Of a DNA stretch of 64,000 bases, positions 1 to 64,000 are shown one piece after another. The notes under the pieces are model-generated. The model saw only the letters and a list, made by a program, of their open reading frames with translations. It ran no database searches and was not told where the DNA came from. Position 1 is the first letter of the stretch; the number at the start of each line of letters is the position of its first letter. Both the position numbers and the translations under genes were made by a program. This DNA comes from Ylistrum balloti. Lineage: Eukaryota. The DNA lies in NCBI RefSeq assembly GCF_031769215.1, contig NW_026782326.1:779432-843431 (forward strand). Direction: 5' to 3'.

Positions 1-540
1 CCTAAAAATAAACAGGGACAGGTAGGTAACTAGACTGTATGTAGGGTCATTAGATTTCCCTAAAAATAAACAGGGACAGGTAGGTTACTAGACTGTATGT
101 AGAGTTAATAGACGTCCCTTAAAAAAACAGGGACAGGTAGGTAACTAGACTGTATGTAGGGTCAACAGATGTCCCTAAAAATAAACAGGGACAGGAAGGT
201 AACTAGACTGTATGTAGAGTCAATAGACATCCCTAAAAATAAACAGTGACAGGTAGGTAACTAGACTGTATGTAGGGTCAACAGATTTCCCTAAAAATAA
301 ACAGGGACAGGTAGGTTACTAGACTGTATGTAGAGTTAATAGACGTCCCTTAAAAAAAACAGGGACAGGTAGGTAACTAGACTGTATGTAGGGTCAACAG
401 ATGTCCCTAAAAATAAACAGGGACAGGAAGGTAACTAGACTGTATGTAGGGTCAACAGATTTCCCTAAAAATAAACAGGGACAGGTAGGTTACTAGACTG
501 TATGTAGAGTTAATAGACGTCCCTTAAAAAAAACAGGGAC
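1..540. repeat. tandem satellite, ~60-bp unit (ccctaaaaataaacagggacaggtaggtaactagactgtatgtag...) x ~9
   Basis: direct visual periodicity; unit variants alternate (gggtcattagatttc / agttaatagacgtc). Confidence 0.9.
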
Positions 541-763
541 GGGTTGGTTCTTCGGTGTCACAGCTTTTCTATTGACTACTAATTAGAGTAAAACAGACCA
601 AGTAGAAATTTTATATGATAGTATTTCAGTCTGTTATGAAGAGACACTTATGATTACATTCCCAAACTGCCAGTCATAGTTGATAATTAGTTATGTAGTT
701 ATGTTATGGAGCTGTACCATGTTTCTTTGTGTTTATGGAAGTACTTTTTTTTCATTTTATAAG

Positions 764-871
764 ATTCTGACAGATGAATACCTGAATGTATTGGGTGATT
801 CTAGTGGGAGTGTGTTTGCCCTCGGTGACTGTGCTGATATAGAGACCATGCCCCTCCCTTGTACAGCCCAG
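764..871 (+). CDS. alternative (type II) NADH dehydrogenase NDH-2/NDI1-like, internal exon (ILTDEYLNVLGDSSGSVFALGDCADIETMPLPCTAQ)
   Basis: acceptor ttttataag|ATT at 762-763, donor CAG|gtaagt at 872-873; peptide matches conserved second dinucleotide-binding region (FA(L/I)GDCA...LP.TAQ) of Ndi1/NDA/NDB family. Confidence 0.8.
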
Positions 872-1564
872 GTAAGTTATCAAACATTTCATGCTTCTGC
901 TATGAGATAATTATGACATAATCGTTTGACAAGTAAATTGTGAAATGTTAAGATTTTAGGGTCATTAATTAAAGTTCAAGACCATTGTTTCGATGGAAGA
1001 TGTTCTACAGGTTTCTTTTACAGTTGATTCAAGTATAAAAGTTTTCAGTTCACAAATACCTCTGAAGATTATACATGTTAGAATTGTTTTTAGAAAACTC
1101 CGTAATTTCTCTACTGACTTTATTTTGATGGCATGACAACCTGTGAATGTGTTAAACTACACCCTGACTTTGGAAGTACGTGGTCATTTGTTAATTGTAT
1201 AAAACTTCTCATATTGATATCAATATACCAGAGAGCATCAGGTGTCCTATACTTTTCTGCCTTCAAAATCAATTTTAGTGCAAAGATGCAGTCATTCTAT
1301 TTAGTTGGTAGTTTTGGCAGTAACTAAGAACTGGACCAGGATGTGGTTTACTTACTAGGAAACAAGTGTGATACAAAGGATCCTTTTTAAATCTTCAGCA
1401 TTAAGCTATAAAAATCAGACCCTTTCTTAACTTCAAAAATTTGAGAAATATTGGTTATTTTTTATCCAACATGTTTTTACCTGACCATGAATATAATTTG
1501 AATTATTCAAATACTTTATATAAGATTAGTGGGGTTATATGACTTTACTTAATTTCAAATGTAG

Positions 1565-1712
1565 GTTGCTGAGAGAGAAGGAAGGTACTTAGCAAATCAG
1601 CTAGCTAAATCTGATCCCAAATCTGAGCCATTCAAGTTCCAGAGTATGGGAATGCTGGCCTACATAGGTCGGTACCAAGGTCTCACAGATGTTCCACAGG
1701 TCAAAATGCAAG
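1565..1712 (+). CDS. NDH-2 exon (VAEREGRYLANQLAKSDPKSEPFKFQSMGMLAYIGRYQGLTDVPQVKMQ)
   Basis: acceptor aaatgtag| at 1563-1564; donor AAG|gtagga at 1713-1714; phase continues from previous exon (..TAQ|VAE..); matches Ndi1 QVAHQEGEYLA...PF.Y...G.LAY.G. Confidence 0.8.
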
Positions 1713-1961
1713 GTAGGAACTCCTACAATTTTCATACTTGTTTTTATGATCAGGATTTCATTTAGAGATGGAATTTTGTTTAGTCTTTAGAAAACTTGGC
1801 TACTTGCTATACAACTGAGAGATTCAATAAATGGCAGATGCTTTGTCAGCGTGAAGTTATTTTTTATATGTGTCTTGATTGAAAGAAAATATTCGATGTT
1901 TGAAATTGATGATAATATTTACAGTAATACTTCAAAAATATATGTTTTGTTATGATTTTAG

Positions 1962-2092
1962 GGTTTACCTCTTGGCTACTGTGGCGTTCAGCCTATCTCA
2001 CTCGTCTGGGAAGCTGGAGACTAAGGATGCAAGTACCACTGGATTGGTTAAAGACAATTCTCTATGGACGTGATGTGTCACGTTTTGAATGA
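1962..2092 (+). CDS. NDH-2 terminal coding exon (GFTSWLLWRSAYLTRLGSWRLRMQVPLDWLKTILYGRDVSRFE*)
   Basis: acceptor gattttag| at 1960-1961, phase 1 carried G; TGA stop 2090-2092; C-terminal WRSAYLTR..SWRNR...GRD.SR motif typical of plant/fungal NDA/NDB/Ndi1. Confidence 0.85.
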
Positions 2093-3126
2093 GTGTATAT
2101 TAGAATGTCATCAAGACTATTCTGTACAAATGCTGTGTCTGGATATGATTTAGGACTGTATGAAGAATTATTAGATAATTATTGGTATCAGATAGAGGAT
2201 GATCCTGTTTCTTCAAATTTTAATTTGAACAAACTTGAGTGATTGGAATTTCACTTTTTAAAATTTTTGCTTATTTCATCTACATTTGAATTTATTTCAA
2301 AAAATTGTTACTTTATGTAACATTGTAGGATTTTTTATTGTTTCAGTGATCGATATGTTGAGTGAGAGTAGTAGTAGTGTCATAATTGATCAAACGTGTA
2401 CAGTAGATAGTCTTTTGGGCTGTGGTAATATTCTAATCTCCTTATAATTTATTGATACTGTGCATGATCTAGTTCGCTGATAAAAATTACTTGTCAATTA
2501 CATGTGTTGTTGTAACTCCAGTTATCTCTCTGTAGGATGACTTTTTCTACAAAATTTTAAAAGCCATACTGTTCTTTGCTTAGATGACTATCCATTGTTG
2601 ATCTTTTGATATTGTATATTTTTAGTCTTTGATACAGATATATTCTTATACATGTTACGGGTTCTGTCGGGAGTTTTTTGCTCTGCCATCATGCATATGA
2701 ATTCCTTACAACTACATATTGACAAGACTAGATATATTTTGGTTACATACATACACCGGTGCAACAATTTCTGATCTTATACCAAATGTTTTAAAGTCCC
2801 CTACAGGTGGAAACGGGGAGTTTTAGTTATTCTCCCTGTCCGTCCCTGCATCTGTGAATGTAATATCAGCGCTCCAACAGCTCCATCAAACTTAACACAC
2901 TTCTAAATTATCAAATTATCTTGGACAAATTTCACTATTTTCTGGAAATTTATAAAACATCACAATGAAATAGCTTGTTGGGGCAGGTAGGGGAAATGTA
3001 TTGCTTCAGCAACACTTGATGAGCTTGTTTTTAACTAAAATCTATAAAAGCTACATGATTTTATTTACTGTGATATATATGCCTCATTTCCTTCAAATGA
3101 AGAATGTCTGGAACAAAGACATTCAA

Positions 3127-3340
3127 TTAATTTGACTGGTAGTTTGCCTTTGACTGAAATTTGAAATGAAGAATTCTGTCGATAATAAAGAAATTTAATG
3201 AATTTGATTGGAACTTTGCTTTGCTTTTGAAAGAAATTTCAAATGAAGAATGTCTGTCCATAATAAAGAAATTTAATGAATTTGACTGGAAGTTTGCTTT
3301 TGACTGAAATTTTCGACATGGACATATGAATATCAACTTG
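3127..3340. repeat. ~80-bp tandem repeat x3 (gactgg.agtttgc.ttgactgaaatttgaaatgaagaat.tctg.c.ataataaagaaatttaatgaatttga)
   Basis: visible direct repeats. Confidence 0.8.
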
Positions 3341-3989
3341 TTTCCCCATTGCTTGTTAGATGTTTTAAGAGCAAATCCTATTGAATAGAAGTTTTTGTAC
3401 CACAACCAGTTAAAATTATGTGTGATGTTATGAAGTCTTCACTGTTACCTTCATCAGTAAAAAATTATCAGTATCAAGTGTGTCTGTGTGTGGCTTTTTC
3501 AAATAAACCAATACTTTGTCATTTCCCTTCACAGGATGGGTGTCTAGTAAGCACATATCATCAATGATTTCTTCCTTGTATGAGAATTTGGTGGTATTTA
3601 CTGTATTGATCTAAGCATTCTAATATTAGTTTTTGTTGCCCTTCTTTAATTATCTCTAATATGTTGTCAACAGATCATTGCCTCGGCATTGGCGAAAGGT
3701 TGTGCTCTTTAGCAAAGATCTATCTATCTCCAAGCAGCTGCGAGTGATACTGAATGCTTTGTCAGTAGACTTCTTGGTAAAAAGAGACACAACATTGTGT
3801 GAAATGAATTCTAGATTCTTTTGACATACTTTCCGCCCGACCTTTTAAGTTTTGACATGATGGTGATTTCCAAACTCAGGTCCTTGAATGCCTGGAACCA
3901 AGGAGACCAGTGTAGTTCACAATGGTGTGCAATGTGTTTCCCTGTTTGTGGTTGTTGTGTGTGCAGTAGTTTCTAGGGGGAACACTTTC

Positions 3990-5420
3990 CACATATCTCA
4001 CTCAGTTCATAGTCAAATTCCGACTAAATCTGTCATAACTCTGAGTCAAATTCCGACTAAATCTGTCATAACTCTGAGTCAAATTCAGTCATAATCTGTC
4101 ATAACTCTGAGTCAAATTCAGTCTAAATCTGCCATAACTCCGAGTCAAATTCAGTCATAATCTGTCATAACTCTGAGTCAAATTCCGACTAAATCTGTCA
4201 TAACTCTGAGTCAAATTCAGTCATAATCTGTCATAACTTCTGAGTCAAATTCCGACTAAATCTGTCATAACTTCTGAGTCAAATTCCGACTAAATCTGTC
4301 ATAACTTCTGAGTCAAATTCCGACTAAATCTGTCATAACTCTGATTCAAATTCAGTCTAAATCTGTCATAACTAAGAGTCAAATTTAGTCTAAATCTGTC
4401 ATAATTCAGAGTCAAATTCAGTCTAAATCTCATAACTCTGAGTCAAATTCAGTCTAAATCTTTCATAAGAAGTCAAATTCTAAATCTGTCATTCAGTCTA
4501 AATCTGTCATAATTCCAATTCATATTCAGTCTAAATCTTTCATAACTCTGAGTCAAATTCAGTCTAAATCTTTCATAACTCGAAGTCAAATTCAGTCTAA
4601 ATCTGTCATTACTCTTAAGTCAAATTCCGACTAAATCTGTCATAACTCGGGAGTCGAATTCAGTCTAAATCTGTCATAATTCAGAGTCAAATTCAGTCTA
4701 AATCTGTCATAATTCCAATTCATATTCAGTCTAAATCTGTCATAACTCTGAGTCAAATTCAGTCTAAATCTGTCATTACTAAGAGTCAAATTTAGTCTAA
4801 ATCTGTCATAATTCAGAGTCAAATTCAGTCTAAATCTGTCATAATTCCAATTCAAATTCAGTCTAAATCTTTCATAACTCTGAGTCAAATTCAGTCTAAA
4901 TCTTTCATAACTCGAAGTCAAATTCCGACTAAATCTGTCATAACTCGGAGTCGAATTCAGTCATAATCTGTCATAACTCTGAGTCAAATTCCGACTAAAT
5001 CTGTCATAACTCTGAGTCAAATTCAGTCTAAATCTGTCATAACTCTGAGTCAAATTCAGTCTAAATCTGTCATAATTCCAATTCAAATTCAGTCTAAATC
5101 TTTCATAACTCTGAGTCAAATTCAGTCTAAATCTTTCATAACTCGAAGTCAAATTCAGTCTAAATCTGTCATTACTCTTAAGTCAAATTCCGACTAAATC
5201 TGTCATAACTCGGAGTCGAATTCAGTCATAATCTGTCATAACTCTGAGTCAAATTCCGACTAAATCTGTCATAACTCTGAGTCAAATTCAGTCTAAATCT
5301 GTCATAATTCCAATTCAAATTCAGTCTAAATCTTTCATAACTCGAAGTCAAATTCCGACTAAATCTGTCATAACTTGGAGTCGAATTCAGTCATAATCTG
5401 TCATAACTCTGAGAAAAAAT
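3990..5420. repeat. minisatellite ~1.4 kb, 22-24-bp unit (gagtcaaattcagtctaaatctgtcataactct and variants)
   Basis: continuous short-period repetition; spurious ORFs on minus strand. Confidence 0.9.
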
Positions 5421-6589
5421 TTGGTCTTAATCTGTCATAACTGTGACTGATCTTAGTTTGTGAATTAAATGATCCCTCCTAACAGACCTGCCCTCTATAT
5501 CAAAATAAAGTGGAATATACAAAACCTTGGGATAACAAACCAATTTATCCTCAGAGCTTAGATAAAAGTCTCGCAAGTGACATCTTGTTCTTACACTAAA
5601 TGTGTACAATAACATCAGAGAATAAATGACAGACCTCTTATTTATAAGTAAAAAGTTATGAAATAATCACATTTTATTAAATAAATGCTGTTTTACACCA
5701 TGACACAATTGGATTAGTTATGTATTTCCAAAACAACGTTTGGACTACTCACTGACATCTGTAAGTTTTAAGATCGCTGCCTTACTTAGATCTCTCATGC
5801 TACTGATAGAACCTACATATCGATGAGCATTAACAATAACCAGGGTTACACACACACATATACAATATAACTAGGAATGTACAGCTCTCTCCAGCAACAA
5901 ATCCTTTCACAACATTATGCATCAATCTCTTTTCTCAAAATATAGCATAATTAGTGAAACTGACACAAGATCTTTAAATTTGCTAAGTTCAAGGGCTCGG
6001 GAAAGAACTTGTTGACTGGATCCATATAAAATCTTGACCTGCATCTTCATGTTTCCCCAGTGCTACCTGCTTAAAATGATATATTCTATTTCCTAGAGGA
6101 ATTAAAATGATAGCTGGTATATCCTAATAACTTAACGAGGTGTTTAGAGGATGCTGATCTACAAACCAAATTCCAGTTTAATTTTTTTGCTTTAGTCAAA
6201 GATGTATAGGCTGAAACCAAATTAGGAACACTATTACCAAAATCCATTTCATGCCAAGGGATATAACAAGAGGCCTAGCAGCCTTGACAGTCACCTGAGA
6301 TAATGATATTTAATATAAAGGTTAAAAGAGAAGTTGCTTTCAAATGTCATGAAAAAGAAATTGTGACAATGAATATAATCAACCAGTGTCAATACCTGCA
6401 TACCATCAAAACTGTCATCCTATACTAATCATTCACACAAAGTTCTTTCCAGTGGGAAATAAACAATGTCATACTCAAAAATGCAATTTTTCTATGAAAA
6501 TAACAGTAAAGTTAACTTCCTCCCAAGGAAGAAATGAGATCCACTTGGTAATAAAAACACCTTAAGATGCTTCCCTTCATACAGAGCAT

Positions 6590-7150
6590 TTGATTCTACA
6601 ATATATGGGTGTGGAGAAGATGCTTGAAATTTAAGTCAATTTTACCTCTTTTGGCCCTGCCCATCAGCCCCAGCCCGAGGGTTATTCAGTTTGAATATGG
6701 GCATACATCAAACTGTCAGTCCTCGCTCATAATTCTAACCAAGATTGAAATATTTCCAATAGAAATAAAACAAATTATGCTCAAAAATCTATTTTTTGCT
6801 ATTTATTAACTACAGTAAACTTTACCCCCTCCCAAGGGGGAAACGTGAGACCTATGGATCATTAAATCCACAATTTTGTCAAAGCACTTTAGGATGCTTC
6901 CATCCATGAAGAGTACTTGATTCTACCATATCTGAGTGTTGAGAAGAAGATTTTTGAAACTGAAGTTAATTTTACCCCTTTTGGCCCTACCCTTCAGGTC
7001 CCTGTGGGTAGGGGACTGTGCAATTCACTATTTTGGTTCATCTTAGGCCAGAGGTGGTTTCTGCAAAATTTCATTGAAATATGTTTTTGAGAAGAAGTCA
7101 AAAATGTTAATTATAAAATTGTTTACAGATGTGCGACGCTAGACAAAGGT
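6590..7150. repeat. interspersed repeat family A (~550 bp, two internal half-repeats, motif ttttggccct...ccc..gggg), copy 1
   Basis: near-identical architecture to 24130-24660 and 31660-32200. Confidence 0.7.
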
Positions 7151-7699
7151 GATTGCAATAGGTCACCATGAGACTTTGTCTAATGATCAGGTGACCTAAT
7201 AGTTCATGATTGCAGTCAACAGGTAGTATTCAAATACATGTACAACGAGTAGAGCATTTGGTTTCTATGTCTGCAGTAAACTTTTTTTCTAGTTGAGAAA
7301 ATATCCACAAACCAGAAATAAAGTTGTCATAAATTGTCTAAATATTAATACCACAGAAAGCTTCATGCAAACCAGCATATAACTCACACCCCATCTTACA
7401 CCAGTAATTGATACTCTGGTTAGGCAGGATTACATCAAATTACAGAGGTTTTCATGGTACCACACAAATATCATATTTACAAATTAAATGGTAAAGAATG
7501 TAGTGATTCATCTACTCAGCTGTTAACACATAATTAGGTATATATTATAATACAAATCATACTGACAAAGAAATAACAACAAGAGGTCTATGGGTCTTAT
7601 CAGTCATCTGACTGTAAAGCTCTAAACACTGGTAAGCACTGGTAACAGCCGTATTAGTAGTGAGCAATTGTTAACAGACTAAAACAGTTAATTTCAAGT

Positions 7700-8420
7700 A
7701 AGTTTCAGCTAAATCCCTCTTGTGGAACTTTTTAAGAAGTTTAAAATGTGTTTATCAAGATGGTGGCCATATTGGATTTTGGGCTGATCTGAAAAATAAC
7801 AAAGCTTGGTCAGAGACATCTCGGAATCATTTCAAGCAGGATTCAGTTGGATACCATTGGTAGAACTTAGCAAGAAGTATAATAATGGTATTGTGAAGAG
7901 AATCAAGAATTCCACAATCATGTTACAATATGTCCGCCATGGCAGCCATATTGAACTTTTGACGAGTCTGAATAAACCCAACTCTTAGTCGTCTTTTTCT
8001 AAACATCCAAACCAATCTTCAGCTCCAAGGCACATGAAAAGAACATTAGAATATACTTTTCAAGAAGGCGTGCATACTTGATTTAGGAATGACCTGAACA
8101 AGTTTAAAATAGGTATTGTTCAGTGAAACCATGCTTGTGCAATCATGTGATAAAATGGATGACATGACTGTCATACTGAACTTTTGAAAAGGTAAAAAAA
8201 TAACCACACTTTGGCAGCATCGCTTCCAAGATGGCAGCCATACTGGACTATGAATATACCCGGAAAATAACAAAATTGGGTCAGAACCTTCTCGGGATCA
8301 TTTAAAGAAAGTTTCAGCTGAATCCAACATGATGAACTTGAGAAGAAAAGTTTATGCATGACGATGGACGAAACATGATGTTTAAAGATCATCCTGACCA
8401 CTTGGGTCAGATGACATAAA
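7700..8420. repeat. interspersed repeat family B (units with aagatggcagccat / atggcggccat motifs), 2-3 partial units
   Basis: shares long blocks with 23130-23830 (ccatgattgtg.aatcatgt...aaatgg...ttgacaaggtcgaaaaa...cactttg). Confidence 0.65.
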
Positions 8421-9179
8421 AATATCACAGGTTCACTTTCGAGTCTTTGATCACCAGGATTTTGTTCTACAAAAGTACAATCCATCCCCAGCAGTATTCT
8501 GTGACATCATGATAAAATTGTTGGGAAGTCTTGTTTTAATTCACCAACTTGACCAACAGATCCATGAACTCCTGCCAAAAGAATTTTTAACAACATTGAT
8601 AACACAATGCTTAGTAATGACTTGCATAGTTTCACTCAACATGACATTAATCTGCTGCAGTTGAAATACATTGTGTTACCATCATTATCTGAACACCAAC
8701 ATACTCTTTCAATTGCTGATGCTGTTTATCATGGTTTGAGGTTCCATTTGAGCTGACCTGAAAAGGTTACAATATTGGGGTCATCTGCCTGACCAAGTGG
8801 GCTTTCCCAGGTAGTCGGATTTCTTTCTAAATCAAGATCCCTTATACACTTCTATCCAGGAAAGAGTGATTATTATAAGCTTATAGCTTGTTTGCAATTG
8901 TGGTTAAATAAATTATATACACACACTTTATCTTGTATTGGAACAAGTTCTGTATCTATCATTGTTATTGGGCCACATAGACGAGAGCCGAGAACATCGA
9001 ATAACATGAAATGTTCGTTGTAACTTTCTCTTGTGAATTAAACATAAAAAAACATTTCAAGGGTAAAAACTGACCTTTCTGACTGACTTTGTGACATTTT
9101 TCAATACAAAATTAAAACTTCCAGGTATTACTGATTAACAAATATCTTTTATCGTCTTCCGGCCTTTTTAATTAACAAG

Positions 9180-9532
9180 TCAGAATGACTTTTCATTTAG
9201 AGCACAGAAAAGGTTCCAAGTGGCTGTGTGTAAAGTATGTCCCAGTTCTAATTCTCGGCAGAGCCGCTCATGTTCACTGTGGTTTTGAAGTTGCCACTTG
9301 TGAACATCTGACAGTTCCTCAGAAAGATGCAATGTCTCTGTGTGTCCTTGTGTAGAGTATAACTTGACAGTCAAGACATTGTTACAATTTATCTTGAATT
9401 CAATAGTTGTAAATCCTGCTTTGTCCAACTTCAAGGATTTTCCCTTTCGCTTCATGTAGATGATCTGGATTATCTTCAGAAACACAAGATAGGTTGCTAT
9501 CATGTTCTCACCAGATATCGAAGCTTGGCTTC
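9180..9532 (-). CDS. terminal coding exon of unknown gene (..GSQASISGENMIATYLVFLKIIQIIYMKRKGKSLKLDKAGFTTIEFKINCNNVLTVKLYSTQGHTETLHLSEELSDVHKWQLQNHSEHERLCRELELGHTLHTATWNLFCALNEKSF*)
   Basis: acceptor tttttctgtag| (AG at 9534-9533); long ORF to stop at 9180-9182; phase 2 start matches phase of upstream exon. Confidence 0.6.
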
Positions 9533-9599
9533 CTACAGAAAAACAAAAATTGTACAATGACACGTTGCCTTTGTAGTCAGTACAATTGAAACCCTGTGA

Positions 9600-9722
9600 A
9601 CTCTATTAATAAATACTAGCAGCTTCCTTAACACTCAGGCAGGGTGAACTCTGTCAATAAATACTAGCTGCTTCCTTAACACTCAGACAGGGTGAGCTCT
9701 GTCAATAAATACTAGCTGCTAC
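9600..9722. repeat. ~50-bp tandem repeat x3 (ctgtcaataaatactagctgcttccttaacactcagacagggtga)
   Basis: direct repeats. Confidence 0.7.
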
Positions 9723-10329
9723 CTAATCATTATGTCTGGAAGAACTGTAGTAAACACTAGCAGCATGCTACTGACTCACCCAGGAGAAATCTGGTAAAAA
9801 CTTTATTGACCCTAGTGATGTAGGTAAAAGGGAGTGCAGTGTCCACTACATTACACAACCTATTTATCAGAATCAATATAGTTACAGATGCTGGTCAATT
9901 TCAAATACAAGCTTTGACTAAATTGTCCCTTTAGCCTTAATTTGACCTATTAGGTCCCATTCTATTTACGGGGCACTTTCTTCTGTACACTGTCTGGTGT
10001 TTTTTTATCTCAATGGTTCAAATTCTCAAGGTTTTACCAAAAGCTAGATATGAAAGGGAGGTAACTATTGCTGAAGCCAAGAAGCTGACTATTGCTTTCA
10101 TTTAAGAACTTTTATGTTCGTGGCATCAATCTGCAGTTTCATTCCATACCTGATAACAAATAACAAAAGATAAAAAAATGAAAACAACCCTTTGAATAGC
10201 CTTTACAGTATACAACTTGAAGGAATGGTGATCTTTGGATCCTTGATCTGGTCTAAATCCCAATAACTAGTACAGAAGGAGTAGCTTTTTAATTCTTAAT
10301 TATGATGTGATTAAGGTTTGTATGCTTAC

Positions 10330-10429
10330 CTAAGGAGTAAAGACCTTGTAGCTTTAGTAGGTTGGTGATTTTGATGTAGGAAACACCGAGGGTTTGACAC
10401 AGCTCTGGGGTCAGTTCCCAGTAATGTCC
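10330..10429 (-). CDS. exon of same unknown gene (GHYWELTPELCQTLGVSYIKITNLLKLQGLYSL)
   Basis: acceptor ttgttcattag| (10431-10430), donor TTAG|gtaagc (10329-10328); phase 0 in / phase 1 out joins 9532 exon giving ..LYSL-G-SQASIS.. Confidence 0.6.
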
Positions 10430-10959
10430 CTAATGAACAAAGATATACACAATTATACAAAAATTGACAAAAGTAAAGACTTTTGCAGACATGGTAGAGA
10501 AGTCTTCAAAATACTAAAATTGGGTAAAATTGAGCTACAACTTTCTACAACTGAAAGTAGGTTACTGAAAACTCCTTACAAAATTAAACGACTACTGATG
10601 AACCTCTATGATTTGTAGGAAATTAAGCATGTAAAAATACAAACTTGAGTTGCAACTATCAGTGTTGACAGCAAAATTATGGTGTCGACCAAAATTCTCA
10701 TGAAGTGTTTTTAAGACATACTTAGCAAAATATTGGAACCAATGGAAACACTGCTATCCAAAATATTGTCAAGTATGTCAATATGTAATATGATTATTGT
10801 TTGAACGATTTACAAGTCAATCTTCTAGACTTGTATTCTTCAATAGTCTGGAAATTGTGATGAAAAAGCCATGCAAGCCTCAAAGAACATATGTCCGCTT
10901 GGGTGTTAGCAAAAGTATTGGCATATCAGTATGTCGAGTATGGATTGGCTATAGATAAG

Positions 10960-11350
10960 TGTTTTACTTAAACTGTATCATTGGCATGGATTGGCTATAG
11001 ATAAGTGTTTTACTTAAACTGTATCATTGGCATGGATTGGCTATAGATAAGTGTTTTACTTAAACTGTATCATTGGCATGGATTGGCTATAGATAAGTGT
11101 TTTACTTAAACTGTATCATTGGCATGGATTGGCTATAGATAAGTGTTTTACTTAAACTGTATCATTGGCATGGATTGGCTATAGATAAGTGTTTTACTTA
11201 AACTGTATCATTGGCATGGATTGGCTATAGATAAGTGTTTTACTTAAACTGTATCATTGGCATGGATTGGCTATAGATAAGTGTTTTACTTAAACTGTAT
11301 CATTGGCATGGATTGGCTATAGATAAGTGTTTTACTTAAACTGTATCATT
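10960..11350. repeat. 45-bp tandem repeat x ~9 (ggattggctatagataagtgttttacttaaactgtatcattggcat)
   Basis: perfect periodicity. Confidence 0.9.
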
Positions 11351-11589
11351 GGTGTTTAGAAACATATCTATATGTCTTAGAATTATTTATCTTTGTGCAA
11401 ATTTATACAGATATCCTTGATATAGTTATATTATCACAATGTAGTATGAAACACTGGGGCTTTTAGAGAGCTCTAGGTCTGTATGCACGATGTGACAGCA
11501 AATGAGATAAAAGAATCCAAACTGAATCAATGTACAATGTAAGAGATATATGTTCATGTCTAATTAGTGGTAACAACTGCTTACAATGG

Positions 11590-12170
11590 TCATTTTAAAC
11601 CTACTACCTACAGTGTTTACTGTCATAAAACCTACTACCTACAGTGTTTACTGTCATAAATTCTACTACCTACAGTGTTTACTGTCATAAAACCTACTAC
11701 CTACAGTGTTTACTGTCATAAAACCTACTACCTACAGTGTTTACTGTCATAAAACCTACTACCTACAGTGTTTACTGTCATAAAACCTACTACCTACAGT
11801 GTTTACTGTCATAAAACCTACTACCTACAGTGTTTACTGTCATAAAACCTACTACCTACAGTGTTTACTGTCATAAAACCTACTACCTACAGTGTTTACT
11901 GTCATAAAACCTACTACCTACAGTGTTTACTGTCATAAAACCTACTACCTACAGTGTGTTTACTGTCATAAAACCTACTACCTACAGTGTTTACTGTCAT
12001 AAAACCTACTACCTACAGTGTTTACTGTCATAAAACCTACTACCTACTACCTACAGTGTTTAGTGTTTACTGTCATAAAACCTACTACCTACAGTGTTTA
12101 CTGTCATAAAACCTACTACCTACAGTGTTTACTGTCATAAAACCTACTACCTACAGTGTTTACTGTCATG
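11590..12170. repeat. 32-bp tandem repeat x ~18 (acctactacctacagtgtttactgtcataaa)
   Basis: perfect periodicity. Confidence 0.9.
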
Positions 12171-12305
12171 GAGAGAAGTGCACATGGACCTGAAAAGTGT
12201 TGTTTTTATTGAGAAGTATAGATGCTCAAGTTATTTTTTAACAAACCTCACTGAGAACTGTACAAAACATTTATAAGATATCAATAAGATAAACCATTTC
12301 AGTAC

Positions 12306-12393
12306 CTGATGGATGTGTTGAAGGAGATCCTTAGTGTCAGGGGCTTTGGAAATCTTGCGTACAATGCCTTTCCAAATTCCAGCATCCTCAAAA
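12306..12393 (-). CDS. exon of same unknown gene (FEDAGIWKGIVRKISKAPDTKDLLQHIHQ)
   Basis: acceptor ttttttag| (12395-12394), donor CAG|gtactg (12305-12304); phases consistent with neighbours. Confidence 0.5.
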
Positions 12394-13004
12394 CTAAAAA
12401 ACAATGAAATTCATCCGAGTCAAAAGACCAATTTCAATATTTCAGTATTAGTGCAATTTGGTTATTTTTCCAGTAACTAGATGACATATATATATAAGTA
12501 TACATATCACTACTTGAATGCTACAAACACAGAGACTGTTATCTAAGTTACTAGATAATTACATATGTATGACGTCACCAGGTACAAAATTAAACACCTC
12601 ACATTATACTACAGTTCTCTATGTGAGCGGGTCATCAACCTGGTTTATCACCAAAATATTTAGATGCCTTGGGGATTTTGAAAAGCAATAGAATGATGTG
12701 TCTGGAGGAAACTGAAGTGATCTTGGGAAACATATTGATTAGAGTTCACAGAGATAGAAACATTCCATCTTTACATTGAGAACCACACATTCATGCTTTT
12801 GTACGCTGACCAGAAATGGTTGTCTTTTTCTAGAAAGTTATTTTGTGCCTCTTTCTTGTTACTGTTAGCATTCTGTCCTCCAGATTTTAAATAAATACTC
12901 ATAATTTTAGGGTTGACAGTCCTACGAAATATTGATAAAATCCTTGAAAATAACTAATATTCCATACATACCATACCTAGGGAGGTCCTTAATCTCATAC
13001 TTAC

Positions 13005-13035
13005 ATCTCAGAAACTGGCGAAGACACTGTTTCTC
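13005..13035 (-). CDS. short exon candidate of same gene (ETVSSPVSE..)
   Basis: acceptor gattttttttcag| (13037-13036) and donor AT|gtaagtat (13004-13003); phase compatible with 12393 exon; short, so weaker. Confidence 0.35.
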
Positions 13036-14079
13036 CTGAAAAAAAATCAGATCATTCTTAATCCAAGTACAGATTATATACAGGTACATGGTTGTATCTT
13101 ACTGGTTGATGGTCCTAATGACCTTTTATGTGTTGACGGGCTGTTAAGATTGTAATAATAATAATAACATGGCTGTATCTATTTCAAATTGGATTTCAAT
13201 CATATCAAGAACGTAACTCAATATATGAGGAATGGGAGATCCTACATCTATGTTAGGTGTGCAGTAATTTATGAAGCTGACAGATTCCACAGGGAACGTA
13301 AAATAGAGTCATCAATAGGTAAACATGACCATGACAATGTCTGGCTGGGTTGATCAACTTTAATCAGTGGGAGTGTCTACAGGGAAAGCCATTCTATTCT
13401 GTACAATGAGGAAACTTGTAAAACATGTAGAACTAAACATCACAGGGATCATCTTCATCATTGTGTCAGGATGGACCAGGCTCCAAAAACACTGAGGATG
13501 CAGATTCACCCACAGATCCAGAACATGAACACCACATTTTCATTCTAATATGAAGAGGCTCATCTGAATCTAAGCCAATTGCTAGTCAAACTACTAAGAG
13601 AGTACTGGGAGGACCCAGATAAACATCACCTCTCAACATACTACCTCTGCAAGTGACAACCATCAAATTAATGAATATCTTGCTGACGTGAAAACTTCAA
13701 TTTAGAGCGAGTATTCAACACAACACTAAAAATCATGTAGAATGATAGATACAAGCCTGCAAAACTATCGGAACTGTCTTGGAACTCAGTGTCTCTTGTT
13801 TGGTAGAGACATTTGACAATGTGTTTATGATACGAACATTCTAATGAGAGGATCAGATATCCTTCATGGATTCTAAACCATTACCATCATACTATTAGGT
13901 TCACATAGGAGTTGAGTTCCAACTGTGTCAAGCGTAAGTTGAAGGTAAACATATCGAATGCTAAAAATCTCACCGAGAATACACTCAAGAATACTGAACA
14001 AGGAACCAAGCCAATCTTCAGAGTAGTCAGAATTGAACCTTCATCAACAAGCTACTAATTCTAGGGACTTCAGTGTCTA

Positions 14080-14750
14080 TTAACTTTGAGCAGAGATTGT
14101 GAGATATGAATATTTGAATTTTGTTAGTAACTTTGAGCAGAAATTGTGAGATATGAATATTTGAATTTTGTTAGTAACTTTTAGCAGAAATTGTGAGATA
14201 TGAATATTTGAATTTTGTTAGTAACTTTGAGCAGAGATTGTGAGATATGAATATTTGAATTTTGTTAGTAACTTTGAGCAGAAATTGTGAGATATGAATA
14301 TTTGAATTTTGTTAGTAACTTTTAGCAGAGATTGTGAGAAATGAATATTTGAATTTTGTTAGTAACTTTGAGCAGAAATTGTGAGATATGAATATTTGAA
14401 TTTTGTTAGTAACTTTTAGCAGAAATTGTGAGATATGAATATTTGAATTTTGTTAGTAACTTTGAGCAGAGATTGTGAGATATGAATATTTGAATTTTGT
14501 TAGTAACTTTGAGCAGAAATTGTGAGATATGAATATTTGAATTTTGTTAGTAACTTTTAGCAGAAATTGTGAGATATGAATATTTGAATTTTGTTAGTAA
14601 CTTTGAGCAGAGATTGTGAGATATGAATATTTGAATTTTGTTAGTAACTTTGAACAGAAATTGTGAGAAATGAATATTTGAATTTTGTTAGTAACTTTTA
14701 GCAGAGATTGTGAGAAATGAATATTTGAATTTTGTTAGTAACTTTTAGCT
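14080..14750. repeat. ~60-bp tandem repeat x ~11 (agcagaaattgtgagatatgaatatttgaattttgttagtaactttg/tag)
   Basis: direct periodicity with two alternating unit variants. Confidence 0.9.
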
Positions 14751-16012
14751 AAGCTAGGCATCACATTTTGTGCTCTTACCTGAATATTCAGATTTCAAAT
14801 CTGTTCTGATAACCACATGCGTAAATGTTGAAACATCATTTATTAAAGTCGACCCACTCAGCCAGGCAATGACATGGCCTTCTTTGTTTATTTCAAACTC
14901 AATCTAATTCTGTATCTGTATCTAAAAAATATTTTACCACTTGAAGATGAATAACACTATATAATAATTCAACAGTATTAAAATATGAAAATCAGTTGGT
15001 TCCTGCAACAAATATTTTTTTCGAAAAAATATTTTATTAACTGTAAGTATGTTAACATAACAACCACTTACTATCAGTGGTTTCCATGGCTACAGGATTC
15101 AAACTAATAAAATAATTCTACTTCTTGTCTTGTCAAGAAAAAAGACCAAGAAAAATATTCTGAATTTCAAAATTTCTTGCTTGCCTGTATTTGCTGGTCC
15201 ATTCCAAACTTTTAAAGTTGCTGTCATATTCACAGACAAGTCTGTCTTCTCATGGTCATCACGTATCAATGTTTTTGGTGGAAATGGAATCCTCTCCATT
15301 AAATCTATAGAGGATAAAATAATCTGCTCAGTTGTTCACGATTAGTAGCAATGCATAACAAAAGTTGACAGACGCTGGACCAACAAATAATGGATGCCAC
15401 AGTATAGCTGACTTGGCCCTTTGAGCCAGGTGAGCTAATAACAGGAAGCTTTTGATGGTGCTTAAAGATATACACGGTATATAAACCAAGTCTACCATCA
15501 ACTAAATCAGTAAAAAAAACTGAGGGAGAGGATCTACAGATAAAAAATGTAAAACACACAGTAAAAATGTCACAGGTTGAACAATATAATATGTTTTGAT
15601 GATAAAATATACCTAAGTTCAGATGAAAACTAAAAAGGAAAATGTCAACAAGACTAAAATGCATAAAAAAGAAATACAAAAGGCATTAACTCAAAGCAGA
15701 ATATTGTAGAATAAAGTTGTTGTTTAAATAAACAGAATTTCATGCCATACCAAAGAAATCTTTAAAAAAAAACTGAGGGAAGGAAATATCCAGAAAAGAT
15801 AAAAAATTGCAAAAAAAAAAAAAGAAAAAAACCAAATCAAAGGGCAATAACAATTTGAAAAAATTTCATGAATCAAAATTCAAAAAGGTGACAAAATAAG
15901 AATTAGAGCCAACGTCAGTATCAGGTAGGTGATTTCTTCAGTGGGGTGCTTCATTTGAGCTTGGATACCTAAAGGTATGCAGGGCGATTAACGAAATAAT
16001 AAATACGAGACC

Positions 16013-17023
16013 TTAGAAATTAATCACAAGAACAAGTATCACCAGTAAGTGCATACTTTACTTAATTGTCTTCACTAGTTTCGCCTCCGGTCGAGGCTTC
16101 ATCAGGACAATTTTTTACACATTTCAGCCCTCTGAAGTAGTTTTTTCGGGGTTCAGAATTAATTGTGATGTATTACATAAATGGACAATAATACAAGGGC
16201 ATATATACCAAAAAGTTGACGTTATGTTAGCTAGATTATAGTGTTAACACAGTTCAAAACAAATCATTAAAGTCCAACATAAATAAAAAAGAGTTTGTTG
16301 TCTATCATATGCTGGTCTTTATTGGTGTTAATTTAGGCATACAGTGACATCAGACACTGAAACATAGGCCAGCTTCTTATAGTCCACTACTGCTTCAGTT
16401 AATTCTGTACTACTGATGGTTCTGATGGATGTGTGGTCTGAAAATGAGTCACTCAACAACAGGTCTTCTTTCAATAAGTCAAAAGGGCAACTCTCTTCAA
16501 TTGGAGCGGGTTCTGGGTTGACTTCTTTTGTGTGCGGCCCCGGGTGATTCCTCCCCTTGGTTGATACCATCCTGAACTTAGCCTTTTCCAGTTGGTGTTT
16601 GGTTAGCATTTCTAACAGCCTTTCCCATTGATCAGGTATAGCTGCTTCATTCCAATCATCATCTTTGAAGACTGCGGGTTCAATACTATAGAATGGGTGT
16701 TTTTCTTTAAGGTGGTGATGGTAGCAATCTCTCCTTCCGAAGGTACATTTGTAAATCTTACACTGGAACCTAGTGTTAGAGTGCATGCTATGTATCCTAC
16801 TAACATGTCTCCATAATGAACTTAAGTAAGCAAGTCTCTTACTGCATAAGATGCATGGCATCTTGATTTGCCCTGCATCCTGTCTAAGGTGCTTAGCAAG
16901 TGTGGTCTTGGTCTTGGGCATATCTAAGAGATTATATTCATGCCCCATGGTTTCTGTGTGCATACAATTAAGTAAAGCACCCACTTACTGATGACACTTG
17001 TTCTTGTTTCAATTAATTTCTAA
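16013..17023. mobile_element. TIR-bounded ~1 kb cassette (nonautonomous DNA-transposon/MITE-like) carrying a C2H2 ORF
   Basis: 16013-16070 (ttagaaattaatcacaagaacaagtatcaccagtaagtgcatactttacttaattgt) is the reverse complement (~85% id, one 5-bp indel) of 16963-17023 (acaattaagtaaagcacccacttactgatgacacttgttcttgtttcaattaatttctaa); termini TTAGAAATTAAT...ATTAATTTCTAA. Confidence 0.55.
16328..16948 (-). CDS. intronless small C2H2 zinc-finger protein (206 aa from ATG; CILCSKRLAYLSSLWRHVSRIH and CKIYKCTFGRRDCYHHHLKEKH fingers)
   Basis: first ATG in strong Kozak context aaaccATGg (16948-16946); ORF-track start at 16984 is GTG; stop TAA 16330-16328 followed within 10 nt by AATAAA on minus strand (~16321-16316); CX2CX12HX4H spacing seen directly. 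Confidence 0.5.
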   Translation of the reverse strand: MGHEYNLLDMPKTKTTLAKHLRQDAGQIKMPCILCSKRLAYLSSLWRHVSRIHSMHSNTRFQCKIYKCTFGRRDCYHHHLKEKHPFYSIEPAVFKDDDWNEAAIPDQWERLLEMLTKHQLEKAKFRMVSTKGRNHPGPHTKEVNPEPAPIEESCPFDLLKEDLLLSDSFSDHTSIRTISSTELTEAVVDYKKLAYVSVSDVTVCLN

Positions 17024-17870
17024 TTTCATAACTATTGGTACAATGTTAATACATCCTCATAGACAGATACATAACTATAGGTACAATGTTAATACATCCT
17101 TACAGACAGATACATAACTATAGGTGCAATGTTACTACATCCTTACAGACGGATACATAACTATTGGTACAATGTTAATACATCATTATAGACAGATACA
17201 TAACTATAGGTACAATGTTAATACATTATTATATACAGATATGTAACTATAGGTACAATGTTAATACATCATTATAGACAGATACGTAACTATAGGTACA
17301 ATGTTAATACATCCTTATAGACAGATACATAACTATAGGTACAATGTTAATACATCCTCATAGACAGATACATAACTATAGGTACAATGTTAAAACATCC
17401 TCATAGACAGATACATAATTATAGGTACAATGTTAATACATCATTATAGACAGATACGTAACTATAGGTACAATGTTAATACATCATTATAGACAGATAC
17501 GTAACTATAGGTACAATGTTAATACATCCTGATAGACAGATACATAACTATTGGTACAATGTTAATACATCCTCATAGACAGATACATAACTATAGGTAC
17601 AATGTTAAAACATCCTCATAGACAGATACATAACTATAGGTACAATGTTAATACATCCTCATAGACAGATAGGTAACTATAGGTACAATGTTAATACATC
17701 CACATAGACAGATACATAACTATAGGTACAATGTTAATACATCCTCATAGACAGATACATAACTATAGGTACAATGTTAATACATCCTTATAGACAGATA
17801 CATAACTATAGGTACAATGTTAACATAATGCATCCTTATAGACATTAGTTTCAAATAACTATTCAATTGA
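17010..17870. repeat. ~40-bp tandem repeat x ~21 (tacataactataggtacaatgttaatacatcctcatagacaga)
   Basis: array starts immediately at right TIR edge. Confidence 0.9.
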
Positions 17871-17941
17871 AAATAAGACACTTTTACATTAAGATCTTTT
17901 GTAGTCTATGCTGTCAAGAAGAATACAAAATATCTGAAGTT

Positions 17942-20900
17942 TTAAATTTTCTTACCTGTTCCTGATGATCTGATCTCTTTCTTCTCTTCTTCACCATACT
18001 TTCTCCATTTTTTTATTTTGTCTGAAAGGCCTTGATCAGTTTTCCTTCTTGTACTAGCCTTATTTTTACTTTTCCAAAGATTGCAATGATAATTTTTTCT
18101 GCTGTGTTCATCATATCTGGACTTAATTTCATGGTCTTTTCCAAAACCACTTAAACCTTCGCCAGTGTTTCCATCTTCCTTTTGTTCTCTTTTTCTCTGA
18201 TTTCTTGGACTCAAACTTCTGCTGAAACTCCCCTGCCTGCCTCGACTCAAACTCCTGCTGAACTTCCTCCGATAACCTCGACTCAGACTTCTGCTGAAAC
18301 TCCTCGGCCTACCTCGACTCAAACTTCTGCTGCAACTCCTATGCCTACCTCGACTCAAACTTCTGCTGAACTTCCTACGATAACCGCGATTCAGACTTCT
18401 TCTGAAACTCCTCCGCCTACCTCGACTCAGACTTCTGCTGAAACTCCTCCGCCTACCTCGACTCAGATGTCTGCTGAACTTCCTCTGCCTGTCTCGACTC
18501 AAACTTCTGCTGAAACTTCTCCGCCTGCCTCGACTCAAACTTCTTCTGAAACTTCTCCGCCTGCCTCGACTTAGACTTCTGATGAAACTTCTCTGCCGGT
18601 CTCGACTCAAACTTCTGCTGAAACTTCTTCGCCTGCCTCGACTCAGACTTCTGCTGAAACTCCTCCGCCTACCTCGACTCAGACGTCTGCTGAACTTCCT
18701 CTGCCTGCCTCGACTCAAACTTCTGCTGAAACTTCTCCGCCTGCCTCGACTCAAACTTCTGCTGAAACTTCTCCGCCTGCCTCGACTTAGACTTCTGATG
18801 AAACTTCTCTGCCAGTCTCGACTCAAACTTCTGCTGAAACTTCTCCGCCTGCCTCGACTCAAACTTCTGCTGAAACTTCTCCGCCTGCCTCGACTCAAAC
18901 TTCTGCTGAAACTTCTCCGCCTGCCTCGACTTAGACTTCTGATGAAACTTCTCTGCCGGTCTCGACTCAAACTTCTGCTGAAACTTCTCCGCCTGCCTCG
19001 ACTTAGTCTTCTGATGAAACTTCTCTGCCTATCTCTACTTCTGCTTCGACTTCTACCGCCACCACCACCACTACCTTCGGCTATATGCATCGTTCCATCA
19101 ATAGACTTCAATGACCTTAACATTTCTTCACTTTTTTCAACACGACCCTTGTCATTCATAATGCTTAATTCAGAATACTTTCTTTGTGGCTGTAAAGGCA
19201 GGGCCTTTTGTGTTAAACTTGATGGTCTGGTGTGACTTTCTGTCCTTATATTTGTCTTTGGGTCATATATTGCATAATCCATGTTTATATTTTGCAAGTA
19301 TGTAGATGCTGCTGTCTGACACTTATTTGAAAAAGGATCAACTTTAAATTCACTAACAATAGGGACATCTCTAAAACCAACATTATCTCTTGCATCCTTA
19401 AAACCATCACCATGACCACCTCTGCCTCCCCTGAAACCATCACCATGACCACCTCTGCCTCCCCTAAAACCATCACCATGACCACCTCTGCCTCCCCTAA
19501 AACCATCACTTTGACCACCTCTGCCTCCCCTAAAACCATCACTTTGACCACCTCTGCCTCCCCTAAAACCATCACTTTGACCACCTCTGCCTCCCCTAAA
19601 ACCATCACCATGACCACCTCTGCCTCCCCTAAAACCATCACCATGACCACTTCTGCCTCCCCTGAAACCATCACTTTGACCACCTCTGCCTCCCCTAAAA
19701 CCATCACCATGACCACCTCTGCCTCCCCTAAAACCATCATTGTGACCACATCTGCCTCCCCTAAAACCATCACTTTGACCACCTCTGCCTCTCCTAAAAC
19801 CATCACCAATACCACCTCCATCTCTCTTGAAACCATCAATGATGCTTCTAGTTGTACCATCATCCTCAGGTTCATTTTGTTTATCCATTGGTAGGGTTTG
19901 GGCTGCAAAAGAAAAACCTTGACTAGTACTGCTTCTTTGAGGTACTTGTTTCACAGTCCCAAATCCAAAACCTTGCCTTGGTACATCTCTTTGTGCTGTT
20001 GACAGTGCTGCTCCAAAAGAAAACCCTTGTCTGGTACTGCTGCTTGGAGACATTTGTTTCACAGTCCCAATGTCAGAATGTTGACTTGATTCTTGAATTT
20101 GAGCTGCTTGCGGAGGACCTCCAAAGAGAAACCATTCTCTTTGAATGTTGTTGGAAGCCATTTGATTCATAGCCCCAAAGTTGAAAGCTTGTGATGGTAT
20201 GTTATGTGGCAATTTCTCTGTTGAAACAGGTAGATTGTTCAATGATGGCTGCATTAGGCGTTTTTGTTGAGACAGGTCTTTATTGAACAGAGATAAAGGG
20301 GCAGATGTACTAGACAACACTTCTAGTTGAGAACTTTGTGAGGCGGGTTTGAAAAAATTTGAAGCTTTTGGCGAAAATCCTGCAGAGGCTGGTGAATAGG
20401 CTGGAGAGGTTGGTGAATAGGATGTGGTGGTTGGTGAATAGGATGTAGTGGCTGGTGTGGCTGGTGAATAGGCTGGGGTTGTTGGTGAATAGGCTGGAGA
20501 GGTTGGTGTATAGGCTGGGGTGGCTGGTGTGGCTGGTGTATAGGCTGGAGAGGTTGGTGTATAGGCTGGGGTGGCTGGTGTGGCTGGTGAATAGGACGGG
20601 ATGGCCTGTGAATTATCCTGAGATGATGCAAACATGTCAGATATTTCAGAAGCTAACTCGAGGAAACCTGGCTCTTCAGTACCTAACTCAATTTCCATAT
20701 CTTCATCTAGATATCTTGAAATTTGAAATTCTTCACAGCTTGCATTAAATTGATCTGAACGTTGTGGTGAAGGGGGCTGTGTTATCTTTCCTCTATCATG
20801 TTGAACATATTTTGTTTCGGTCATAATATATGCAAAGTTTTCCATTGAATCATCTTTTGCTTTATCTCCATCTAAGATATTACTGTTCACCTCATTATCA

Positions 20901-22126
20901 TGATTATCATAATCAACTGCAGGTGCAGATTTTCTGGCAGCTTTTGTTGGCAACTCCTTCCTTCCTTCACTGACCTCCTCACTGTCATCATCTTCAGAAG
21001 ATTCTTCAGAGGGTAAAGAAATAGATCTATCAACTGCAGGTGCAGATTTTCTGGCAGCTTTTGTTGCCAACTGCTTCCTTGGAGCTCCCTTTCCCCCTGT
21101 TGCCCTTCGACCGTTGGCAAAAGATTTCGTCTTACATTTTAGTGACTTTTCATTTTCTTCCTCCTCATCACTGACCTCCTCACTGTCATCATCTTCAGAA
21201 GATTCTTCAGAGGGTAAAGAAATAGATCTATCAACTGCAGGTGCAAATTTTCTGGCAGCTTTTGTTGCCAACCGCTTCCTTGGAGCTCCCTTTCCCCCTG
21301 TTGCCCTTCGACCGTAGGCAGAAGATTTCGTCTTACATTTTAGTGACTTTTCATTTTCTTCCTCCTCATCACTGACCTCCTCACTGTCATCATCTTCAGA
21401 AGATTCTTCAGAGGGTAAAGAAATAGATCTATCAACTGCAGGTGCAAATTTTCTGGCAGCTTTTGTTGCCAACTGCTTCCTTGGAGCTCCCTTTCCCCCT
21501 GTTGCCCTTCGACCGTTGGCAAAAGATTTCGTCTTACATTTTAGTGACTTTTCATTTTCTTCCTCCTCATCACTGACCTCCTCACTGTCATCATCTTCAG
21601 AAGATTCTTCAGAGGGTAAAGAAATAGATCTATCAACTGCAGGTGCAAATTTTCTGGCAGCTTTTGTTGCCAACCGCTTCCTTGGAGCTCCCTTTCCCCC
21701 TGTTGCCCTTCGACCGTAGGCAGAAGATTTCGTCTTACATTTTAGTGACTTTTCATTTTCTTCCTCCTCATCACTGACCTCCTCACTGTCATCATCTTCA
21801 GAAGATTCTTCAGAGGGTAAAGAAATAGATCTATCAACTGCAGGTGCAGATTTTCTGGCAGCTTTTGTTGCCAACCGCTTCCTTGGAGCTCCCTTTCCCC
21901 CTCTTGCCCTTCGACCGTTGGCAGAAGATTTCGTCTTACATTTTAGTGACTTTTCATTTTCTTCCTCCTCATCACTGACCTCCTCACTGACCTCCTCACT
22001 GTCATCATCTTCAGAAGATTCTTCAGAGGGTAAAGAAATAGATCTGGCAGATTTTGTTGTCAACTGCTCCCTTGGAACACGTCCTGCTGATTTCAGATGT
22101 TGTTTTTGCTGCTGCTGCTGAATGTC
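17942..22126 (-). CDS. giant internal/terminal coding exon (~1394 codons) of a low-complexity modular protein (NOLC1/Nopp140-like acidic-basic repeats + CTD-like SPxY + FG + RGG + RS arrays)
   Basis: acceptor ctatttttcag|GACATTCAG (AG at 22128-22127), phase 0; uninterrupted ORF to TAA at 17944-17942; ORF-track M at 22063 is a TTG; a consensus donor ACAG|gtaaga also exists at 17955-17954 just before the stop. Confidence 0.7.
18211..19040 (-). repeat. coding 36-bp (12-aa) tandem repeat x ~23: [12 protein letters not shown] (RS/SR-domain-like)
   Basis: ..[39 protein letters not shown].. ; antisense frames give L/K and T/S/P pseudo-ORFs. Confidence 0.85.
19390..19860 (-). repeat. coding 33-bp (11-aa) tandem repeat x ~15: GFRGGRGG(H/Q)(G/S)D (RGG-box-like)
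   Basis: direct DNA periodicity ccatcaccatgaccacctctgcctcccctaaaa; protein [28 protein letters not shown]... Confidence 0.85.
20330..20600 (-). repeat. coding SP(A/T)Y(S/T)P(A/T)TPA heptad-like repeats (RNA Pol II CTD-like)
   Basis: ..[70 protein letters not shown].. Confidence 0.8.
20880..22040 (-). repeat. coding 201-bp (67-aa) tandem repeat x ~6, 402-bp higher-order: [37 protein letters not shown](Y/N)[13 protein letters not shown](R/Q)LATKAARK(F/S)APAVDR
   Basis: identical 67-aa antisense ORFs at 21114-21317 and 21516-21719 show period; alternating acidic-Ser and basic blocks as in Nopp140/treacle. Confidence 0.85.
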
Positions 22127-23129
22127 CTGAAAAATAGCAATGTAAAGGTATTTTACATAAATCTAAAGTACAGGAGGAATTTCTAGATTTCTGTTACTGG
22201 CAACTGAGTAATTATTTGTCATCTAAAACAGAAACAACATAATTGCACAGACTTGATCTAGGACTCCATGGCTAATTGCAAATACTAACAAGTGGTCCAT
22301 AGGGCCTGTATCAATCAAAACAACTAGTCATGCAAGATCCCCTCCTTCTAAAGAAGCTTCAGATCAAAATTACTCAAAATTTCATTATTTCTTCGACAGA
22401 AGGATTTTACAAAATAATTCTTAATTTTTCCTCGGGTCTGTGGAACACAGACCTATCAATTATAAACAAAAGACCCATAAGGCCTGTATTGCTTACCAGG
22501 TTTAGTTTTCTAAAATTACTTCATCTAAACTAAATGAAAAGAATTTAAAAAGATTCCATCTATTTTCTCACCTCTTTCCCTTACAAGGGATCAGATGCAC
22601 CAATCATTAATACAAAATTGAGTTCCCTTCACCTAAAGATTCTTCAGACCATATTTGTATAAAATTCAATCATTCCTAAAAATAAAGGAGAATTATAAAG
22701 AATTTTCTCCAGTTTTCCTAATTTTTTCTTTTCCTCAGTTCCCTACAGGACAAGACCCATCATTTATCCACAACTGACTTTTATTTACCCATAGATGACT
22801 CTAACCAAATTGGGTCAGAATCCAAATGGATTTTAAAGGGAGGAGGGGTGGGGTCACATCCACCAAAGTTGCGCCTCCCATTTTCCCTACGGATACCTCT
22901 GACCAACTACGGTCAAAATGCACTCAATCATTTATGACTTGTAGCGACTTATCAAACAAGAGGCCCATGGGCCTTATTGGTCATCTGACTACAAAAACTT
23001 TCAGCAAGGAGAAGGGTTATTTTTTCTACTTTGAATGAAATTTTACTAAGAAGCTGTTTTCCATGATGCAGATGGTTGTTTTGGTGAGGAGTAGGTAACT
23101 GTAATAATTGTTACCTATTTTTTGACAGA

Positions 23130-23830
23130 AAAGTTTGAGCTCAATCTAACTGGTGAAACTTGAGAAGTCTGCACAGAAAAAACCATGATTGTGTAATCAT
23201 GTTTTAAAATGGCATCCTTGCTGCCATATTGAAGTTTTGACAAGGTCGAAAAAAATTACAACACTTTGTTGACTATCTTTCCTTGACATTCCCACCAATT
23301 TTAAGATCAATGGCACCAGTGGAACTGGAGAAGAAGTTTAAAATATGTTTTTCAAGATGATGGCCATCTTGGATTTTAGAAATACCCAAAAATAACACCA
23401 CTTTGTCAGGACCATTTCAGGATCATTTCAAATAAGTTTGAGCTCAATCCCACTAGTGAAACTTGAGAAAACGTTTGAAATAGGTGTTGCACAGGAACCA
23501 TGATTGCGTAATCATGTTACAAAATGGCCTCCCTGGCTGCCTTATTGCAGTTTTGACAAGGTCGAAAAATAACAACACTTTGTTGTGTACCTTTCCTTTA
23601 CATTCCCACCAATTTTAAGCTCATTGGCACCAGTGGAGTTGGAGAAGTTTAAAATATGTTTTTCAACATGGCATCCATGGCGGTCATCTTGAATTTCAGA
23701 CCGACCTGAAAAATAATACCACTTGGTCAAGACCATCTCAGTATCATTTCAGACAAGTTTGAGTTCAATCCCACTGGTGAAACTTGAGAAGAAGTTTGAA
23801 ATGTCAAAAATTTACACATGGTGGACAACA
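23130..23830. repeat. interspersed repeat family B, ~300-bp unit x ~2.3 tandem
   Basis: units begin ..tttgagctcaat.c.actggtgaaacttgagaa.. and contain ccatgattg.gtaatcatgtt..aaaatggc.tcc.tgctgcc.tattg.agttttgacaaggtcgaaaaa. Confidence 0.7.
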
Positions 23831-23989
23831 CACAACCCTTTGGGTCAGATGACCTAACAAGTTGGAAGAATGGATAGCAGAGGATGGATGTTGCAGCATT
23901 GTAACAGCTCAACTTGTTCCTTTGGGCCAGATGAGTAAAAAAAAACATATCTTACATGAGTAACAAATGGGTAAAAATTCTGTCCTATT

Positions 23990-24660
23990 AAACAAGAGGC
24001 TCAGGGGCTTAAGTGGTCACCTGAGTGAACTCACACACAGAAACAATTAGAATGAAAATGTAGTATAAAGAAGAGAAAATGAAAAATGCTATTTGTACAG
24101 GAGCAGAAGAGTTTTAACTTAAGACCCTTCAATTCATGAAGAGTATTTGATTCTAACATATTTGGACATTAAGAACGTTTTCATTCAATTTGATCATTTT
24201 TGGCCATATCCATCAGCCCCTCGGGGGTCAGCCATTGTCAATATGTTACACAACATTGAATTGTCATCCTATACTAACATTCTAACTATGCTTGATCTAA
24301 TTCCAATAGAAAATAAATTATGCCCATATATGAACATAGTAACATTAACCCCCTCATATATGAGATCCTGGGGTCACGAAATTCACAATTTTGGTTAAGC
24401 ACCTTAAGAAGCTTCCATCCATGAAAAGTATTTGATTCTACTATATTTGGGTAATGAGATGAAGATTTTTGATCTTTCAGTCAATTTGACCCTTTTGGCC
24501 CCTGAGGGGTGGGGACCATATAATTTACAATTTTGGTTTACCTTTGGCTATAATACAAGGTTTCTGCAAAGTTTCATTGAAACTGGTTCAAGGCATTTTC
24601 CAGGAAAAGTAAAAAACCTAAGAAGTTTATGGACTTTGTCTAAGGTGACCTAAAACCCAC
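23990..24660. repeat. interspersed repeat family A copy 2 with head aacaagaggctcaggggcttaagtggtcacctgagtgaactcaca
   Basis: collinear with 31450-32200 (same head, two half-repeats ending ..ttggccc.t.aggggtggggaccat.t.atttacaattttggtt..ggctat.a..aaggtt.ctgc.aagtttcattgaaa). Confidence 0.75.
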
Positions 24661-24860
24661 ATGCAAGAATGAAATAACATTACTTGCAGCATTAATGCAA
24701 ATGTCACACCTGTATAGTCCTCATTGTGTTAAAACAATTAAAATTACCAAATATAGACATTCTTTATGATAACCTGATGTAAAGATGAACAAACAGTATA
24801 TAGATCTATTTCCTTTCCAGCCAATATCAGAGATCAGTTTGGTTGGGGTGACACCACATC

Positions 24861-25090
24861 ACACCATGATCGGTGGTTGGGTGGCGCAGTGGTAACACAC
24901 TCGCCTTTCACCTAGCCGTTCGGGGTTCAATTCCTGGAACGGACATGAAAAGGTAAGGTGTCACCTGCCCCACTATAAGGGTTTTCCCCGGGTACTCCGG
25001 TTTCCTCCCACAATAAGACTCCTCGCACGCTTACATCCAGGCCAACAAGAGTGATTAGTATAAGTTGAAATAACTTGTTTCGCAATTGTT
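24861..25090 (+). mobile_element. tRNA-derived SINE (degenerate tRNA-like head ggtggttgggtggcgcagtggtaac...cgttcggggttcaattcctggaacgg)
   Basis: D-arm-like GCGCAGTGGTAAC and T-arm-like GGTTCAATTCC motifs in correct order but imperfect stems; A-rich tail region ~25080. Confidence 0.5.
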
Positions 25091-25335
25091 GTAAAATAAA
25101 TAAAGTTTACATTTATAGTAACATCAGAAATTACAGTGAAGCACAACCAATCAGAATCAATAGTAACATACAAGGCACAAAGATAGAGCTTATAATAATG
25201 CAGTTTAAATTTTTGTTGATTCCAAACTTGGTTTACTCATGTATAAACTTAACATAAAACCATAAGGGTAGAAAGCAGTAGGTATGTGGGTCACGTTAGG
25301 AATGGTTATCATATCTTGTTGAATGAAACACTCAC

Positions 25336-25400
25336 TTTTTTCTCTGAAGATAATCCACCTCTCAGAGCCAGTACCAGATAAACAGCATTATTTTGCAGAT
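25336..25400 (-). CDS. PARP4-like: exon completing Ubl domain: (D)LQNNAVYLVLALRGGLSSEKK, continues 3'
   Basis: LVLALRGG = ubiquitin C-terminal LVLRLRGG; acceptor tttttttttag| (25402-25401), donor AAA|gtgagtg (25335-25334); ends phase 0, so more coding sequence lies below 25336. Confidence 0.65.
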
Positions 25401-25750
25401 CTAAAAAAAAACATAACATATTTTTAAAAAGTCAATGGTAATTTCATGGATATCCTTCTGGGATCTTGGTCTCCACCTTCCGAGGACTTGATTTTAAGGA
25501 CTAAGGACATCATGGTGTGAATTAAAAACTAGATATGTTTATGTATAGATGTTTATACATAAACACATTTTAAAAGTAATAAACATTACAATGTGAATAT
25601 AAATCAAATATGTTACAGTGTTACATGAGATACTAACATTTTGTACAAATGCTTGATCATAATTCCCTTTTCTTCTACAACAGTCAGATAAACAATCATG
25701 GACAGTGGGACCCATCACTTGGTTTTTGATTGGAGACAGTCAATAATTAC

Positions 25751-25933
25751 CTAGATCAGAGATGTTGAGGGTGTTTTCCAGAGCTATACCATTACTTATC
25801 AACCTCTGCTGATCTGGACAGACTCCCTCTTCCTTGTAGATTTTGTCCTTCAAGTCAGCCACTGTATCTTTATTAGACACATTCAGAGCAACAGTCCTAC
25901 CAGTCAGAGTTTTTACATGAACTGTTGACGAGA
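25751..25933 (-). CDS. PARP4-like: exon encoding ubiquitin-like domain: SSTVHVKTLTGRTVALNVSNKDTVADLKDKIYKEEGVCPDQQRLISNGIALENTLNISDL
   Basis: ubiquitin fold signature (VKTLTG.T..L.V...T...K.KI...EG.P.DQQRLI..G..LE...L..) cf. ubiquitin [41 protein letters not shown]; acceptor ttctag| (25935-25934), donor CTAG|gtaattat (25750-25749). Confidence 0.7.
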
Positions 25934-26750
25934 CTAGAATTTAGAAGTACAAAACAAGGTTCTTTTTAAACATCATTCCCAAATCTTTGTGATGGGGCAG
26001 TAACTAAAAACAGAGTTCAACTCATTTTCTCCATATAATGGGGTTTATACAAAAATTTACAAAATATAAAAAACAAAGTGAGCAGGGGATTAAATTGATA
26101 TACCCAGGCCCATCACCTCATCCTTTTCTTCTGATCTAGTTGTATTGAGGGGTTCATGAAGTATTATGTACACAACCTCTTTCTTTGCCTTTCAACCTTG
26201 TCAAATGATCACCAAATCTAATCTGGTATAGACTTTGGTTGGGTGATACTATGTTGTGAATATAAACTAAATCTGGGTTCATCAGATATCTTGTACGTAA
26301 GGTTTTCATGACTGCACAGACAGAGGTAGCTCAGAGAGAGTGATTACTTTGTACCCTCCCTCTTACCTGAGTGGGGGTAAATTAAGTGATGTAGGTAAGC
26401 ATATTGTGTACCAGTAATCCTAGGGGGCCACTATATCAGATCTGACATAGTAACAAGTAGGTGGGTGGGGGTGTTATAGGACAATGATTTAATATTTGTT
26501 TGTATTTCTCATTTTTGAAGTAAGGGTTGAATACGTAAACAAACTTTCTCTGAAAATTCTACCTCAGTTATAACTACCTTAGGGATCTTGTAGAAAGACA
26601 AATCTAAAGGTATACCTACCTCTGAATCTGATTGGACAAAACTACAGCTGATGGAATAAAAATATAACAGGTTGGATAAAATGTTTTAACAGCATATTAA
26701 AGTTGCTACATGTAGAATTATTTACAATAGATATATTTCTTAACACTTAC

Positions 26751-26838
26751 TAGGAAAACTTTTACGGAACTCCACCAACACTGACTGACTGATGTCATCT
26801 TTGGAACATGTGAAGAATTTTTCAACTGCTTCCATGAC
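26751..26838 (-). CDS. PARP4-like: exon VMEAVEKFFTCSKDDISQSVLVEFRKSFP(I)
   Basis: acceptor gtgtttttgaag| (26840-26839), donor CCTA|gtaagtg (26750-26749); phase 0 in, 1 out, matching the Ubl exon. Confidence 0.5.
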
Positions 26839-27798
26839 CTTCAAAAACACAACACATGCTGATCAGGAAAAACAATGATCTCAGTTTGTTGATTATTCTA
26901 TTGAATACATGTATGAGTGGGGTTGTCTAACATGGTGATGGACTAAGCCAAACATCAATAGAGGGTCACATCTCCGGTTTACATTTATATTGAACCAGCA
27001 GAGCTAAAAAAGGAATGAAATTCATACCAAATTTGGCATGGCCTATGGGGCAGGTGAAACAGAAAGTTAAACTATGTATTTTTTTGTATATTTTTAATGG
27101 CATCATTAATTTTTAGAGTCGTGTTATATTCACATACGTTTTTAGATATTATTTTAATAATATATATAAAACCTATATTCATGCTCCATTAAAAATGGTC
27201 ACTTATTCCAGATTGATGCTTTCCCACTTTTTACATGTACTTTGTGCCATATTTGGGGGAAAGGAAGGGGAAGGAAAAGGATAAAGATTGGCTATAAATA
27301 ACAATTTCTGTAATTCTTAATCACAAATTTCCAGTGATCCACTGTAAAAAACTTTATTATTCATGTTGTAATACTTTTGTTTTAAATTGCATTACCTGAA
27401 AAATATTCTACATTGTACAATTCTAAACTGAATTCTATCTTTTGTCCATAAAACAGAAGAGCATGAATTTGGTTCCATGAATTAGCAGCAGTTGTCAGCT
27501 GTGATCTTTGACACTTTAACCTAGACTGATGATCACATGAACATAATGTTATGAACCAGATCTGTAGAGCAGCTCTCAAGATATCAAATTAATATTCAGA
27601 ATGGGACACATGAAACGATTGGACACAATGTAAATATGAGTAACATTAGATTCCATCACCATTTCGTGGCAGACATAACAAAATTCAGTCACTTCTCAAG
27701 TCCCATTTTACAGAGACTGGTGAAAGAGAAAGTTGAATTGAATGGATGACTCAGTTTTTATCAGAACAGTGACAAGTCACTTTTTACACCTTTTTTAC

Positions 27799-27945
27799 CT
27801 TTTCTCGGAGGTCATAGTTGGCATCAGATTGAAGACATGGCTTGTAATCCAGAATGGAGGTGTAGACTCTTTTGGCTTCCATCTGGGAGAAACTTTCTGC
27901 TATCAGGCCTTTCCTCAACAGCTCCTCCACAATTTCTTTTGGTTC
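27799..27945 (-). CDS. PARP4-like: PARP4-like exon EPKEIVEELLRKGLIAESFSQMEAKRVYTSILDYKPCLQSDANYDLREK
   Basis: acceptor ttttgatttag| (27947-27946), donor AAG|gtaaaaaagg (27798-27797). Confidence 0.55.
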
Positions 27946-28189
27946 CTAAATCAAAATGAAGCAAACAAATATATGATATCTGTGCTACGCCCTGCTGCTT
28001 AACATATGTAATACCAGGATAAAACTACACAAAACAAGAGATCCCAGACGAATCTTGGCGCTGACCATAGTTTAATGTTTATATGCTCTTTGAATGTTGG
28101 ATCTTTTCCCTTCTTTTCTCTTTTCTTTTCTTTTGCTCTGAATGATAAGATACTTGAACATTCCTTGGCAGAAATAGTGGAGATAATCT

Positions 28190-29100
28190 GTACATGCCAA
28201 ATCCCAAATGGCCGTCTGAAAGCCATTTTGTTTCTTCTTATCAGTCCCAAAATGAAACAAGCACAAGGAGAGACCAAAGGGAACCTACGCATGAAATTTG
28301 AGAGATATCCATTCAGTATTTCTTAAGAAAGAGAAATAACAATGTTTACTAGGCAAAATCCAAGATAGCCATTTTGTTTCTTTGATCAGTCCCAAATTCA
28401 AACAGACATAACTAGGGACCTAAAGGAACCCTCTACAAAAAATTCAAGAAAGATCTATAGAGTATATAAGTCAAAATCTAAGATGGTCGCATGTGGGCCA
28501 TTTTGTTTTTTCTGATCAGTACCAAAGTCAAACAGGCAAAACTAGGGCCTAAAGGGAACCTACATACAAAATTTAAGAAAGAACCATCCCATACTTCTCA
28601 AGAAACAGCAATAACAATCTTTCAAAGACAAAATCCCAGATGGCAGTCTGTTGGCCAAATTGTTCTTTTGATCAGACCCAAAATTAATTAAGCATAACTT
28701 GGGAGCAAAAGGAACCTACATATGAAATTCAAGAAAGATTCATCCAGTACTTCTCAAGAAATAGCAATAACAATATTTCAAAGACAAAACCCAAGATGGC
28801 CGCCGTTCAGCCATTTTGTTTTTCTGATCAGTCTCAAAATCAAATGTGCCCAACTAGAGGCCAAGAGGAACCTACAGATGAAATTTGAGAGAGATCCATC
28901 TCTCACCTTTCAAGAAATAGTAATAACAAACTTCATTGAAAATACCCATGATGACAGGCTGTTAGCCATTTTGTTTTTTTGATCAGGCCCAAAATCAAAT
29001 GTGCACAACTAGGGACCAAGAGAAACCTACATATGCAATTTGAGAAATATTCATCCAGCACTTCTCAAGACAAAACGATAACAAAAATTGTTTATGGATC
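28190..29100. repeat. intronic tandem array of ~160-bp units (..aagatggccgcc...gccattttgttt.tt.tgatcag.cccaaa.tcaaa...aact.gg..c.aa.g.aacctac..a.gaaatt..agaaag..tccat...ac.tctcaagaaa.agcaataacaa..tttc) x ~5.5
   Basis: direct periodicity; generates false short ORFs on both strands. Confidence 0.8.
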
Positions 29101-29206
29101 AATGGAAGGATGGAAGGATGGACGACAGATGATGGACCACGTACGCAGAGCAATTTGAATAGCCCACTATCTGCAGGAAGAATCACAAGGTAGTAAGCTG
29201 ACTTAC

Positions 29207-29314
29207 TTTTTCATCAAATACATCAGGATTCTGCCAACCAACATATTCCAGAATGTCTACTGACTCCTCAGCCACAAGTTCATTAATGGAAGGTCCATCC
29301 TTTTTCTGCTCATT
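29207..29314 (-). CDS. PARP4-like: PARP4-like exon NEQKKDGPSINELVAEESVDILEYVGWQNPDVFDEK
   Basis: acceptor cgatttcag| (29316-29315), donor AAA|gtaagtcag (29206-29205); phase 0/0. Confidence 0.5.
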
Positions 29315-30480
29315 CTGAAATCGTAATGATAATTTCTTTGATAAAATATTCTCATTTTATATTTGTATTTCCCATGGTAAATATTATACATGTAGTATTT
29401 ATCTGAGTCAAACAAGGTGGACAAGTATGACTGACAATGAAATTCAAAATCAAATCTTAATTGGTTATTGCCACACCTGATCATATGAAAAGTCAGATAC
29501 CTTAATTTCTGTATGTTATGACATAATGATTTGGTATTGTTTTTCAAATGAGTTTTTATTTTACCAGATAGTCATAACAAATTCATATAAGGAATAAGAA
29601 AACAGAAGAGCAGGTGTAATTTAATTACTGATAAAAACCACTTTAGTACGCTTAACATTAAAAATATCAACTGATCACTGACGTATTAAAACAAAAACAA
29701 TGTTTTTTACATGTATCAGTGATCATGGCAGAACACTCGCTAATAACATTAGTCTTGATGACCTAGTGTTTTCTGTCGGAGAGCTGGGTATCAATCACGA
29801 GGGATAAGAAAATTCCGTCCCACTATGTTTAATTGTTGCTAGTAAAAGTAAACTGAGGAATCCTAGAAAAATTAGTTACAAATTCCAGTTTTAATAACTA
29901 ATGAGAGCACATGTCAGGAAATGATTATATTTATGTCCTTAAGTCATAACTTCATACATTAACAGTTACTGTCCTTATTTATAACCTTTGTAATAGTCAT
30001 TATCATTACACTGATAATGATAGTCTCTCTTGACTGTGTAGTGATATAATATTTTGAATGAAAGACTCGCATGTCATTTCATCACATGCTCGGATTGAAT
30101 TTTGTGTTTTGAAATGCCTTTGTGAAATAAAGCCTGTTTGAAATATGGTCCTTATATTTGCTGATCAATATCATTATGTGAAAGGTTTGATGATTTGTCA
30201 TTTCATTGCTGTGATATCGAAAGTCTTAAACAATAGGCTCTTCATAACGGTAGAAGTTAGGTCAGCAAACTGAAAATTTTTATTATTTTGTGTCTATAAA
30301 CTTTGGAATTGATTGAAATGAATTTGTATTTTAAAGAAACGAAGAAAAAAAGTAAATACAAGTGTGGAAGTTGAGGTTCTCTTACTAGTTTTATCTAGTG
30401 GTAGGGTGTACAGCTAGAGATTGTAGGGTTGCTAGTTTGAACCCCAGCAGTTGCACACAGGTAAATATTACTGTGATTAC

Positions 30481-30582
30481 CTGGTTTCTTTCTTCAATGG
30501 CCACGAAGCTGGTGTAGGGGGTCACAATGGAGAACTCAGTGCTCAGCTGAATAATAGTGTTCTTTCTCTCCTGTTTCAGCAC
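30481..30582 (-). CDS. PARP4-like: PARP4-like exon VLKQERKNTIIQLSTEFSIVTPYTSFVAIEERNQ
   Basis: (S/T)PYTSFVA(I/V)E is the hallmark C-terminal motif of the ITIH/VWA5A/PARP4 VIT-vWA family; acceptor ttttaactttcag| (30584-30583), donor CAG|gtaatcac (30480-30479). Confidence 0.75.
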
Positions 30583-30819
30583 CTGAAAGTTAAAATTAAT
30601 CTAAATTCTGAACTCATACCCCAGAATAACAGGGCCATGTCTCCGATAAACATACTGGAACAGCAGGGCTGTGTAATCCTGGTAAAATACTACCCGCAAA
30701 ATACCACTTGGCTACAGAGAACTTCTCTTCAGCTCCTAACAGAGGCATTGAAATAAATAATGACCTCTGTTACATTAGGTTACAACAGACTGTGTAAAAC
30801 TGTGGAAATATAGGGAATA

Positions 30820-31280
30820 CCAAATTACATAGGGGGCAGCAACTTATATAGGGGATACCAAATTACATAGGGGATACTAAATTACATAGGGGATACCAAA
30901 TTACAAAGGGGATGCCAAATTACATTGGGGAACCCAAATTACATAGGGGATACCAAATTACATAGGGGACAGCAACTTATATAGGGGATACCAAATTACA
31001 TAGGGGATACCAAATTACATAGGAGACACCAAATTACATAGGACCAAATTACATAGGGGATACCAACTTATATAGAGGATACCATATTACATAGGGGATA
31101 TCAAATTACATAGGGGATACCAAATTACATAGGAGACACCAAATTACAGATGGGATACCAACTTATATAGAGGATACCATATTACATAGGGGATATCAAA
31201 TTACATTGGAGATACCAAATTACATAGGGGATGCCAAATTACAATGGGGATTTACATTGGGGATACCAAATTACATAGAT
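30820..31280. repeat. 19-bp tandem repeat (ataggggataccaaattac) x ~24
   Basis: direct periodicity. Confidence 0.9.
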
Positions 31281-31449
31281 GAAATGAGCTGTTCCCTCTC
31301 TTCTTTTCACCTTGATAAGATTATTCACTTTAAATAGAAACCACAACATCATAATAAGGCTTTTAAAAGTTTTCCAATATTCCAAAGCTGTTTCAAGTTT
31401 ACATATAGTAAATCATCAATATTAATTCCAACACTAATGTGGTTATTGT

Positions 31450-32200
31450 AATTCATGACAAGAGGCTCAGGGGCCTACGTGGTCACCTGAGTGAACTCAC
31501 AAACAGAAACAATGGGAATGAACATGTAGTATAAAGAAGAGAAAATGAGAAATGCTGTTTGTACAGGGGCAGAATAGTTTTAAGCGTAGTTGTACAGGGG
31601 CAGAATAGTTTTAAGTGTAGTTGTACAGGGGCAGAATAGTTTTAAGTGTAGACCTTTCCATGAATAGTATTGGATTCTACCATCTTTATTATTGAGAAGA
31701 TTTTTGAAATTTCAGTCAACTTCATCCTATTTGGCCACACCCATCAGCCTCTGGGGGTCAGCCAGGGTCAATATGTGCATAACATCAAACTCTATACATA
31801 CTATCAATTTTAACCAAGTTTGATCTATTTCCAATTGAAAATTAAATTATCACAAACTTTACCACCTTCTTAGGGAGAAAGGTGAGACCCGGGGGTCAAG
31901 AAATTTACAAAAAAAAAGCACCTTAAAATCCTTCAATCCATGTAGAGTATTTAATTCTTCCATATCTGGGTATTCAGAAGCATATTTTTGAAATTTCAGT
32001 CAATTTGACCCTTTTGGCCCCTTAAGGGTGGGGACCACATGATTTACAATTTTGGTTAACCATTGGCTATGAAAAGGTTCTGCCAAGTTTCATTGAAATC
32101 GCTCTAGGGGTTTTCCAGAAAAAGTCATAATTGGAAATCTTTATTGACACAAAACAGACACCATTGGACAAAATGGTATAGCAATATAGATCCACATTAG
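31450..32200. repeat. interspersed repeat family A copy 3 (head acaagaggctcaggggcctacgtggtcacctgagtgaactcaca; internal 32-bp x3 gttgtacaggggcagaatagttttaagtgtag)
   Basis: collinear with 23990-24660 and 6590-7150. Confidence 0.75.
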
Positions 32201-32952
32201 AGACTTTGCCTCAGGTTAGCTGAAAATCAAAATGGACTTGTTGTTTTTCAATAAAGTAGTTATACATTAGAATATTTCCCCGTCCATATATGATATGATA
32301 TCCTTTATAACTGAAAGAAGTAAAAGCATAGCTTTTTTTGGGAAAAAAACTGTTTTCTTCTTATTTTTACATTAGAATTGAACTAGAAAGACTGAAAGAT
32401 AATATGCTTCAAGGCCACATATGGGTGTTCATATACTGAACCCTACATCTGCATTGTTTCATTAAAAAATATTCCTTATTCCACTATCTGTGAGAAGCCT
32501 GTTTCATTTAGGTCCAAATCCTTTCCCTTCCATAATTCTTGTCTTCTACAAACAATTTTCGAGTCTGCATAATTGTAAGCATTCAGACATTTGTTTGGTG
32601 ATATCAATTTCAAAGCTTTACTATAAGAAAAGATATCTGTGAATCTTAAGCTACTGTTTTTATAGTAGCCCATTTAAAGTTTTCTTTAATTAACTATTTA
32701 AATTACAACTAATCTTTAATCTCTGGACAAGCAAGAGCTGTCAATATTTGAAATGCAGTTACAAAACTCTATGTCCTGGTAGCTGTTACCTCATCGATGA
32801 TTCCTAAAGATCAATTAAAGAGAACAAGTTAATTGCCTGATACTTCTGCGGAAATTTGTCCTCTAAAATATTACCCTTTTGAAAGATCACAATTAATTCC
32901 TAAAAGTTTGCCATAATAATGATTCTAAGTGATTCTATGTCTGAGTACTTAC

Positions 32953-33033
32953 CCTCTGTTTTATCTTGTCTTCACTTAGGATACCATCCTCATAGTCACG
33001 GATCAGTGCACGAGCCGTCAGCTGATGCAGCAT
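32953..33033 (-). CDS. PARP4-like: PARP4-like exon MLHQLTARALIRDYEDGILSEDKIKQR
   Basis: acceptor gtgtcttcag| (33035-33034), donor AGG|gtaagtac (32952-32951); LAARALIRD(F/Y)EDG-type motif of VWA5A/ITIH C-terminal region. Confidence 0.6.
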
Positions 33034-33966
33034 CTGAAGACACAAACAACTAATCAGAGGTGAGACTTTATAAACATACTTCAGAGTTTGTTTCTTCTAA
33101 ATAATGGCAGCAAGAGTCATGATGTCAATCAACTTAGCACATGTAATTAGTGTATGGTGATAGGCTTTGTTATGTCATGTTAGATGAATTGACTGTATCA
33201 TTGTATTTTTTCATTTTGAAAATATTAACTCACAAGAGGCTGTGTGGGTTGCATTGCTCACCTGGTAATCAATGCTCTTCGCAAATACTTATGCTTGCAT
33301 TCAAAGCCTTGAGATGAAGTTGTTTGAAGGTTTTGACAAATTTGATCCTTTGTGGCCTCAGATATGGGGAAAGGTAATTTTTTTGTAAACTTCATGAGGG
33401 AACCATTTTATCCAAATTTCAAACCTTGTAATAAATAATTTTTTTGTAGAATTCAAAATACTTGACCCCTGTGACCTTGAATTTGGTATGGGTCACATTA
33501 ATAAATTTCAAAAAAGGAACCTATCAACCAAATATCAATAACAGTTTTATGCTTTTTCTAAGTAAGAAGTATCATTTGACAGTATTGACAAATTTGCCCC
33601 CTATGACCATGAATATGGGTCATAGTCAATTCTTTTGTAGAATTTATTGGGATTTAACAAAGGAACCTATCAACCAACTATCATGGTTCTAGGACTTTCA
33701 GTTAATCAGAAGAAGTTGTTGGAAGGTTTTTAAGATATTTGACCCCAGTGACCTGGAATATGAGTCAAAGTAATTTCTTTCCACAAATCCTGTTGGGCTA
33801 CATTCATGGCCAAAAATCTTTATTCTAGGCCTTTTGGTTATCAAACAAAAGGGAAAAGTTAACAGTGTACCACATCGTAAGGGCCAAGTGAGCTAAAAAG
33901 CACTGATGCTTTATTTGGGTGCTCTCAATCGCCAGAAAGATTATGTGTAGTGTTGACACTGCTTAC

Positions 33967-34047
33967 CTCCCCTTGTGTGATGTTAAGTTCAGTTGTTGCT
34001 ACCATGGTAGAAATCTCCATATTGTCAACTGTGGCTTTCAAGTAGGC
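33967..34047 (-). CDS. PARP4-like: PARP4-like exon AYLKATVDNMEISTMVATTELNITQGE
   Basis: acceptor ctgatttacag| (34049-34048), donor GAG|gtaagcag (33966-33965); phase 0/0; assignment to this gene by phase only. Confidence 0.45.
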
Positions 34048-35387
34048 CTGTAAATCAGATTGTATGGAATAATATAGAATTGGTTCAAAGTATAGACCAA
34101 ATTTTACGTCTCTGAAACAACATTCTATAATCTAATTTTGTTTATATTACAAGCTGATTGTTGTTTTACACAAACATATCTTTTTCCATTGAAACCCCCA
34201 TAATTTGGGATGTTGTGTTTATGCATTTCTGGGTTAAAACTGGAAAAAATGTCTTGAAAATTAAAAGAGTAACACTTATTTAACACCATTAGCCTTTCTC
34301 CCTCCAAAAGTTGACCAATATAACAAATTTAAGGACAATAACCCTTTATTCACCAGCTCTTGCTTTCACTGTTTGAGTTGATCACCATTAATAACATAAA
34401 AGTGACATACTGTTAACATATTTAACTTGGCGTAATGGAATTTTAACCCATCACTACTAAACATTTTGCAAATTAGTGCAGTCATGAATTTGAGCATCAA
34501 CAATGAAAGTTACAGCAACTGCAATTTAATCCCCTAACCAGTAAAATATATTTACAAACTGTGAATAAATTTTCACCTGAGTACAGTTCGGTACAAATCC
34601 GTATACGACCTGTCGTGACCCCGAGAACAGACTTGGGATGTGATTAGGGGCCTGTAGGGGTTGATCAGGTGTGTCCATGTGTTGTTGCCACTCAACCTTT
34701 ACACAAGAAATACCTGGACAACATGCCCTCTGAACTTGTGAGGTCATCTAAAAAGGTGAAAATCATCAACAGATCACAGTAACCATTTCCAGGTAAGAAG
34801 ATATTGCTGGAGTAAAGCTTAACACAATGTTTTCTTGTGAAAATTCTGCAATTTTCTGGCACAATTTCATTCGAGATTTGTCAGTGTTGGAACCAATGTA
34901 AAAATAACTAGGATTTTACAGGAAACAGACATGTACAACATTACAATGATATTTCCTTAATTTCACTTACCACCAATACTATACACCCACTCTATGTACC
35001 TCTAAACTTCCAAACTAACATTTACAATTTCTGCTTAGCAACGTGTTCACAGCGACCTAATTATGTGACATGTACACAAGACTATATAATTCTGCACTAG
35101 AATCGGTTTTCAATATCACTGTCTTAATTCATGATGATTGAATAATTATGAAATTGTTTCAATAACTGAATTCCCAAAAACACTTAAACAGATTGTAAAA
35201 TATAAAAGCTCCAATTTTCTTGTTTTTAACAATTTCATCACATGCTAAAAAGTTAAACTTGTCTTGGACAAAAGGAGGTCACACAGTAAAGAATTATTGG
35301 TGTTCATAGAGAAAATGAAAAAAAAGAATCTAATCTGAATCTAATACAATAAGATTTATTGGTATTGAAATGAGATGATTTACTCAC

Positions 35388-35487
35388 CCTCGCCTCCCAA
35401 ACAGAGCGTGTCTTGTAGTTGTAGTGGTAATAGGTACCACCTCCGCGTGATGCCAGGCGCCGCATCAAGTGGTGGTTCACATTTGTT
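35388..35487 (-). CDS. PARP4-like: PARP4-like exon (vWA end) (G)TNVNHHLMRRLASRGGGTYYHYNYKTRSVWEAR
   Basis: acceptor tttacttgaag| (35489-35488), donor AGG|gtgagtaa (35387-35386); phase 2 in, 0 out. Confidence 0.65.
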
Positions 35488-35723
35488 CTTCAAGTAAATA
35501 TTAGTATGAAAATTATGTTATAATCACACAAAACTCATTAACATATACATTAATATATAGCTAAGAATAATTATATTTAAATTTAATACAATGCAACTGT
35601 ATCCCACTTACACAATTATCATAAATGACAAAGTCAACATTTCATACACATTACTTATCAATTTCCATAGTTAATATTTACTTTTTTTAAAAATTTGCTT
35701 AAAAACAGGTTTTTTATATTTAC

Positions 35724-35911
35724 CCAACACCAATAGTGAAAATTCTATTTTTGGCATTTCCTTTTCTAACAGTTGACAACAGCACATCACTGTTGCTAAG
35801 GTAACCATCTGAGATGAGGAAGATACTCCTACTGCCCTCTGCTGGACTTAGAAGAAACAAGGACTCCACTGGATAATTGACATTGCTCCCTCCCATTTGT
35901 GGTTGTACACT
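35724..35911 (-). CDS. PARP4-like: PARP4-like exon (vWA) SVQPQMGGSNVNYPVESLFLLSPAEGSRSIFLISDGYLSNSDVLLSTVRKGNAKNRIFTIGVG
   Basis: IFLISDG ... RIFTIGVG = vWA beta4/beta5 signatures; acceptor tgtatttag| (35913-35912), donor GTTGG|gtaaat (35723-35722). Confidence 0.8.
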
Positions 35912-36239
35912 CTAAATACAAAACACAAATAAGATGTAATTCTATCATTGGTATATATGATAAGTATATGATATATAGCTAATTGTGTTTTTCTGCTCTG
36001 CCCTTGGAACTTCTTTGACCTTGACCATTAGAAATTATTCAACACAGCGCACATCTAAGGACTGACAAAACATCAACTCATATGCTTAGCATTTCATGTG
36101 AAATTGTTTGAAAAGATGCACTAAAAATTCTAAAATGTCACTCATGGAATCCAAGATTGAAAGTTATGCCTATAATTAGTCATTTGAAATCTTTCTTTAG
36201 AGTATAAATTCTATGTTGACTTTCTGTATAAAATATTAC

Positions 36240-36676
36240 AGGATTAAATTATGAGAATTTGTATAAAATCTTACAATTATGAATTTCATGACTTTCTGGG
36301 TAATTTTTTACCTGTATAAATTTTGTGACTTTTGTATAAAATTTTACCTGTGTAAATTCCGTGACTTTCTGAGTAATTTTTACCTGTATAAATTCTGTGA
36401 CTTTTTGTTTAAAATTTTACCTGTATAAATTCTGTGACTTTTGTATGAAATTTTACCTGTATAAATTCTGTGGCTTTTGTATGAAATTTTACCTGTATAA
36501 ATTCTGTGACTTTTTGTATGAAATTTTACCTGTATAAATTCTGTGACTTTTTGTATGAAATTTTACCTGTATAAATTCTGTGGCTTTTTGTTTAAAATTT
36601 TACCTGTATAAATTCTGTGACTTTTGTATGAAATTTTACCTGTATAAATTCTGTGGCTTTTTGTATGAAATTTTAC
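36240..36676. repeat. 37-bp tandem repeat x ~12 that reiterates the exon-end + GT donor of the 36677-36817 vWA exon (unit on minus: caaaaag(c/t)cacagaatttatacag|gtaaaatttcata)
   Basis: array is contiguous with the exon/intron boundary at 36677/36676; each unit contains a copy of CAG|GTAAAAT. Confidence 0.85.
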
Positions 36677-36817
36677 CTGTATAAATTCTGTGGCTTTTTG
36701 TACAGCCTGTTTGGTCTTTTTCTGAGGTGCAGGGAAGAGCTCTGTGTAAGATGTTCCAAAACTAAGCACATTGATAAGAGCTTTCTCTGGAAGTTTCTCT
36801 ACAGCTAGGAGGAATAA
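36677..36817 (-). CDS. PARP4-like: PARP4-like exon (vWA) LFLLAVEKLPEKALINVLSFGTSYTELFPAPQKKTKQAVQKATEFIQ
   Basis: acceptor ttaattcacag| (36819-36818; the nearer cctag acceptor would give an in-frame stop), donor CAG|gtaaaatttc (36676-36675); pattern L.LP..FN..GFGS typical of VWA5A/ITIH vWA. Confidence 0.75.
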
Positions 36818-37290
36818 CTGTGAATTAAATTATCATATATCATAACAAACACCAATTCTCCAAGCACAAACTATACTTCATTATCAAAGATTTTCACTCA
36901 ATATTTTGAACATTTTTAATTAATATTGAATTATATGAAATTTTACAATCATTTATTGCAGCATGGATATGTGGAGCTTAATGTAATTTTCTCATTATCA
37001 TTATACATCAAAATTGTTGAAACAGTAAGTGTCCAGTTTTGTTATGTGGGGTTATTGATGTATTTTAACCTACAAATTATTTGGCATAACTTCAAAAACT
37101 ACATCACAAAGCTGAAAGCTAAAATAATCCTTATCTGTAATATAATCATTCCAGTCTTTCTTATCAAAACTTTTGCCATAATTTATTTTTATCTGTTTGA
37201 ACACAAATTCTGACCTTTAATATAATTAATTTTAAAAATGTCAACTCATTTCAGTTTTGGAGTCTAATCTTGTATCTCCAAGGCACTGAC

Positions 37291-37410
37291 CTTTTTAGCA
37301 TCTCGAGTTGACTGTCCCTTCATAGAATTTGACATGTCCAACAAAAAAATGACCTCAGGGTCCTCTTCAAATTCTGCCTCAAATTCCGGGTAGAATGCCA
37401 ACATGCATGC
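37291..37410 (-). CDS. PARP4-like: PARP4-like exon (vWA start with MIDAS) ACMLAFYPEFEAEFEEDPEVIFLLDMSNSMKGQSTRDAKK
   Basis: DxSxS MIDAS motif (DMSNS) preceded by hydrophobic beta-strand VIFLL; acceptor tttaaccag| (37412-37411), donor AAG|gtcagt (37290-37289). Confidence 0.8.
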
Positions 37411-38087
37411 CTGGTTAAAAAGCAAAACAATCTAAACAAAAGAATTTTGTGAATTAATATTCCCCACTGACACAGTCTCACTAATATGCACCCATACCCA
37501 TATGAACCCATACCCAAAGTATGGAGCTCCAGTGCCTAGTATTAGAGGAGGTAGACCCCAGACAAACTTTTTCATTGCTGTAGGTCAAAGTTTCAAATGT
37601 AGTTAAGTGACCAACTTTTGATATTCAACACACCACATTACCAGGATGAACAAATGCATCCAGCATGAAGTTCCAGTGATAAGTAGTGTAAGAAATAGAG
37701 ACTGGACAAGGTAGCTGCAGGATGGAAGGACAGACAAACAACTGAATCAAATTATGACATACTACTAGTTAACCATAACTTGCACCAGAGGACAAGAAGA
37801 GTACATGCATACTGAACAATTTTCTAATGTCAAATATGTTTATAGGTAGTTGATGATTTTTCCTATGGCATCGAAACAGATATGACTGGATGGGATAATC
37901 TTTTTATTTTTAAAAAGGACATACACCTAAGCATAGTTAACATAAATTTTTGATTTCAGTATTTTAGCTCAGTTCATGCCAAGTAGAAAATTATCTTATG
38001 GAACAAAACATTCAAGATAATGTAAATGTCTCAGATAGACTTGGTCCAGTGCAGGTTTTCCCCTGATAATTTAAGCATGTGACATAC

Positions 38088-38222
38088 CTGAGTGGCCCTG
38101 CTAGGGTGTCTCTCCACCCACATGCGGGGAACATGAATTTCAGACAGACTGACCAGCAAAATAAATCCATCATCCAGTCTGGCATTCTTTGGAAGCTCCA
38201 CCACAGCCTTTGTTGCTGTTTT
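38088..38222 (-). CDS. PARP4-like: PARP4-like exon (VIT end) KTATKAVVELPKNARLDDGFILLVSLSEIHVPRMWVERHPSRATQ
   Basis: acceptor ttttatag| (38224-38223), donor CAG|gtatgtcac (38087-38086). Confidence 0.7.
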
Positions 38223-38415
38223 CTATAAAATAGCGAACAAAACAAAACGAAGGTTTCACAATTACATCTAGTACATGGTATTCTTATAGCTTAACCGGGG
38301 TAGACAAAATTGCTTGGTTTAGTCAATTTATAACGAAAAAAAATAGTAGCCATAACTATAAAAGTATCTATAATAACACCTGCAAAACACCTGATAAAAA
38401 ATAAGTATAACATAC

Positions 38416-38538
38416 CTTATATTTAACTTGATGTGTAGGGGACATCACACTGCGAATATCAAAAGGCATCTCCACAGAAACCTGCAGTGATAGGGATGAT
38501 CTGTCACCATCCTGGATCCTCAGCATGTCAAGGTCAAA
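38416..38538 (-). CDS. PARP4-like: PARP4-like exon (VIT) FDLDMLRIQDGDRSSLSLQVSVEMPFDIRSVMSPTHQVKYK
   Basis: acceptor ttttactcaaaag| (38540-38539), donor AAG|gtatgt (38415-38414); phase 0/0. Confidence 0.65.
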
Positions 38539-38810
38539 CTTTTGAGTAAAAGAAACAGTATCAATAGTTTTGAAACCTTGAGTTAATAAAACTTATCTCA
38601 GACTGAAGTACTCATGCCAAAATCAAAGCCCAGGTCTTGTCTGTAATAGACTAATAGCTAAACCATATATCAATAAAATAAGTGTTGGGGATATACAGGT
38701 ATCATTTAATACATACATGCTAAAATTCATGAAAAGTGACTTAAAATGTAAGATGCAGAATTAAGACAAGAAACTATAATAATGTGTAACCAGACAAGGC
38801 AATGACTTAC

Positions 38811-38976
38811 CTGAGTTGCCTGTGCCAGTGCTGTGTCCTTGACCCAGGGAGCAACTGAGGAAGGCACTCTGAAAGCAATACTTTCCCCCTCTACCTGCAG
38901 TTCTGTGATGTAGGTAATCTTGATCAGTACATCAGATTTTGGTGGCAGGTTACCAACACTGACTGTAAAAACATCC
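38811..38976 (-). CDS. PARP4-like: PARP4-like exon (VIT) DVFTVSVGNLPPK[frameshift]SDVLIKITYITELQVEGESIAFRVPSSVAPWVKDTALAQATQ
   Basis: acceptor ttgtccaacag| (38978-38977), donor CAG|gtaagtc (38810-38809); 166 nt, not a multiple of 3: A5 run 38947-38951 (plus ttttt) shifts frame between conserved FTVSVGNLPP and KSDVLIKITYITEL; alternative acceptor tgtttttacag| at 38964 gives an in-frame 153-nt exon. Confidence 0.55.
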
Positions 38977-38999
38977 TGTTGGACAAAAAGTCAATGTCA

Positions 39000-41900
39000 T
39001 GAAGACAAGGAGTCAATTTACTGCAGGCAAGAACTCAATCTACTGAAGACAAGGAGTCATTCTACTGAAGGCAAGAACTCAATCTACTGAAGACAAGGAG
39101 TCATTCTACTGAAGACAAGGAGTCATTCTAGTGAAGACAAGGAGTCATTCTACTGAAGACAAGGAGTCAATTTACTGCAGGCAAGAACTCAATCTACTGA
39201 AGACAAGGAGTCATTCTACTGCAGGCAAGAACTCAATCTACTGAAGACAAGGAGTCATTCTACTGCAGGCAAGAACTCAATCTACTGAAGACAAGGAGTC
39301 ATTCTACTGCAGGCAAGAACTCAATCTACTGAAGACAAGGAGTCATTCCACTGCAGGCAAGAACTCAATCTACTGAAGACAAGGAGTCATTCTACTGAAG
39401 ACAAGGAGTCATTCTAGTGAAGACAAGGAGTCATTCTACTGAAGACAAGGAGGCAATCTACTGAAGACAAGGAGTCATTCTACTGAAGACAAGGAGGCAA
39501 TCTACTGAAGACAAGGAGTCATTCTACTGCAGGCAAGAACTCAATCTACTGAAGACAAGGAGTCATTCCACTGCAGGCAAGAACTCAATCTACTGAAGAC
39601 AAGGAGTCATTCTACTGCAGGCAAGAACTCAATCTACTGAAGACAAGGAGTCATTCTACTGCAGGCAAGAAATCAATCTACTGAAGACAAGGAGTCATTC
39701 TACTGAAGACAAGGAGTCATTCTACTGCAGGCAAGAACTCAATCTACTGAAGACAAGGAGTCATTCCACTGCAGGCAAGAACTCAATCTACTGAAGACAA
39801 GGAGTCAATCTACTGAAGACAAGGAGTCATTCTACTGCAGGCAAGAACTCAATCTCATGAAGACAAGGAGTCATTCTACTGCAGGCAAGAACTCAATCTC
39901 ATGAAGACAAGGAGTCATTCTACTGCAGGCAAGAACTCAATCTACTGAAGACAAGGAGTCATTCTACTGCAGGCAAAAACTCAATCTACTGAAGACAAGG
40001 AGTCATTCTACTGAAGACAAGGAGTCATTCTAGTGAAGACAAGGAGTCATTCTACTGAAGACAAGGAGGCAATCTACTGAAGACAAGGAGTCATTCTACT
40101 GAAGACAAGGAGGCAATCTACTGAAGACAAGGAGTCATTCTACTGCAGGCAAGAACTCAATCTACTGAAGACAAGGAGTCATTCCACTGCAATAAAGAAC
40201 TCAATCTACTGAAGACAAGGAGTCATTCTACTGAAGACAAGGAGTCATTCTACTGCAGGCAAGACCTCAATCTACTGCAGGCAAGGAGTCATTCTACTGA
40301 AGACAAGGAGTCATTCTACTGCAGGCAAGGAGTCATTCTACTGCAGGCAAGAACTCAATCTACTGAAGACAAGGAGTCATTCTACTGCAGGCAAGAACTC
40401 AATCTACTGAAGACAAGGAGTCATTCTACTGAAGACAAGGAGTCATTCTAGTGAAGACAAGGAGTCATTCTACTGAAGACAAGGAGTCATTCTACTGCAG
40501 GCAAGAACTCAGTCTACTGAAGACAAGGAGTCATTCTACTGCAGGCAAGAACTCAATCTACTGAAGACAAGGAGTCATTCTACTGCAGGCAAGAACTCAA
40601 TCTACTGAAGACAAGGAGTCATTCTACTGAAGACAAGGAGTCATTCTACTGAAGACAAGGAGTCATTCTACTGCAGGCAAGAACTCAATCTACTGAAGAC
40701 AAGGAGTCATTCCACTGCAGGCAAGAACTCAATCTACTGAAGACAAGGAGTCATTCTACTGAAGACAAGGAGTCATTCTACTGCAGGCAAGAACTCAATC
40801 TACTGCAGGCAAGGAGTCATTCTACTGAAGACAAGGAGTCATTCTACTGCAGGCAAGAACTCAATCTACTGAAGACAAGGAGTCATTCTACTGAAGACAA
40901 TGAGTCATTCTACTGAAGACAAGGAGTCATTCTAGTGAAGACAAGGAGGCATTCTACTGAAGACAAGGAGGCAATCTACTGAAGACAAGGAGTCATTCTA
41001 CTGAAGACAAGGAGTCATTCTAGTGAAGACAAGGAGGCAATCTACTGAAGACAAGGAGTCATTCTACTGCAGGCAAGAACTCAATCTACTGCAGACAAGG
41101 AGTCAATCTACTGAAGACAAGGAGTCATTCTACTGCAGGCAAGAACACAATCTACTGAAGACAAGGAGTCATTCTACTGCAGGCAAGAACTCAATCTACT
41201 GAAGACAAGGAGTCATTCTACTGCAGGCAAGAACTCAATCTACTGAAGACAAGGAGTCATTCTACTGCAGGCAAGAACTCAATCTACTGAAGACAAGGAG
41301 TCATTCTACTGCAGGCAAGAACTCAATCTACTGCAGGCAAGGAGTCATTCTACTGAAGACAAGGAGTCATTCTACTGCAGGCAAGAACTCAATCTACTGA
41401 AGACAAGGAGTCATTCTACTGAAGACAATGAGTCATTCTACTGAAGACAAGGAGTCATTCTAGTGAAGACAAGGAGTCATTCTACTGAAGACAAGGAGGC
41501 AATCTACTGAAGACAAGGAGTCATTCTACTGCAGGCAAGAACACAATCTACTGAAGACAAGGAGTCATTCTACTGCAGGCAAGAACTCAATCTACTGAAG
41601 ACAAGGAGTCATTCTACTGCAGGCAAGAACTCAATCTACTGAAGACAAGGAGTCATTCTACTGCAGGCAAGAACTCAATCTACTGAAGACAAGGAGTCAT
41701 TCTACTGCAGGCAAGAACTCAATCTACTGAAGACAAGGAGTCATTCTACTGCAGGCAAGAACTCAATCTACTGAAGACAAGGAGTCATTCTACTGCAGAC
41801 AAGAACTCAATCTACTGAAGACAAGGAGTCATTCTACTGAAGACAAGGAGGCAATCTACTGCAGGCAAGAACTCAATCTACTGAAGACAAGGAGTCATTC

Positions 41901-42790
41901 TACTGCAGGCAAGAACTCAATCTACTGAAGACAAGGAGTCATTCTACTGAAGACAAGGAGTCATTCTAATGAAGACAAGGAGTCATTCTACTGAAGACAA
42001 GGAGGCAATCTACTGAAGACAAGGAGTCAATCTATTGCAGGCAAGAACTCAATCTACTGAAGACAAGGAGTCATTCTACTGAAGACAAGGAGTCATTCTA
42101 CTGCAGGCAAGACCTCAATCTACTGCAGGCAAGGAGTCATTCTACTGAAGACAAGGAGTCATTCTACTGCAGGCAAGGAGTCATTCTACTGCAGGCAAGA
42201 ACTCAATCTACTGAAGACAAGGAGTCATTCTACTGCAGGCAAGAACTCAATCTACTGAAGACAAAGAGTCATTCTACTGAAGACAAGGAGTCATTCTAGT
42301 GAAGACAAGGAGTCATTCTACTGAAGACAAGGAGTCATTCTACTGCAGGCAAGAACTCAGTCTACTGAAGACAAGGAGTCATTCTACTGCAGGCAAGAAC
42401 TCAATCTACTGAAGACAAGGAGTCATTCCACTGCAGGCAAGAACTCAATCTACTGAAGACAAGGAGTCAATCTACTGAAGACAAGGAGTCATTCTACTGC
42501 AGGCAAGAACTCAATCTACTGAAGACAAGGAGTCATTCTACTGAAGACAAGGAGTCATTCTAGTGAAGACAAGGAGTCATTCTACTGAAGACAAGGAGGC
42601 AATCTACTGAAGACAAGGAGTCAATCTACTGCAGGCAAGAACTCAATCTACTGAAGACAAGGAGTCATTCTACTGAAGACAAGGAGTCATTCTAGTGAAG
42701 ACAAGGAGTCATTCTACTGAAGACAAGGAGTCAATCTACTGAAGACAAGGAGTCATTCTACTGAAGACAAGGAGTCAATCTACTGAAGAT
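39000..42790. repeat. 3.8-kb intronic minisatellite built from two 22-bp subunits (ctgaagacaaggagtcattcta / ctgcaggcaagaactcaatcta) in irregular alternation
   Basis: continuous periodicity between VIT exons 43552 and 38976. Confidence 0.9.
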
Positions 42791-43551
42791 ATGGAGTACT
42801 GAAAACAATGAGTCAGCATAATAAAAGATGAAGTACAACCTATTGAGGACAAAAAACAGCCAACTGAAAGATCTCTACTTTAAGCTAAACAGAGATTATA
42901 GAGTATAGAATTTAACTTCTACTTATTGGTTCTATATAAGATTGATGCTTTCCCTACTCTTTCTTCTATACACAGTTTTATCCATGATTTTTTAGGATAT
43001 TGAGTCCTGTTTTTTCCTCTAGAATCAGCTCAAATTTTGATATCCCACTATATCTCTTACTATTAAGACCAACCTAAAGTTCGGAAATGGTGTTCTGAAC
43101 TTGCCTTAAACAATCCTACAAAAATCACAGCCTCAGAGTATAACTATTGAATGAAGCATGTGATTACATAGTTCAACCAGAGAAATGTTAATACTAATTT
43201 TGGGAAGCATCCGTCAACTACTTTCAGGCTAAATGGACGTATGTCAATATTTTCCCATAGTCTGGTCTCAAAACTGAACTGCCAATAAAAAAGTGTTATA
43301 AAGGAATATTCCATGTATTTGATTCTGTTTTCTTTTCTTTTTGCAATTGTATCATAATTGGAATCTACATCACACCTCAAAATATCTCATTGTACACAAG
43401 AAACAAGTCACAAATTTTTCATTGTCAAGTCATGATAATCTATCAACCTGTTGAATGTGAAGCAGAACATTTTCTTTTTCTTTCACTGTCAAGCTCCTCT
43501 TGCTGAGAAAACAGCTGGATCAATCAACTTAAATGTGATATATCAACTTAC

Positions 43552-43643
43552 TGGCTCTTCCTCGTCCATGAGGTAAGCACCATGTCCTTTACTGATAGCT
43601 TCTTTGTACTCCTTGTGGGCGGCCTTCTTCTCTTTAACCTCAC
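43552..43643 (-). CDS. PARP4-like: PARP4-like exon (VIT) EVKEKKAAHKEYKEAISKGHGAYLMDEEEP
   Basis: resembles ITIH VIT segment KEKAEAQ.QY..AVAKG..AGLV; acceptor ctattgtcag| (43645-43644), donor CCA|gtaagt (43551-43550). Confidence 0.7.
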
Positions 43644-44341
43644 CTGACAATAGATTTACCAATGTATAGCCATAGTCAAATGGTACCTCAAATAAAATTT
43701 CTCATTTGTGACATATCATATTTATTCTGTTGGATACCACCAGCCCCTGATGACAGTTGATTGCTCTGATTTTGGAAAGAACTCTTTTTCACCTCAAAAT
43801 CGACCTATTCAGGCATGTATCATAACTATTCTGATTATACAATATGTGAGTCCTGCAGATGAACATTCTCATGACAATAAAAAAACCAACATTTCTTTGC
43901 AATGGTATAGAGCAAAATTAGACATGACTGGGCTTATCACAAGGCAAGAGCTTTTTGCTAGATAACTGTGGTAAAACATGCTGTCATGAATGACATAATG
44001 TTGTAAAGCCATGAATAATTACAAACAATTCTCTACTTTTCAAAGCGTTGTGTCCAAATTACAATTTGACTAATATATATACACATATGGACAAAAAGGT
44101 TGAGGATAAATCCTTACTTTGTTATAAAAGTAACAAATTTTGCCAACTGGAACCCATTTAATTCTTTATCCATTTACATGCGAAAAACATATGAATTTAA
44201 TTAGTTATGGTCAAGGTAAATATCTGTTTAATGACACAAATCAATAAATCATTTTCAATGAGATACATGTATTAGAAAGCAAGTGTTTAACTTCTGTAAG
44301 AAAACCATTTTATTTACAAACAAACCCAATAGTGATCTCAC

Positions 44342-44468
44342 CAACAATGTGTTTTCCATTGATGAATGCTTCAAAGCCACAAACGACTGCTGTGTCGTCC
44401 AGGGGGAAGATGTACTTGGCTTCTATTGCTGAATCATTGTCGTTTCTATATTTCTGGAGCACGACCAC
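44342..44468 (-). CDS. PARP4-like: PARP4-like exon (VIT) VVVLQKYRNDNDSAIEAKYIFPLDDTAVVCGFEAFINGKHIV
   Basis: FPL..(T/S)A.V.GF.A.I.G motif of VIT (ITIH/VWA5A/PARP4); acceptor ttgtctgtag| (44470-44469); donor GTTG|gtgaga (44341-44340). Confidence 0.8.
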
Positions 44469-44619
44469 CTACAGACAAAGTTTCTCTGGTCAGTATATTC
44501 CGTTACCTAATGTTACAGATGACACACATATCATAAAGAGACAATATAATGTAGATCACAGTAAAACAATTAGTTTTAAGTATCTCATCTAACTCTCTTG
44601 TAAATTCTACAACACTGAC

Positions 44620-44747
44620 CTTGGCGACCATGTCCAGCATTCTGGCCCTGACATGGACACTCTTCAGAGGTACAGACTTTTTACCACCTATCAAGCCACC
44701 TGTGACTTTTTGGAGTGGATCTGGAATGCCTTTCACATCTGACAGGT
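44620..44747 (-). CDS. PARP4-like: PARP4-like exon (VIT domain start) LSDVKGIPDPLQKVTGGLIGGKKSVPLKSVHVRARMLDMVAK
   Basis: acceptor tttttttttag| (44749-44748); donor AAG|gtcagt; VIT N-terminal pattern PL.sv.v...i.g.va.v. Confidence 0.7.
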
Positions 44748-45357
44748 CTAAAAAAAATTATCAACAAAAAACATATATAACAATGAAAATGAGAAAATTA
44801 ATATCATTAAAATCTTTTCAAGTTGTTTGTAGACTTAACAGGTTCTTCCTTAAAGAAAGCCATTATTTTTACTTGTTCTCGAGAAATTTTAATTAAACGT
44901 AAATCTTCAGCATAGTTATATTAAATGATAATAGTCTCCCTTACTATCAGGATATAGTGTACAACTTCCATTCTGCATGTTTTTCCTTTGTATGTAATGG
45001 AACATATTGAAGATATTAGACAATGAAGCTAGTTCCTACTATTGTGAACTGATCTAGTAGACATCCATTTACAGTCTGGAAACTTTCTTTTGAACAGATT
45101 TTCTTAAGTATTACAGTGCGTAGTACTAATTAGTCAGCAAATTGCAGGCAAAGTAACGAATCATCTTATAATTGCATTATGTGAAGTTTCAGTCTGGTAT
45201 CTGCAAAAATGGAGATGTTAGGTTAAAGTTGGGTTGAATTTTGAGTTTGTTGTTAAACAGTGACACAACCTTTCCTTCCTGAAATAGGTACATGACACAC
45301 TGTACCTGATGTCCACAATGACAATAATACAGACCAGCAAAGTTAAGAAATGCTTAC

Positions 45358-45566
45358 CAACATTAGCGAGGTTTTGAGAGAGATGGTCATCTTCTGTATC
45401 TTTGTCACATTGTAGCGTAAGGGAGGGAAAAGACAGCACAGGATCCTCAGGGAGACAAAACTCCACTACATATCGTATCCTCTGCTGCCGTGGGCTGTAC
45501 ACCACATATTCATTGTCCTGATCAAGAACAAAGTGCCAGAAATTTAAGGACAATATTTCAACAAAA
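45358..45566 (-). CDS. PARP4-like: PARP4-like exon (end of catalytic domain) FVEILSLNFWHFVLDQDNEYVVYSPRQQRIRYVVEFCLPEDPVLSFPSLTLQCDKDTEDDHLSQNLANV
   Basis: NEYVVY...RYVVEF ~ PARP1 NEYIVYD..LKYLLKLKF; acceptor tacctgcag| ; donor GTTG|gtaagc. Confidence 0.7.
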
Positions 45567-46135
45567 CTGCAGGTAAACAAACAAAGGCAAAACATTTAAA
45601 AATACTGTCAAATATTAATAAACAGGTTCCTGGGAAAATCTAAAATAAAAGCTAACTCTGACACATACTTTAATAATTGAAGCTTCAAACTGCTCCTGGT
45701 TGAAGCATTAAGGTAAAATATTCAAGGTCATATAATGGAGGTCAAAGGTCACATGACATCAATGCATAGTACAATGTTATCAACAAACTATAAAGATAGA
45801 TAAATCAATGACTATAAGATTGTTTCCATTTATAGTTGTGACAGACTGGATCAGGGCTGTGACTGCTGATCTTATTTTCATTCTACTTTACTTTATCAGA
45901 TACCATGGAGGATCCTCTAAACATGTGCAGGTGCATCAAAATGTTTTCACCTAAAATGGTAACATTTAAAATGTAACAGAACCATTTTGTCCTTGTAAAT
46001 GAATAGATCTTTGGGGCAGGGCAAAGCAACTGAGGAACAAAGATGGTCAAAGGTAATTCATCTAACCAAGACTGAGAGTCCATTTATGACAAACAAAGCC
46101 TGCTAACCTCAAAATGACTGTTGATCTCTGATGAC

Positions 46136-46291
46136 CTTTTAACCCCATGGGTGCTATGGTAACCATTGGGAGGTGCTGTGAGGGAGGAGTCCGTAGTTGT
46201 ATAGGGACACTGTCGTCCCAGTGCCACATCACAGACCAGGAGGAGGCGACATCCGTACACAGAACTTGGAGCTGAATACTTGATACATTTG
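46136..46291 (-). CDS. PARP4-like: PARP4-like exon (PARP catalytic) KCIKYSAPSSVYGCRLLLVCDVALGRQCPYTTTDSSLTAPPNGYHSTHGVK
   Basis: LLLVCDVALG = PARP signature LLLCEVALG; acceptor ctgtttccag| (46293-46292); donor AAAAG|gtcatc (46135-46134). Confidence 0.8.
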
Positions 46292-46495
46292 CTGGAAACA
46301 GAATACTACATTGATAAAACTGATTAAAGGAGCACAGGCCTTAAAAATACAAGGTTAAGAAGATTCTAGATTTGACACATATCAAAATTCATCACAAAAA
46401 TTACTCCAAATTTTATCTTTATGGCTGGGATTCTTCTTAAAAGAAATTGATTTATTTATTTCTTAAAACCAATTTATAATTGATTTTTTTTTTAC

Positions 46496-46594
46496 CTTGC
46501 AGAATCAGAAAAATAGATTCCATGTCCCAGCAAGCCTCTGTCTGTCCGGGTCACTCCGTAGGAGCTTTCCACGAAGTTGGGTTTCAATAAACCA
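46496..46594 (-). CDS. PARP4-like: PARP4-like exon (PARP catalytic) GLLKPNFVESSYGVTRTDRGLLGHGIYFSDSA(S)
   Basis: GHGIYFSDSAS ~ PARP1 GKGIYFADMVSKS; acceptor atatccag| (46596-46595), donor CAAG|gtaaaaaa (46495-46494). Confidence 0.8.
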
Positions 46595-47492
46595 CTGGAT
46601 ATTAACAAAAATAATAATAATAAATAAAATCAAAACCGCATTTTTATTCTACAATCAAGAATAAAATTGTAGAAATGTAAAACTATCCACATTGAATGAT
46701 AAAATAAGACATACCATCAACTACATCAACTTAGCTTTTGCCAGAATTATCATCATCAGACATAAGGTTAGAAGTTGTAGACAATGGGAAATACCTGGGT
46801 GTTCTCATTAACAAGAACCTACATAAGGATGTAACATGGAGCAAACACATACATAAAGAAGACAGAAAGGTCAAAAACAAAGCTTTGCTTCATCCCAAGG
46901 AACATCTATTTGTACAACCGCCAAGTCTAGGACACCATGTACTGTATCCATGTTAGACTGACCTTGGTGTAAGTTGCACCCGTTTGGGATTCCAACCAAG
47001 CTGCAATCACTGTCGAGCTTGAAAAAATTCAGTGTAGGGCTGCTTGCTGTGTTTTTATTAACACTAGGACACTAGAATGTGCGACAGCCATACTCAAACA
47101 ACAAAGATGGGTATCACTTGACGAGCAAAGCTACGACTCACTATATGATATGAGATCAAGAACTAACTTGTTATTGTGGACACAAACCAGTAGTATCAGG
47201 CAGGAGACACAAGAACACAGAAAAACTGAAACTGTGACAGGAAAAATACAACAAAGAATCATATCATTACTCAGTATTCCCAAGACCTGCCAAGGAATGA
47301 AACAGACTCCCAGGAAAGGCAGCATCAACAGTCATGCTGAAGGAGTTTCCGTCAATCTTGATGGCCTAGTCCGGTCAAAATGCAACTGTTAGACCAATGC
47401 CATCAGTGTATAGAGTATCAACCTTTTAACTGTTTCCATTATATATTCCCTTTGAGAGTACAACTTTATCAATGGAAGGAAACAGAACTCAC

Positions 47493-47621
47493 CGGGACAT
47501 GATGCCAAGGAAGTTATGTGTAGAGGAAGCATGCATCAGTGATGTCACATTTCCAATATCAGACTGAAATTCCAGCTCCTCCAGAAAGCGACTAACGCTG
47601 TAGATGTTCCTCACCTCAACA
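47493..47621 (-). CDS. PARP4-like: PARP4-like exon (PARP catalytic, H-G-S region) VEVRNIYSVSRFLEELEFQSDIGNVTSLMHASSTHNFLGIMS(R)
   Basis: MHASSTHNFLGIMSRG aligns with PARP1 LWHGSRTTNFAGILSQG; acceptor ttgtctccacag| (47623-47622), donor CCCG|gtgagt (47492-47491). Confidence 0.8.
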
Positions 47622-48026
47622 CTGTGGAGACAAGACTAATTCAGTACTAAAAAGACACATCCATTAAACAGGTCTTTCCTGACATATACAGGAGAGAAGC
47701 AGTGAGAATTGTTTCTGTATGAATCGCATTGTGGAAAAATATTTTGTAATTCTGTCACAAATACATGGCTTGAAATACACTGTTACAGTGGTACTTGTTA
47801 AAATCAATACTTTCAGATGCAAGTTATCAAATTGCATAAGTCAAACAGAACGAGGAGCAAAGAAAATTTGGTCACACAATGTAAAATTTTAACTACTGTA
47901 ATCATCTGGCATTAAACAACTGCTCTGTAATTATCATCTCTGTGTACATAATAAGCATTGCTTTGTCACCTTAAAGTGCCCTAGAATGATTTTCATTGTC
48001 CTTGCTTCATTCAAGAACCACCTTAC

Positions 48027-48187
48027 CTTTCTGATGTCTCTGTCACCATTTCTGATATGTGTTGAAATTCCTTTGATGCTTTGTCGAGGCAGGTCACATG
48101 ACATCGAAGAGCTCTATATTTTGCATAGGTTGTTGCCTCACTGGACCAGTCTGTGGCCTCACTCACGCCCAAGATGTCATTTACAAG
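48027..48187 (-). CDS. PARP4-like: PARP4-like exon (reg/cat boundary) LVNDILGVSEATDWSSEATTYAKYRALRCHVTCLDKASKEFQHISEMVTETSE(S)
   Basis: acceptor ccccag| ; donor GAAAG|gtaagg (ORF-track stop TAA is inside the donor); phase 0 in, 2 out. Confidence 0.65.
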
Positions 48188-48539
48188 CTGGGGACAAAGA
48201 AAAAATTCCACCTTTTATGTGTGTATAAGACTGCAAAATGGAGAAGAATATGTCAGCGTCAATCTCAGACAAAGGCTTAAACAGAATTTATTGAAATCAT
48301 CACTTGTGTACTGATTTTGTTCAGGATATGACTTCTTTCCCTTTTCCAGCAGCCCAATTGCACCAAGAAGGGCCAAACCCTTTTCCCCACAACAATGCAT
48401 ATCTACAGTAGAGGCCTATGATAGCATCAGAATTTCAAGCTCAGATGAAGATTGGAAGTGTATGGTTTGAACCCTACCTGGAACAGATTTGTGTTTCTCA
48501 GGAAACTGATAAACAAAGTCCATCCAGGAAAATAAGATC

Positions 48540-49050
48540 ACAAGTTCCTGGACGGACTGTGATCTCAGTTTCCTGGACGGACTGTGATCACAGTTTCCTG
48601 GACGGACTGTGATCACAGTTTCCTGGACGGACTGTGATCACAGTTTCCTGGACGGACTGTGATCTCAGTTTCCTGGACGGACAGTGATCTCAGTTTCCTG
48701 GACGGACTGTGATCTCAGTTTCCTGGATGGACTGTGACCTCAGTTTCCTGGATGGACTGTGATCTCAGTTTCCTGGACGGACAGTGATCTCAGTTTCCTG
48801 GACGGACAGTGATCTCAGTTTCCTGGATAGACTGTGATCTCAGTTTCCTGGAAGGACAGTGATCTCAGTTTCCTGGACGGACTGTGATCTCAGTTTCCTG
48901 GATGGACTGTTATCTCAGTTTCCTGGACGGACTGTTATCTCAGTTTCCTGGATGGACTGTGACCTCAGTTTCCTGGACGGACTGTGATCACAGTTTCCTG
49001 GACGGACTGTGATCACAGTTTCCTGGATGGACTGTGATCCCAGTTTCCTG
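48540..49050. repeat. 25-bp tandem repeat (tttcctggacggactgtgatc(t/a)cag) x ~20
   Basis: direct periodicity in intron of PARP4-like gene. Confidence 0.9.
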
Positions 49051-49275
49051 GATAGGTAGTCACCAGGTCCTTAAAAGACAGCCTGTCTCAAATGACTCTG
49101 GCTGTTGGGGAGGCAATAAACCCCCACAGACAAGCAAAGAAAAACATTCTGTCAACCTAGATGTTCAGAGAAACCATTGTTCAGAAGACAGTTATATAGA
49201 TTTATCATGGAAACTCATTATAATGTCACGTTGATCCTAATTGTACATCAACACATTAGTCTCTGTGTGACAATA

Positions 49276-49452
49276 GGTACACAATTATCACTCACCTGAC
49301 ACAGGTCCTGTTTAGTAGAGATATCCTTAAGTGACATTGTATCTTTTTTGAATCCGTCTTTATGTGGCATGGCAGTGTAGAATTCCTCCAGCAAATCACT
49401 GATTACAGTGTTGTCTGCTGCTTCTGTTACAGCTGTCTTAAGTTGTGATAGT
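49276..49452 (-). CDS. PARP4-like: PARP4-like exon (PARP alpha-helical regulatory domain) VDEAEAVLSQLKTAVTEAADNTVISDLLEEFYTAMPHKDGFKKDTMSLKDISTKQDLCQ
   Basis: FYT.(I/M)PH motif of PARP regulatory domain; acceptor ..tatgtcag| (49454-49453; weak polypyrimidine tract), donor CAG|gtgagtg (49275-49274). Confidence 0.6.
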
Positions 49453-49800
49453 ACAGCCTCTGCTTCATCAACCTGACATAGTATATTATAGATTTATTTA
49501 GCTTTATTATTATTAGTTTACCAAACTACATTAAAAATCATAGCAAATTGATTTTTTCATAGAATTAGTTGATATACACATTTGCTTTGATCTTTGAATT
49601 TCAAAGTTGGTGTTTATCATTACATTTTTTCAAATGAAAATTATGGGTACATCAAGGCACAGGAAATCTGTGTTGATTGGGTCACAGTGACCTACGTACA
49701 AGTTTGCTGCTGACCTTTTGTCATTGACTAAGGTTTACTAAAGATTTTATGCTGTTTATTTAAATCTATTAATCAAGATATGATTTAACAAACACATTAC

Positions 49801-49938
49801 CTTGTCCTGTTTGATGTGCTGGAGTTTCATATCCAGTTGCATCTCTGCCTCATGACTTGCCTCTGCCCACACCAGTTCCACCAGCTGTCCGACATCTGGA
49901 CTGACTTCCGCTGTCAGGATACACAACTCGCCCAAAAG
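49801..49938 (-). CDS. PARP4-like: PARP4-like exon LLGELCILTAEVSPDVGQLVELVWAEASHEAEMQLDMKLQHIKQDK
   Basis: acceptor ttgtcacag| ; donor AAG|gtaatg; phase 0/0. Confidence 0.55.
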
Positions 49939-50129
49939 CTGTGACAAATACATTTATTTATAAAGTACACACACCTTTGGTGCAGAAAACATCCTGTCAT
50001 TTATGAGGTACCACACTGAATGTTTTTATACTCTTTTCTTTCTAAATAATTCTATTTCATTCATGAACATCAGCAATGTTTTAGTCAATGGTAAGTTAAC
50101 ATGGAGATTTTAGCAACTGGTTAGTTACC

Positions 50130-50590
50130 ATAGAGATATCTTCTTGTTATAGTTTGTATAGAGAAATCTTAGTTACTTGTTACAGTTACCATAGATACAT
50201 CTTAGCTACTTCTTAGTTACAACAGAGATATTTTATCTACTTTTTATAGTTATCATATATATATCTAGGTTACTGGTTATAGTTACCATAGATACATCTT
50301 AGCTACTTCTTAGTTACAACAGAGATATTTTATCTACTTTTTATAGTTATCATATATATATCTAGGTTACTGGTTATAGTTACCATAGATACATATTAGC
50401 TACTTCTTAGTTACAACAGAGATATTTCATCTTCTTTTTATAGTTATCATATATATATCTAGGTTACTGGTTATAGTTACCATAGATACATCTTAGCTAC
50501 TTCTTAGTTACAACAGAGATATTTCATCTTTTTTTTATAGTTATCACATAGATATCTAGGTTACTGGTTATAGTTACTATAGATATATCG
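50130..50590. repeat. ~95-bp tandem repeat x ~4.5 (gttaccatagatacatcttagctacttcttagttacaacagagatatttt/catct.ctttttatagttatcatatatatatctaggttactggttata)
   Basis: direct periodicity. Confidence 0.85.
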
Positions 50591-50904
50591 TACAGTTAAG
50601 TATTGAAATTTTATCCATGTCTAAAATGTCAAAGATCAAGGACTGGTGTTATTTCATAAACCAATATGATTTGTCCATTGTTTGTAACATGATAAGTAGC
50701 AAAAGAAAAACTTCAGAGTAGCAGCATATATACACGTACATGTCAATATTCATCAGAAAAGATATCAGTTGTGTGGTAAAAAATAATATCATGAACCATC
50801 ATGTAAATGAATTACTAAACAGTTTTGAAGCAAAAAGAAATGTTCACAAGTATATGCTTCATGTATGAATTAAGATAAAATTTTTATGATGACATTGTCC
50901 CTAC

Positions 50905-51075
50905 CATTCTGAGTTTGGTAGATCCCAAGGCACTGTTGGCAAGCACAGGGTTATCCCATGTTGACATGTTGTAGGGATGGGAGGTATATCGTTGGTACAA
51001 CTGCTCATATCCACTGATGACTTCATTGGAAGTGTGCATGTACCAGGCTACAGGGGTGTCTTTGTTGTCACCAGT
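50905..51075 (-). CDS. PARP4-like: PARP4-like exon TGDNKDTPVAWYMHTSNEVISGYEQLYQRYTSHPYNMSTWDNPVLANSALGSTKLRM
   Basis: acceptor cttttacag| (51077-51076); donor ATG|gtaggg (50904-50903); phase 0/0. Confidence 0.55.
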
Positions 51076-51510
51076 CTGTAAAAGTGTAAAACACTGATAT
51101 ATATATATATGTAAACAATACCCTATACATTAATATACTCATTCTTTTGTGATAGATTTTTTTCAAATTAAATGAAAAAATACTGTTACCATTATGAACA
51201 CCAATGGTGAGCTAATTGTAATTTCTGTTTTGATTAAATATTACATAATTTCAACTTGTATACAATGCTGTTTCCTAATGATGTCTGTATAATGATTGCC
51301 GTCTTCAGCTTCATAACTACATAATGTAGAAAATATCATAAAACATATATATGTATCAGTTCTTTTGGTACTGCAAGTGATTCTAGCATAATGTAATTGA
51401 TGGTAGATGAACTGGCCATTCTATTTCATTTTGAAAGACTGTTAAATGTAACTACAGCCATTATCATCAAAACCAGTGGGCCGAGACCCATCAGTGTTGA
51501 CTAACCATAC

Positions 51511-51612
51511 CAATTCATCTGTCAGTGATCCGGTCTGGGAGTACAGCCTGAAGGGAAGATGAACATCACATTGACTTGCATGTATCTCCAGGATCTGGAC
51601 AGTGTCTTTGGA
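51511..51612 (-). CDS. PARP4-like: PARP4-like exon SKDTVQILEIHASQCDVHLPFRLYSQTGSLTDEL
   Basis: acceptor ctgtttttacag| ; donor TTG|gtatgg; phase 0/0. Confidence 0.55.
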
Positions 51613-51976
51613 CTGTAAAAACAGAACCCATGAAACAATTAATAACTTGACAACATCAGACACTGTCTCTCTAAGGTACAAATACACATGGTCATTGTAT
51701 GATTACAGTGTTGCTGATCCCCATCCAACTTCATCATCATTACAGTGGATTTCAACTTGTGATTATCCTTCCAGTATCTAAATACAGCATTGATATCAAC
51801 TTTCATCAGTTCATAATTTAGATAAATTATCAAACTTTAACCTTTAACAAACTTTAAGTCTGTTATGCAAAAATATATATCTTAATAGTTTTCTAAAGCT
51901 CTCATATTGTGCCATGCAGACTTGGAAATACAAAACAAAATTATGTAAAAACGATAACATGACACAGTTGACCTAC

Positions 51977-52119
51977 CTTAAGCACCACCCATTTGGCTAC
52001 TACATATTCTTGCTCATTGTACTCGGGACTATCAGGGTCCCCAAGGGGCCAGCACTCTGTACTGTTCAGGTTCAGATGTATCTTCTTTTTCTTCTTTTTT
52101 ACCATTCCCTGATGCACAG
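51977..52119 (-). CDS. PARP4-like: PARP4-like exon (..AVHQGMVKKKKKKIHLNLNSTECWPLGDPDSPEYNEQEYVVAKWVVLK)
   Basis: acceptor ttaacag| (52121-52120), donor AAG|gtaggt (51976-51975); phase 1 in, 0 out. Confidence 0.5.
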
Positions 52120-52525
52120 CTGTTAATTCCAAACCAAATTACAAATGTAAACAATCAAAATTAAAGTTATAGCGATGCCAGAGTACAAAAAAAATACAAA
52201 ATAGCTAGATAACATGTCATTTAATCTGCCTAAGGGAGCTAGGTAAGAACAGAAGTAAACTGACAAATTCAATTGTCAGATACCACAATGTTCATCAATA
52301 CTACCATCTAAAAACAACTGAAATTAATAAAGGTAAAAAAAAGGAATACAATCTAAATATTTACCAGGAACATATTTTGTTTAATTTAGATATCTAACCA
52401 TAAAGTTGTCATCATTTCAATGGAATTTGCTTTTGAAAATGAAAGAAATGATGAAATATTTGTATGCAAAGCAGTAAACTAACTGATGAGATCTATGTGA
52501 TAACTAACATAAAGAATTAAATTAC

Positions 52526-52730
52526 TTGTACTCAAGATTTTTCCTTTCTGAAAATTCTTGCCATCCATTGCCTCCCCAGCAAGGTAAGGGCTCATGGCGA
52601 GTTTCTGTTGCTGCTGCAGACTATCATCAATGAACTCTGCCCTTAGCACTGGCACTCCATTGCGTCTTGCCTGACGAACTTTGTAAGTAGTCTTCTCTAA
52701 CATGTCATTAAACAGAATCAAGCAGGATAT
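52526..52730 (-). CDS. PARP4-like: PARP4-like exon (BRCT C-half) ISCLILFNDMLEKTTYKVRQARRNGVPVLRAEFIDDSLQQQQKLAMSPYLAGEAMDGKNFQKGKILST
   Basis: acceptor tgattttcag| (52732-52731), phase 0; 3' end uncertain (donor either ACAA|gtaatt 52525 or TTGA|gtacaa 52531, both phase 1). Confidence 0.5.
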
Positions 52731-53468
52731 CTGAAAATCAAATACAAAAGGCCAATGTGAAAGGCTTAGAATTATGTTGAACACATAGAAAACTGTTGCA
52801 ACCCTGGTGAAATACTAGCCACCATATACGGTACCACTAGGCTAGTGAGAAAGCCTCTTTAATTCAATCAGTTAAGCATCAGAATAGTAAGCCAGAGGTC
52901 CAGGTCTTTGTAGGGTTTTAAGAATAATACTGACCATTACTATCATAAGCATTGCTGTAACCCCTGGAAACTCAGGGATGAGTTATTTTCTGGAGGAGAA
53001 GTATATATGTAACCCTGGTAAAAAACTGATCACAATATACCACTCGGCTAAAGAGAACTTCTCTTTAGCTCAACTAATTCAGCAGCTAACCTATAAACCA
53101 AAGGCCCTGGGTTTAAATCTTAAAGAAGGCATTGGATTAAATAATGACCACTGTAACACAATGTAGATTAAAACATTCTGACGTTTGAAAAAAGTATCCC
53201 AGCCTGATAACAATATGTTATATACTACAATATGTAGTTGATTACGCCAATAACAATACAAATACTTTTGATTTCTTTAAAAAAAATCATATATGCATCT
53301 TTATTATAGTACAGGTAATTTTGCCTCTAGGACACAACAGTAACTAAATGCATGAAAATTTCAGATCACTTAACCGTGTGTTTTGTTTCTTATAACAGAT
53401 GAGGCGCCTTTTCACCCATCAACACAGATACCATTCTAATCCCACATCTGTAGAATCTAATACTCTAC

Positions 53469-53603
53469 CTTCTTTGTGATGATATAAGACACAGTGCCAC
53501 CATTGTCCGTGATTTTCTTTCGCCACCTGGCTTTTTCCTTGAAGGGCATTGTAGAGTTGAACTCCAGCACAACAGTCAGACGTCTGAATATTTTGGAATT
53601 CAT
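53469..53603 (-). CDS. PARP4-like: PARP4-like exon 1 (start codon; BRCT N-half) MNSKIFRRLTVVLEFNSTMPFKEKARWRKKITDNGGTVSYIITKK
   Basis: ATG 53603-53601 in aaaccATGa context; donor AAG|gtagag at 53468-53467; BRCT pattern IF..L.V.L.......K..........NGG.V. Confidence 0.65.
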
Positions 53604-54254
53604 GGTTTTCTTCTCTGAAAGATTTTCTGGTTTGTAAACAATGAAAAGAAAATCACTAGACAATAAATACATGTGTCCATCTACAATGTTCATATTAATA
53701 TATGTAACTGTGAAATTTTAACATTTGAAATACAAACAGGGGAAAAGTTACAAATTCATTGTGTCCATTGCATTGTGTAATTCAACTTAAATAAGAATGC
53801 AATGCACCTCACATTGTAATAAGAAAGCTAAATGTAATAATTCTAACATTAAGCATTTCAATGAGTGATTCATTAAGACACGGTTAAAAATTTCTTGGTA
53901 TGACATAATTTAAATATTTTGAAACTGACTTTTATGAAAAGATGTTGGGCTTGTAACCTTACCTGGTATGAGTATCATCAATATACACACCTAGTAATTA
54001 TTAATGCTTTACAATTTCATCACTGATTCATTACAAATAATAATGAGAGTTCACTTGACACTCTCCGTTTTTCTCTTTGCTGCCTGCTAACTACACTGAT
54101 ATTTTTATCTGTATCAATATCCATATTATTTGCTTCACACCACTTTTTCAAATTAGAAATATCATTTTGATGACAAGATTCAATAACAGCACTGTTTTTG
54201 TCTGCTATAGGTATTGTTGTGTAGAAGAAGAGGGAAATACGTATTCCCATCAAA

Positions 54255-54330
54255 TGCCCTGACCAAGAATCGAACCTGCGTCTTGGCATGATAATCGACC
54301 GGCTCTACCAACTGAGCCAAAGAAGCGTGC
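54255..54330 (-). mobile_element. tRNA-like element / SINE head or tRNA pseudogene (..tggctcagttggtagagccggtcgattatcatgccaagacgcaggttcgattcttggtcagggca)
   Basis: canonical D-arm GCTCAGTTGGTAGAGC and T-loop GGTTCGATTC present but acceptor and anticodon stems do not pair, so not a functional tRNA; lies ~650 bp upstream of PARP4-like ATG. Confidence 0.4.
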
Positions 54331-55399
54331 TCCATCAGCTGAGTGACAGAGACCGGATTTTACACTATTGTATATCTAAACCACAGCGACCTGCTCCTTT
54401 TACTTGTAAAATACCATTTCCATACGATAGAAACATTAGTGGCACAAATTTAGGCCCGATGAGCTAAAAACAAATGGAATCGAAACTGAGAGAACAAGAA
54501 TCGACATGTTCAAATTTGCATATGAACAGGAAAAACTGTTGAAACCGAAAGTTGTTAATTTTATCTTGGACTCGTGCAAGTAGCCGTGCAAGTACTCGTG
54601 CAAGTACTATGCTAAAACATGATATACATATTATGTAATTCATCAATAAATTAATGAATGAAATGAACTCTTTACATCCATTTCAACAATAACGTCTGAC
54701 CTACGTCTATCTACATGTACCTTGCACTTCACATTTGGGAGGGCCGGTTTCTCTTCTGAAGTAACTCTCCGTCCACGTCGGCCACGAAACCCGGGACAAA
54801 TTGCTCTTTTCAAAGGTTGTCATATTGGCATATGGTCAAGATCTCTTCATACTGTCTGTTAGAACTCTGTTATTGTACTGTCATTATAAAACAAATTACA
54901 AAACCGCTTACTATGCCAATAAATATAGATATGACGGCTAGAGCAGACAACACCGGAAATAATAACAAACATTACTGCCATCTAGCGTTCAATTAGCTGG
55001 ATTACCAGGATTGCCTCCCTTAGACCATAAAATATTTTGAGATGACTAAAATTTTAAATCTTTTTTATAAATGCAATTATAATATGTAAATGAAAATTTT
55101 GTGAACAAACTTTCCCCAGTGACACGTAATTACTAATGTTGCTGAAAATTAACCTTTTTAGAATTATCTACATCTACATATGAACCATTTTTATTTTTAA
55201 AGATAGGGACATATGATACAGTCCCCGTTCAAAAAAGACGGTAAGCTATCAATTACACTCTCGGCGAAATTTGAAATCATTTTGATTTTCTTATCAAATC
55301 GTTAATCTGTAACAAAACTATTCCAATCAAATTTATCAAATAGTATTTCTTTATTACAGGCTGTTATTAGTATCCTTGCAAGATAAATCATCAATATTA

Positions 55400-56560
55400 A
55401 TTATTACTTCTAAACACCTTTCCAAAACAATTTATTAACATAGATTATAGGATATCAGCACCCTTCCAAGACAATTTATCAACATATATTACAGGGTATC
55501 AGCACCTTTCCAAGACAATTTATCAACATAATTTAAAAGGTATCAACACCCTACTAAGACAATTTATTAGCATAAATTACGGGGTATCAGTACTCTTTCA
55601 AGCCAATTTAGCAACAAAAATTACAGGGTATCAACACTTTTCGAAGATAATTTATCAACATAAATTACAGGGTATCAGTACTCTTCCAAGACAATTTATT
55701 AACAAAAATTACAGGGAATCAACACCCTTCCAAGACAATTTATCAACATAAATTACAGGGTATCAACACCTTTCGAAGACATTTGATCAAGATAAATTAC
55801 AGGGTATCAACACCCTACTAAGACAATTTATTAACATAAATTACGGGGTATCATCACCCCTCCAAGACAATTCATCAACATCAATTACAGGGTTTCAGTA
55901 CCTTACCAAGACAATTTATCAACTTAATTTATAAGGTATCAACACCCTTCGAAGACAATTTATCAACATCAATTACAGGGTATCAGTACCCTTCCAAGAC
56001 AATTTATCAAAATAATTTAAAAGGTATCAACACCCTTCCAAGACAATTTATCAAAATAAATTACAGGGAATCAGTACTCTTTCAAGACAATTTAGCAACA
56101 TAGACTACAGGGTATCAACACCCTTTCAAGACAATTTATCAAAATAATTTAAAAGGTATCAACACCCTTCCAAGACAATTTATTAACATAAATTTCAGGT
56201 TATCAGCAACAATCAAATACAATTTAATAACATAAATTATAGGGTATCAGTACTCTTCTAAGACTATTTAGCAACATAGATAATAGGGTATCAACACCCT
56301 TCAAATATGATTTATTAACATAAATTACAGGGTCTCAGCACCTTTCAAATGCATTTATCAGCATAAATTACATGGTATCAACACCCTTCAAATACAATTT
56401 ATTAACATAAATTATAGGGTCTCAGCACCTTTCAAATGCAATTATTAACATAAATTACAGGTAATCAACACTTTTCCAAGACGATTGATCAACATCAATT
56501 AAAGGGTATCAACACCTTACCAAGACAATTTATCAACATAAATTACAGGGAATCAGTACT
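55400..56560. repeat. satellite, ~46-bp unit (attacagggtatcaacacccttccaagacaatttatcaacataa), first block
   Basis: long diverged array. Confidence 0.9.
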
Positions 56561-57530
56561 CTGTTAATATAAATGACCTTGACCCACTTTCAAGGTCACA
56601 GGGGTCAATTATGTAAAAATCGTTAAATGGTAATTTCTCCATTGTTAAGCTGCCCAAAGTCTTCAACTTTGGACATAAATATTCTGTGGACATTTCCTGT
56701 TGATTGATATAAGAGAAACGTACCTCAAAATTCAACTTCCGATTTGCGGTACGGGGTCAAAGTTGAAAAGTGCTATTAAGGGTACCAATCTTTGAGAAAC
56801 TTCTTCTCAAGTTCTGAAAGGTCTAGAAGCTCTACATTTCACATATATGAAGCATATGTAACTGGCAACAAAGTTTGATAATAAAAATGACCTTGACCCA
56901 CTTTCAAGGTCAAAGAGGTCAATTAACTATGAATCCTTCAATGACAGATTCTCACTTTCTAGAAGGCACACAATGATGAAAATTGATTATAAACCTTCTG
57001 TGGACACTTCCTATTGATTGTCATAAGAAAAACTTCCCTAAAATTTCAACTTCCGGTTTTCGGTAGGGCACAAATTTGGAAAGAGCTATTTAGGGTACCA
57101 ATCTTTGAAAAAACTTCTTCTCAAGTTCTGGAAGGCCTAGAGGCTTGATATTTCATATACAAGAAGGATATCTGACTGGTAATGCAATTTGATAATATAA
57201 TTGACCTTGATTTACTTTCAAGGTCACAGGGGTAAATGATGTAAATATCGTTAAATGGTAATTTCTCAATTGTTAAGCTGCTAAAAGTCTTCAAGTTTGG
57301 ACATAAATATTCTGTGGATATTCTCTATCAACTGATACAAGGAAAACTTCCATCAAAATTCAACTTCCGTTTTTCGGTAGGGAACAAAGTTGAAAAGTGC
57401 TATTTAGAGCACCAAATTTTGACAAACCTCTTCTCAAGTTCTGAAAGGCCTAGAGGCTTGATATTTCACATATAAGAAGCATATTTAACTGGCAACAAAA
57501 ACAATAGGTCTTTTCACGAACTGGTGAAAA
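56560..57530. repeat. ~310-bp unit x3 tandem inserted into the 46-bp satellite (unit contains atgaccttgacccactttcaaggtcacaggggtcaatta...ttcaacttccg.tttt.cggta.gg..caaagttgaaaagtgctatt.agggtaccaatctttga.aaacttcttctcaagttctgaaaggcctagaggcttgatatttcacatataagaagcata)
   Basis: three collinear copies at ~56560, ~56880, ~57190; satellite resumes at 57540. Confidence 0.8.
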
Positions 57531-57539
57531 GACCTAATT

Positions 57540-59700
57540 ACAGGGTATCAGCATCCTTCAAATACATTTTATTAACATAAATTACAGGGTATCAGCATCC
57601 TTCAAATACATTTTATTAACATAAATTACAGGGTAACAACACTCTTCCAAGACAATTGATCAACATAAAGTAAAGGGTATCAACACCCATCCATCACAAT
57701 TTATAACATAAATCAGAGGGTATCAGCACCCCTTCAAGGCAATTTATCAACTTAAATTACAGGGTAACAGCACCCTTCAAATACAATTTATTAACATATA
57801 TTACAGGGTATCAATACCCTTCTAAGACAATTTATCAACAATTACAAACTATAAGCACTCTTCTCAGACAATTTATAATCATAAATTACAGGGTATAAGC
57901 ACCCTTCTAAGACAATTTATCAACATGAATTACATGTAATCAGCACACTCAAATACAATAATCAACATAAATTACAGGGTATCATCTTCCTTCAAATACA
58001 TTTTATCAAAATAAATTACAGGTAATCAACAGTTTTCCAAGACAATAAATCAACATCAATTAAAGGGTACAAACAGCCTACCAAGACAATTCATCAACAT
58101 AAATTACAGGGTAACAGCAACCTTCCATGACAATTTATTAACATAATTTACAGGATATCAACACCCTTCTAAGACAATTCATCAACATAAATTACAGGGT
58201 ATCAGCACCATTCCAGGACAATTTAGCAACATAGATTATAGGGTATCAATACCCTTCCAAGACAATTTATTAACATACATTACAGGATATCAACACCCTT
58301 CTAAGACAATTCATCAACATAAATTACAGGGTATCAGCACCATTCCAGGACAATTTAGCAACATAGATTATAGGGTATCAATACCCTTCCAAGACAATTT
58401 ATCAATATAATTTACAGGGAATCTACACCCTTCCATGACAATTTATTAACATAAATTACAGGGTCTCAGCACCCTTCCAGGACAATTTTTATTAACATAA
58501 ATTACAGGGTCTCAGCACCCTTCCAGGACAATTTATTAACATAAATTACAGGGTCTCAGCACCCTTCCAGGACAATTTATTAACATAAATTACAGGGTCT
58601 CAGCACCCTTCCATGACAATTATCAACTTAAATTACAGGGTATCAGCACCACTCCAAGACAATTTATTAATCTAAATTACAGGGAATCAACACAATTCCA
58701 AGAAAATTCATCAACGTAAATCATAGGGTATCATCACCCTTCAAATACAATTTATTAACATAAATTACAGGGTATCAATACCCTTCTAAGACAGTTTATT
58801 AAAATGAATTACAGGTAATCAACACTTTCCCAAGACAATTTATCAACATCAATTACAGGGTATCAACACCCTACCAAGACAATTTATCAACATAAATTAC
58901 AGGTAATCAACATTCTTCCAAGACATTTTATAACAGAAAGTTCATGGTAAAAAACATCCTTCCAAGACAATTTATAACATAAATTACAGGTTATCAACGC
59001 TTTTCCATGACATTTTATCAACATCAATTACAGTTTATTAACACCCTACCAAGATAATTGATCAACATAATTTAAAAGGCATCAACACTCTTCAAAGACA
59101 ATTATCAACATAAATTACAGGGTATCAACACCCTTCAAATACAATTTATTAACATAAATTACAGGGAATAAGCACCCTTCAAATACAATTTATTAACATA
59201 AATTACAGGTTATCAGCAACCTTCAAATGCAATTTATTAACATAAATTACAGGGTATCAACACCCTTCAAATACAATTTATTAACATAAATTACAGGGAA
59301 TAAGCACCCTTCAAATACAATTTAATAACATAAATTACAGGCAATCAAAACCCTTCAAATACAATTATCAACTGAAATTACAGGGTATCAACACTTTTCA
59401 AATACAATTTATTAACATAAATTACAGGGTATCAGCAGTTTTACAAGACAATTTATCGACATAAATCACAGGGTATCAACACAATTCCAAGACAATTTAT
59501 CGACATGAATTACAATGTATCAGTACCCTTCCAAGAAAATTGATCAATAGAAATTACATGGCATCAGTACTCTTCAATGACAATTTGTAACTTAAATTAG
59601 AGGGTATCAACACCCTTCCAAGGCAATTTATTAACATAAATTAAAGGGTATCAGTACCCTTCTAAGACAATTTATTATCATTAAAATCACTGGATATCAT
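57540..59700. repeat. satellite ~46-bp unit, second block
   Basis: same unit family as 55400-56560. Confidence 0.9.
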
Positions 59701-60045
59701 TACCTATGTAGGATAAGTTATCGTCATAAATTACTTGTTGTTAGCGCCTTTCCAAGATCTTTTAGTAACATAAATTACTTGTTGTTAGCGCCCTTCCAAG
59801 ATCTTTTAGTAACATAAATTACTTGTTGTTAGCGCCCTTCCAAGATCTTTTAGTAACATAAATTACTTGTTGTTAGCGCCCTTCCAAGATCTTTTAGTAA
59901 CATAAATTACTTGTTGTTAGCGCCTTTCCAAGATCTTTTAGTAACATAAATTACTTGTTGTTAGCGCCCTTCCAAGATCTTTTAGTAACATAAATTACTT
60001 GTTGTTAGCGCCCTTCCAAGATCTTTTAGTAACATAAATTACTGG
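59700..60045. repeat. 42-bp tandem repeat x8 (cataaattacttgttgttagcgcccttccaagatcttttagtaa), a variant of the satellite (shares cataaattac...cccttccaaga)
   Basis: perfect periodicity. Confidence 0.9.
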
Positions 60046-60749
60046 CTATTAATGCCCATTTAAGGCAATTGATGATGTTAAAAAAAAAAGATCGGCAAGC
60101 CTCGCACCGATACATTATTCATATAAGATTTATTCAATACATGAATTATTTCATCTCTTAACCAAACATAATATCCAGAATAGATAACATCAAATCCACC
60201 ATACAAATACAAGATCCAGTTTAAAATCAATGAGGTCAACAAGTAAATGGTTCATCCTACCTTTATAGTGTATGGAGTTCACAAAGACTAATATGACTTA
60301 TATGTACCTATATATATATTGAAACTATCAACAGCTCAGTGTCCAGTTCAATATATGAAAATAACAAAATCAGAAACACGATGTACATTTAAGTGTCAAT
60401 GTCTTGGTAAAGAAAAAAATACTACCGATCTTTATTATAAGCCAACAGATATCTCCATTTCGGTTCATGTCATCCTGGACACACGAAACGCGCAATTCCC
60501 TACAATTTGGCAAGAAGAATATGCACCATTGTCAGTGAGGAGGACACGCGGAAAGCGCGGCTACGAGAGTTACGAATTTTCCTCAAATTCCAACATTATC
60601 CAGTGAAAATAATAATAATAATGGAATAAAAAAGGCGACATCAATAAACCGAACAGAATGGCTTAAACCTCGGCAAAATGACAAAATAGAATCGTCCATT
60701 ATATCGTTAGTTACAACTCACAATCCGCGAAATCGCAATATATGCCAAA

Positions 60750-61161
60750 CAGTAAATAACTTAAGCAGCTTATTAAAGGAAGACCAACATATGAAAAAAA
60801 GTATTGGAAAATAAATAGTTTATCAATAGTAAAAAGGCAAGCCAAAAACTTAAAACGATTATCATGCAACTCGACCTTTGAAGAAGAAACTCGATACAAT
60901 GTTTCGAAATGCAAAGACCCACGATGCGGCACATGTAGTCATCTGAAAGAAGGACCATCATACCGTTTAAACGAAAGGGAATTTACTGTCAATGCCAATA
61001 TGACATGTGAATCTAAAAACTTAATTTATTTCATAACATGCCTGGGGTGTAGAGATTATTATATTGGAGAAACGAGCAACACCCGACAGGCTCGTGTGCG
61101 CGTACACAAGCAACACATTAATGTGCTGGAATATAGAAAAAATAAACAAAGCGAACATTAA
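60750..61161 (+). mobile_element. Penelope-like element (PLE) remnant: Zn-finger-like CX4-5CX2C + GIY-YIG endonuclease domain (..CKDPRCGTCSHL..NLIYFITCLGCRDYYIGETSNTRQARVRVHKQH..)
   Basis: open frame (no ATG required) ending TAA 61159-61161; GIY-YIG motifs IYFITC...YIGET...R...H in canonical spacing preceded by cysteine cluster as in PLE EN domains; no RT domain upstream (replaced by satellite). Confidence 0.45.
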
Positions 61162-61334
61162 GATACCTGTGGGAAAAAGAATATCAAAATATTTCTATTC
61201 TATAAATTATTTTCACAAAGTACTATCGAAAGAAAAGAAAAAGAAAAACATTTCATTAAGACTTTAAAGCCAAAATTAAACAGGCTACTGTAAGCACAAT
61301 TATCTCCCGTTTCAATGTATAATCAAGTCGTTGA

Positions 61335-61342
61335 TGACGTCA
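61335..61342. promoter_or_regulatory. palindromic CRE TGACGTCA
   Basis: exact octamer; followed by inverted repeat atgtaaagcg...(N30)...gctttacat at ~61368-61440. Confidence 0.3.
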
Positions 61343-62339
61343 TAGATTGTAACCATGTAGGCAACCATGTAAGCCTGACAGTACATGATGTAAAGCGTCT
61401 GAAGATTAATACATGAAAGCGCTCATGCTTTACATTTAAATGCACATCGTGTTTCTGATTATCATATATATATATATATACTCTCTGTGTCGTGATGGTA
61501 ACAATGCTATGTCGTGTTTTTAAAGAAGACTTTTTGAAGTGGAGACAGATAAACAATGCAGGGTTTCGAGAGATGCAGGTTGATAGAGATTACGGGGAAG
61601 TATTACTGTCGTCACACTGGTCTCTAGATCATTGTGTTAGACTATAAAAAACATGTGATGCTCATTGGTATGCTTGTTAATTTTGTGTATTTTTTTACCC
61701 TTTGTGTAAATCTTTCATTTGTTCATATTTTGCCATAGACTCGCTTTCGCCATCCAGGGTTGTCCTAGTAACTTTACAACCACGTGTTATGTAATTATAT
61801 CGTTTTGATTAATTCGAGAAATAAACAAGTTTTCCACGTAATGCGATGAATTTAATCGAAAAAAATCATGTTGTTTACACTTTACTTCAGATAATTGCCA
61901 CTTTTCGCTATATACATAAATCTTGCCTAACGAATTCTTGAAACACAAGAAATATTATTATATTTAATTCTACCAAGAGATATGACATAGAATGAAATAA
62001 TGATGAAATAAAAAAAATATGAATTTTAAATAAATGGATACAGAAAGGCCATTTCAGGGGTACTCGCTGAATCTGGAGACCTACATTAGTGTACCTCTAT
62101 ATAGCATAGGGAAGTACGTGGTGGGAGAACGTGTACCCAAAGTAATTATTATTTATCATAAATTCAAATCGATCTTTTTTGCAATTTTTGGTTTTAGCTG
62201 AATAACATATCAATAAAGTGTGTTTGAATACCAATGAATACAAGGTACAATAATCAGACCAAATAATTAAATAATGGTTCCACTGTAACAACCATTGACG
62301 AAAAACTACACACTGAAAAGTGTGTAAATTTTGGAGTTA

Positions 62340-62410
62340 TCACCTCGCGTCACAAACTATGGAACGTCACAATTCCTAGTACGTCATTGTCTTTTGTGAC
62401 GTCATGTTTA
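62340..62410 (+). promoter_or_regulatory. cluster of CRE/half-CRE sites (cgcgtcac, aacgtcac, tacgtcat, TGACGTCA at 62397-62404) in CpG-rich putative promoter/5'UTR
   Basis: four CGTCA-containing motifs within 65 bp immediately 5' of the 62489 ATG; local CpG density much higher than window average. Confidence 0.4.
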
Positions 62411-62488
62411 GGGCTACTTGACGACGCGTTGGCTGTAGACACGCGCGAAGATAGTTTCGCTTACCGCGTCACATCTGCATGTAGGAAA

Positions 62489-63772
62489 ATGTCGGATACT
62501 GATTCTGAGTCAGAGAGCATCGAGGAGTTCCAGATCAAACGGTACTTGAACAAAGATTTCGGACAGGGAATAAAACAAGCGAAAGCTCTCCAAAACACCC
62601 ACAGTGGTATAAAGAAACAGCCCGGATTCTATAAACTTCAAGATCGAAAACATTGGTCACAAGATGGGAAATCGTACGCCGGAAAACATTGGGATGTGGA
62701 GGGTGCGGTTCCCTTAGGAAGAGCGACTCGGCGACTTACAATTCATCATATTAACGCAGAGGTTAACAAAGAGAAAGCAAGAAAGGTTACATTAGAAGAA
62801 TCTGAGAAAACGATAGCCAGTCAAACACTTAGTCCCTTGAACGAAGAATTCAATGATACGTTACGCTTCAGTGAGAAAAAGATGAAAACAAAAGAAGCGT
62901 CCATGAAAAATCAGCAAGCTAAGGTCAAGGATGATATGCAACTTCAGTTACTACATTATACACACGCTGGTTTGGTTGCCATGGAAACAGAGGAAGAACG
63001 TTATAACCAGATTAAATTGCTACGAGCAATGCTAAGCAACGTTGATAAATCTCCTAGTGTGGAAGATTTAGTCGACGCAATGGCCGAAACAAACCAGAAA
63101 AGGAGTTACATCAACAGGGATTTAGAGGAAGCGTTCGGAAAGCTTATTGAGGATGAAAGGAGTCTGGATGATGATTACCGTGAAGCCATGATGGAAATGC
63201 TAGACGAGTCTCTTATAAGAGTTGTCTTAAATAAGGATAGGGACATAACGAAGAAGATGTCGGAGGATGAACAGAAAGAGCGAGTAATGGAACAGAACAA
63301 TTTATTCAAAGACCAGCAAAGAGCAAAAGCTATGAAAAACTTTGAGAAGGTTCTGGCAGATATGAAGCGAATTTATCAACAAGTCCTCGACGAGGAAGAA
63401 GAAATCGAAGAACGCTACAAAGATAAAGTGAGAGAATTGAAGTTCAAGGTACAGGAGGAACTTGTTAGAAAAATCGCCGTCAAATGGGTGCAGAAAGCAT
63501 GTGCCGACGAAAAAACTCGTCGGATACAAGAATTTGAAAATGCGGGTACTACCAAAAATAAGGTCGCCTGGGAGGCTATGAAGAATTTGATGAGCAGAGT
63601 ACAACGGCAAATGATCCTCTCAAAATTTGACGGCAAATGGATTGATTTTAAAGAAAAGGAGAAAGCAAAGATGCACGAGCTGTTTCCGGAAACTGACCAG
63701 GACAGGAAAATTCGAGAAATGAGAACAAAGTCACGTCGTCCATCTTGTGTTGTGAGAGGTGGTGATGACTGA
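62489..63772 (+). CDS. intronless coiled-coil/charged protein, 427 aa (MSDTDSESESIEEFQIKRYLNKDF... ...RRPSCVVRGGDD*)
   Basis: first in-frame ATG (gaaaATGt) at 62489 (ORF-track start at 62387 is TTG); uninterrupted to TGA 63770-63772; AATAAA 63850-63855; E/K/R-rich heptad-like segments (EEEEIEERYKDKVRELKFKVQEELVRK). Confidence 0.6.
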   Translation: MSDTDSESESIEEFQIKRYLNKDFGQGIKQAKALQNTHSGIKKQPGFYKLQDRKHWSQDGKSYAGKHWDVEGAVPLGRATRRLTIHHINAEVNKEKARKVTLEESEKTIASQTLSPLNEEFNDTLRFSEKKMKTKEASMKNQQAKVKDDMQLQLLHYTHAGLVAMETEEERYNQIKLLRAMLSNVDKSPSVEDLVDAMAETNQKRSYINRDLEEAFGKLIEDERSLDDDYREAMMEMLDESLIRVVLNKDRDITKKMSEDEQKERVMEQNNLFKDQQRAKAMKNFEKVLADMKRIYQQVLDEEEEIEERYKDKVRELKFKVQEELVRKIAVKWVQKACADEKTRRIQEFENAGTTKNKVAWEAMKNLMSRVQRQMILSKFDGKWIDFKEKEKAKMHELFPETDQDRKIREMRTKSRRPSCVVRGGDD

Positions 63773-63849
63773 ATCTATTTCGTTATCACCAGAATAAGTG
63801 GGCGTTTCCCAGTCAGACACTTGTAATCTGTACTTATATTGAGGGGCTT

Positions 63850-63855
63850 AATAAA
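63850..63855 (+). other. polyadenylation signal AATAAA
   Basis: 78 nt after stop of 62489-63772 ORF. Confidence 0.5.
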
Positions 63856-64000
63856 CGTTACACATGCAAACTATTGTTTATATTATTGTACAGTAAATAG
63901 AACGATCAGCAGTGTCGTTAACTCTACATACAGATAGAGCATTATCTCACTTCCTGTTATAATCTAGTCTAAAGTCGATACTTTGATTTTGAAATCTAGT

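Follow-up and report, generated by a model that had tools for sequence, protein, structure and literature searches.

A large internal exon, probably of a PARP4-like gene, encodes histone H3-tail-like and other tail-like arrays in Ylistrum balloti

The window analyzed here, a stretch of 64,000 nucleotides of the Ylistrum balloti genome (GCF_031769215.1 NW_026782326.1:779432-843431), harbors a PARP4-like (vault PARP) gene on its minus strand. The PARP4 proteins of Solemya, Lottia, Saccostrea, and Mytilus give collinear tblastn matches from 53594 to 25755 on this strand, and the upstream exons (27805..53594, minus; tblastn and Pfam) encode a BRCT domain, the PARP regulatory and catalytic domains, a VIT domain, a vWA domain, and an ITIH-like remainder. 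In a rough spliced model, BRCT, PARP_reg, PARP, VIT, VWA_3, and ubiquitin (5e-16) all score above the Pfam curated cut-offs, and BRCT, PARP catalytic, VIT, and vWA domains ordered in one gene are the hallmark of PARP4/vault PARP (clade 5 PARP). Two ubiquitin-like-domain exons (25933-25751 and 25400-25336, minus; Pfam and P0060 alignment) lie immediately upstream of the large exon described below, and the second of them ends with AVYLVLALRGGLSSEKK at the donor gtgagt, in phase 0. A Mytilus coruscus gene model, P0060, aligns at these exons (25933-25336) and links exons of the PARP4 mid-region, as well as the ubiquitin-like domain, to a Q-rich/FG/“PRKSAP”-acidic tail; a BLASTP comparison of this tail with the large exon was not significant.

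At the other end of the gene, two exons of MVP-interaction type are located at 10429-10330 (minus; GHYWELTPELCQTLGVSYIKITNLLKLQGLYSLG; acceptor at 10429, phase 0) and at 9532-9180 (minus; the last exon, containing ENMIATYLVFLKIIQ and ELELGHTLHTATWNLFCALNEKSF, then a stop). They match the C-terminus of a fish PARP4 (tblastn, E 0.001), their ORF outscores every other six-frame ORF on a four-sequence vertebrate profile (E 0.0045), and the spliced sequence scores 24.5 bits against this profile, which is a weak but specific match; no Pfam model matched this domain. A C-terminal MVP-interacting domain thus appears to be present. At least one further exon, entered in phase 1 and left in phase 0, is required between the large exon and the acceptor at 10429. 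The sequence at 16568..16671 (minus; VFKDDDWNEAAIPDQWERLLEMLTKHQLEKAKFRM) has these phases and a weak donor (GTATCA), and its WERLLEML resembles W[NT][EK][LI]F[EQ][LM]Q, which stands ahead of GYWE in vertebrate sequences. It sits within an ORF of 218 aa with its own ATG and AATAAA just downstream of the large exon; this ORF could be a nested gene, and the bridging exon therefore stays a candidate.

Between the ubiquitin-like exons and the MVP-type exons, on the same strand, lies an open frame that runs from 22162 down to a stop at 17944-17942 and is by far the largest ORF within the window. The exon that it contains spans 22126..17956 (minus; 4171 nt, ~1390 codons). Its first base follows a consensus acceptor, ttgctatttttcag/GAC (tttttcag/GAC, with the AG at 22128-22127), and its last base precedes a consensus donor, aacag/gtaaga (GT at 17955-17954), which is four codons upstream of the stop. 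The original prediction described a single 4.2-kb coding exon; one large exon does exist, but it is on the minus strand and ends at a donor rather than at a stop codon. Neither the stop just beyond the donor nor the presence of the same set of modules in other species, described below, had been mentioned there. The exon is entered in phase 0 and left in phase 1, and a direct splice from the second ubiquitin-like exon, which is left in phase 0, fits. No in-frame Met occurs before aa 428, and these 427 Met-free codons indicate that the exon is internal. Approximately 476 non-repetitive codons are open in this frame only, in DNA of 35-46% GC, for which we estimate a chance probability of ~1e-13; opening by chance is thereby excluded. 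The periods of all arrays in the exon are multiples of three, a property that most of the window's other satellites lack (TRF). With PARP4 domains on both sides, the exon holds the place that the “largest exon” has in vertebrate PARP4, and its position, splice sites, and phases suggest that it would be included in the PARP4 mRNA.

The first of the arrays (20915..22042, minus; TRF, PDB phmmer, and Smith-Waterman) consists of acidic-Ser blocks alternating with a mimic of histone H3's N-terminal tail. It comprises five full units of 67-71 aa and a truncated sixth, and is preceded by a degenerate, older H3-tail-like copy with a run of Q before it (22040..22105, minus; local alignment), where six repeats of 67 aa had been counted before. 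TRF reports 5.3 copies of the 201-bp (67-aa) unit with 97% matches; the copies alternate in an A-B-A-B pattern and only four nucleotide columns are variable, all of them non-synonymous. These repeats had been assigned to a Nopp140/treacle type, which does not hold: they have no such Pfam match, and the basic half of the unit is a near-exact H3 tail, for which the top PDB phmmer match is histone H3, residues ~6-33 (E 6e-6). The five copies share 20-22 of 25 residues with H3 R8-A31, and the Smith-Waterman score is 100, while none of 2000 shuffles scored above 52. The protein would thus carry an H3-tail-like linear motif in a non-histone context, which is what is meant by a histone mimic. The mimicry is imperfect, since three of the five full copies have ARKF in place of ARKS, which removes S28, and in every copy the tail is degraded at K9/S10 (GRRA). 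The degenerate copy shares 10 identities in 23 aligned columns with H3(1-40); its score of 53 equals that of the best full-unit shuffle, so that the match is weak when taken alone, although an older H3-like copy at the start of the exon argues that the module was not acquired in one recent capture. The exon contains 19 Lys-Ser dipeptides, approximately three for each H3-type unit. Membership of the Nopp140/treacle family was considered and rejected, because the only Pfam match at E <=1 was a chance one to MgtE_N and neither LisH nor SRP40 was detected. Histone H3 proper was likewise rejected; the similarity ends at approximately residue 31-37, where the acidic-Ser block begins, and there is no Pfam Histone match.

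The remainder of the exon contains four further arrays and several unique segments. Unique segment A (20594..20911, minus; from the translation) includes the only short helix predicted in this half of the exon (exon aa 489-499, AF2) and a motif that by eye resembles DEDFELDITTDKSPAFLK of two related exons, P0115 and P0125; it also matches an ORF at 62387-63772 (BLASTP, E 0.01). It is followed by RNA polymerase II CTD-like heptads (20369..20593, minus), which form nine Y[ST]P units: five are canonical 7-mers (YSPTSPA, YTPTSPA), the remaining four are 10-mers, and the array matches the RPB1 CTD at E 1.2e-47 (PDB phmmer). The Q/S/N-rich stretch (19835..20368, minus; from the translation) bears the FG motifs FNFG, GFSFG, GFGFG, and GFSFA, includes a 108-bp unit in 2.1 copies (74%, TRF), and resembles the GFSFG repeats of P0125 (BLASTP, E 0.075). 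An FG nucleoporin was rejected as an identity, given some five FG motifs in the exon and no Nup domain. Then follow an RGG array of ~13 units of 11 aa, DGFRGGRGG(HG/QS) (19397..19837, minus; 33-bp unit, 12.7 copies, 93%, TRF), and unique segment B (19073..19396, minus; from the translation), which includes MHIAEG, is predicted to contain a 6-residue helix only (AF2), and has no homologue in our search. The RS/basic array (18209..19069, minus) comprises ~23 units of 12 aa (36-bp unit, 22.9 copies, 85%, TRF). An SR protein was considered as well and rejected, because neither an RRM nor any other domain accompanies the RS-type array in the exon, and no RRM is found in the gene (Pfam). A unique Lys/Arg/Glu-rich tail (17957..18208, minus) closes the exon with EIRSSGT/G at the donor.

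All of the low-complexity arrays that the original prediction joined in one exon were thus recovered, including the heptads, the GFSFG/GFGFG stretch, and the twenty-three or so RS units; the RGG units number ~13, where it gave about fifteen. Our results also bear out its remark that the combination of all these arrays in one polypeptide is unusual. Near-perfect repetition at the DNA level, which it ascribed to every array, applies to the 201-bp and 33-bp units, less to the RS units, and not to the heptads, which are less regular (66-93%). Recent amplification is supported. Between-copy differences in the youngest arrays (67-aa and RGG) give no sign of purifying selection, pN/pS being ~1.4 between RGG copies. 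The RS array is the oldest, and its differences fall preferentially at synonymous sites (pS 0.29 versus pN 0.11, pN/pS 0.38; variable columns by codon position, 3/8/10). The window as a whole is rich in minisatellites (35 TRF rows), among them 3.8 kb of a 22-bp unit in a PARP4 intron. The region encoded by the exon is predicted to be intrinsically disordered: VILMFWC residues make up 16%, and single-sequence AF2 prediction for exon aa 380-1040 gave a mean pLDDT of 36.6, with every residue below 70 and just two helices, 6-11 residues in length.

In an exhaustive HMMER search, we detected relatives in other species, P0115 and P0125. Both encode FG repeats, a nearly complete H3 tail (residues 2-38) with an acidic patch, and CTD heptads, together with two additional degenerate H3-tail copies each; at the place of the RGG array, P0115 has an RGG-type repeat and P0125 an H4-tail mimic. 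GFSFG repeats are far more numerous in these two exons than in that of Y. balloti. Each is a single large exon with the same intron phases, ending with PPST/G or LIT/G and thus with the same T/G end and phase, and one of the two has an exon for a ubiquitin-like domain (LVLRLRGG) 9.4 kb upstream; no vWA or MVP-domain exons were found within the 10-kb flanks, and the tie between these two exons and PARP4 in their own genomes is accordingly partial. The modules are common to the exons, whereas their order, copy number, and most of the sequence differ, and no similarity remains between the species at the DNA level. A 17-residue H3 core is nevertheless identical in all three species, its codons differing by 8-11 synonymous and 0 non-synonymous changes. 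The shared module set, phases, and H3 core argue for a conserved family rather than a one-off satellite. Our literature search found no publication on this exon family or on a role for it as bait.

The combined evidence makes it probable that this feature is a large internal exon of a PARP4-like gene that encodes a disordered linker composed of tail-mimic arrays. That it is instead a non-coding satellite or pseudo-exon, open by chance, is scarcely credible: stop-free repeat units do stay open in several frames, but the non-repetitive codons are open in one, the array periods keep to multiples of three unlike most satellites nearby, the RS array shows third-position bias, and the peptide is conserved between species. 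It is also very improbable that the exon represents a stand-alone, condensate-forming RNA-processing or nucleolar protein, as the original prediction implied, or a gene that sits within an intron of PARP4. RGG, RS, FG, and acidic-Ser blocks are indeed typical of such proteins, and the 218-aa ORF just downstream indicates that nested units are possible. Against this, the frame has 427 codons without an in-frame Met, is bounded by a consensus acceptor and donor, has phases that fit the neighboring PARP4 exon, contains no Pfam domain, RRM, LisH, and SRP40 included, and lies inside the PARP4-like gene, between the ubiquitin-like and the MVP-domain exons, at the position of the known disordered exon of PARP4.

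Two further explanations accept the PARP4 exon and differ in what the arrays do. According to one, the arrays are in-frame minisatellites in neutral runaway, tolerated in a permissive linker, and their likeness to host tails is functionless, having arisen from a captured H3 fragment and low-complexity drift. We regard this as rather doubtful, although much in the data fits it: the abundance of minisatellites in the window, the 93-97% identity of the 201-bp and 33-bp arrays, which are thus very young and have no synonymous excess, the change from ARKS to ARKF in three copies, the presence in other species of DNA fragments derived from H3 close to the related exons, which would fit the capture of H3 gene pieces, and a difference in copy number, seen as a 37-aa FG indel, between P0128 and P0115, two haplotigs of one relative. 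On the other hand, the module set recurs in species whose exons have no remaining DNA similarity, the H3 core is unchanged with synonymous differences only, the pN/pS of the RS array is low, the replacement of RGG by an H4-tail mimic in a relative looks like selection for tail likeness, and the older degenerate copy at the exon start conflicts with a single recent capture. According to the other, the tail copies are built-in substrates or pseudosubstrates in cis, for ADP-ribosylation by PARP4 itself or for regulatory kinases or methyltransferases, and form an automodification domain. KS is the preferred context of serine ADP-ribosylation by PARP1/HPF1, H3S10 and H3S28 being its main targets, and the Lys-Ser dipeptides of the exon are in keeping with this, while consensus kinase sites are densely packed in the acidic-Ser blocks, RRRSF units, and SP heptads. 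PARP4 is not known, however, to act with HPF1 or on serine. Modification of itself and of MVP by PARP4 has been reported (background in PMC4038475). This explanation is improbable, because S28 is lost in three of the five copies and K9/S10 in all of them, and because it leaves the FG motifs and CTD heptads unexplained.

In the explanation that we consider probable, the ~1390 disordered residues of the linker would join the enzyme body (BRCT, PARP, VIT, vWA, and ubiquitin-like domains) to the MVP-docking C-terminal domain. It would have been assembled from motifs copied from host tails, namely the H3 tail, CTD heptads, FG, RGG, and RS, with the RGG block represented by an H4-tail mimic in one relative, and each module would have expanded in frame, through unequal recombination or slippage during replication, in a highly minisatellite-prone genome. 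The arrays may then act as a multivalent mimic, or bait, for proteins that read, modify, or transport such tails, be they host factors or pathogen effectors aimed at these. Proteins so bound would be brought beside the catalytic domain of PARP4, and the C-terminal domain would place them in or on the vault. The linker would in this case be a vault-tethered array of integrated decoys (H3, H4, CTD, SR/RS, RGG, FG), and whatever it captures would undergo ADP-ribosylation or be sequestered inside the vault. We offer this decoy array tentatively, as possible but short of probable. A bait role would explain the fast evolution of this part of PARP4. If the decoy reading is true, the fast-evolving exon and the vault particle would gain a concrete, testable function. 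The make-up of the exon would in any case open a long-puzzling part of PARP4 to tests as molecular bait.

In vertebrate PARP4, the largest exon specifies ~360 aa of disordered sequence that is hypervariable in length and positively selected, and has been proposed to be a host-pathogen interface (Daugherty et al. 2014, PMC4038475); in human PARP4, a disordered region lies before the MVP-interacting domain (PMC10450202). The Y. balloti exon is similar to the vertebrate one in its gene family, in its position between the ITIH-like (VIT/vWA) and MVP-interaction domains, and in being one very large exon of predicted disorder that varies in length and sequence between species. By contrast, it is approximately four times longer (~1390 versus ~360 aa) and follows a ubiquitin-like domain with LRGG at its end, which vertebrate PARP4 lacks, and no tandem copies of H3-tail, CTD, FG, RGG, or RS motifs have been described in the vertebrate exon. 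One fish PARP4 among the matches carries a short SPQYSPTSPSYSS. An immune role of PARP4 in this animal would be an extrapolation from the vertebrate evolutionary data.

Known histone mimics include ARSK in influenza NS1, ARKS in SARS-CoV-2 ORF8, ARKT in G9a, and the K27M-like sequence of EZHIP; they are 4-10 residues long and mostly single. Histone mimicry has been treated in the literature (e.g., PMC6028506; 10.1101/585729). The Y. balloti exon shares with these mimics an H3-tail sequence, the ARKS(AP) context of K27/S28, and a disordered region in a non-histone protein. It differs in that a host gene has 25-37 tail residues copied nearly exactly, in five to six tandem repeats, with a CTD mimic alongside and an H4-tail mimic in a relative; the binding of readers or writers is putative. 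Similarly, its Y-S/T-P-T-S/T-P-A/S heptads are like those of the RPB1 CTD, whereas there are just nine units, including four 10-mers, with mostly Ala at position 7 and no polymerase body. The integrated decoys of plant NLRs are folded domains that copy host targets and trap pathogen effectors. The arrays of Y. balloti may share with them the concept of a defense-associated protein that bears copies of host targets, although here a PARP bears the copies, as short linear motifs rather than folded domains.

On the minus strand of the window, an open frame runs from 22162 to a stop codon at 17944-17942. A polypyrimidine tract followed by CAG places the first exon base at 22126, and a consensus donor (aacag/gtaaga) four codons ahead of the stop places the last at 17956, so that the big exon comprises 4171 nt and is entered in phase 0 and left in phase 1. 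Because the first in-frame methionine is residue 428, the exon cannot be a self-contained gene and must be internal. The big exon is coding. The periods of its arrays are all multiples of three, whereas those of most other satellites in the window are not (TRF), and its approximately 476 non-repetitive codons are open in no other frame. In the RS array, the oldest of the arrays, differences between copies are mainly synonymous (pS 0.29 vs. pN 0.11; 3/8/10 variable columns per codon position); the two youngest arrays are too uniform for inference of selection, the 67-aa array having only four variable nucleotide columns, all four non-synonymous. Rfam and tRNA scans of the whole window were empty.

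In reading order, the exon encodes a Q-run with a degenerate H3-like stretch, five full and one truncated repeats of 67-71 aa (20915-22042; TRF 201 bp x 5.3, 97%), a unique segment containing EEFQISRYL (segment A), nine Y[ST]P units, a Q/S/N-rich stretch with GFSFG/GFGFG, approximately 13 RGG units of 11 aa (33 bp x 12.7, 93%), a second unique segment, approximately 23 RS units of 12 aa (36 bp x 22.9, 85%) and a basic tail. Translation and the TRF unit counts thus bear out, in substance, the original prediction of a single exon carrying several arrays. The “Nopp140-type” label given there to the 67-aa repeats has to be replaced, however, because each consists of an acidic, Ser-rich block followed by a copy of histone H3's N-terminal tail. 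In a phmmer search of the PDB with the 67-aa unit, histone H3 was the sole type of match (unit residues 35-67 to H3 residues ~6-33, E 6e-6), and Smith-Waterman alignment to H3 R8-A31 gave 20-22 identities in 25 positions, with a score of 100 against a maximum of 52 among 2000 shuffles. Upstream of the H3-like part, KTKSSA recalls RTKQTA of H3 residues 2-7. The heptad region resembles the RPB1 C-terminal domain (CTD) in the same type of search (E 1.2e-47). No Pfam domains were found in the big exon, and single-sequence AlphaFold prediction of residues 380-1040 yielded a mean pLDDT of 36.6, no residue at or above 70 and two short helices only. Within the 67-aa array, ARKF replaces ARKS (TCT to TTT) in three of the five full H3-type copies, and PRKR replaces PRKQ in three of five. 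The copies alternate in an A-B-A-B pattern, which implies that a double unit of 402 bp was duplicated in the latest round of amplification.

Same-strand stop-to-stop ORFs upstream of the big exon resemble VIT, vWA and ubiquitin-like exons, and their rough concatenation matches PARP4 (vault PARP) of molluscs, cnidarians and vertebrates (best E 1e-138). When PARP4 proteins were aligned to the window by tblastn, a collinear series of exons was obtained from 53594 to 25755 on the minus strand, and a rough spliced model exceeds the Pfam cut-offs for BRCT, PARP_reg, PARP, VIT, VWA and ubiquitin. The ubiquitin-like domain, encoded by two minus-strand exons (25933-25751 and 25400-25336), lies directly ahead of the big exon; its second exon ends in ..ALRGGLSSEKK/gtgagt in phase 0, which fits direct splicing to the phase-0 acceptor at 22126. 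Downstream, two further minus-strand exons (10429-10330 and 9532-9180) encode a domain that matches the C-terminus of fish PARP4, which interacts with the major vault protein (MVP). They were found by tblastn with that C-terminus (E 0.001) and came first when every six-frame ORF was scored with a small profile of vertebrate sequences (E 0.0045). Once spliced, they score 24.5 bits against the profile over the aligned pattern GYWELT..EL...FLK.KGI.SLG...VATLLV, and their splice sites and phases are mutually consistent. Since PARP4 exons lie on both sides, the big exon very probably belongs to a PARP4-like gene, in which it separates the enzyme/ITIH-like body from the vault-docking domain. A protamine-like precursor of sperm and a gene of a transposon or virus had also been considered, and both were dropped once this context had been established. 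The exon is predicted to form a long disordered linker between the ADP-ribosyltransferase and the vault-docking domain, and this linker is built of multiplied copies of linear motifs.

Direct splicing of the big exon to the exon at 10429 is ruled out, because a phase-1 donor would meet a phase-0 acceptor, and the two must be separated by one or more additional exons. The stretch 16671-16568 is a candidate: its phases fit, its donor is weak, and its WERLLEML recalls the W..LF.LQ that stands ahead of GYWE in vertebrates; it lies within an ORF of 218 aa (16328-16984, minus strand) that could be a nested gene. This ORF, flanked by the big exon and the MVP-domain exons, starts at an ATG of its own in good context and contains two Cys/His patterns of C2H2-like type; its stop is closely followed by an AATAAA, and a Pfam search with the ORF returned nothing meaningful. 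It may represent a nested gene or an alternative 3′ exon, or part of it may be an exon of PARP4. The ubiquitin-like domain directly before the big exon (25336-25933, minus strand) ends in an intact ..LRGG, and LRLRGG is likewise kept in a Mytilus coruscus PARP4 gene model (P0060), in P0036 and P0038, and at the related locus L001. If cleavage of the ubiquitin-fusion type occurred at LRGG, the enzyme body would be separated from the linker and the vault-docking domain.

Word-indexed homologue searches returned nothing at E <=1e-5 for the whole big exon, where low-complexity candidates probably swamped the search, and nothing at E <=0.01 for four unique segments concatenated, the collection evidently being without the animal's own proteome. 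When residues 230-512 (two H3-type units and unique segment A) were compared exhaustively by HMMER with 1.84 billion representative proteins, there were 14 matches, mostly duplicated H3 gene models; the exceptions were P0115 (894 aa) and P0125 (954 aa), proteins from other species that share 37% identity (E 7e-65) and in which Pfam found nothing meaningful. In both, many GFSFG repeats are followed by DEDFELDITTDKSPAFLK, which resembles an 18-aa motif of the big exon, and by an almost complete H3 tail with an acidic patch and two more degenerate copies (..AARKSAPVAEHITVPSGSES). Next comes the 11-aa RGG motif in P0115 or RGRGGKGGKGLGKGGQKR in P0125, and then CTD heptads of the SPSYSPTSPSYS type. 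The best PDB matches of the RGRGGKGGKGLGKGGQKR segment are to histone H4 tail residues 1-21 (E 0.022), and its presence where the big exon and P0115 have RGG suggests that the RGG array may descend from a copy of the H4 tail.

The genomic loci of these proteins (L001-L003) lie in two eukaryotic assemblies (ENA ERZ25074796 ctg34905/ctg34536 and ERZ25069865 ctg4164). At each, one large ORF encodes the protein; it is entered in phase 0 behind a polypyrimidine-CAG acceptor and left in phase 1 at an ACAG/GTA donor just ahead of the stop, the exons ending in ..ST/G or ..IT/G and the big exon in ..GT/G. In L001, the same strand carries, 9.4 kb upstream, a C-terminal exon of ubiquitin-like type (..HLVLRLRGGPSGP); apart from it, the 10-kb flanks of P0115 and P0125 contained none of the PARP4 vWA or MVP-domain exons sought. 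No nucleotide similarity remains between the window and L001-L003 over the exon. P0115 and P0125 are true relatives, and the modules are conserved as a set in several invertebrate genomes. By contrast, in P0060, where the PARP4 mid-region and ubiquitin-like domain lead into a Q-rich, FG-containing tail with GPRKSAPIVEDIHIPDTSSEEESS, the likeness to the big exon (RKSAP.V..I..P with an acidic run, GFSFG and a Q-run) was seen by eye only and BLASTP of the tail was not significant; alignment-level homology is thus claimed for P0115 and P0125 and not for P0060.

A 17-residue H3 core is identical in the big exon, P0115 and P0125, with 8-11 synonymous and no non-synonymous codon differences. Either the peptide is under purifying selection, or canonical H3 genes have refreshed the sequence repeatedly, the latter being possible because H3-derived fragments lie near the related exons; under either option the identity is maintained. 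The fragments (plus strand; L002 5893-6063, L001 2936-3250 and L003 6989-7423) include a 26-aa piece of H3 residues 27-53, 2.6 kb downstream of a related exon, and upstream pieces of the GGTRTRQTARRSTGG type (H3 1-13). They may represent additional exons, or else what is left of H3 gene fragments from which the mimic was seeded or refreshed. Lys9 of the H3-like tail is replaced in both relatives, giving ARMS, with a K9M-like look, in P0115 (L001 10001-12685) and ARYS in P0125 (L003 10001-12865); the K27 context ARKSAP is kept exactly in both. A GAR-type ORF (GGRGGFGERGGFGD...GRGGGFGGRGK; L003 19066-19332, plus strand) shares the strand of the P0125 exon, lies 6 kb downstream of it and could be another exon of its gene or the start of a fibrillarin-like neighbour.

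An H3 tail is combined with acidic sequence in other proteins as well. P0119, a GC-rich protein of 941 aa from another eukaryote (7.6-kb ENA contig), has a full H3 tail ahead of an acidic run, a further two ..RKSAP.. motifs and a stretch that resembles, by eye only, the C-terminal portion of a SET domain; it indicates that such modules are not confined to PARP4-like genes. P0127 (L004), a small fragment in an uninformative context, and P0126 (L005), with an H3 tail, an acidic block, a ‘QQNFDGSFSF..’ C-terminal domain and a negligible 1.6 bits against the PARP4 C-terminal profile, were not counted as evidence. In the window itself, a Glu/Lys-rich, probably coiled-coil ORF of 461 aa (62387-63772, plus strand), upstream of the PARP4 gene and divergent from it, begins with LLDDALAVDTREDSFAY...SIEEFQIKRYL, which resembles unique segment A (BLASTP E 0.01); Pfam found no domain in it. 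A 3.8-kb array of a 22-bp unit (39000-42797; TRF period 44, 86 copies) occupies the intron that splits the PARP4 VIT domain, its 44-bp unit recurring at 57536-60049 and 55413-56555, and approximately twenty further tandem arrays are present (35 TRF rows, several per array). One of 33 bp (4011-5446; 44 copies, 83%), downstream of the 3′ end of PARP4, reads through on the minus strand as ..NLTQSYDRFRLNL.. repeats; apart from a period divisible by three, nothing points to coding.

Motifs of the H3, CTD, RGG, RS and FG types are bound in native proteins by many readers, writers and transport factors. The linker might serve as a multivalent mimic through which PARP4 and the vault recruit tail binders, or pathogen proteins directed against these binders. 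This mimic or bait mechanism is put forward tentatively and may well be wrong; the combined statement, of a PARP4-like exon with such a role, we hold with moderate confidence. In the main rival reading, the arrays would be neutral minisatellites that expanded in frame because the linker is permissive, as the extreme satellite content of the window and the youth of the arrays would suggest; that both the module set and the H3 peptide are conserved across species argues against it. The arrays would grow and shrink by unequal exchange, which fits both the alternation of the 67-aa units and a 37-aa FG-repeat indel between P0115 and its haplotig counterpart P0128 (95% identity), the latter directly showing that the number of array copies can differ within a species. 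Even if the arrays were neutral, the locus would be a clean example of in-frame minisatellite growth and of histone-gene fragment capture in a coding exon. It is also possible that the linker acts in cis as a substrate for automodification, for which the 19 Lys-Ser dipeptides of the big exon speak.

To our knowledge, vaults and vault PARP have gone decades without an agreed function, and the big exon would be the longest and most multiplied endogenous histone mimic known to us. Only one evolutionary signal stands out clearly in PARP4, namely a disordered exon that evolves fast. Recognizable motifs turn the interface of this exon into a short list of candidate partners testable with peptides, namely chromatin readers and writers, CTD kinases and binders, SRPK/CLK, PRMTs, karyopherins and the viral proteins that target these. 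H3 and H4 tails, RGG, RS and FG motifs are all ligands of importin-beta-type receptors. Given old reports, as cited in PMC2964712, that link vaults to nuclear pores, one may speculate that binding to such receptors could be the unifying theme of the motifs.

In human PARP4, BRCT-WGR-HD-ART is followed by an ITIH-like region that contains VIT and vWA, then by a disordered segment and, at the C-terminus, by the MVP-interacting domain (PMC10450202). The big exon is the positional counterpart of the vertebrate PARP4 exon described by Daugherty et al., the largest of that gene, with approximately 360 aa of disordered sequence. The vertebrate exon differs strongly between species in both length and sequence, is the only part of PARP4 on which positive selection focuses and was proposed to be a host-pathogen interface that may recruit viral proteins to vaults or ADP-ribosylation (PMC4038475); the mimic or bait reading fits this hypothesis. 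In the C-terminal half of Lates calcarifer PARP4 (P0080), the disordered region contains SPQYSPTSPSYSS, a short CTD-like stretch much like SPSYSPTSPSYS of P0125, and CTD mimicry may be older than molluscs, or the likeness may be coincidental. A hypervariable disordered exon in PARP4 is an already known kind of feature; a search of the literature for PARP4 with histone mimicry found nothing relevant, and the composition of the big exon is undescribed there. This composition is one of tandem, near-exact H3 tails together with CTD, RGG/H4, RS and FG modules, preceded by a ubiquitin-like domain that the PARP4-like gene described here possesses and vertebrate PARP4 lacks.

Follow-up and report, generated by a model that had tools for sequence, protein, structure and literature searches.

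A predicted vault PARP gene of Ylistrum balloti with an in-frame ubiquitin-like domain behind its linker exons

Does the vault PARP (PARP4) gene of Ylistrum balloti run in frame into a ubiquitin-like domain (Ubl), or do the ubiquitin-like exons that follow it belong to a separate gene? We addressed this question in a window of 64,000 nucleotides (contig NW_026782326.1, positions 779,432 to 843,431; all coordinates below are those of the window). A splice-aware model yielded 31 exons on the minus strand, from an ATG at 53603 to a donor at 25336, with AG/GT at all borders and a stop-free product of 1383 amino acids. The splice junctions are predictions; three exon starts were refined in this model, with the acceptors of exons 3 and 17 set by length match to homologues and the acceptor of exon 24 refined. 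The N-terminus encoded by exon 1 aligns to residue 1-2 of the PARP4 proteins of Solemya and Littorina.

53469..53603, minus: exon 1, ATG 53603-53601, start of BRCT (MNSKIFRRLTVVLEF...), Pfam match
52526..52730, minus: exon 2, remainder of BRCT
51977..52119, minus: exon 3, basic KKKKKK stretch; acceptor less sure than those of other exons
51511..51612, minus: exon 4
50905..51075, minus: exon 5
49801..49938, minus: exon 6, helical regulatory domain (Pfam)
49296..49472, minus: exon 7, regulatory domain with FYTAMPH (Pfam)
48027..48187, minus: exon 8
47493..47621, minus: exon 9, start of the ADP-ribosyltransferase (ART) domain, LMHASS with catalytic His (as in exons 10 to 12, placed by alignment with the sequence of the human PARP4 structure)
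46496..46594, minus: exon 10, GIYFSDS with catalytic Tyr
46108..46291, minus: exon 11, LLLVCDVALG
45358..45517, minus: exon 12, NEYVVY with catalytic Glu
44620..44747, minus: exon 13, start of VIT (Pfam)
44342..44468, minus: exon 14, VIT, FPLDDTAVVCGF
43552..43643, minus: exon 15
38811..38975, minus: exon 16
38416..38538, minus: exon 17, acceptor by homologue length match
38088..38222, minus: exon 18
37291..37410, minus: exon 19, DMSNS, the vWA MIDAS motif (Pfam)
36677..36817, minus: exon 20, vWA
35724..35911, minus: exon 21, vWA
35388..35487, minus: exon 22
34577..34747, minus: exon 23
33967..34047, minus: exon 24, refined acceptor
32953..33033, minus: exon 25, MLHQLTARALIRDYEDG
30481..30582, minus: exon 26, PYTSFVAIEE; AG acceptor, GT donor, end phase 0
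29207..29314, minus: exon 27, GPSINELVAEESVDILEYVGW; AG acceptor, GT donor, end phase 0
27799..27945, minus: exon 28, helical linker, phase 0 at both ends
26751..26838, minus: exon 29, second linker exon, start phase 0, end phase 1
25751..25933, minus: exon 30, Ubl, equivalent to ubiquitin 2-59 (VHVKTLTG...PDQQRL...), phase 1 at both ends
25336..25400, minus: exon 31, last Ubl strand and tail (VYLVLALRGG LSSEKK), GTGAGT donor, phase 0

Along the conceptual product, the Pfam models for PARP, VIT, VWA and ubiquitin all matched:

Residues 2-83: BRCT, 36.6 bits
Residues 266-369: PARP_reg, 32.5 bits
Residues 395-569: PARP catalytic, 89.1 bits
Residues 629-739: VIT, 132.7 bits
Residues 877-1028: VWA_3, 90.8 bits
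Residues 1305-1368: ubiquitin (PF00240), 58.8 bits (cutoff 25.4)

These matches bear out the original prediction of a PARP4-type architecture from 53603 downwards, and the motifs FYTAMPH, GIYFSDS, FPLDDTAVVCGF, DMSNS and PYTSFVAIEE are present in the product. Two of the quoted catalytic motifs require correction: the supposed H-G-S reads H-A-S (LMHASS), and the supposed LLLCEVALG reads LLLVCDVALG. Of the solved structures, human PARP4 matches the ART domain best (E 4e-44), and in this alignment the H-Y-E triad is intact. The order of BRCT, helical domain, ART, VIT and vWA is that of human and other vertebrate PARP4 proteins, which, however, have neither a Ubl nor helical linker exons.

Exon 27 is the last segment common to all animal PARP4 proteins compared, vertebrate ones included; exon 28 is homologous to the Mercenaria linker and to the C-terminal end of the PARP4 model of Pinctada, which reaches through the exon 28 equivalent. 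Because exons 26-31 end in phases 0, 0, 0, 1, 1 and 0, the frame is unbroken, and the earlier claim that the exons from 29314 to 25400 keep phase holds, each exon having the proposed coordinates, with AG at its acceptor and GT at its donor site. Past the conserved enzymatic and ITIH-like body, the frame would cross two short helical linker exons and enter a ubiquitin-derived beta-grasp (exons 30 and 31); taken together, exons 29-31 are a symmetric cassette, 336 nt long with phase 0 on either side. The anticipated ubiquitin fold ending in LVLALRGG was likewise recovered: the domain is identical to ubiquitin at 36 of 74 positions (49%) and retains the L8/I44/V70 patch and the LRGG tail, with K48, K63, H68 and R72 all changed. 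Its last residues, LVLALRGG, are also the C-terminus of NEDD8. Judged from the sequence, the locus is very probably one large PARP4 gene on the minus strand, with an in-frame Ubl after the linker exons.

Reading through the exon 31 donor leads to a stop at 25311-25309, and the phase of the GTGAGT donor fits a stop-free exon of 4.2 kb that begins at 22126, in agreement with the prediction of further coding sequence. The predicted span of 53603-25336 is correct for the exons listed above but too short for the gene, which reaches about 16 kb further.

17942..22126, minus: giant exon, 4.2 kb, 1394 codons and stop, strong phase-0 acceptor
22126-20879, minus: histone H3-tail-like and acidic repeats, five units APRK[RQ]LATKAARK[SF]APA, in the giant exon
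20560-20327, minus: Pol II CTD-like heptads, in the giant exon
20326-19817, minus: FG-like stretch, in the giant exon
19816-19352, minus: RGG repeats, in the giant exon
19021-18167, minus: RS repeats, in the giant exon
10330..10429, minus: first exon of the MVP-interacting domain (MVPID), GHYWELTPELCQTLG...LQGLYSL, phase-0 acceptor
9180..9532, minus: last MVPID exon, …ENMIATYLVFLK…CRELELGHTLHTATWNLF…, stop 9182-9180

The giant exon encodes about 1390 disordered residues, made up of repeats that imitate conserved sequences of the host, with no Met among the first 427, and copies histone H3 residues about 14-31 five times, near-exactly. Compared with the PDB, it gave a similarity to H3 (E 3e-5), and H3 tails made up all 60 matches listed. 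The order of Ubl, H3-like sequence and giant disordered exon recurs on one strand in the related loci L004, L008 and L009. The repeat array of the relatives also carries a copy of a SNAP-25 SNARE motif.

The MVPID anchors vertebrate PARP4 inside vaults. The MVPID exons were aligned with 10 vertebrate MVPIDs at an hhalign probability of 95.7% (E 8.7e-9), and human PARP4 residues 1585-1637 were the better of the two PDB matches listed (E 0.13). Because the MVPID exons follow the Ubl exons on the same strand, the latter lie inside the PARP4 gene. Exons 26, 27, 28 and 31 all have donors whose frame fits the MVPID acceptor at 10429, so that the exon 31 donor can be joined, as far as frame is concerned, either to the giant exon or to the MVPID exons. 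A search of the region between the giant-exon end and the MVPID revealed no linking exon, and every GT donor near that end is phase 1 or 2 and so does not match the phase-0 acceptor of the MVPID; the giant exon and the MVPID may thus be used alternatively and not belong to one protein. With either module, the Ubl would lie in a flexible tether between the enzyme body and the C-terminus, because the reading frame runs from body through linkers and Ubl to the giant exon or the MVPID.

The same phases leave room for two genes, in which PARP4 ends after exon 27 or 28 or is spliced to the MVPID (exons 26, 27 and 28 all ending in phase 0), and the Ubl and disordered exon form a separate gene, nested or adjacent on the same strand; fused models in other molluscs would then be read-through artefacts of prediction. 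The second codon of exon 29 is an ATG, the conserved C-terminal tails of the giant-exon family resemble a terminal exon, and the PARP4 models of Pinctada and Haliotis end before any Ubl. However, neither in this gene nor in Littorina or L008 do the Ubl exons carry a start codon, and the exon 29 equivalent of Mercenaria is internal and devoid of Met; it has an AG acceptor and, as in this gene, a phase-1 donor, and lies 1.1 kb past the PARP4 exons, with a 12-kb intron between it and the Ubl. Moreover, the Ubl is joined to PARP4 after the vWA region in five predicted models from three species: a RefSeq model of Mercenaria mercenaria, two separate annotations of Littorina saxatilis (XP_070191086.1, RefSeq; KAK7108576.1, GenBank) and two models of Batillaria attramentaria. 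The phases are conserved between bivalve and gastropod, and L008 has both Ubl intron phases of this gene. On this evidence, we consider two genes very unlikely.

The orthologue comparison thus places PF00240 at the equivalent position in Mercenaria, Littorina and Batillaria, and the PARP-Ubl fusion, originally proposed as an unusual combination, is supported as a fusion but is not unique to this genome. The Mercenaria (1778 aa), Littorina and Batillaria proteins share the order of PARP4 body, ubiquitin-family domain and disordered tail; the Littorina and Batillaria tails contain H3-tail-like stretches, and Mercenaria shares both linker exons and likewise enters the Ubl in phase 1. They differ from the present gene in that body identity is only about 50%, the introns within the Ubl lie at other positions, and neither a giant repeat exon nor an MVPID is present. 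No Ubl was detected within 10 kb downstream of the Haliotis rubra and Pinctada PARP4 models, which indicates that the insert is not universal in molluscs. Our literature searches found no paper on the Mercenaria, Littorina or Batillaria PARP4-Ubl proteins and no description of a PARP4-Ubl-H3-tail tether.

Ubiquitin fusions are normally cleaved unless Pro comes after GG, GG-Pro being resistant to cleavage. In this gene the canonical LRGG is followed by Leu, and host deubiquitinases may cleave this Ubl. As a processing site, it would split the PARP4 body from the C-terminal module and leave the body with a free ubiquitin-like GG that might even be conjugated to targets; the NEDD8-like terminus would suit such a role. 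Against this stand the GG-Pro of the Littorina, Mercenaria, L004 and L009 Ubls, the loss of the second Gly in Batillaria (RLRGAK), and the divergence from ubiquitin noted above, including the four changed residues. We regard such processing as quite unlikely. UBA52, RPS27A, polyubiquitin and proteins with internal Ubl domains likewise join a ubiquitin-derived beta-grasp and its LRGG tail in frame to another protein. In the fusion precursors, however, ubiquitin stands at the N-terminus, hardly varies and is removed by cleavage, whereas the present Ubl is internal and diverged, with Pro next in most relatives. The Ubls of Littorina and Mercenaria, which precede Pro, are nearer to ubiquitin (68-76%).

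The Ubl tether corresponds to the largest PARP4 exon of vertebrates, which is disordered and under positive selection (PMC4038475) and in which viral cleavage or modification has been proposed (PMC10450202). In vertebrates, this single exon follows the body and precedes the C-terminal MVPID (PMC4038475, PMC10450202); it differs from the present giant exon in its length of about 360 aa and its lack of H3-tail, CTD, FG, RGG or RS copies, and from the present arrangement in that disordered exon and MVPID may here be alternatives. The Ubl and H3-tail copies occupy a tether that evolves rapidly in vertebrates, apparently under pathogen pressure. Taken as a whole, a PARP4 with a Ubl in its tether and a putative bait-like role is the explanation that we favour, with some reservation. 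More tentatively, we suggest that the Ubl itself could be a built-in ubiquitin mimic: being internal, lacking K48 and K63, and having in most relatives a Pro after GG or no GG, it would act permanently as such and not as a conjugatable modifier. Along with the mimics of the H3 tail and of other sequences, it might bait proteins that recognise or cut ubiquitin or those host sequences, either pathogen deubiquitinase-like proteases or host ubiquitin-binding factors. A bound target would be brought beside the ADP-ribosyltransferase and the vault; cleavage of the tether would instead free the enzyme from its C-terminal module. In logic only, this resembles the "tripwire" of NLRP1 and CARD8 and the integrated decoys of plant NLRs, in which disordered, fast-evolving, immune-linked segments copy the target sequences of pathogen enzymes (PMC7857732, PMC8591160, PMC10249858). 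Unlike these proteins, the present gene has no FIIND/CARD or NLR module, its cleavage and activation are hypothetical, and the proposed output is ADP-ribosylation or vault release, not an inflammasome.

The tether might alternatively be directed at the host's own factors, as an acceptor of auto-ADP-ribosylation, with the KS motifs of the H3 copies and the acidic runs as candidate region, or as a multivalent scaffold by which host factors are brought to the vault. All three residues of the ART triad are in place, and "ARKS" is kept in every H3 unit beside long Glu/Asp/Ser runs. Karyopherins are known to bind H3 tail, RGG, RS and FG elements alike and, together with ubiquitin receptors for the Ubl, would be candidate partners of a scaffold. 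To our knowledge, however, serine ADP-ribosylation is a property of PARP1/2 with HPF1 and not of PARP4, and the SNARE-motif copy of the relatives fits neither variant well. A reported link between vaults and nuclear pores (PMC2964712) would suit the scaffold. We consider a host-directed tether rather unlikely.

That a PARP4 body tolerates extra C-terminal modules is also evident from the Clade 5 "PARP4-like" proteins with added C-terminal domains (Perina et al. 2014, PMC4245714). These include 14-3-3 in Branchiostoma, sea urchin and amoebae, as well as actin, and ubiquitin-related domains in Acanthamoeba (PMC4245714); the paper reports no ubiquitin-family domain in an animal PARP4. The Clade 5 additions are terminal, whereas the Ubl of this gene is internal to the tether. 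The 14-3-3 domain of the Branchiostoma PARP4-like protein was found in our analysis as well.

The window DNA is AT-rich (about 35% GC) with spliced genes, and all of its PARP4 and ubiquitin-like (Ubl) features lie on the minus strand. Exons were mapped by tblastn of PARP4 homologues onto the window, followed by a phase-aware dynamic programme for splice sites, and three acceptors were refined by matching lengths to the homologues. The resulting PARP4 model comprises 31 exons from the ATG at 53603 to 25336, with AG/GT borders throughout, and encodes a stop-free product of 1383 aa. Pfam assigned to this product an N-terminal BRCT domain (PF00533, 36.6 bits, residues 2-83), a PARP regulatory (helical) domain (PF02877, 32.5 bits, residues 266-369) preceding a mid-protein PARP catalytic domain (PF00644, 89.1 bits, residues 395-569), a VIT domain after the catalytic domain (132.7 bits, residues 629-739) and a vWA domain (VWA_3, 90.8 bits, residues 877-1028) with the MIDAS motif DMSNS at residue 883. 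The best solved-structure match of the catalytic region is human PARP4 (chains 8SWY/8SX1, E 4e-44); LMHAS, GIYFSDS and EDNEYVVY of the window align with LLHGS, GIYFSDS and EDDEFVVY of human PARP4, with matching H, Y and E positions, which we take to be the H-Y-E triad residues of the PARP catalytic domain. The best matches of a PARP-VIT-vWA query are all PARP4 (54-57% identity over 84-99% of the query, E down to 1e-264). The Pfam run on the conceptual translation and the alignment with human PARP4 bear out the BRCT-PARP-VIT-vWA architecture of the original prediction, of which only two quoted motifs need correction: 'H-G-S' is H-A-S, and 'LLLCEVALG' is LLLVCDVALG.

The exons at 29314, 27945, 26838, 25933 and 25400 had been proposed to continue in phase, and they do so, with AG acceptors, GT donors and a continuous frame. 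Coding sequence beyond exon 31 had also been anticipated, and the phase-0 donor of this exon indeed fits a stop-free exon at 22126.

Predicted features of the 3' part of the PARP4 locus (window positions)
30582-30481, minus strand: exon 26, VLKQERK…PYTSFVAIEERNQ, end phase 0
29314-29207, minus strand: exon 27, NEQKKDGPSINELVAEESVDILEYVGWQNPDVFDEK, end phase 0
27945-27799, minus strand: exon 28 (helical linker), EPKEIVEELL…DLREK, end phase 0
26838-26751, minus strand: exon 29 (helical linker), VMEAVEKFF…KSFP, end phase 1
25933-25751, minus strand: exon 30 (Ubl), SSTVHVKTLTGRTVALNV…PDQQRLISNGIALENTLNISDL, end phase 1
25400-25336, minus strand: exon 31 (Ubl), LQNNAVYLVLALRGGLSSEKK, then a GTGAGT donor, end phase 0
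22126-17942, minus strand: giant exon, 1394 stop-free codons, 4.2 kb, stop at 17944-17942, GTAAGA donor at 17956
10429-10330 and 9532-9183, then a stop (to 9180), minus strand: exons of the MVP-interacting domain (MVPID), spliced product of 150 aa
Predicted exon-junction peptides of the PARP4-Ubl model: RKSFPISSTVHVK, LRGGLSSEKKDIQQQ, LRGGLSSEKKGHYWEL

The canonical ubiquitin fold claimed for the downstream exons is upheld in exons 30 and 31 by a PF00240 match (residues 1305-1368) of 58.8 bits, above the curated cutoff of 25.4, and by a retained LRGG tail. The Ubl shares 36/74 positions (49%) with ubiquitin and 28/74 with NEDD8, and a search with the spliced C-terminal exons returned plain ubiquitins only. 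A retro-copied ubiquitin pseudogene is ruled out by the introns, intact frame and cross-species conservation of the Ubl. In the alignment with ubiquitin, the L8, I44, V70 patch and ALRGG are kept; K48 is replaced by Ile, H68 by Tyr and R72 by Ala, and K63 is opposite a gap of one residue with flanking Asn. The GG of the window is internal and followed by Leu; the following residue is Pro in Littorina, Mercenaria and two of the related loci (L004 and L009), and GG is lost in Batillaria. Pro after GG, or a degraded GG, blocks deubiquitinase cleavage of ubiquitin fusions. Processing at the Ubl GG, for which the retained LRGG would provide a site, is quite unlikely in our estimation. A permanent ubiquitin mimic is favoured because the patch and LRGG are kept, K48, K63, H68 and R72 are lost, and most relatives have GG-Pro or a degraded GG; we tentatively suggest that this mimic might be one bait among several, to be bound or cleaved, in the tether, the disordered region between the enzyme body and the C-terminal module. 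In L009, the last Ubl exon is tandemly duplicated (2558-2660 and 2692-2790) with different ends (…LRLRGNGDGPST and …LRLRGGPST), which looks like a pair of alternative exons.

Four lines of evidence place the Ubl inside PARP4: annotated relatives, the linker exons, exon phases and the downstream MVPID. Among the 120 matches listed for the PARP-VIT-vWA query, one, from Littorina saxatilis, carries PF00240, and the PARP4-Ubl structure is present in two separate Littorina annotations; a chimeric query added a RefSeq PARP4-like protein of Mercenaria mercenaria (1778 aa) and two Batillaria attramentaria models, likewise with PF00240. According to their sequences and Pfam matches, these proteins have the order …[FY]TSFVAIE…DIL.Y.GW…, an optional helical linker, the Ubl and a disordered tail. 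The C-terminal segment of the Pinctada PARP4 model is homologous to exon 28, and Mercenaria has counterparts of both exon 28 and exon 29. The latter lies 1.1 kb past the former, lacks Met, is bounded by a pyrimidine-rich acceptor (AG) and a phase-1 donor (GTAAGA), and is separated from the Ubl by a 12-kb intron; by this comparison, exon 29 of the window is internal too and its ATG incidental. Phase-1 entry into the first Ubl exon is common to the window, Mercenaria and the unannotated contig L008, and both the window and L008 have a phase-1 intron near ubiquitin codon 60. The competing reading, in which PARP4 and the Ubl with its disordered exon are two separate genes, would accord with the loci of Haliotis rubra and Pinctada, where no Ubl or H3-like exon was found within 10 kb downstream; weighed against these four lines, it is very improbable.

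The combination of a PARP with a Ubl had been regarded as unusual. It recurs in the Littorina, Mercenaria and Batillaria models. None of the papers searched describes a ubiquitin domain or a histone-tail array in the PARP4 of any animal, and the PARP4-Ubl proteins of molluscs are so far only unremarked database predictions. Clade 5 PARPs were previously reported to take extra C-terminal domains, including 14-3-3, actin and, in Acanthamoeba, ubiquitin-related domains (PMC4245714), and the Branchiostoma 14-3-3 case was also seen in the present comparison. Some PARP4 homologues (P0007 of Branchiostoma, P0091 and P0124) have a C-terminal 14-3-3 where the Ubl would be, which fits the published variability of this position.

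The fourth line of evidence comes from the 3' end of the locus, where tblastn of vertebrate PARP4 C-termini gave minus-strand matches at 10450-10328 and 9320-9207. The 150-aa spliced product of the MVPID exons aligns along its length with the C-terminal 120-140 residues of several PARP4 proteins from vertebrates. A fish MVPID sequence matched none of the families in local Pfam, so ten vertebrate MVPIDs were built by hand into a profile, to which hhalign matched the product with 95.7% probability (E 8.7e-9, 118 columns). Two matches at E <=10 were found in the PDB (177,635 sequences), the better being human PARP4 residues 1585-1637 (E 0.13). No VIT or vWA coding sequence was found at 17.9-10.4 kb of the window, and the MVPID is therefore best read as the predicted C-terminus of the same PARP4 gene, which sets the Ubl exons inside PARP4. 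None of the invertebrate PARP4 models examined has an MVPID, and MVPID exons were not detected downstream in the ten related loci (L001-L010). The window match indicates that a putative MVPID occurs outside vertebrates, and the mollusc PARP4 models in public databases probably lack part of their 3' ends or are wrongly split there.

How the giant exon and the MVPID are joined bears on the predicted isoforms. Every GT donor close to the 3' end of the giant exon leaves phase 1 or 2, the acceptor of the MVPID is a phase-0 site, and searches by homology, motif and splice-score enumeration turned up no exon to link the two. An ORF of 218 aa without stops lies between them at 16984-16331 (minus) and contains two motifs resembling C2H2 zinc fingers; it could be what is left of a transposon, or else an exon not yet recognised as such. 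It was rejected as the linking exon because it does not fit, and Pfam gives no match for it. By phase, exon 31 could be joined in frame to either 22126 or 10429, and exons 26-28 could likewise be joined in frame to 10429; the related giant exons from ENA contigs have tails conserved up to the stop, as in terminal exons. The simplest reading is that of alternative predicted 3' ends, namely, body-Ubl-disordered exon (2777 aa) or body-Ubl-MVPID (1533 aa). As exons 29-31 constitute a symmetric cassette of 336 nt, they could also be skipped to give an isoform lacking the Ubl.

The giant exon has a strong acceptor (TTGCTATTTTTCAG|G) at 22126 that matches the phase-0 donor of exon 31, and the absence of Met from its first 427 residues means that it needs an upstream coding exon. 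A chance ORF is ruled out, given 1406 stop-free codons in DNA of 35% GC. Its product begins with a degenerate H3-like stretch of 22 residues, followed by five 67-aa tandem units (201 bp x 5.3, 97% identity), in each of which an acidic run is combined with GGKGAPRK[RQ]LATKAARK[SF]APAV; when these units were compared with the PDB by phmmer, all of the 60 matches shown were histone H3 tails (residues about 6-33, E 3e-5). The exon further encodes YSPTSPA-type heptads resembling the Pol II CTD, FG-like motifs after these heptads, eleven GFRGGRGG units (33 bp x 12.7) and a long RS array (36 bp x 22.9). It is unusual for so many archetypal modified or recognised host sequences to lie within one exon.

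An exhaustive search with the first 522 aa of the giant exon gave only 14 weak matches; two of these, together with eight from the chimeric query, constitute a family of single long ORFs in eukaryotic ENA contigs. Its members contain FG repeats (in one case scored as Pfam Nucleoporin_FG, 43 bits), a conserved acidic motif, further ARKSAP units, RGG repeats, SPSYSPTSPSYSPT, a conserved C-terminal tail and an exact 20-residue copy of H3(15-34). In the family contigs L004, L008 and L009, Ubl exons and an RTRQTAR[KR]STGG[KR]APRKM exon lie upstream of the giant ORFs on the same strand. In L008, this H3-like exon (9038-9595), which follows the Ubl, additionally encodes a copy of the SNAP-25 C-terminal SNARE (SN2) motif (phmmer against PDB, E 5e-9), which Pfam did not detect; SNAP-25-like stretches after the Ubl in L009 (5262-5867) and Mercenaria (L010, 60897-61061) were judged by eye and are unscored. 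In L008 and L009, H3-tail-like stretches follow directly. Neither a SNAP-25-like exon nor anything equivalent to the C-terminal motifs conserved in the ENA family was found in the window. H3-like stretches also lie past the Ubl in the Littorina and Batillaria PARP4 models. Judged from sequence, Ubl, H3 mimic and disordered exon are, in this order, a conserved unit, and it is joined to PARP4 in the predicted gene models of Littorina and Batillaria. In a qualitative view, repeats and modules turn over between species. In the H3 copies of relatives (P0128, P0135 and P0147-P0150 from ENA contigs, and Littorina P0013), Lys9 is replaced by Met, Tyr or Cys (TARMSTGG, TARYSTGG, TARCSTGG) and residues 15-34 are exactly those of H3; in the Batillaria copies, every Lys is Arg. 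K-to-M histones are methyltransferase inhibitors.

To our knowledge, PARP4 and vaults have no settled function. In vertebrate PARP4, a disordered segment, the product of the largest exon of the gene, joins the enzyme body and ITIH-like region to the vault-binding MVPID; in the window, this position is held by the Ubl and the mimic-rich exon. The one strong functional clue in mammals is positive selection on this disordered exon between the enzyme body and vault anchor. Positive selection was reported to act recurrently on the vertebrate tether, for which a role as a host-pathogen interface was proposed (PMC4038475), and its disordered segment was proposed as a possible viral cleavage or modification site (PMC10450202). 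In some molluscs, the same tether is filled with copies of ubiquitin, the H3 tail and other conserved host sequences, which gives the loose notion of a 'host-pathogen interface' concrete form as baits that can be tested (LRGG, H3 copies). The mimicry seen is that of ubiquitin and the H3 tail in the window and of SNAP-25 SN2 and Nucleoporin_FG in related loci. By analogy with the NLRP1/CARD8 tripwires, we speculate, with considerable doubt, that the PARP4 tether of some molluscs could be an integrated decoy array, in which an attack on any one bait would either set free or switch on the ADP-ribosyltransferase, or else hold the attacker at the vault. Its members would be a ubiquitin copy with LRGG, near-exact H3 tail copies, and FG-nucleoporin, Pol II CTD, RGG and RS repeats, with an additional SNAP-25 SNARE-motif copy in relatives, and each would mimic a deeply conserved host sequence acted on by pathogen proteases, toxins or modifying enzymes. 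A tether for host-directed automodification or scaffolding is unlikely. If the decoy array is true, the vault PARP would be an effector-triggered innate immune sensor, which would also account for the positive selection on the same region in vertebrates.

Several repeats were observed elsewhere in the window. A 37-bp minisatellite of about 13 copies (36202-36702) has its start within the 3'-terminal part of exon 20, whose donor site (ATACAG|GTAAAA) recurs in it many times; since 37 is not divisible by three, the frame is kept in the first copy alone. Tandem arrays at 14030-14734 and about 4300-5400 yield long repetitive pseudo-ORFs in minus frames (QNSNIH[IF]SQFLLKVTNKIQIF…, LNLTQSYDRFRLNLT…) and are probably non-coding satellites. 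Most of intron 15 is occupied by a 3.8-kb satellite (39000-42797) with a 44-bp unit in about 86 copies (91% matches), which explains the GC-rich, AT-skewed and ORF-free stretch there.

Follow-up and report, generated by a model that had tools for sequence, protein, structure and literature searches.

A minisatellite across an exon-intron boundary reiterates the 5' splice site of a vWA exon in a mollusc PARP4-like gene

An intron that opens with many copies of its own 5' splice site raises the questions of how such an arrangement arose, which of the copies is used, and what the use of any other copy would mean for the encoded protein. This arrangement is found in a 64,000-nucleotide stretch of the Ylistrum balloti genome (RefSeq assembly GCF_031769215.1, contig NW_026782326.1, positions 779,432 to 843,431), referred to here as the window, for which a first-pass annotation had described a tandem array repeating the end of a vWA exon together with its GT donor. 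The annotation saw in this array either a source of splicing noise or isoforms or the outcome of replication slippage seeded at a splice junction. Positions given below are those of the window, and cuts between exon and intron are marked by a slash.

The array lies in a gene whose local reading frame can be reconstructed. Four minus-strand exons (37410-37291, 36817-36677, 35911-35724 and 35487-35388) join at canonical AG/GT sites into an open segment of 183 amino acids, with hits to Pfam VWA_3 (E=6e-27) and, in human PARP4, to residues 855-1036 (E=2e-33). The first-pass annotation placed the vWA exon correctly at 36677-36817 and also identified its domain correctly. The PARP4-like proteins of Solemya velum (57% identical) and Sinanodonta woodiana (48%) provide about 27 colinear exon-sized matches from 53594 down to 21041, and a tblastn search with residues 2-1099 of the Solemya protein, which contains BRCT, PARP, VIT and VWA Pfam domains, returned 21 colinear minus-strand matches from 53594 to 34562. 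Judged by these matches, the window holds most of a predicted mollusc PARP4 (vault PARP)-like gene of about 27 exons. A word-index search for a same-species protein corresponding to the 183-residue vWA segment gave one Solemya velum protein only (59% identical over 34% of the query), and two metagenome scans, one with the 5' edge of the array and one with the unit core, gave no second copy of the locus. The exons and the intron that surround the array are the following.

37291..37410, minus strand: upstream exon at the start of the vWA domain (...DMSNSMKGQSTRDAKK), with donor AAG/GTCAGT in phase 0 (stop-free splice model; tblastn to Solemya and Sinanodonta PARP4).
36677..36817, minus strand: vWA exon of 141 nt, phase 0 at both ends (LFLLAVEKLPEKALINVLSFGTSYTELFPAPQKKTKQAVQKATEFIQ) (Pfam VWA_3; human PARP4; orthologous Solemya exon).
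35912..36676, minus strand: intron of 765 nt, with acceptor tttgtatttag/AGTGTA.
35724..35911, minus strand: downstream exon (SVQPQMGGSNVNYPVESL...IGVG), joined in phase 0 to the authentic donor (splice model, human PARP4, tblastn).

The array runs head-to-tail on the minus strand over about 36202-36702 with a unit of 36 or 37 bp, and represents about 475 of the 765 nt (62%) of the intron. Tandem Repeats Finder reports a period of 37 with 10.9 copies and 91% matches at 36306-36702 and, when the decayed end is included, 13.6 copies and 84% matches at 36202-36698, numbers that are read from one assembly and could be misjudged. The repetition of exon end plus donor noticed at first reading is thereby confirmed, in about a dozen copies by the repeat finder. 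On the minus strand the unit reads caaaaagccacagaatttatacag/gtaaaatttcata and is composed of 24 exonic and 13 intronic nt, a correction of the 23 and 14 originally given; the exonic part of unit 0 corresponds to the last 24 nt of the vWA exon. No difference separates units 0, 1 and 3 along their 37 nt; the first of these is the exon end with the real donor. Edit distances to unit 0 for units 0-13 are 0, 0, 4, 0, 1, 1, 1, 4, 5, 6, 8, 11, 13 and 15, and the 37 nt that precede unit 0, at distance 23, bear no relation to it. The array has a sharp 5' edge within the exon and a decaying 3' end. Units 8 and 9 resemble units 10 and 11, which suggests a higher-order repeat of two units in the distal part and fits a period-73 row in the Tandem Repeats Finder output.

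36299..36700, minus strand: well-preserved array, units 0-10, each 36 or 37 nt and all with CAG/GTAAAA (repeat finder, unit alignment).
36190..36298, minus strand: decayed distal units 11-13 (edit distances as above), in which the donor motif is lost, appearing as ATT/GTAAGA, then CCTGTAATA, then not at all.
36671..36679, minus strand: inferred authentic 5' splice site CAG/GTAAAA, cut between 36677 and 36676, with the same position and phase in Solemya and Lottia.
36306..36642, minus strand: ten pseudo-donors CAG/GTAAAA at +37 to +365 nt (motif and 19-mer matches).

The 19-mer GAATTTATACAGGTAAAAT that surrounds the donor has 8 exact occurrences, and 11 when <=3 mismatches are allowed, always inside the array, compared with 0.07 occurrences in shuffled sequence, and the full 37-mer has 6 matches in the window against 0.00 expected. 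Matching of both oligomers found no repeat unit in the window outside the array, which is thus not a member of a dispersed repeat family. Both the array and its set of 11 donors are real, far exceeding what chance would give. Open reading frames on the plus strand inside the array were considered as genes and rejected, being merely the repeat read in frame.

The motif CAG/GTAAAA is present 11 times including the real donor, with the last 'exonic' base at 36677, 36640, 36604, 36567, 36530, 36493, 36457, 36421, 36384, 36348 and 36312, and a twelfth site at 36275 has the decayed form listed above. The proposal that each unit re-creates the donor thus holds throughout units 0-10. Seven of the ten pseudo-donors sit in an exact 19-mer copy of the authentic site, and the decoys match that site from -24 to +13, exactly or nearly. 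Their predicted pairing with the 5' end of U1 (-8.3 kcal/mol) is typical for the gene, in which neighboring donors give -7.3, -6.5 and -11.2 kcal/mol. The folding analysis makes no case for RNA structure that would mask the decoys (fold z = -2.4, a centroid that is almost unpaired, no inverted repeats), and no known RNA family from Rfam was found in 34000-39000. No change affects the 9-nt donor core CAGGTAAAA in units 0-10, where the unit edges and a GCC/GTC codon do vary; decay of the core is confined to units 11-13. This invariance may reflect weak constraint or uneven mutation, and could hint at constraint on the decoys over neutrality, in a comparison of small counts among units that are not independent and that vary in A/T runs at their edges, which are prone to slippage.

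To establish whether the array was copied from the junction or the junction from the array, we compared the exon end with its homologues. The peptide encoded there, KATEFIQ, lines up with A-x-x-F-[IV]-[QK], a motif conserved in 20 or more PARP4 homologues, and its counterpart in human PARP4 is AAEFIM. The corresponding exon of the Solemya velum orthologue likewise measures 141 nt and ends in phase 0 at TTTGTACAG/GTAAGT (...GTACAG/GTAAGT) with a single donor, and the 2.7-kb orthologous intron contains no tandem repeat. In the gastropod Lottia gigantea the exon stops with CAATTTCTTAAG/GTACAC, sharing this codon boundary and phase, and coding sequence resumes at ttacag/AGATTA, again with a single donor and with no repeat in the intron at this position. 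As the junction is shared with Solemya and Lottia and the array is present in neither, the array has arisen in this lineage, copied from the junction. The exon copy has GCC at its Ala codon and most intronic copies have GTC; since this Ala is conserved in homologues, GCC represents the ancestral state and GTC a derived one. The reverse history, by which an intronic minisatellite came first and a donor shift later extended the exon into its first unit, might draw on this difference between the array consensus and the exon copy, but the GCC-coded Ala is the conserved residue, Solemya already has the 141-nt exon, and both array-free orthologues have the junction in the same position and phase. 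The orthologue comparison rules this history out, and we give it practically no credence. On this comparative evidence the exon end is the ancestral element, and the array was added in this lineage when sequence on both sides of the splice junction was duplicated in tandem. This history, together with the sharp 5' edge and the decaying 3' end, supports slippage or duplication that started from a splice junction, as the first-pass annotation had suggested for slippage. The Solemya assembly also contains a second PARP4-like vWA locus (JBHNWI010000632.1, about 15809-20110) in which exons are fused and a stop interrupts the frame after ...FQELFPMSQHKTKDKSEAC; it may be a decaying paralogue, and a further PARP/BRCT gene lies on the opposite strand. 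This second vWA locus was set aside as a candidate orthologue for its different structure and in-frame stop, and another Solemya locus was used for the comparison.

The consequences of decoy use for the reading frame follow directly from the positions of the donors. Splicing at decoys 1-10 would add 37, 73, 110, 147, 184, 220, 256, 293, 329 and 365 nt, respectively, to the exon. The expectation that extensions come in multiples of 37 nt, with every third unit in frame, fails because the real units are 36 or 37 nt long; only +147 (and +402 at the decayed twelfth site) is divisible by 3. Donors 1-3, joined to the next exon, shift the frame and lead to a stop inside that exon, and donor 4 and all later donors include a stop codon that the array itself supplies.

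36563..36565, minus strand: TAA in the read-through frame, from bases +2 to +4 (GTAA) of pseudo-donor 3.

Each of the 11 alternative joins thus results in a frameshift or a premature stop, and colinearity with PARP4 is retained with donor 0 alone. Contrary to one of the possibilities originally raised, protein isoforms cannot come from the array, as no downstream donor leaves an open frame when joined to the next exon. The read-through frame of 68 amino acids that had been offered in this context does exist (36563-36769), although only 37 of its codons are intronic, the other 31 belonging to the exon, and it ends at the TAA of pseudo-donor 3; an exact look-up of its sequence gave no match. A transcript with a premature stop and many exons behind it would be an expected target of nonsense-mediated decay.

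The anatomy of the array, the ancestry of the junction and the frame consequences are established by the results above; for the mutational mechanism, donor choice and mRNA decay we infer the following. A 37-bp segment consisting of 24 nt of vWA-exon end and 13 nt of intron would have been tandemly duplicated by replication slippage or unequal exchange, and the array would have grown to about 14 units. Unit 0 would have remained the working exon end and 5' splice site, held constant through selection on the protein, with turnover keeping the copies near it alike and the distal copies free to drift. The intron now opens with ten decoy donors behind the real one. The spliceosome would take the first donor, with the one or two behind it perhaps used at a low level, and the resulting decoy-spliced transcripts, frameshifted or stop-bearing, would be removed by nonsense-mediated decay, leaving the array as essentially neutral intron filler. 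Human precedents (F7, LMNB2 and PDGF; IFI6 and CBS), which are compared below, lead us to expect that the first donor dominates here, and by these precedents a plain intronic minisatellite with use of the first donor only appears the most likely state of this locus. Overall, we consider it probable that the array is a minisatellite with its first unit across the exon-intron boundary, duplicated in this lineage, whose first donor is used and whose decoys are unproductive and essentially neutral.

Two other readings assign the decoys a role in expression of the gene. A steady fraction of pre-mRNA might use decoys 1-2 or further ones, with degradation of the stop-bearing mRNAs, so that output of the PARP4-like protein would fall, and would fall more with more copies. 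The decoys equal the authentic site from -24 to +13, their U1 pairing lies within the range of the gene's own donors (-6.5 to -11.2 kcal/mol), every decoy product has a premature stop with many exons downstream, and IFI6 and CBS do use the two sites after the authentic one. The decoys of F7, LMNB2 and PDGF are nevertheless silent though functional, and a costly leak would favor decoy loss, yet ten persist; such copy-number-dependent unproductive splicing is in our view unlikely. It is also conceivable, if highly improbable, that selection has kept the decoy cluster as binding sites for U1 snRNP, which would help the splicing machinery to recognize a 141-nt exon that is weakly marked, or would guard against premature cleavage within the AT-rich intron. 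The invariance of the 9-nt core in units 0-10, set against roughly 12-20 changes elsewhere in the unit, would have a rough chance of 0.004-0.04 under uniform mutation, but these changes are not independent in units related by duplication, the variable positions are homopolymer runs at unit edges, and the core does decay in units 11-13. The orthologous introns of Solemya and Lottia, moreover, manage with one donor.

The remaining readings concern the removal of the array from the transcript and its reality in the genome. Each CAG/GTAAAA could in principle act as a 3' site and then as a regenerated 5' site, since AG stands directly before GTAAAA in each unit and joining of the exon end ...CAG to GTAAAA restores a donor, so that a recursive (ratchet-type) process would remove the array stepwise and leave no trace in the mRNA. 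However, no pyrimidine tract precedes the AG (cacagaatttatacag), the preceding agaatttatac being purine/A-rich, and the units are only 36-37 nt apart in an intron of only 765 nt. Introns with known recursive splicing are far longer than this, and we regard the process as barely credible here. Misassembly might have created the array or its copy number, given a single assembly in which 30% of the window consists of tandem arrays that are hard to assemble; the ordered variant pattern and smooth decay gradient are unlike collapse or stutter, the flanking sequence is unique and follows the gene colinearly, and an artefact of this kind seems extremely unlikely.

The repeat content of the window places the array in context. 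A total of 25 tandem arrays cover 19.2 kb of the window, compared with one large array in the orthologous 47-kb Solemya velum locus. Among the 25, only the 36/37-bp array overlaps an exon and only this array has a reiterated donor motif, with 11 MAGGTRAR in 501 bp versus 0.33 per kb outside arrays. Elsewhere in the gene, a 3.8-kb array of 22-bp units (39000-42797, minus strand; sense tagaatgactccttgtcttcag) occupies the intron that immediately precedes the exon starting at 38975 and contains 94 exact and 154 relaxed acceptor-like motifs of pyrimidine tract plus CAG. The true acceptor of this intron, tgacattgactttttgtccaacag/GATG (38976/38975), scores as a degenerate last 22-bp unit (8 versus a maximum of 7 among 328 other intronic AG-ending 24-mers of the gene), making this acceptor-like array a mirror image of the donor array. 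The occurrence of the 11 CAG/GTAAAA donors and the 3.8-kb acceptor-like array in one gene, along with a donor core that is the least variable part of its unit, would be consistent with splice junctions being preferred birthplaces of minisatellites in this repeat-rich mollusc genome, with the reiterated sites kept as platforms for splicing factors, a generalization that we consider very unlikely. If the decoys were selected, copy number could tune PARP4-like expression via unproductive splicing. Three long open reading frames were also observed. A 1373-aa frame (17942-22063, minus strand) is largely made up of coding repeats (201-bp x 5.3, acidic and Ser-rich; 33-bp x 12.7; 36-bp x 22.9), and a short match to Sinanodonta PARP4 residues 1863-1896 at 21133-21041 suggests that it may be a giant 3' exon of the PARP4-like gene. 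Outside that gene are a charged, coiled-coil-looking frame of 461 aa (62387-63772, plus strand) and a 218-aa frame with C2H2 zinc-finger-like motifs (16328-16984, minus strand).

The locus is of value in several respects. It illustrates how an intron may lengthen through the copying of its own 5' boundary, and it provides a non-mammalian natural test of the most-upstream-donor rule, with ten near-identical decoys, each of which would be unproductive if used. It also represents an annotation hazard, as gene predictors and read aligners can put the junction at any of 11 equivalent positions, only the first of which keeps the PARP4 frame.

The closest known counterpart is intron 7 of the human F7 gene, where a polymorphic 37-bp VNTR of 5-9 copies is associated with use of the authentic first donor only, and where mutagenesis showed the decoys to be functional but outcompeted by the site farthest upstream (Borensztajn et al. 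2006, PMC1557585). In both cases the first monomer lies across the exon-intron boundary, identical pseudo-donors follow at 37-nt spacing, and the array stands at the intron start. The two differ in that the F7 unit comprises 4 exonic and 33 intronic nt, as opposed to 24 and 13 here, and in that some F7 pseudo-sites keep the frame open whereas none do so here; use of the first site was shown by experiment in F7 and is predicted here by analogy, and the common unit length of 37 is a coincidence. LMNB2 (100-bp unit) and PDGF intron 4 (81-bp unit) likewise have an array across the junction and use the authentic donor only (PMC1557585), the behavior predicted for the present array, although their units are longer and usage was tested in human genes only. 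A different outcome is described for IFI6 (6-16) intron 2 and CBS intron 13, in which the donor is reiterated 15-25 times and the two pseudo-sites nearest the exon are used constitutively beside the authentic one (PMC1557585). Donors are reiterated behind the authentic site here as well, but use of the nearest two would be unproductive. Some in vitro work with equal sites favors the donor nearest the acceptor, and the same report notes contradictory earlier results (PMC1557585). Zhuo et al. are said to have described, in PNAS in 2007, tandem arrays that create new, alternatively used human introns; the present array is similar in being a tandem repeat with splice-site motifs that shapes intron structure, but it only adds length to an intron of ancient origin. 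As in F7 intron 7, we find a head-to-tail array with the authentic boundary in its first unit and the donor reproduced downstream. The architecture and its usual behavior were described in human genes two decades ago, so the array opens no new question; it is a non-mammalian example of the class of junction-spanning minisatellites described in several human genes.
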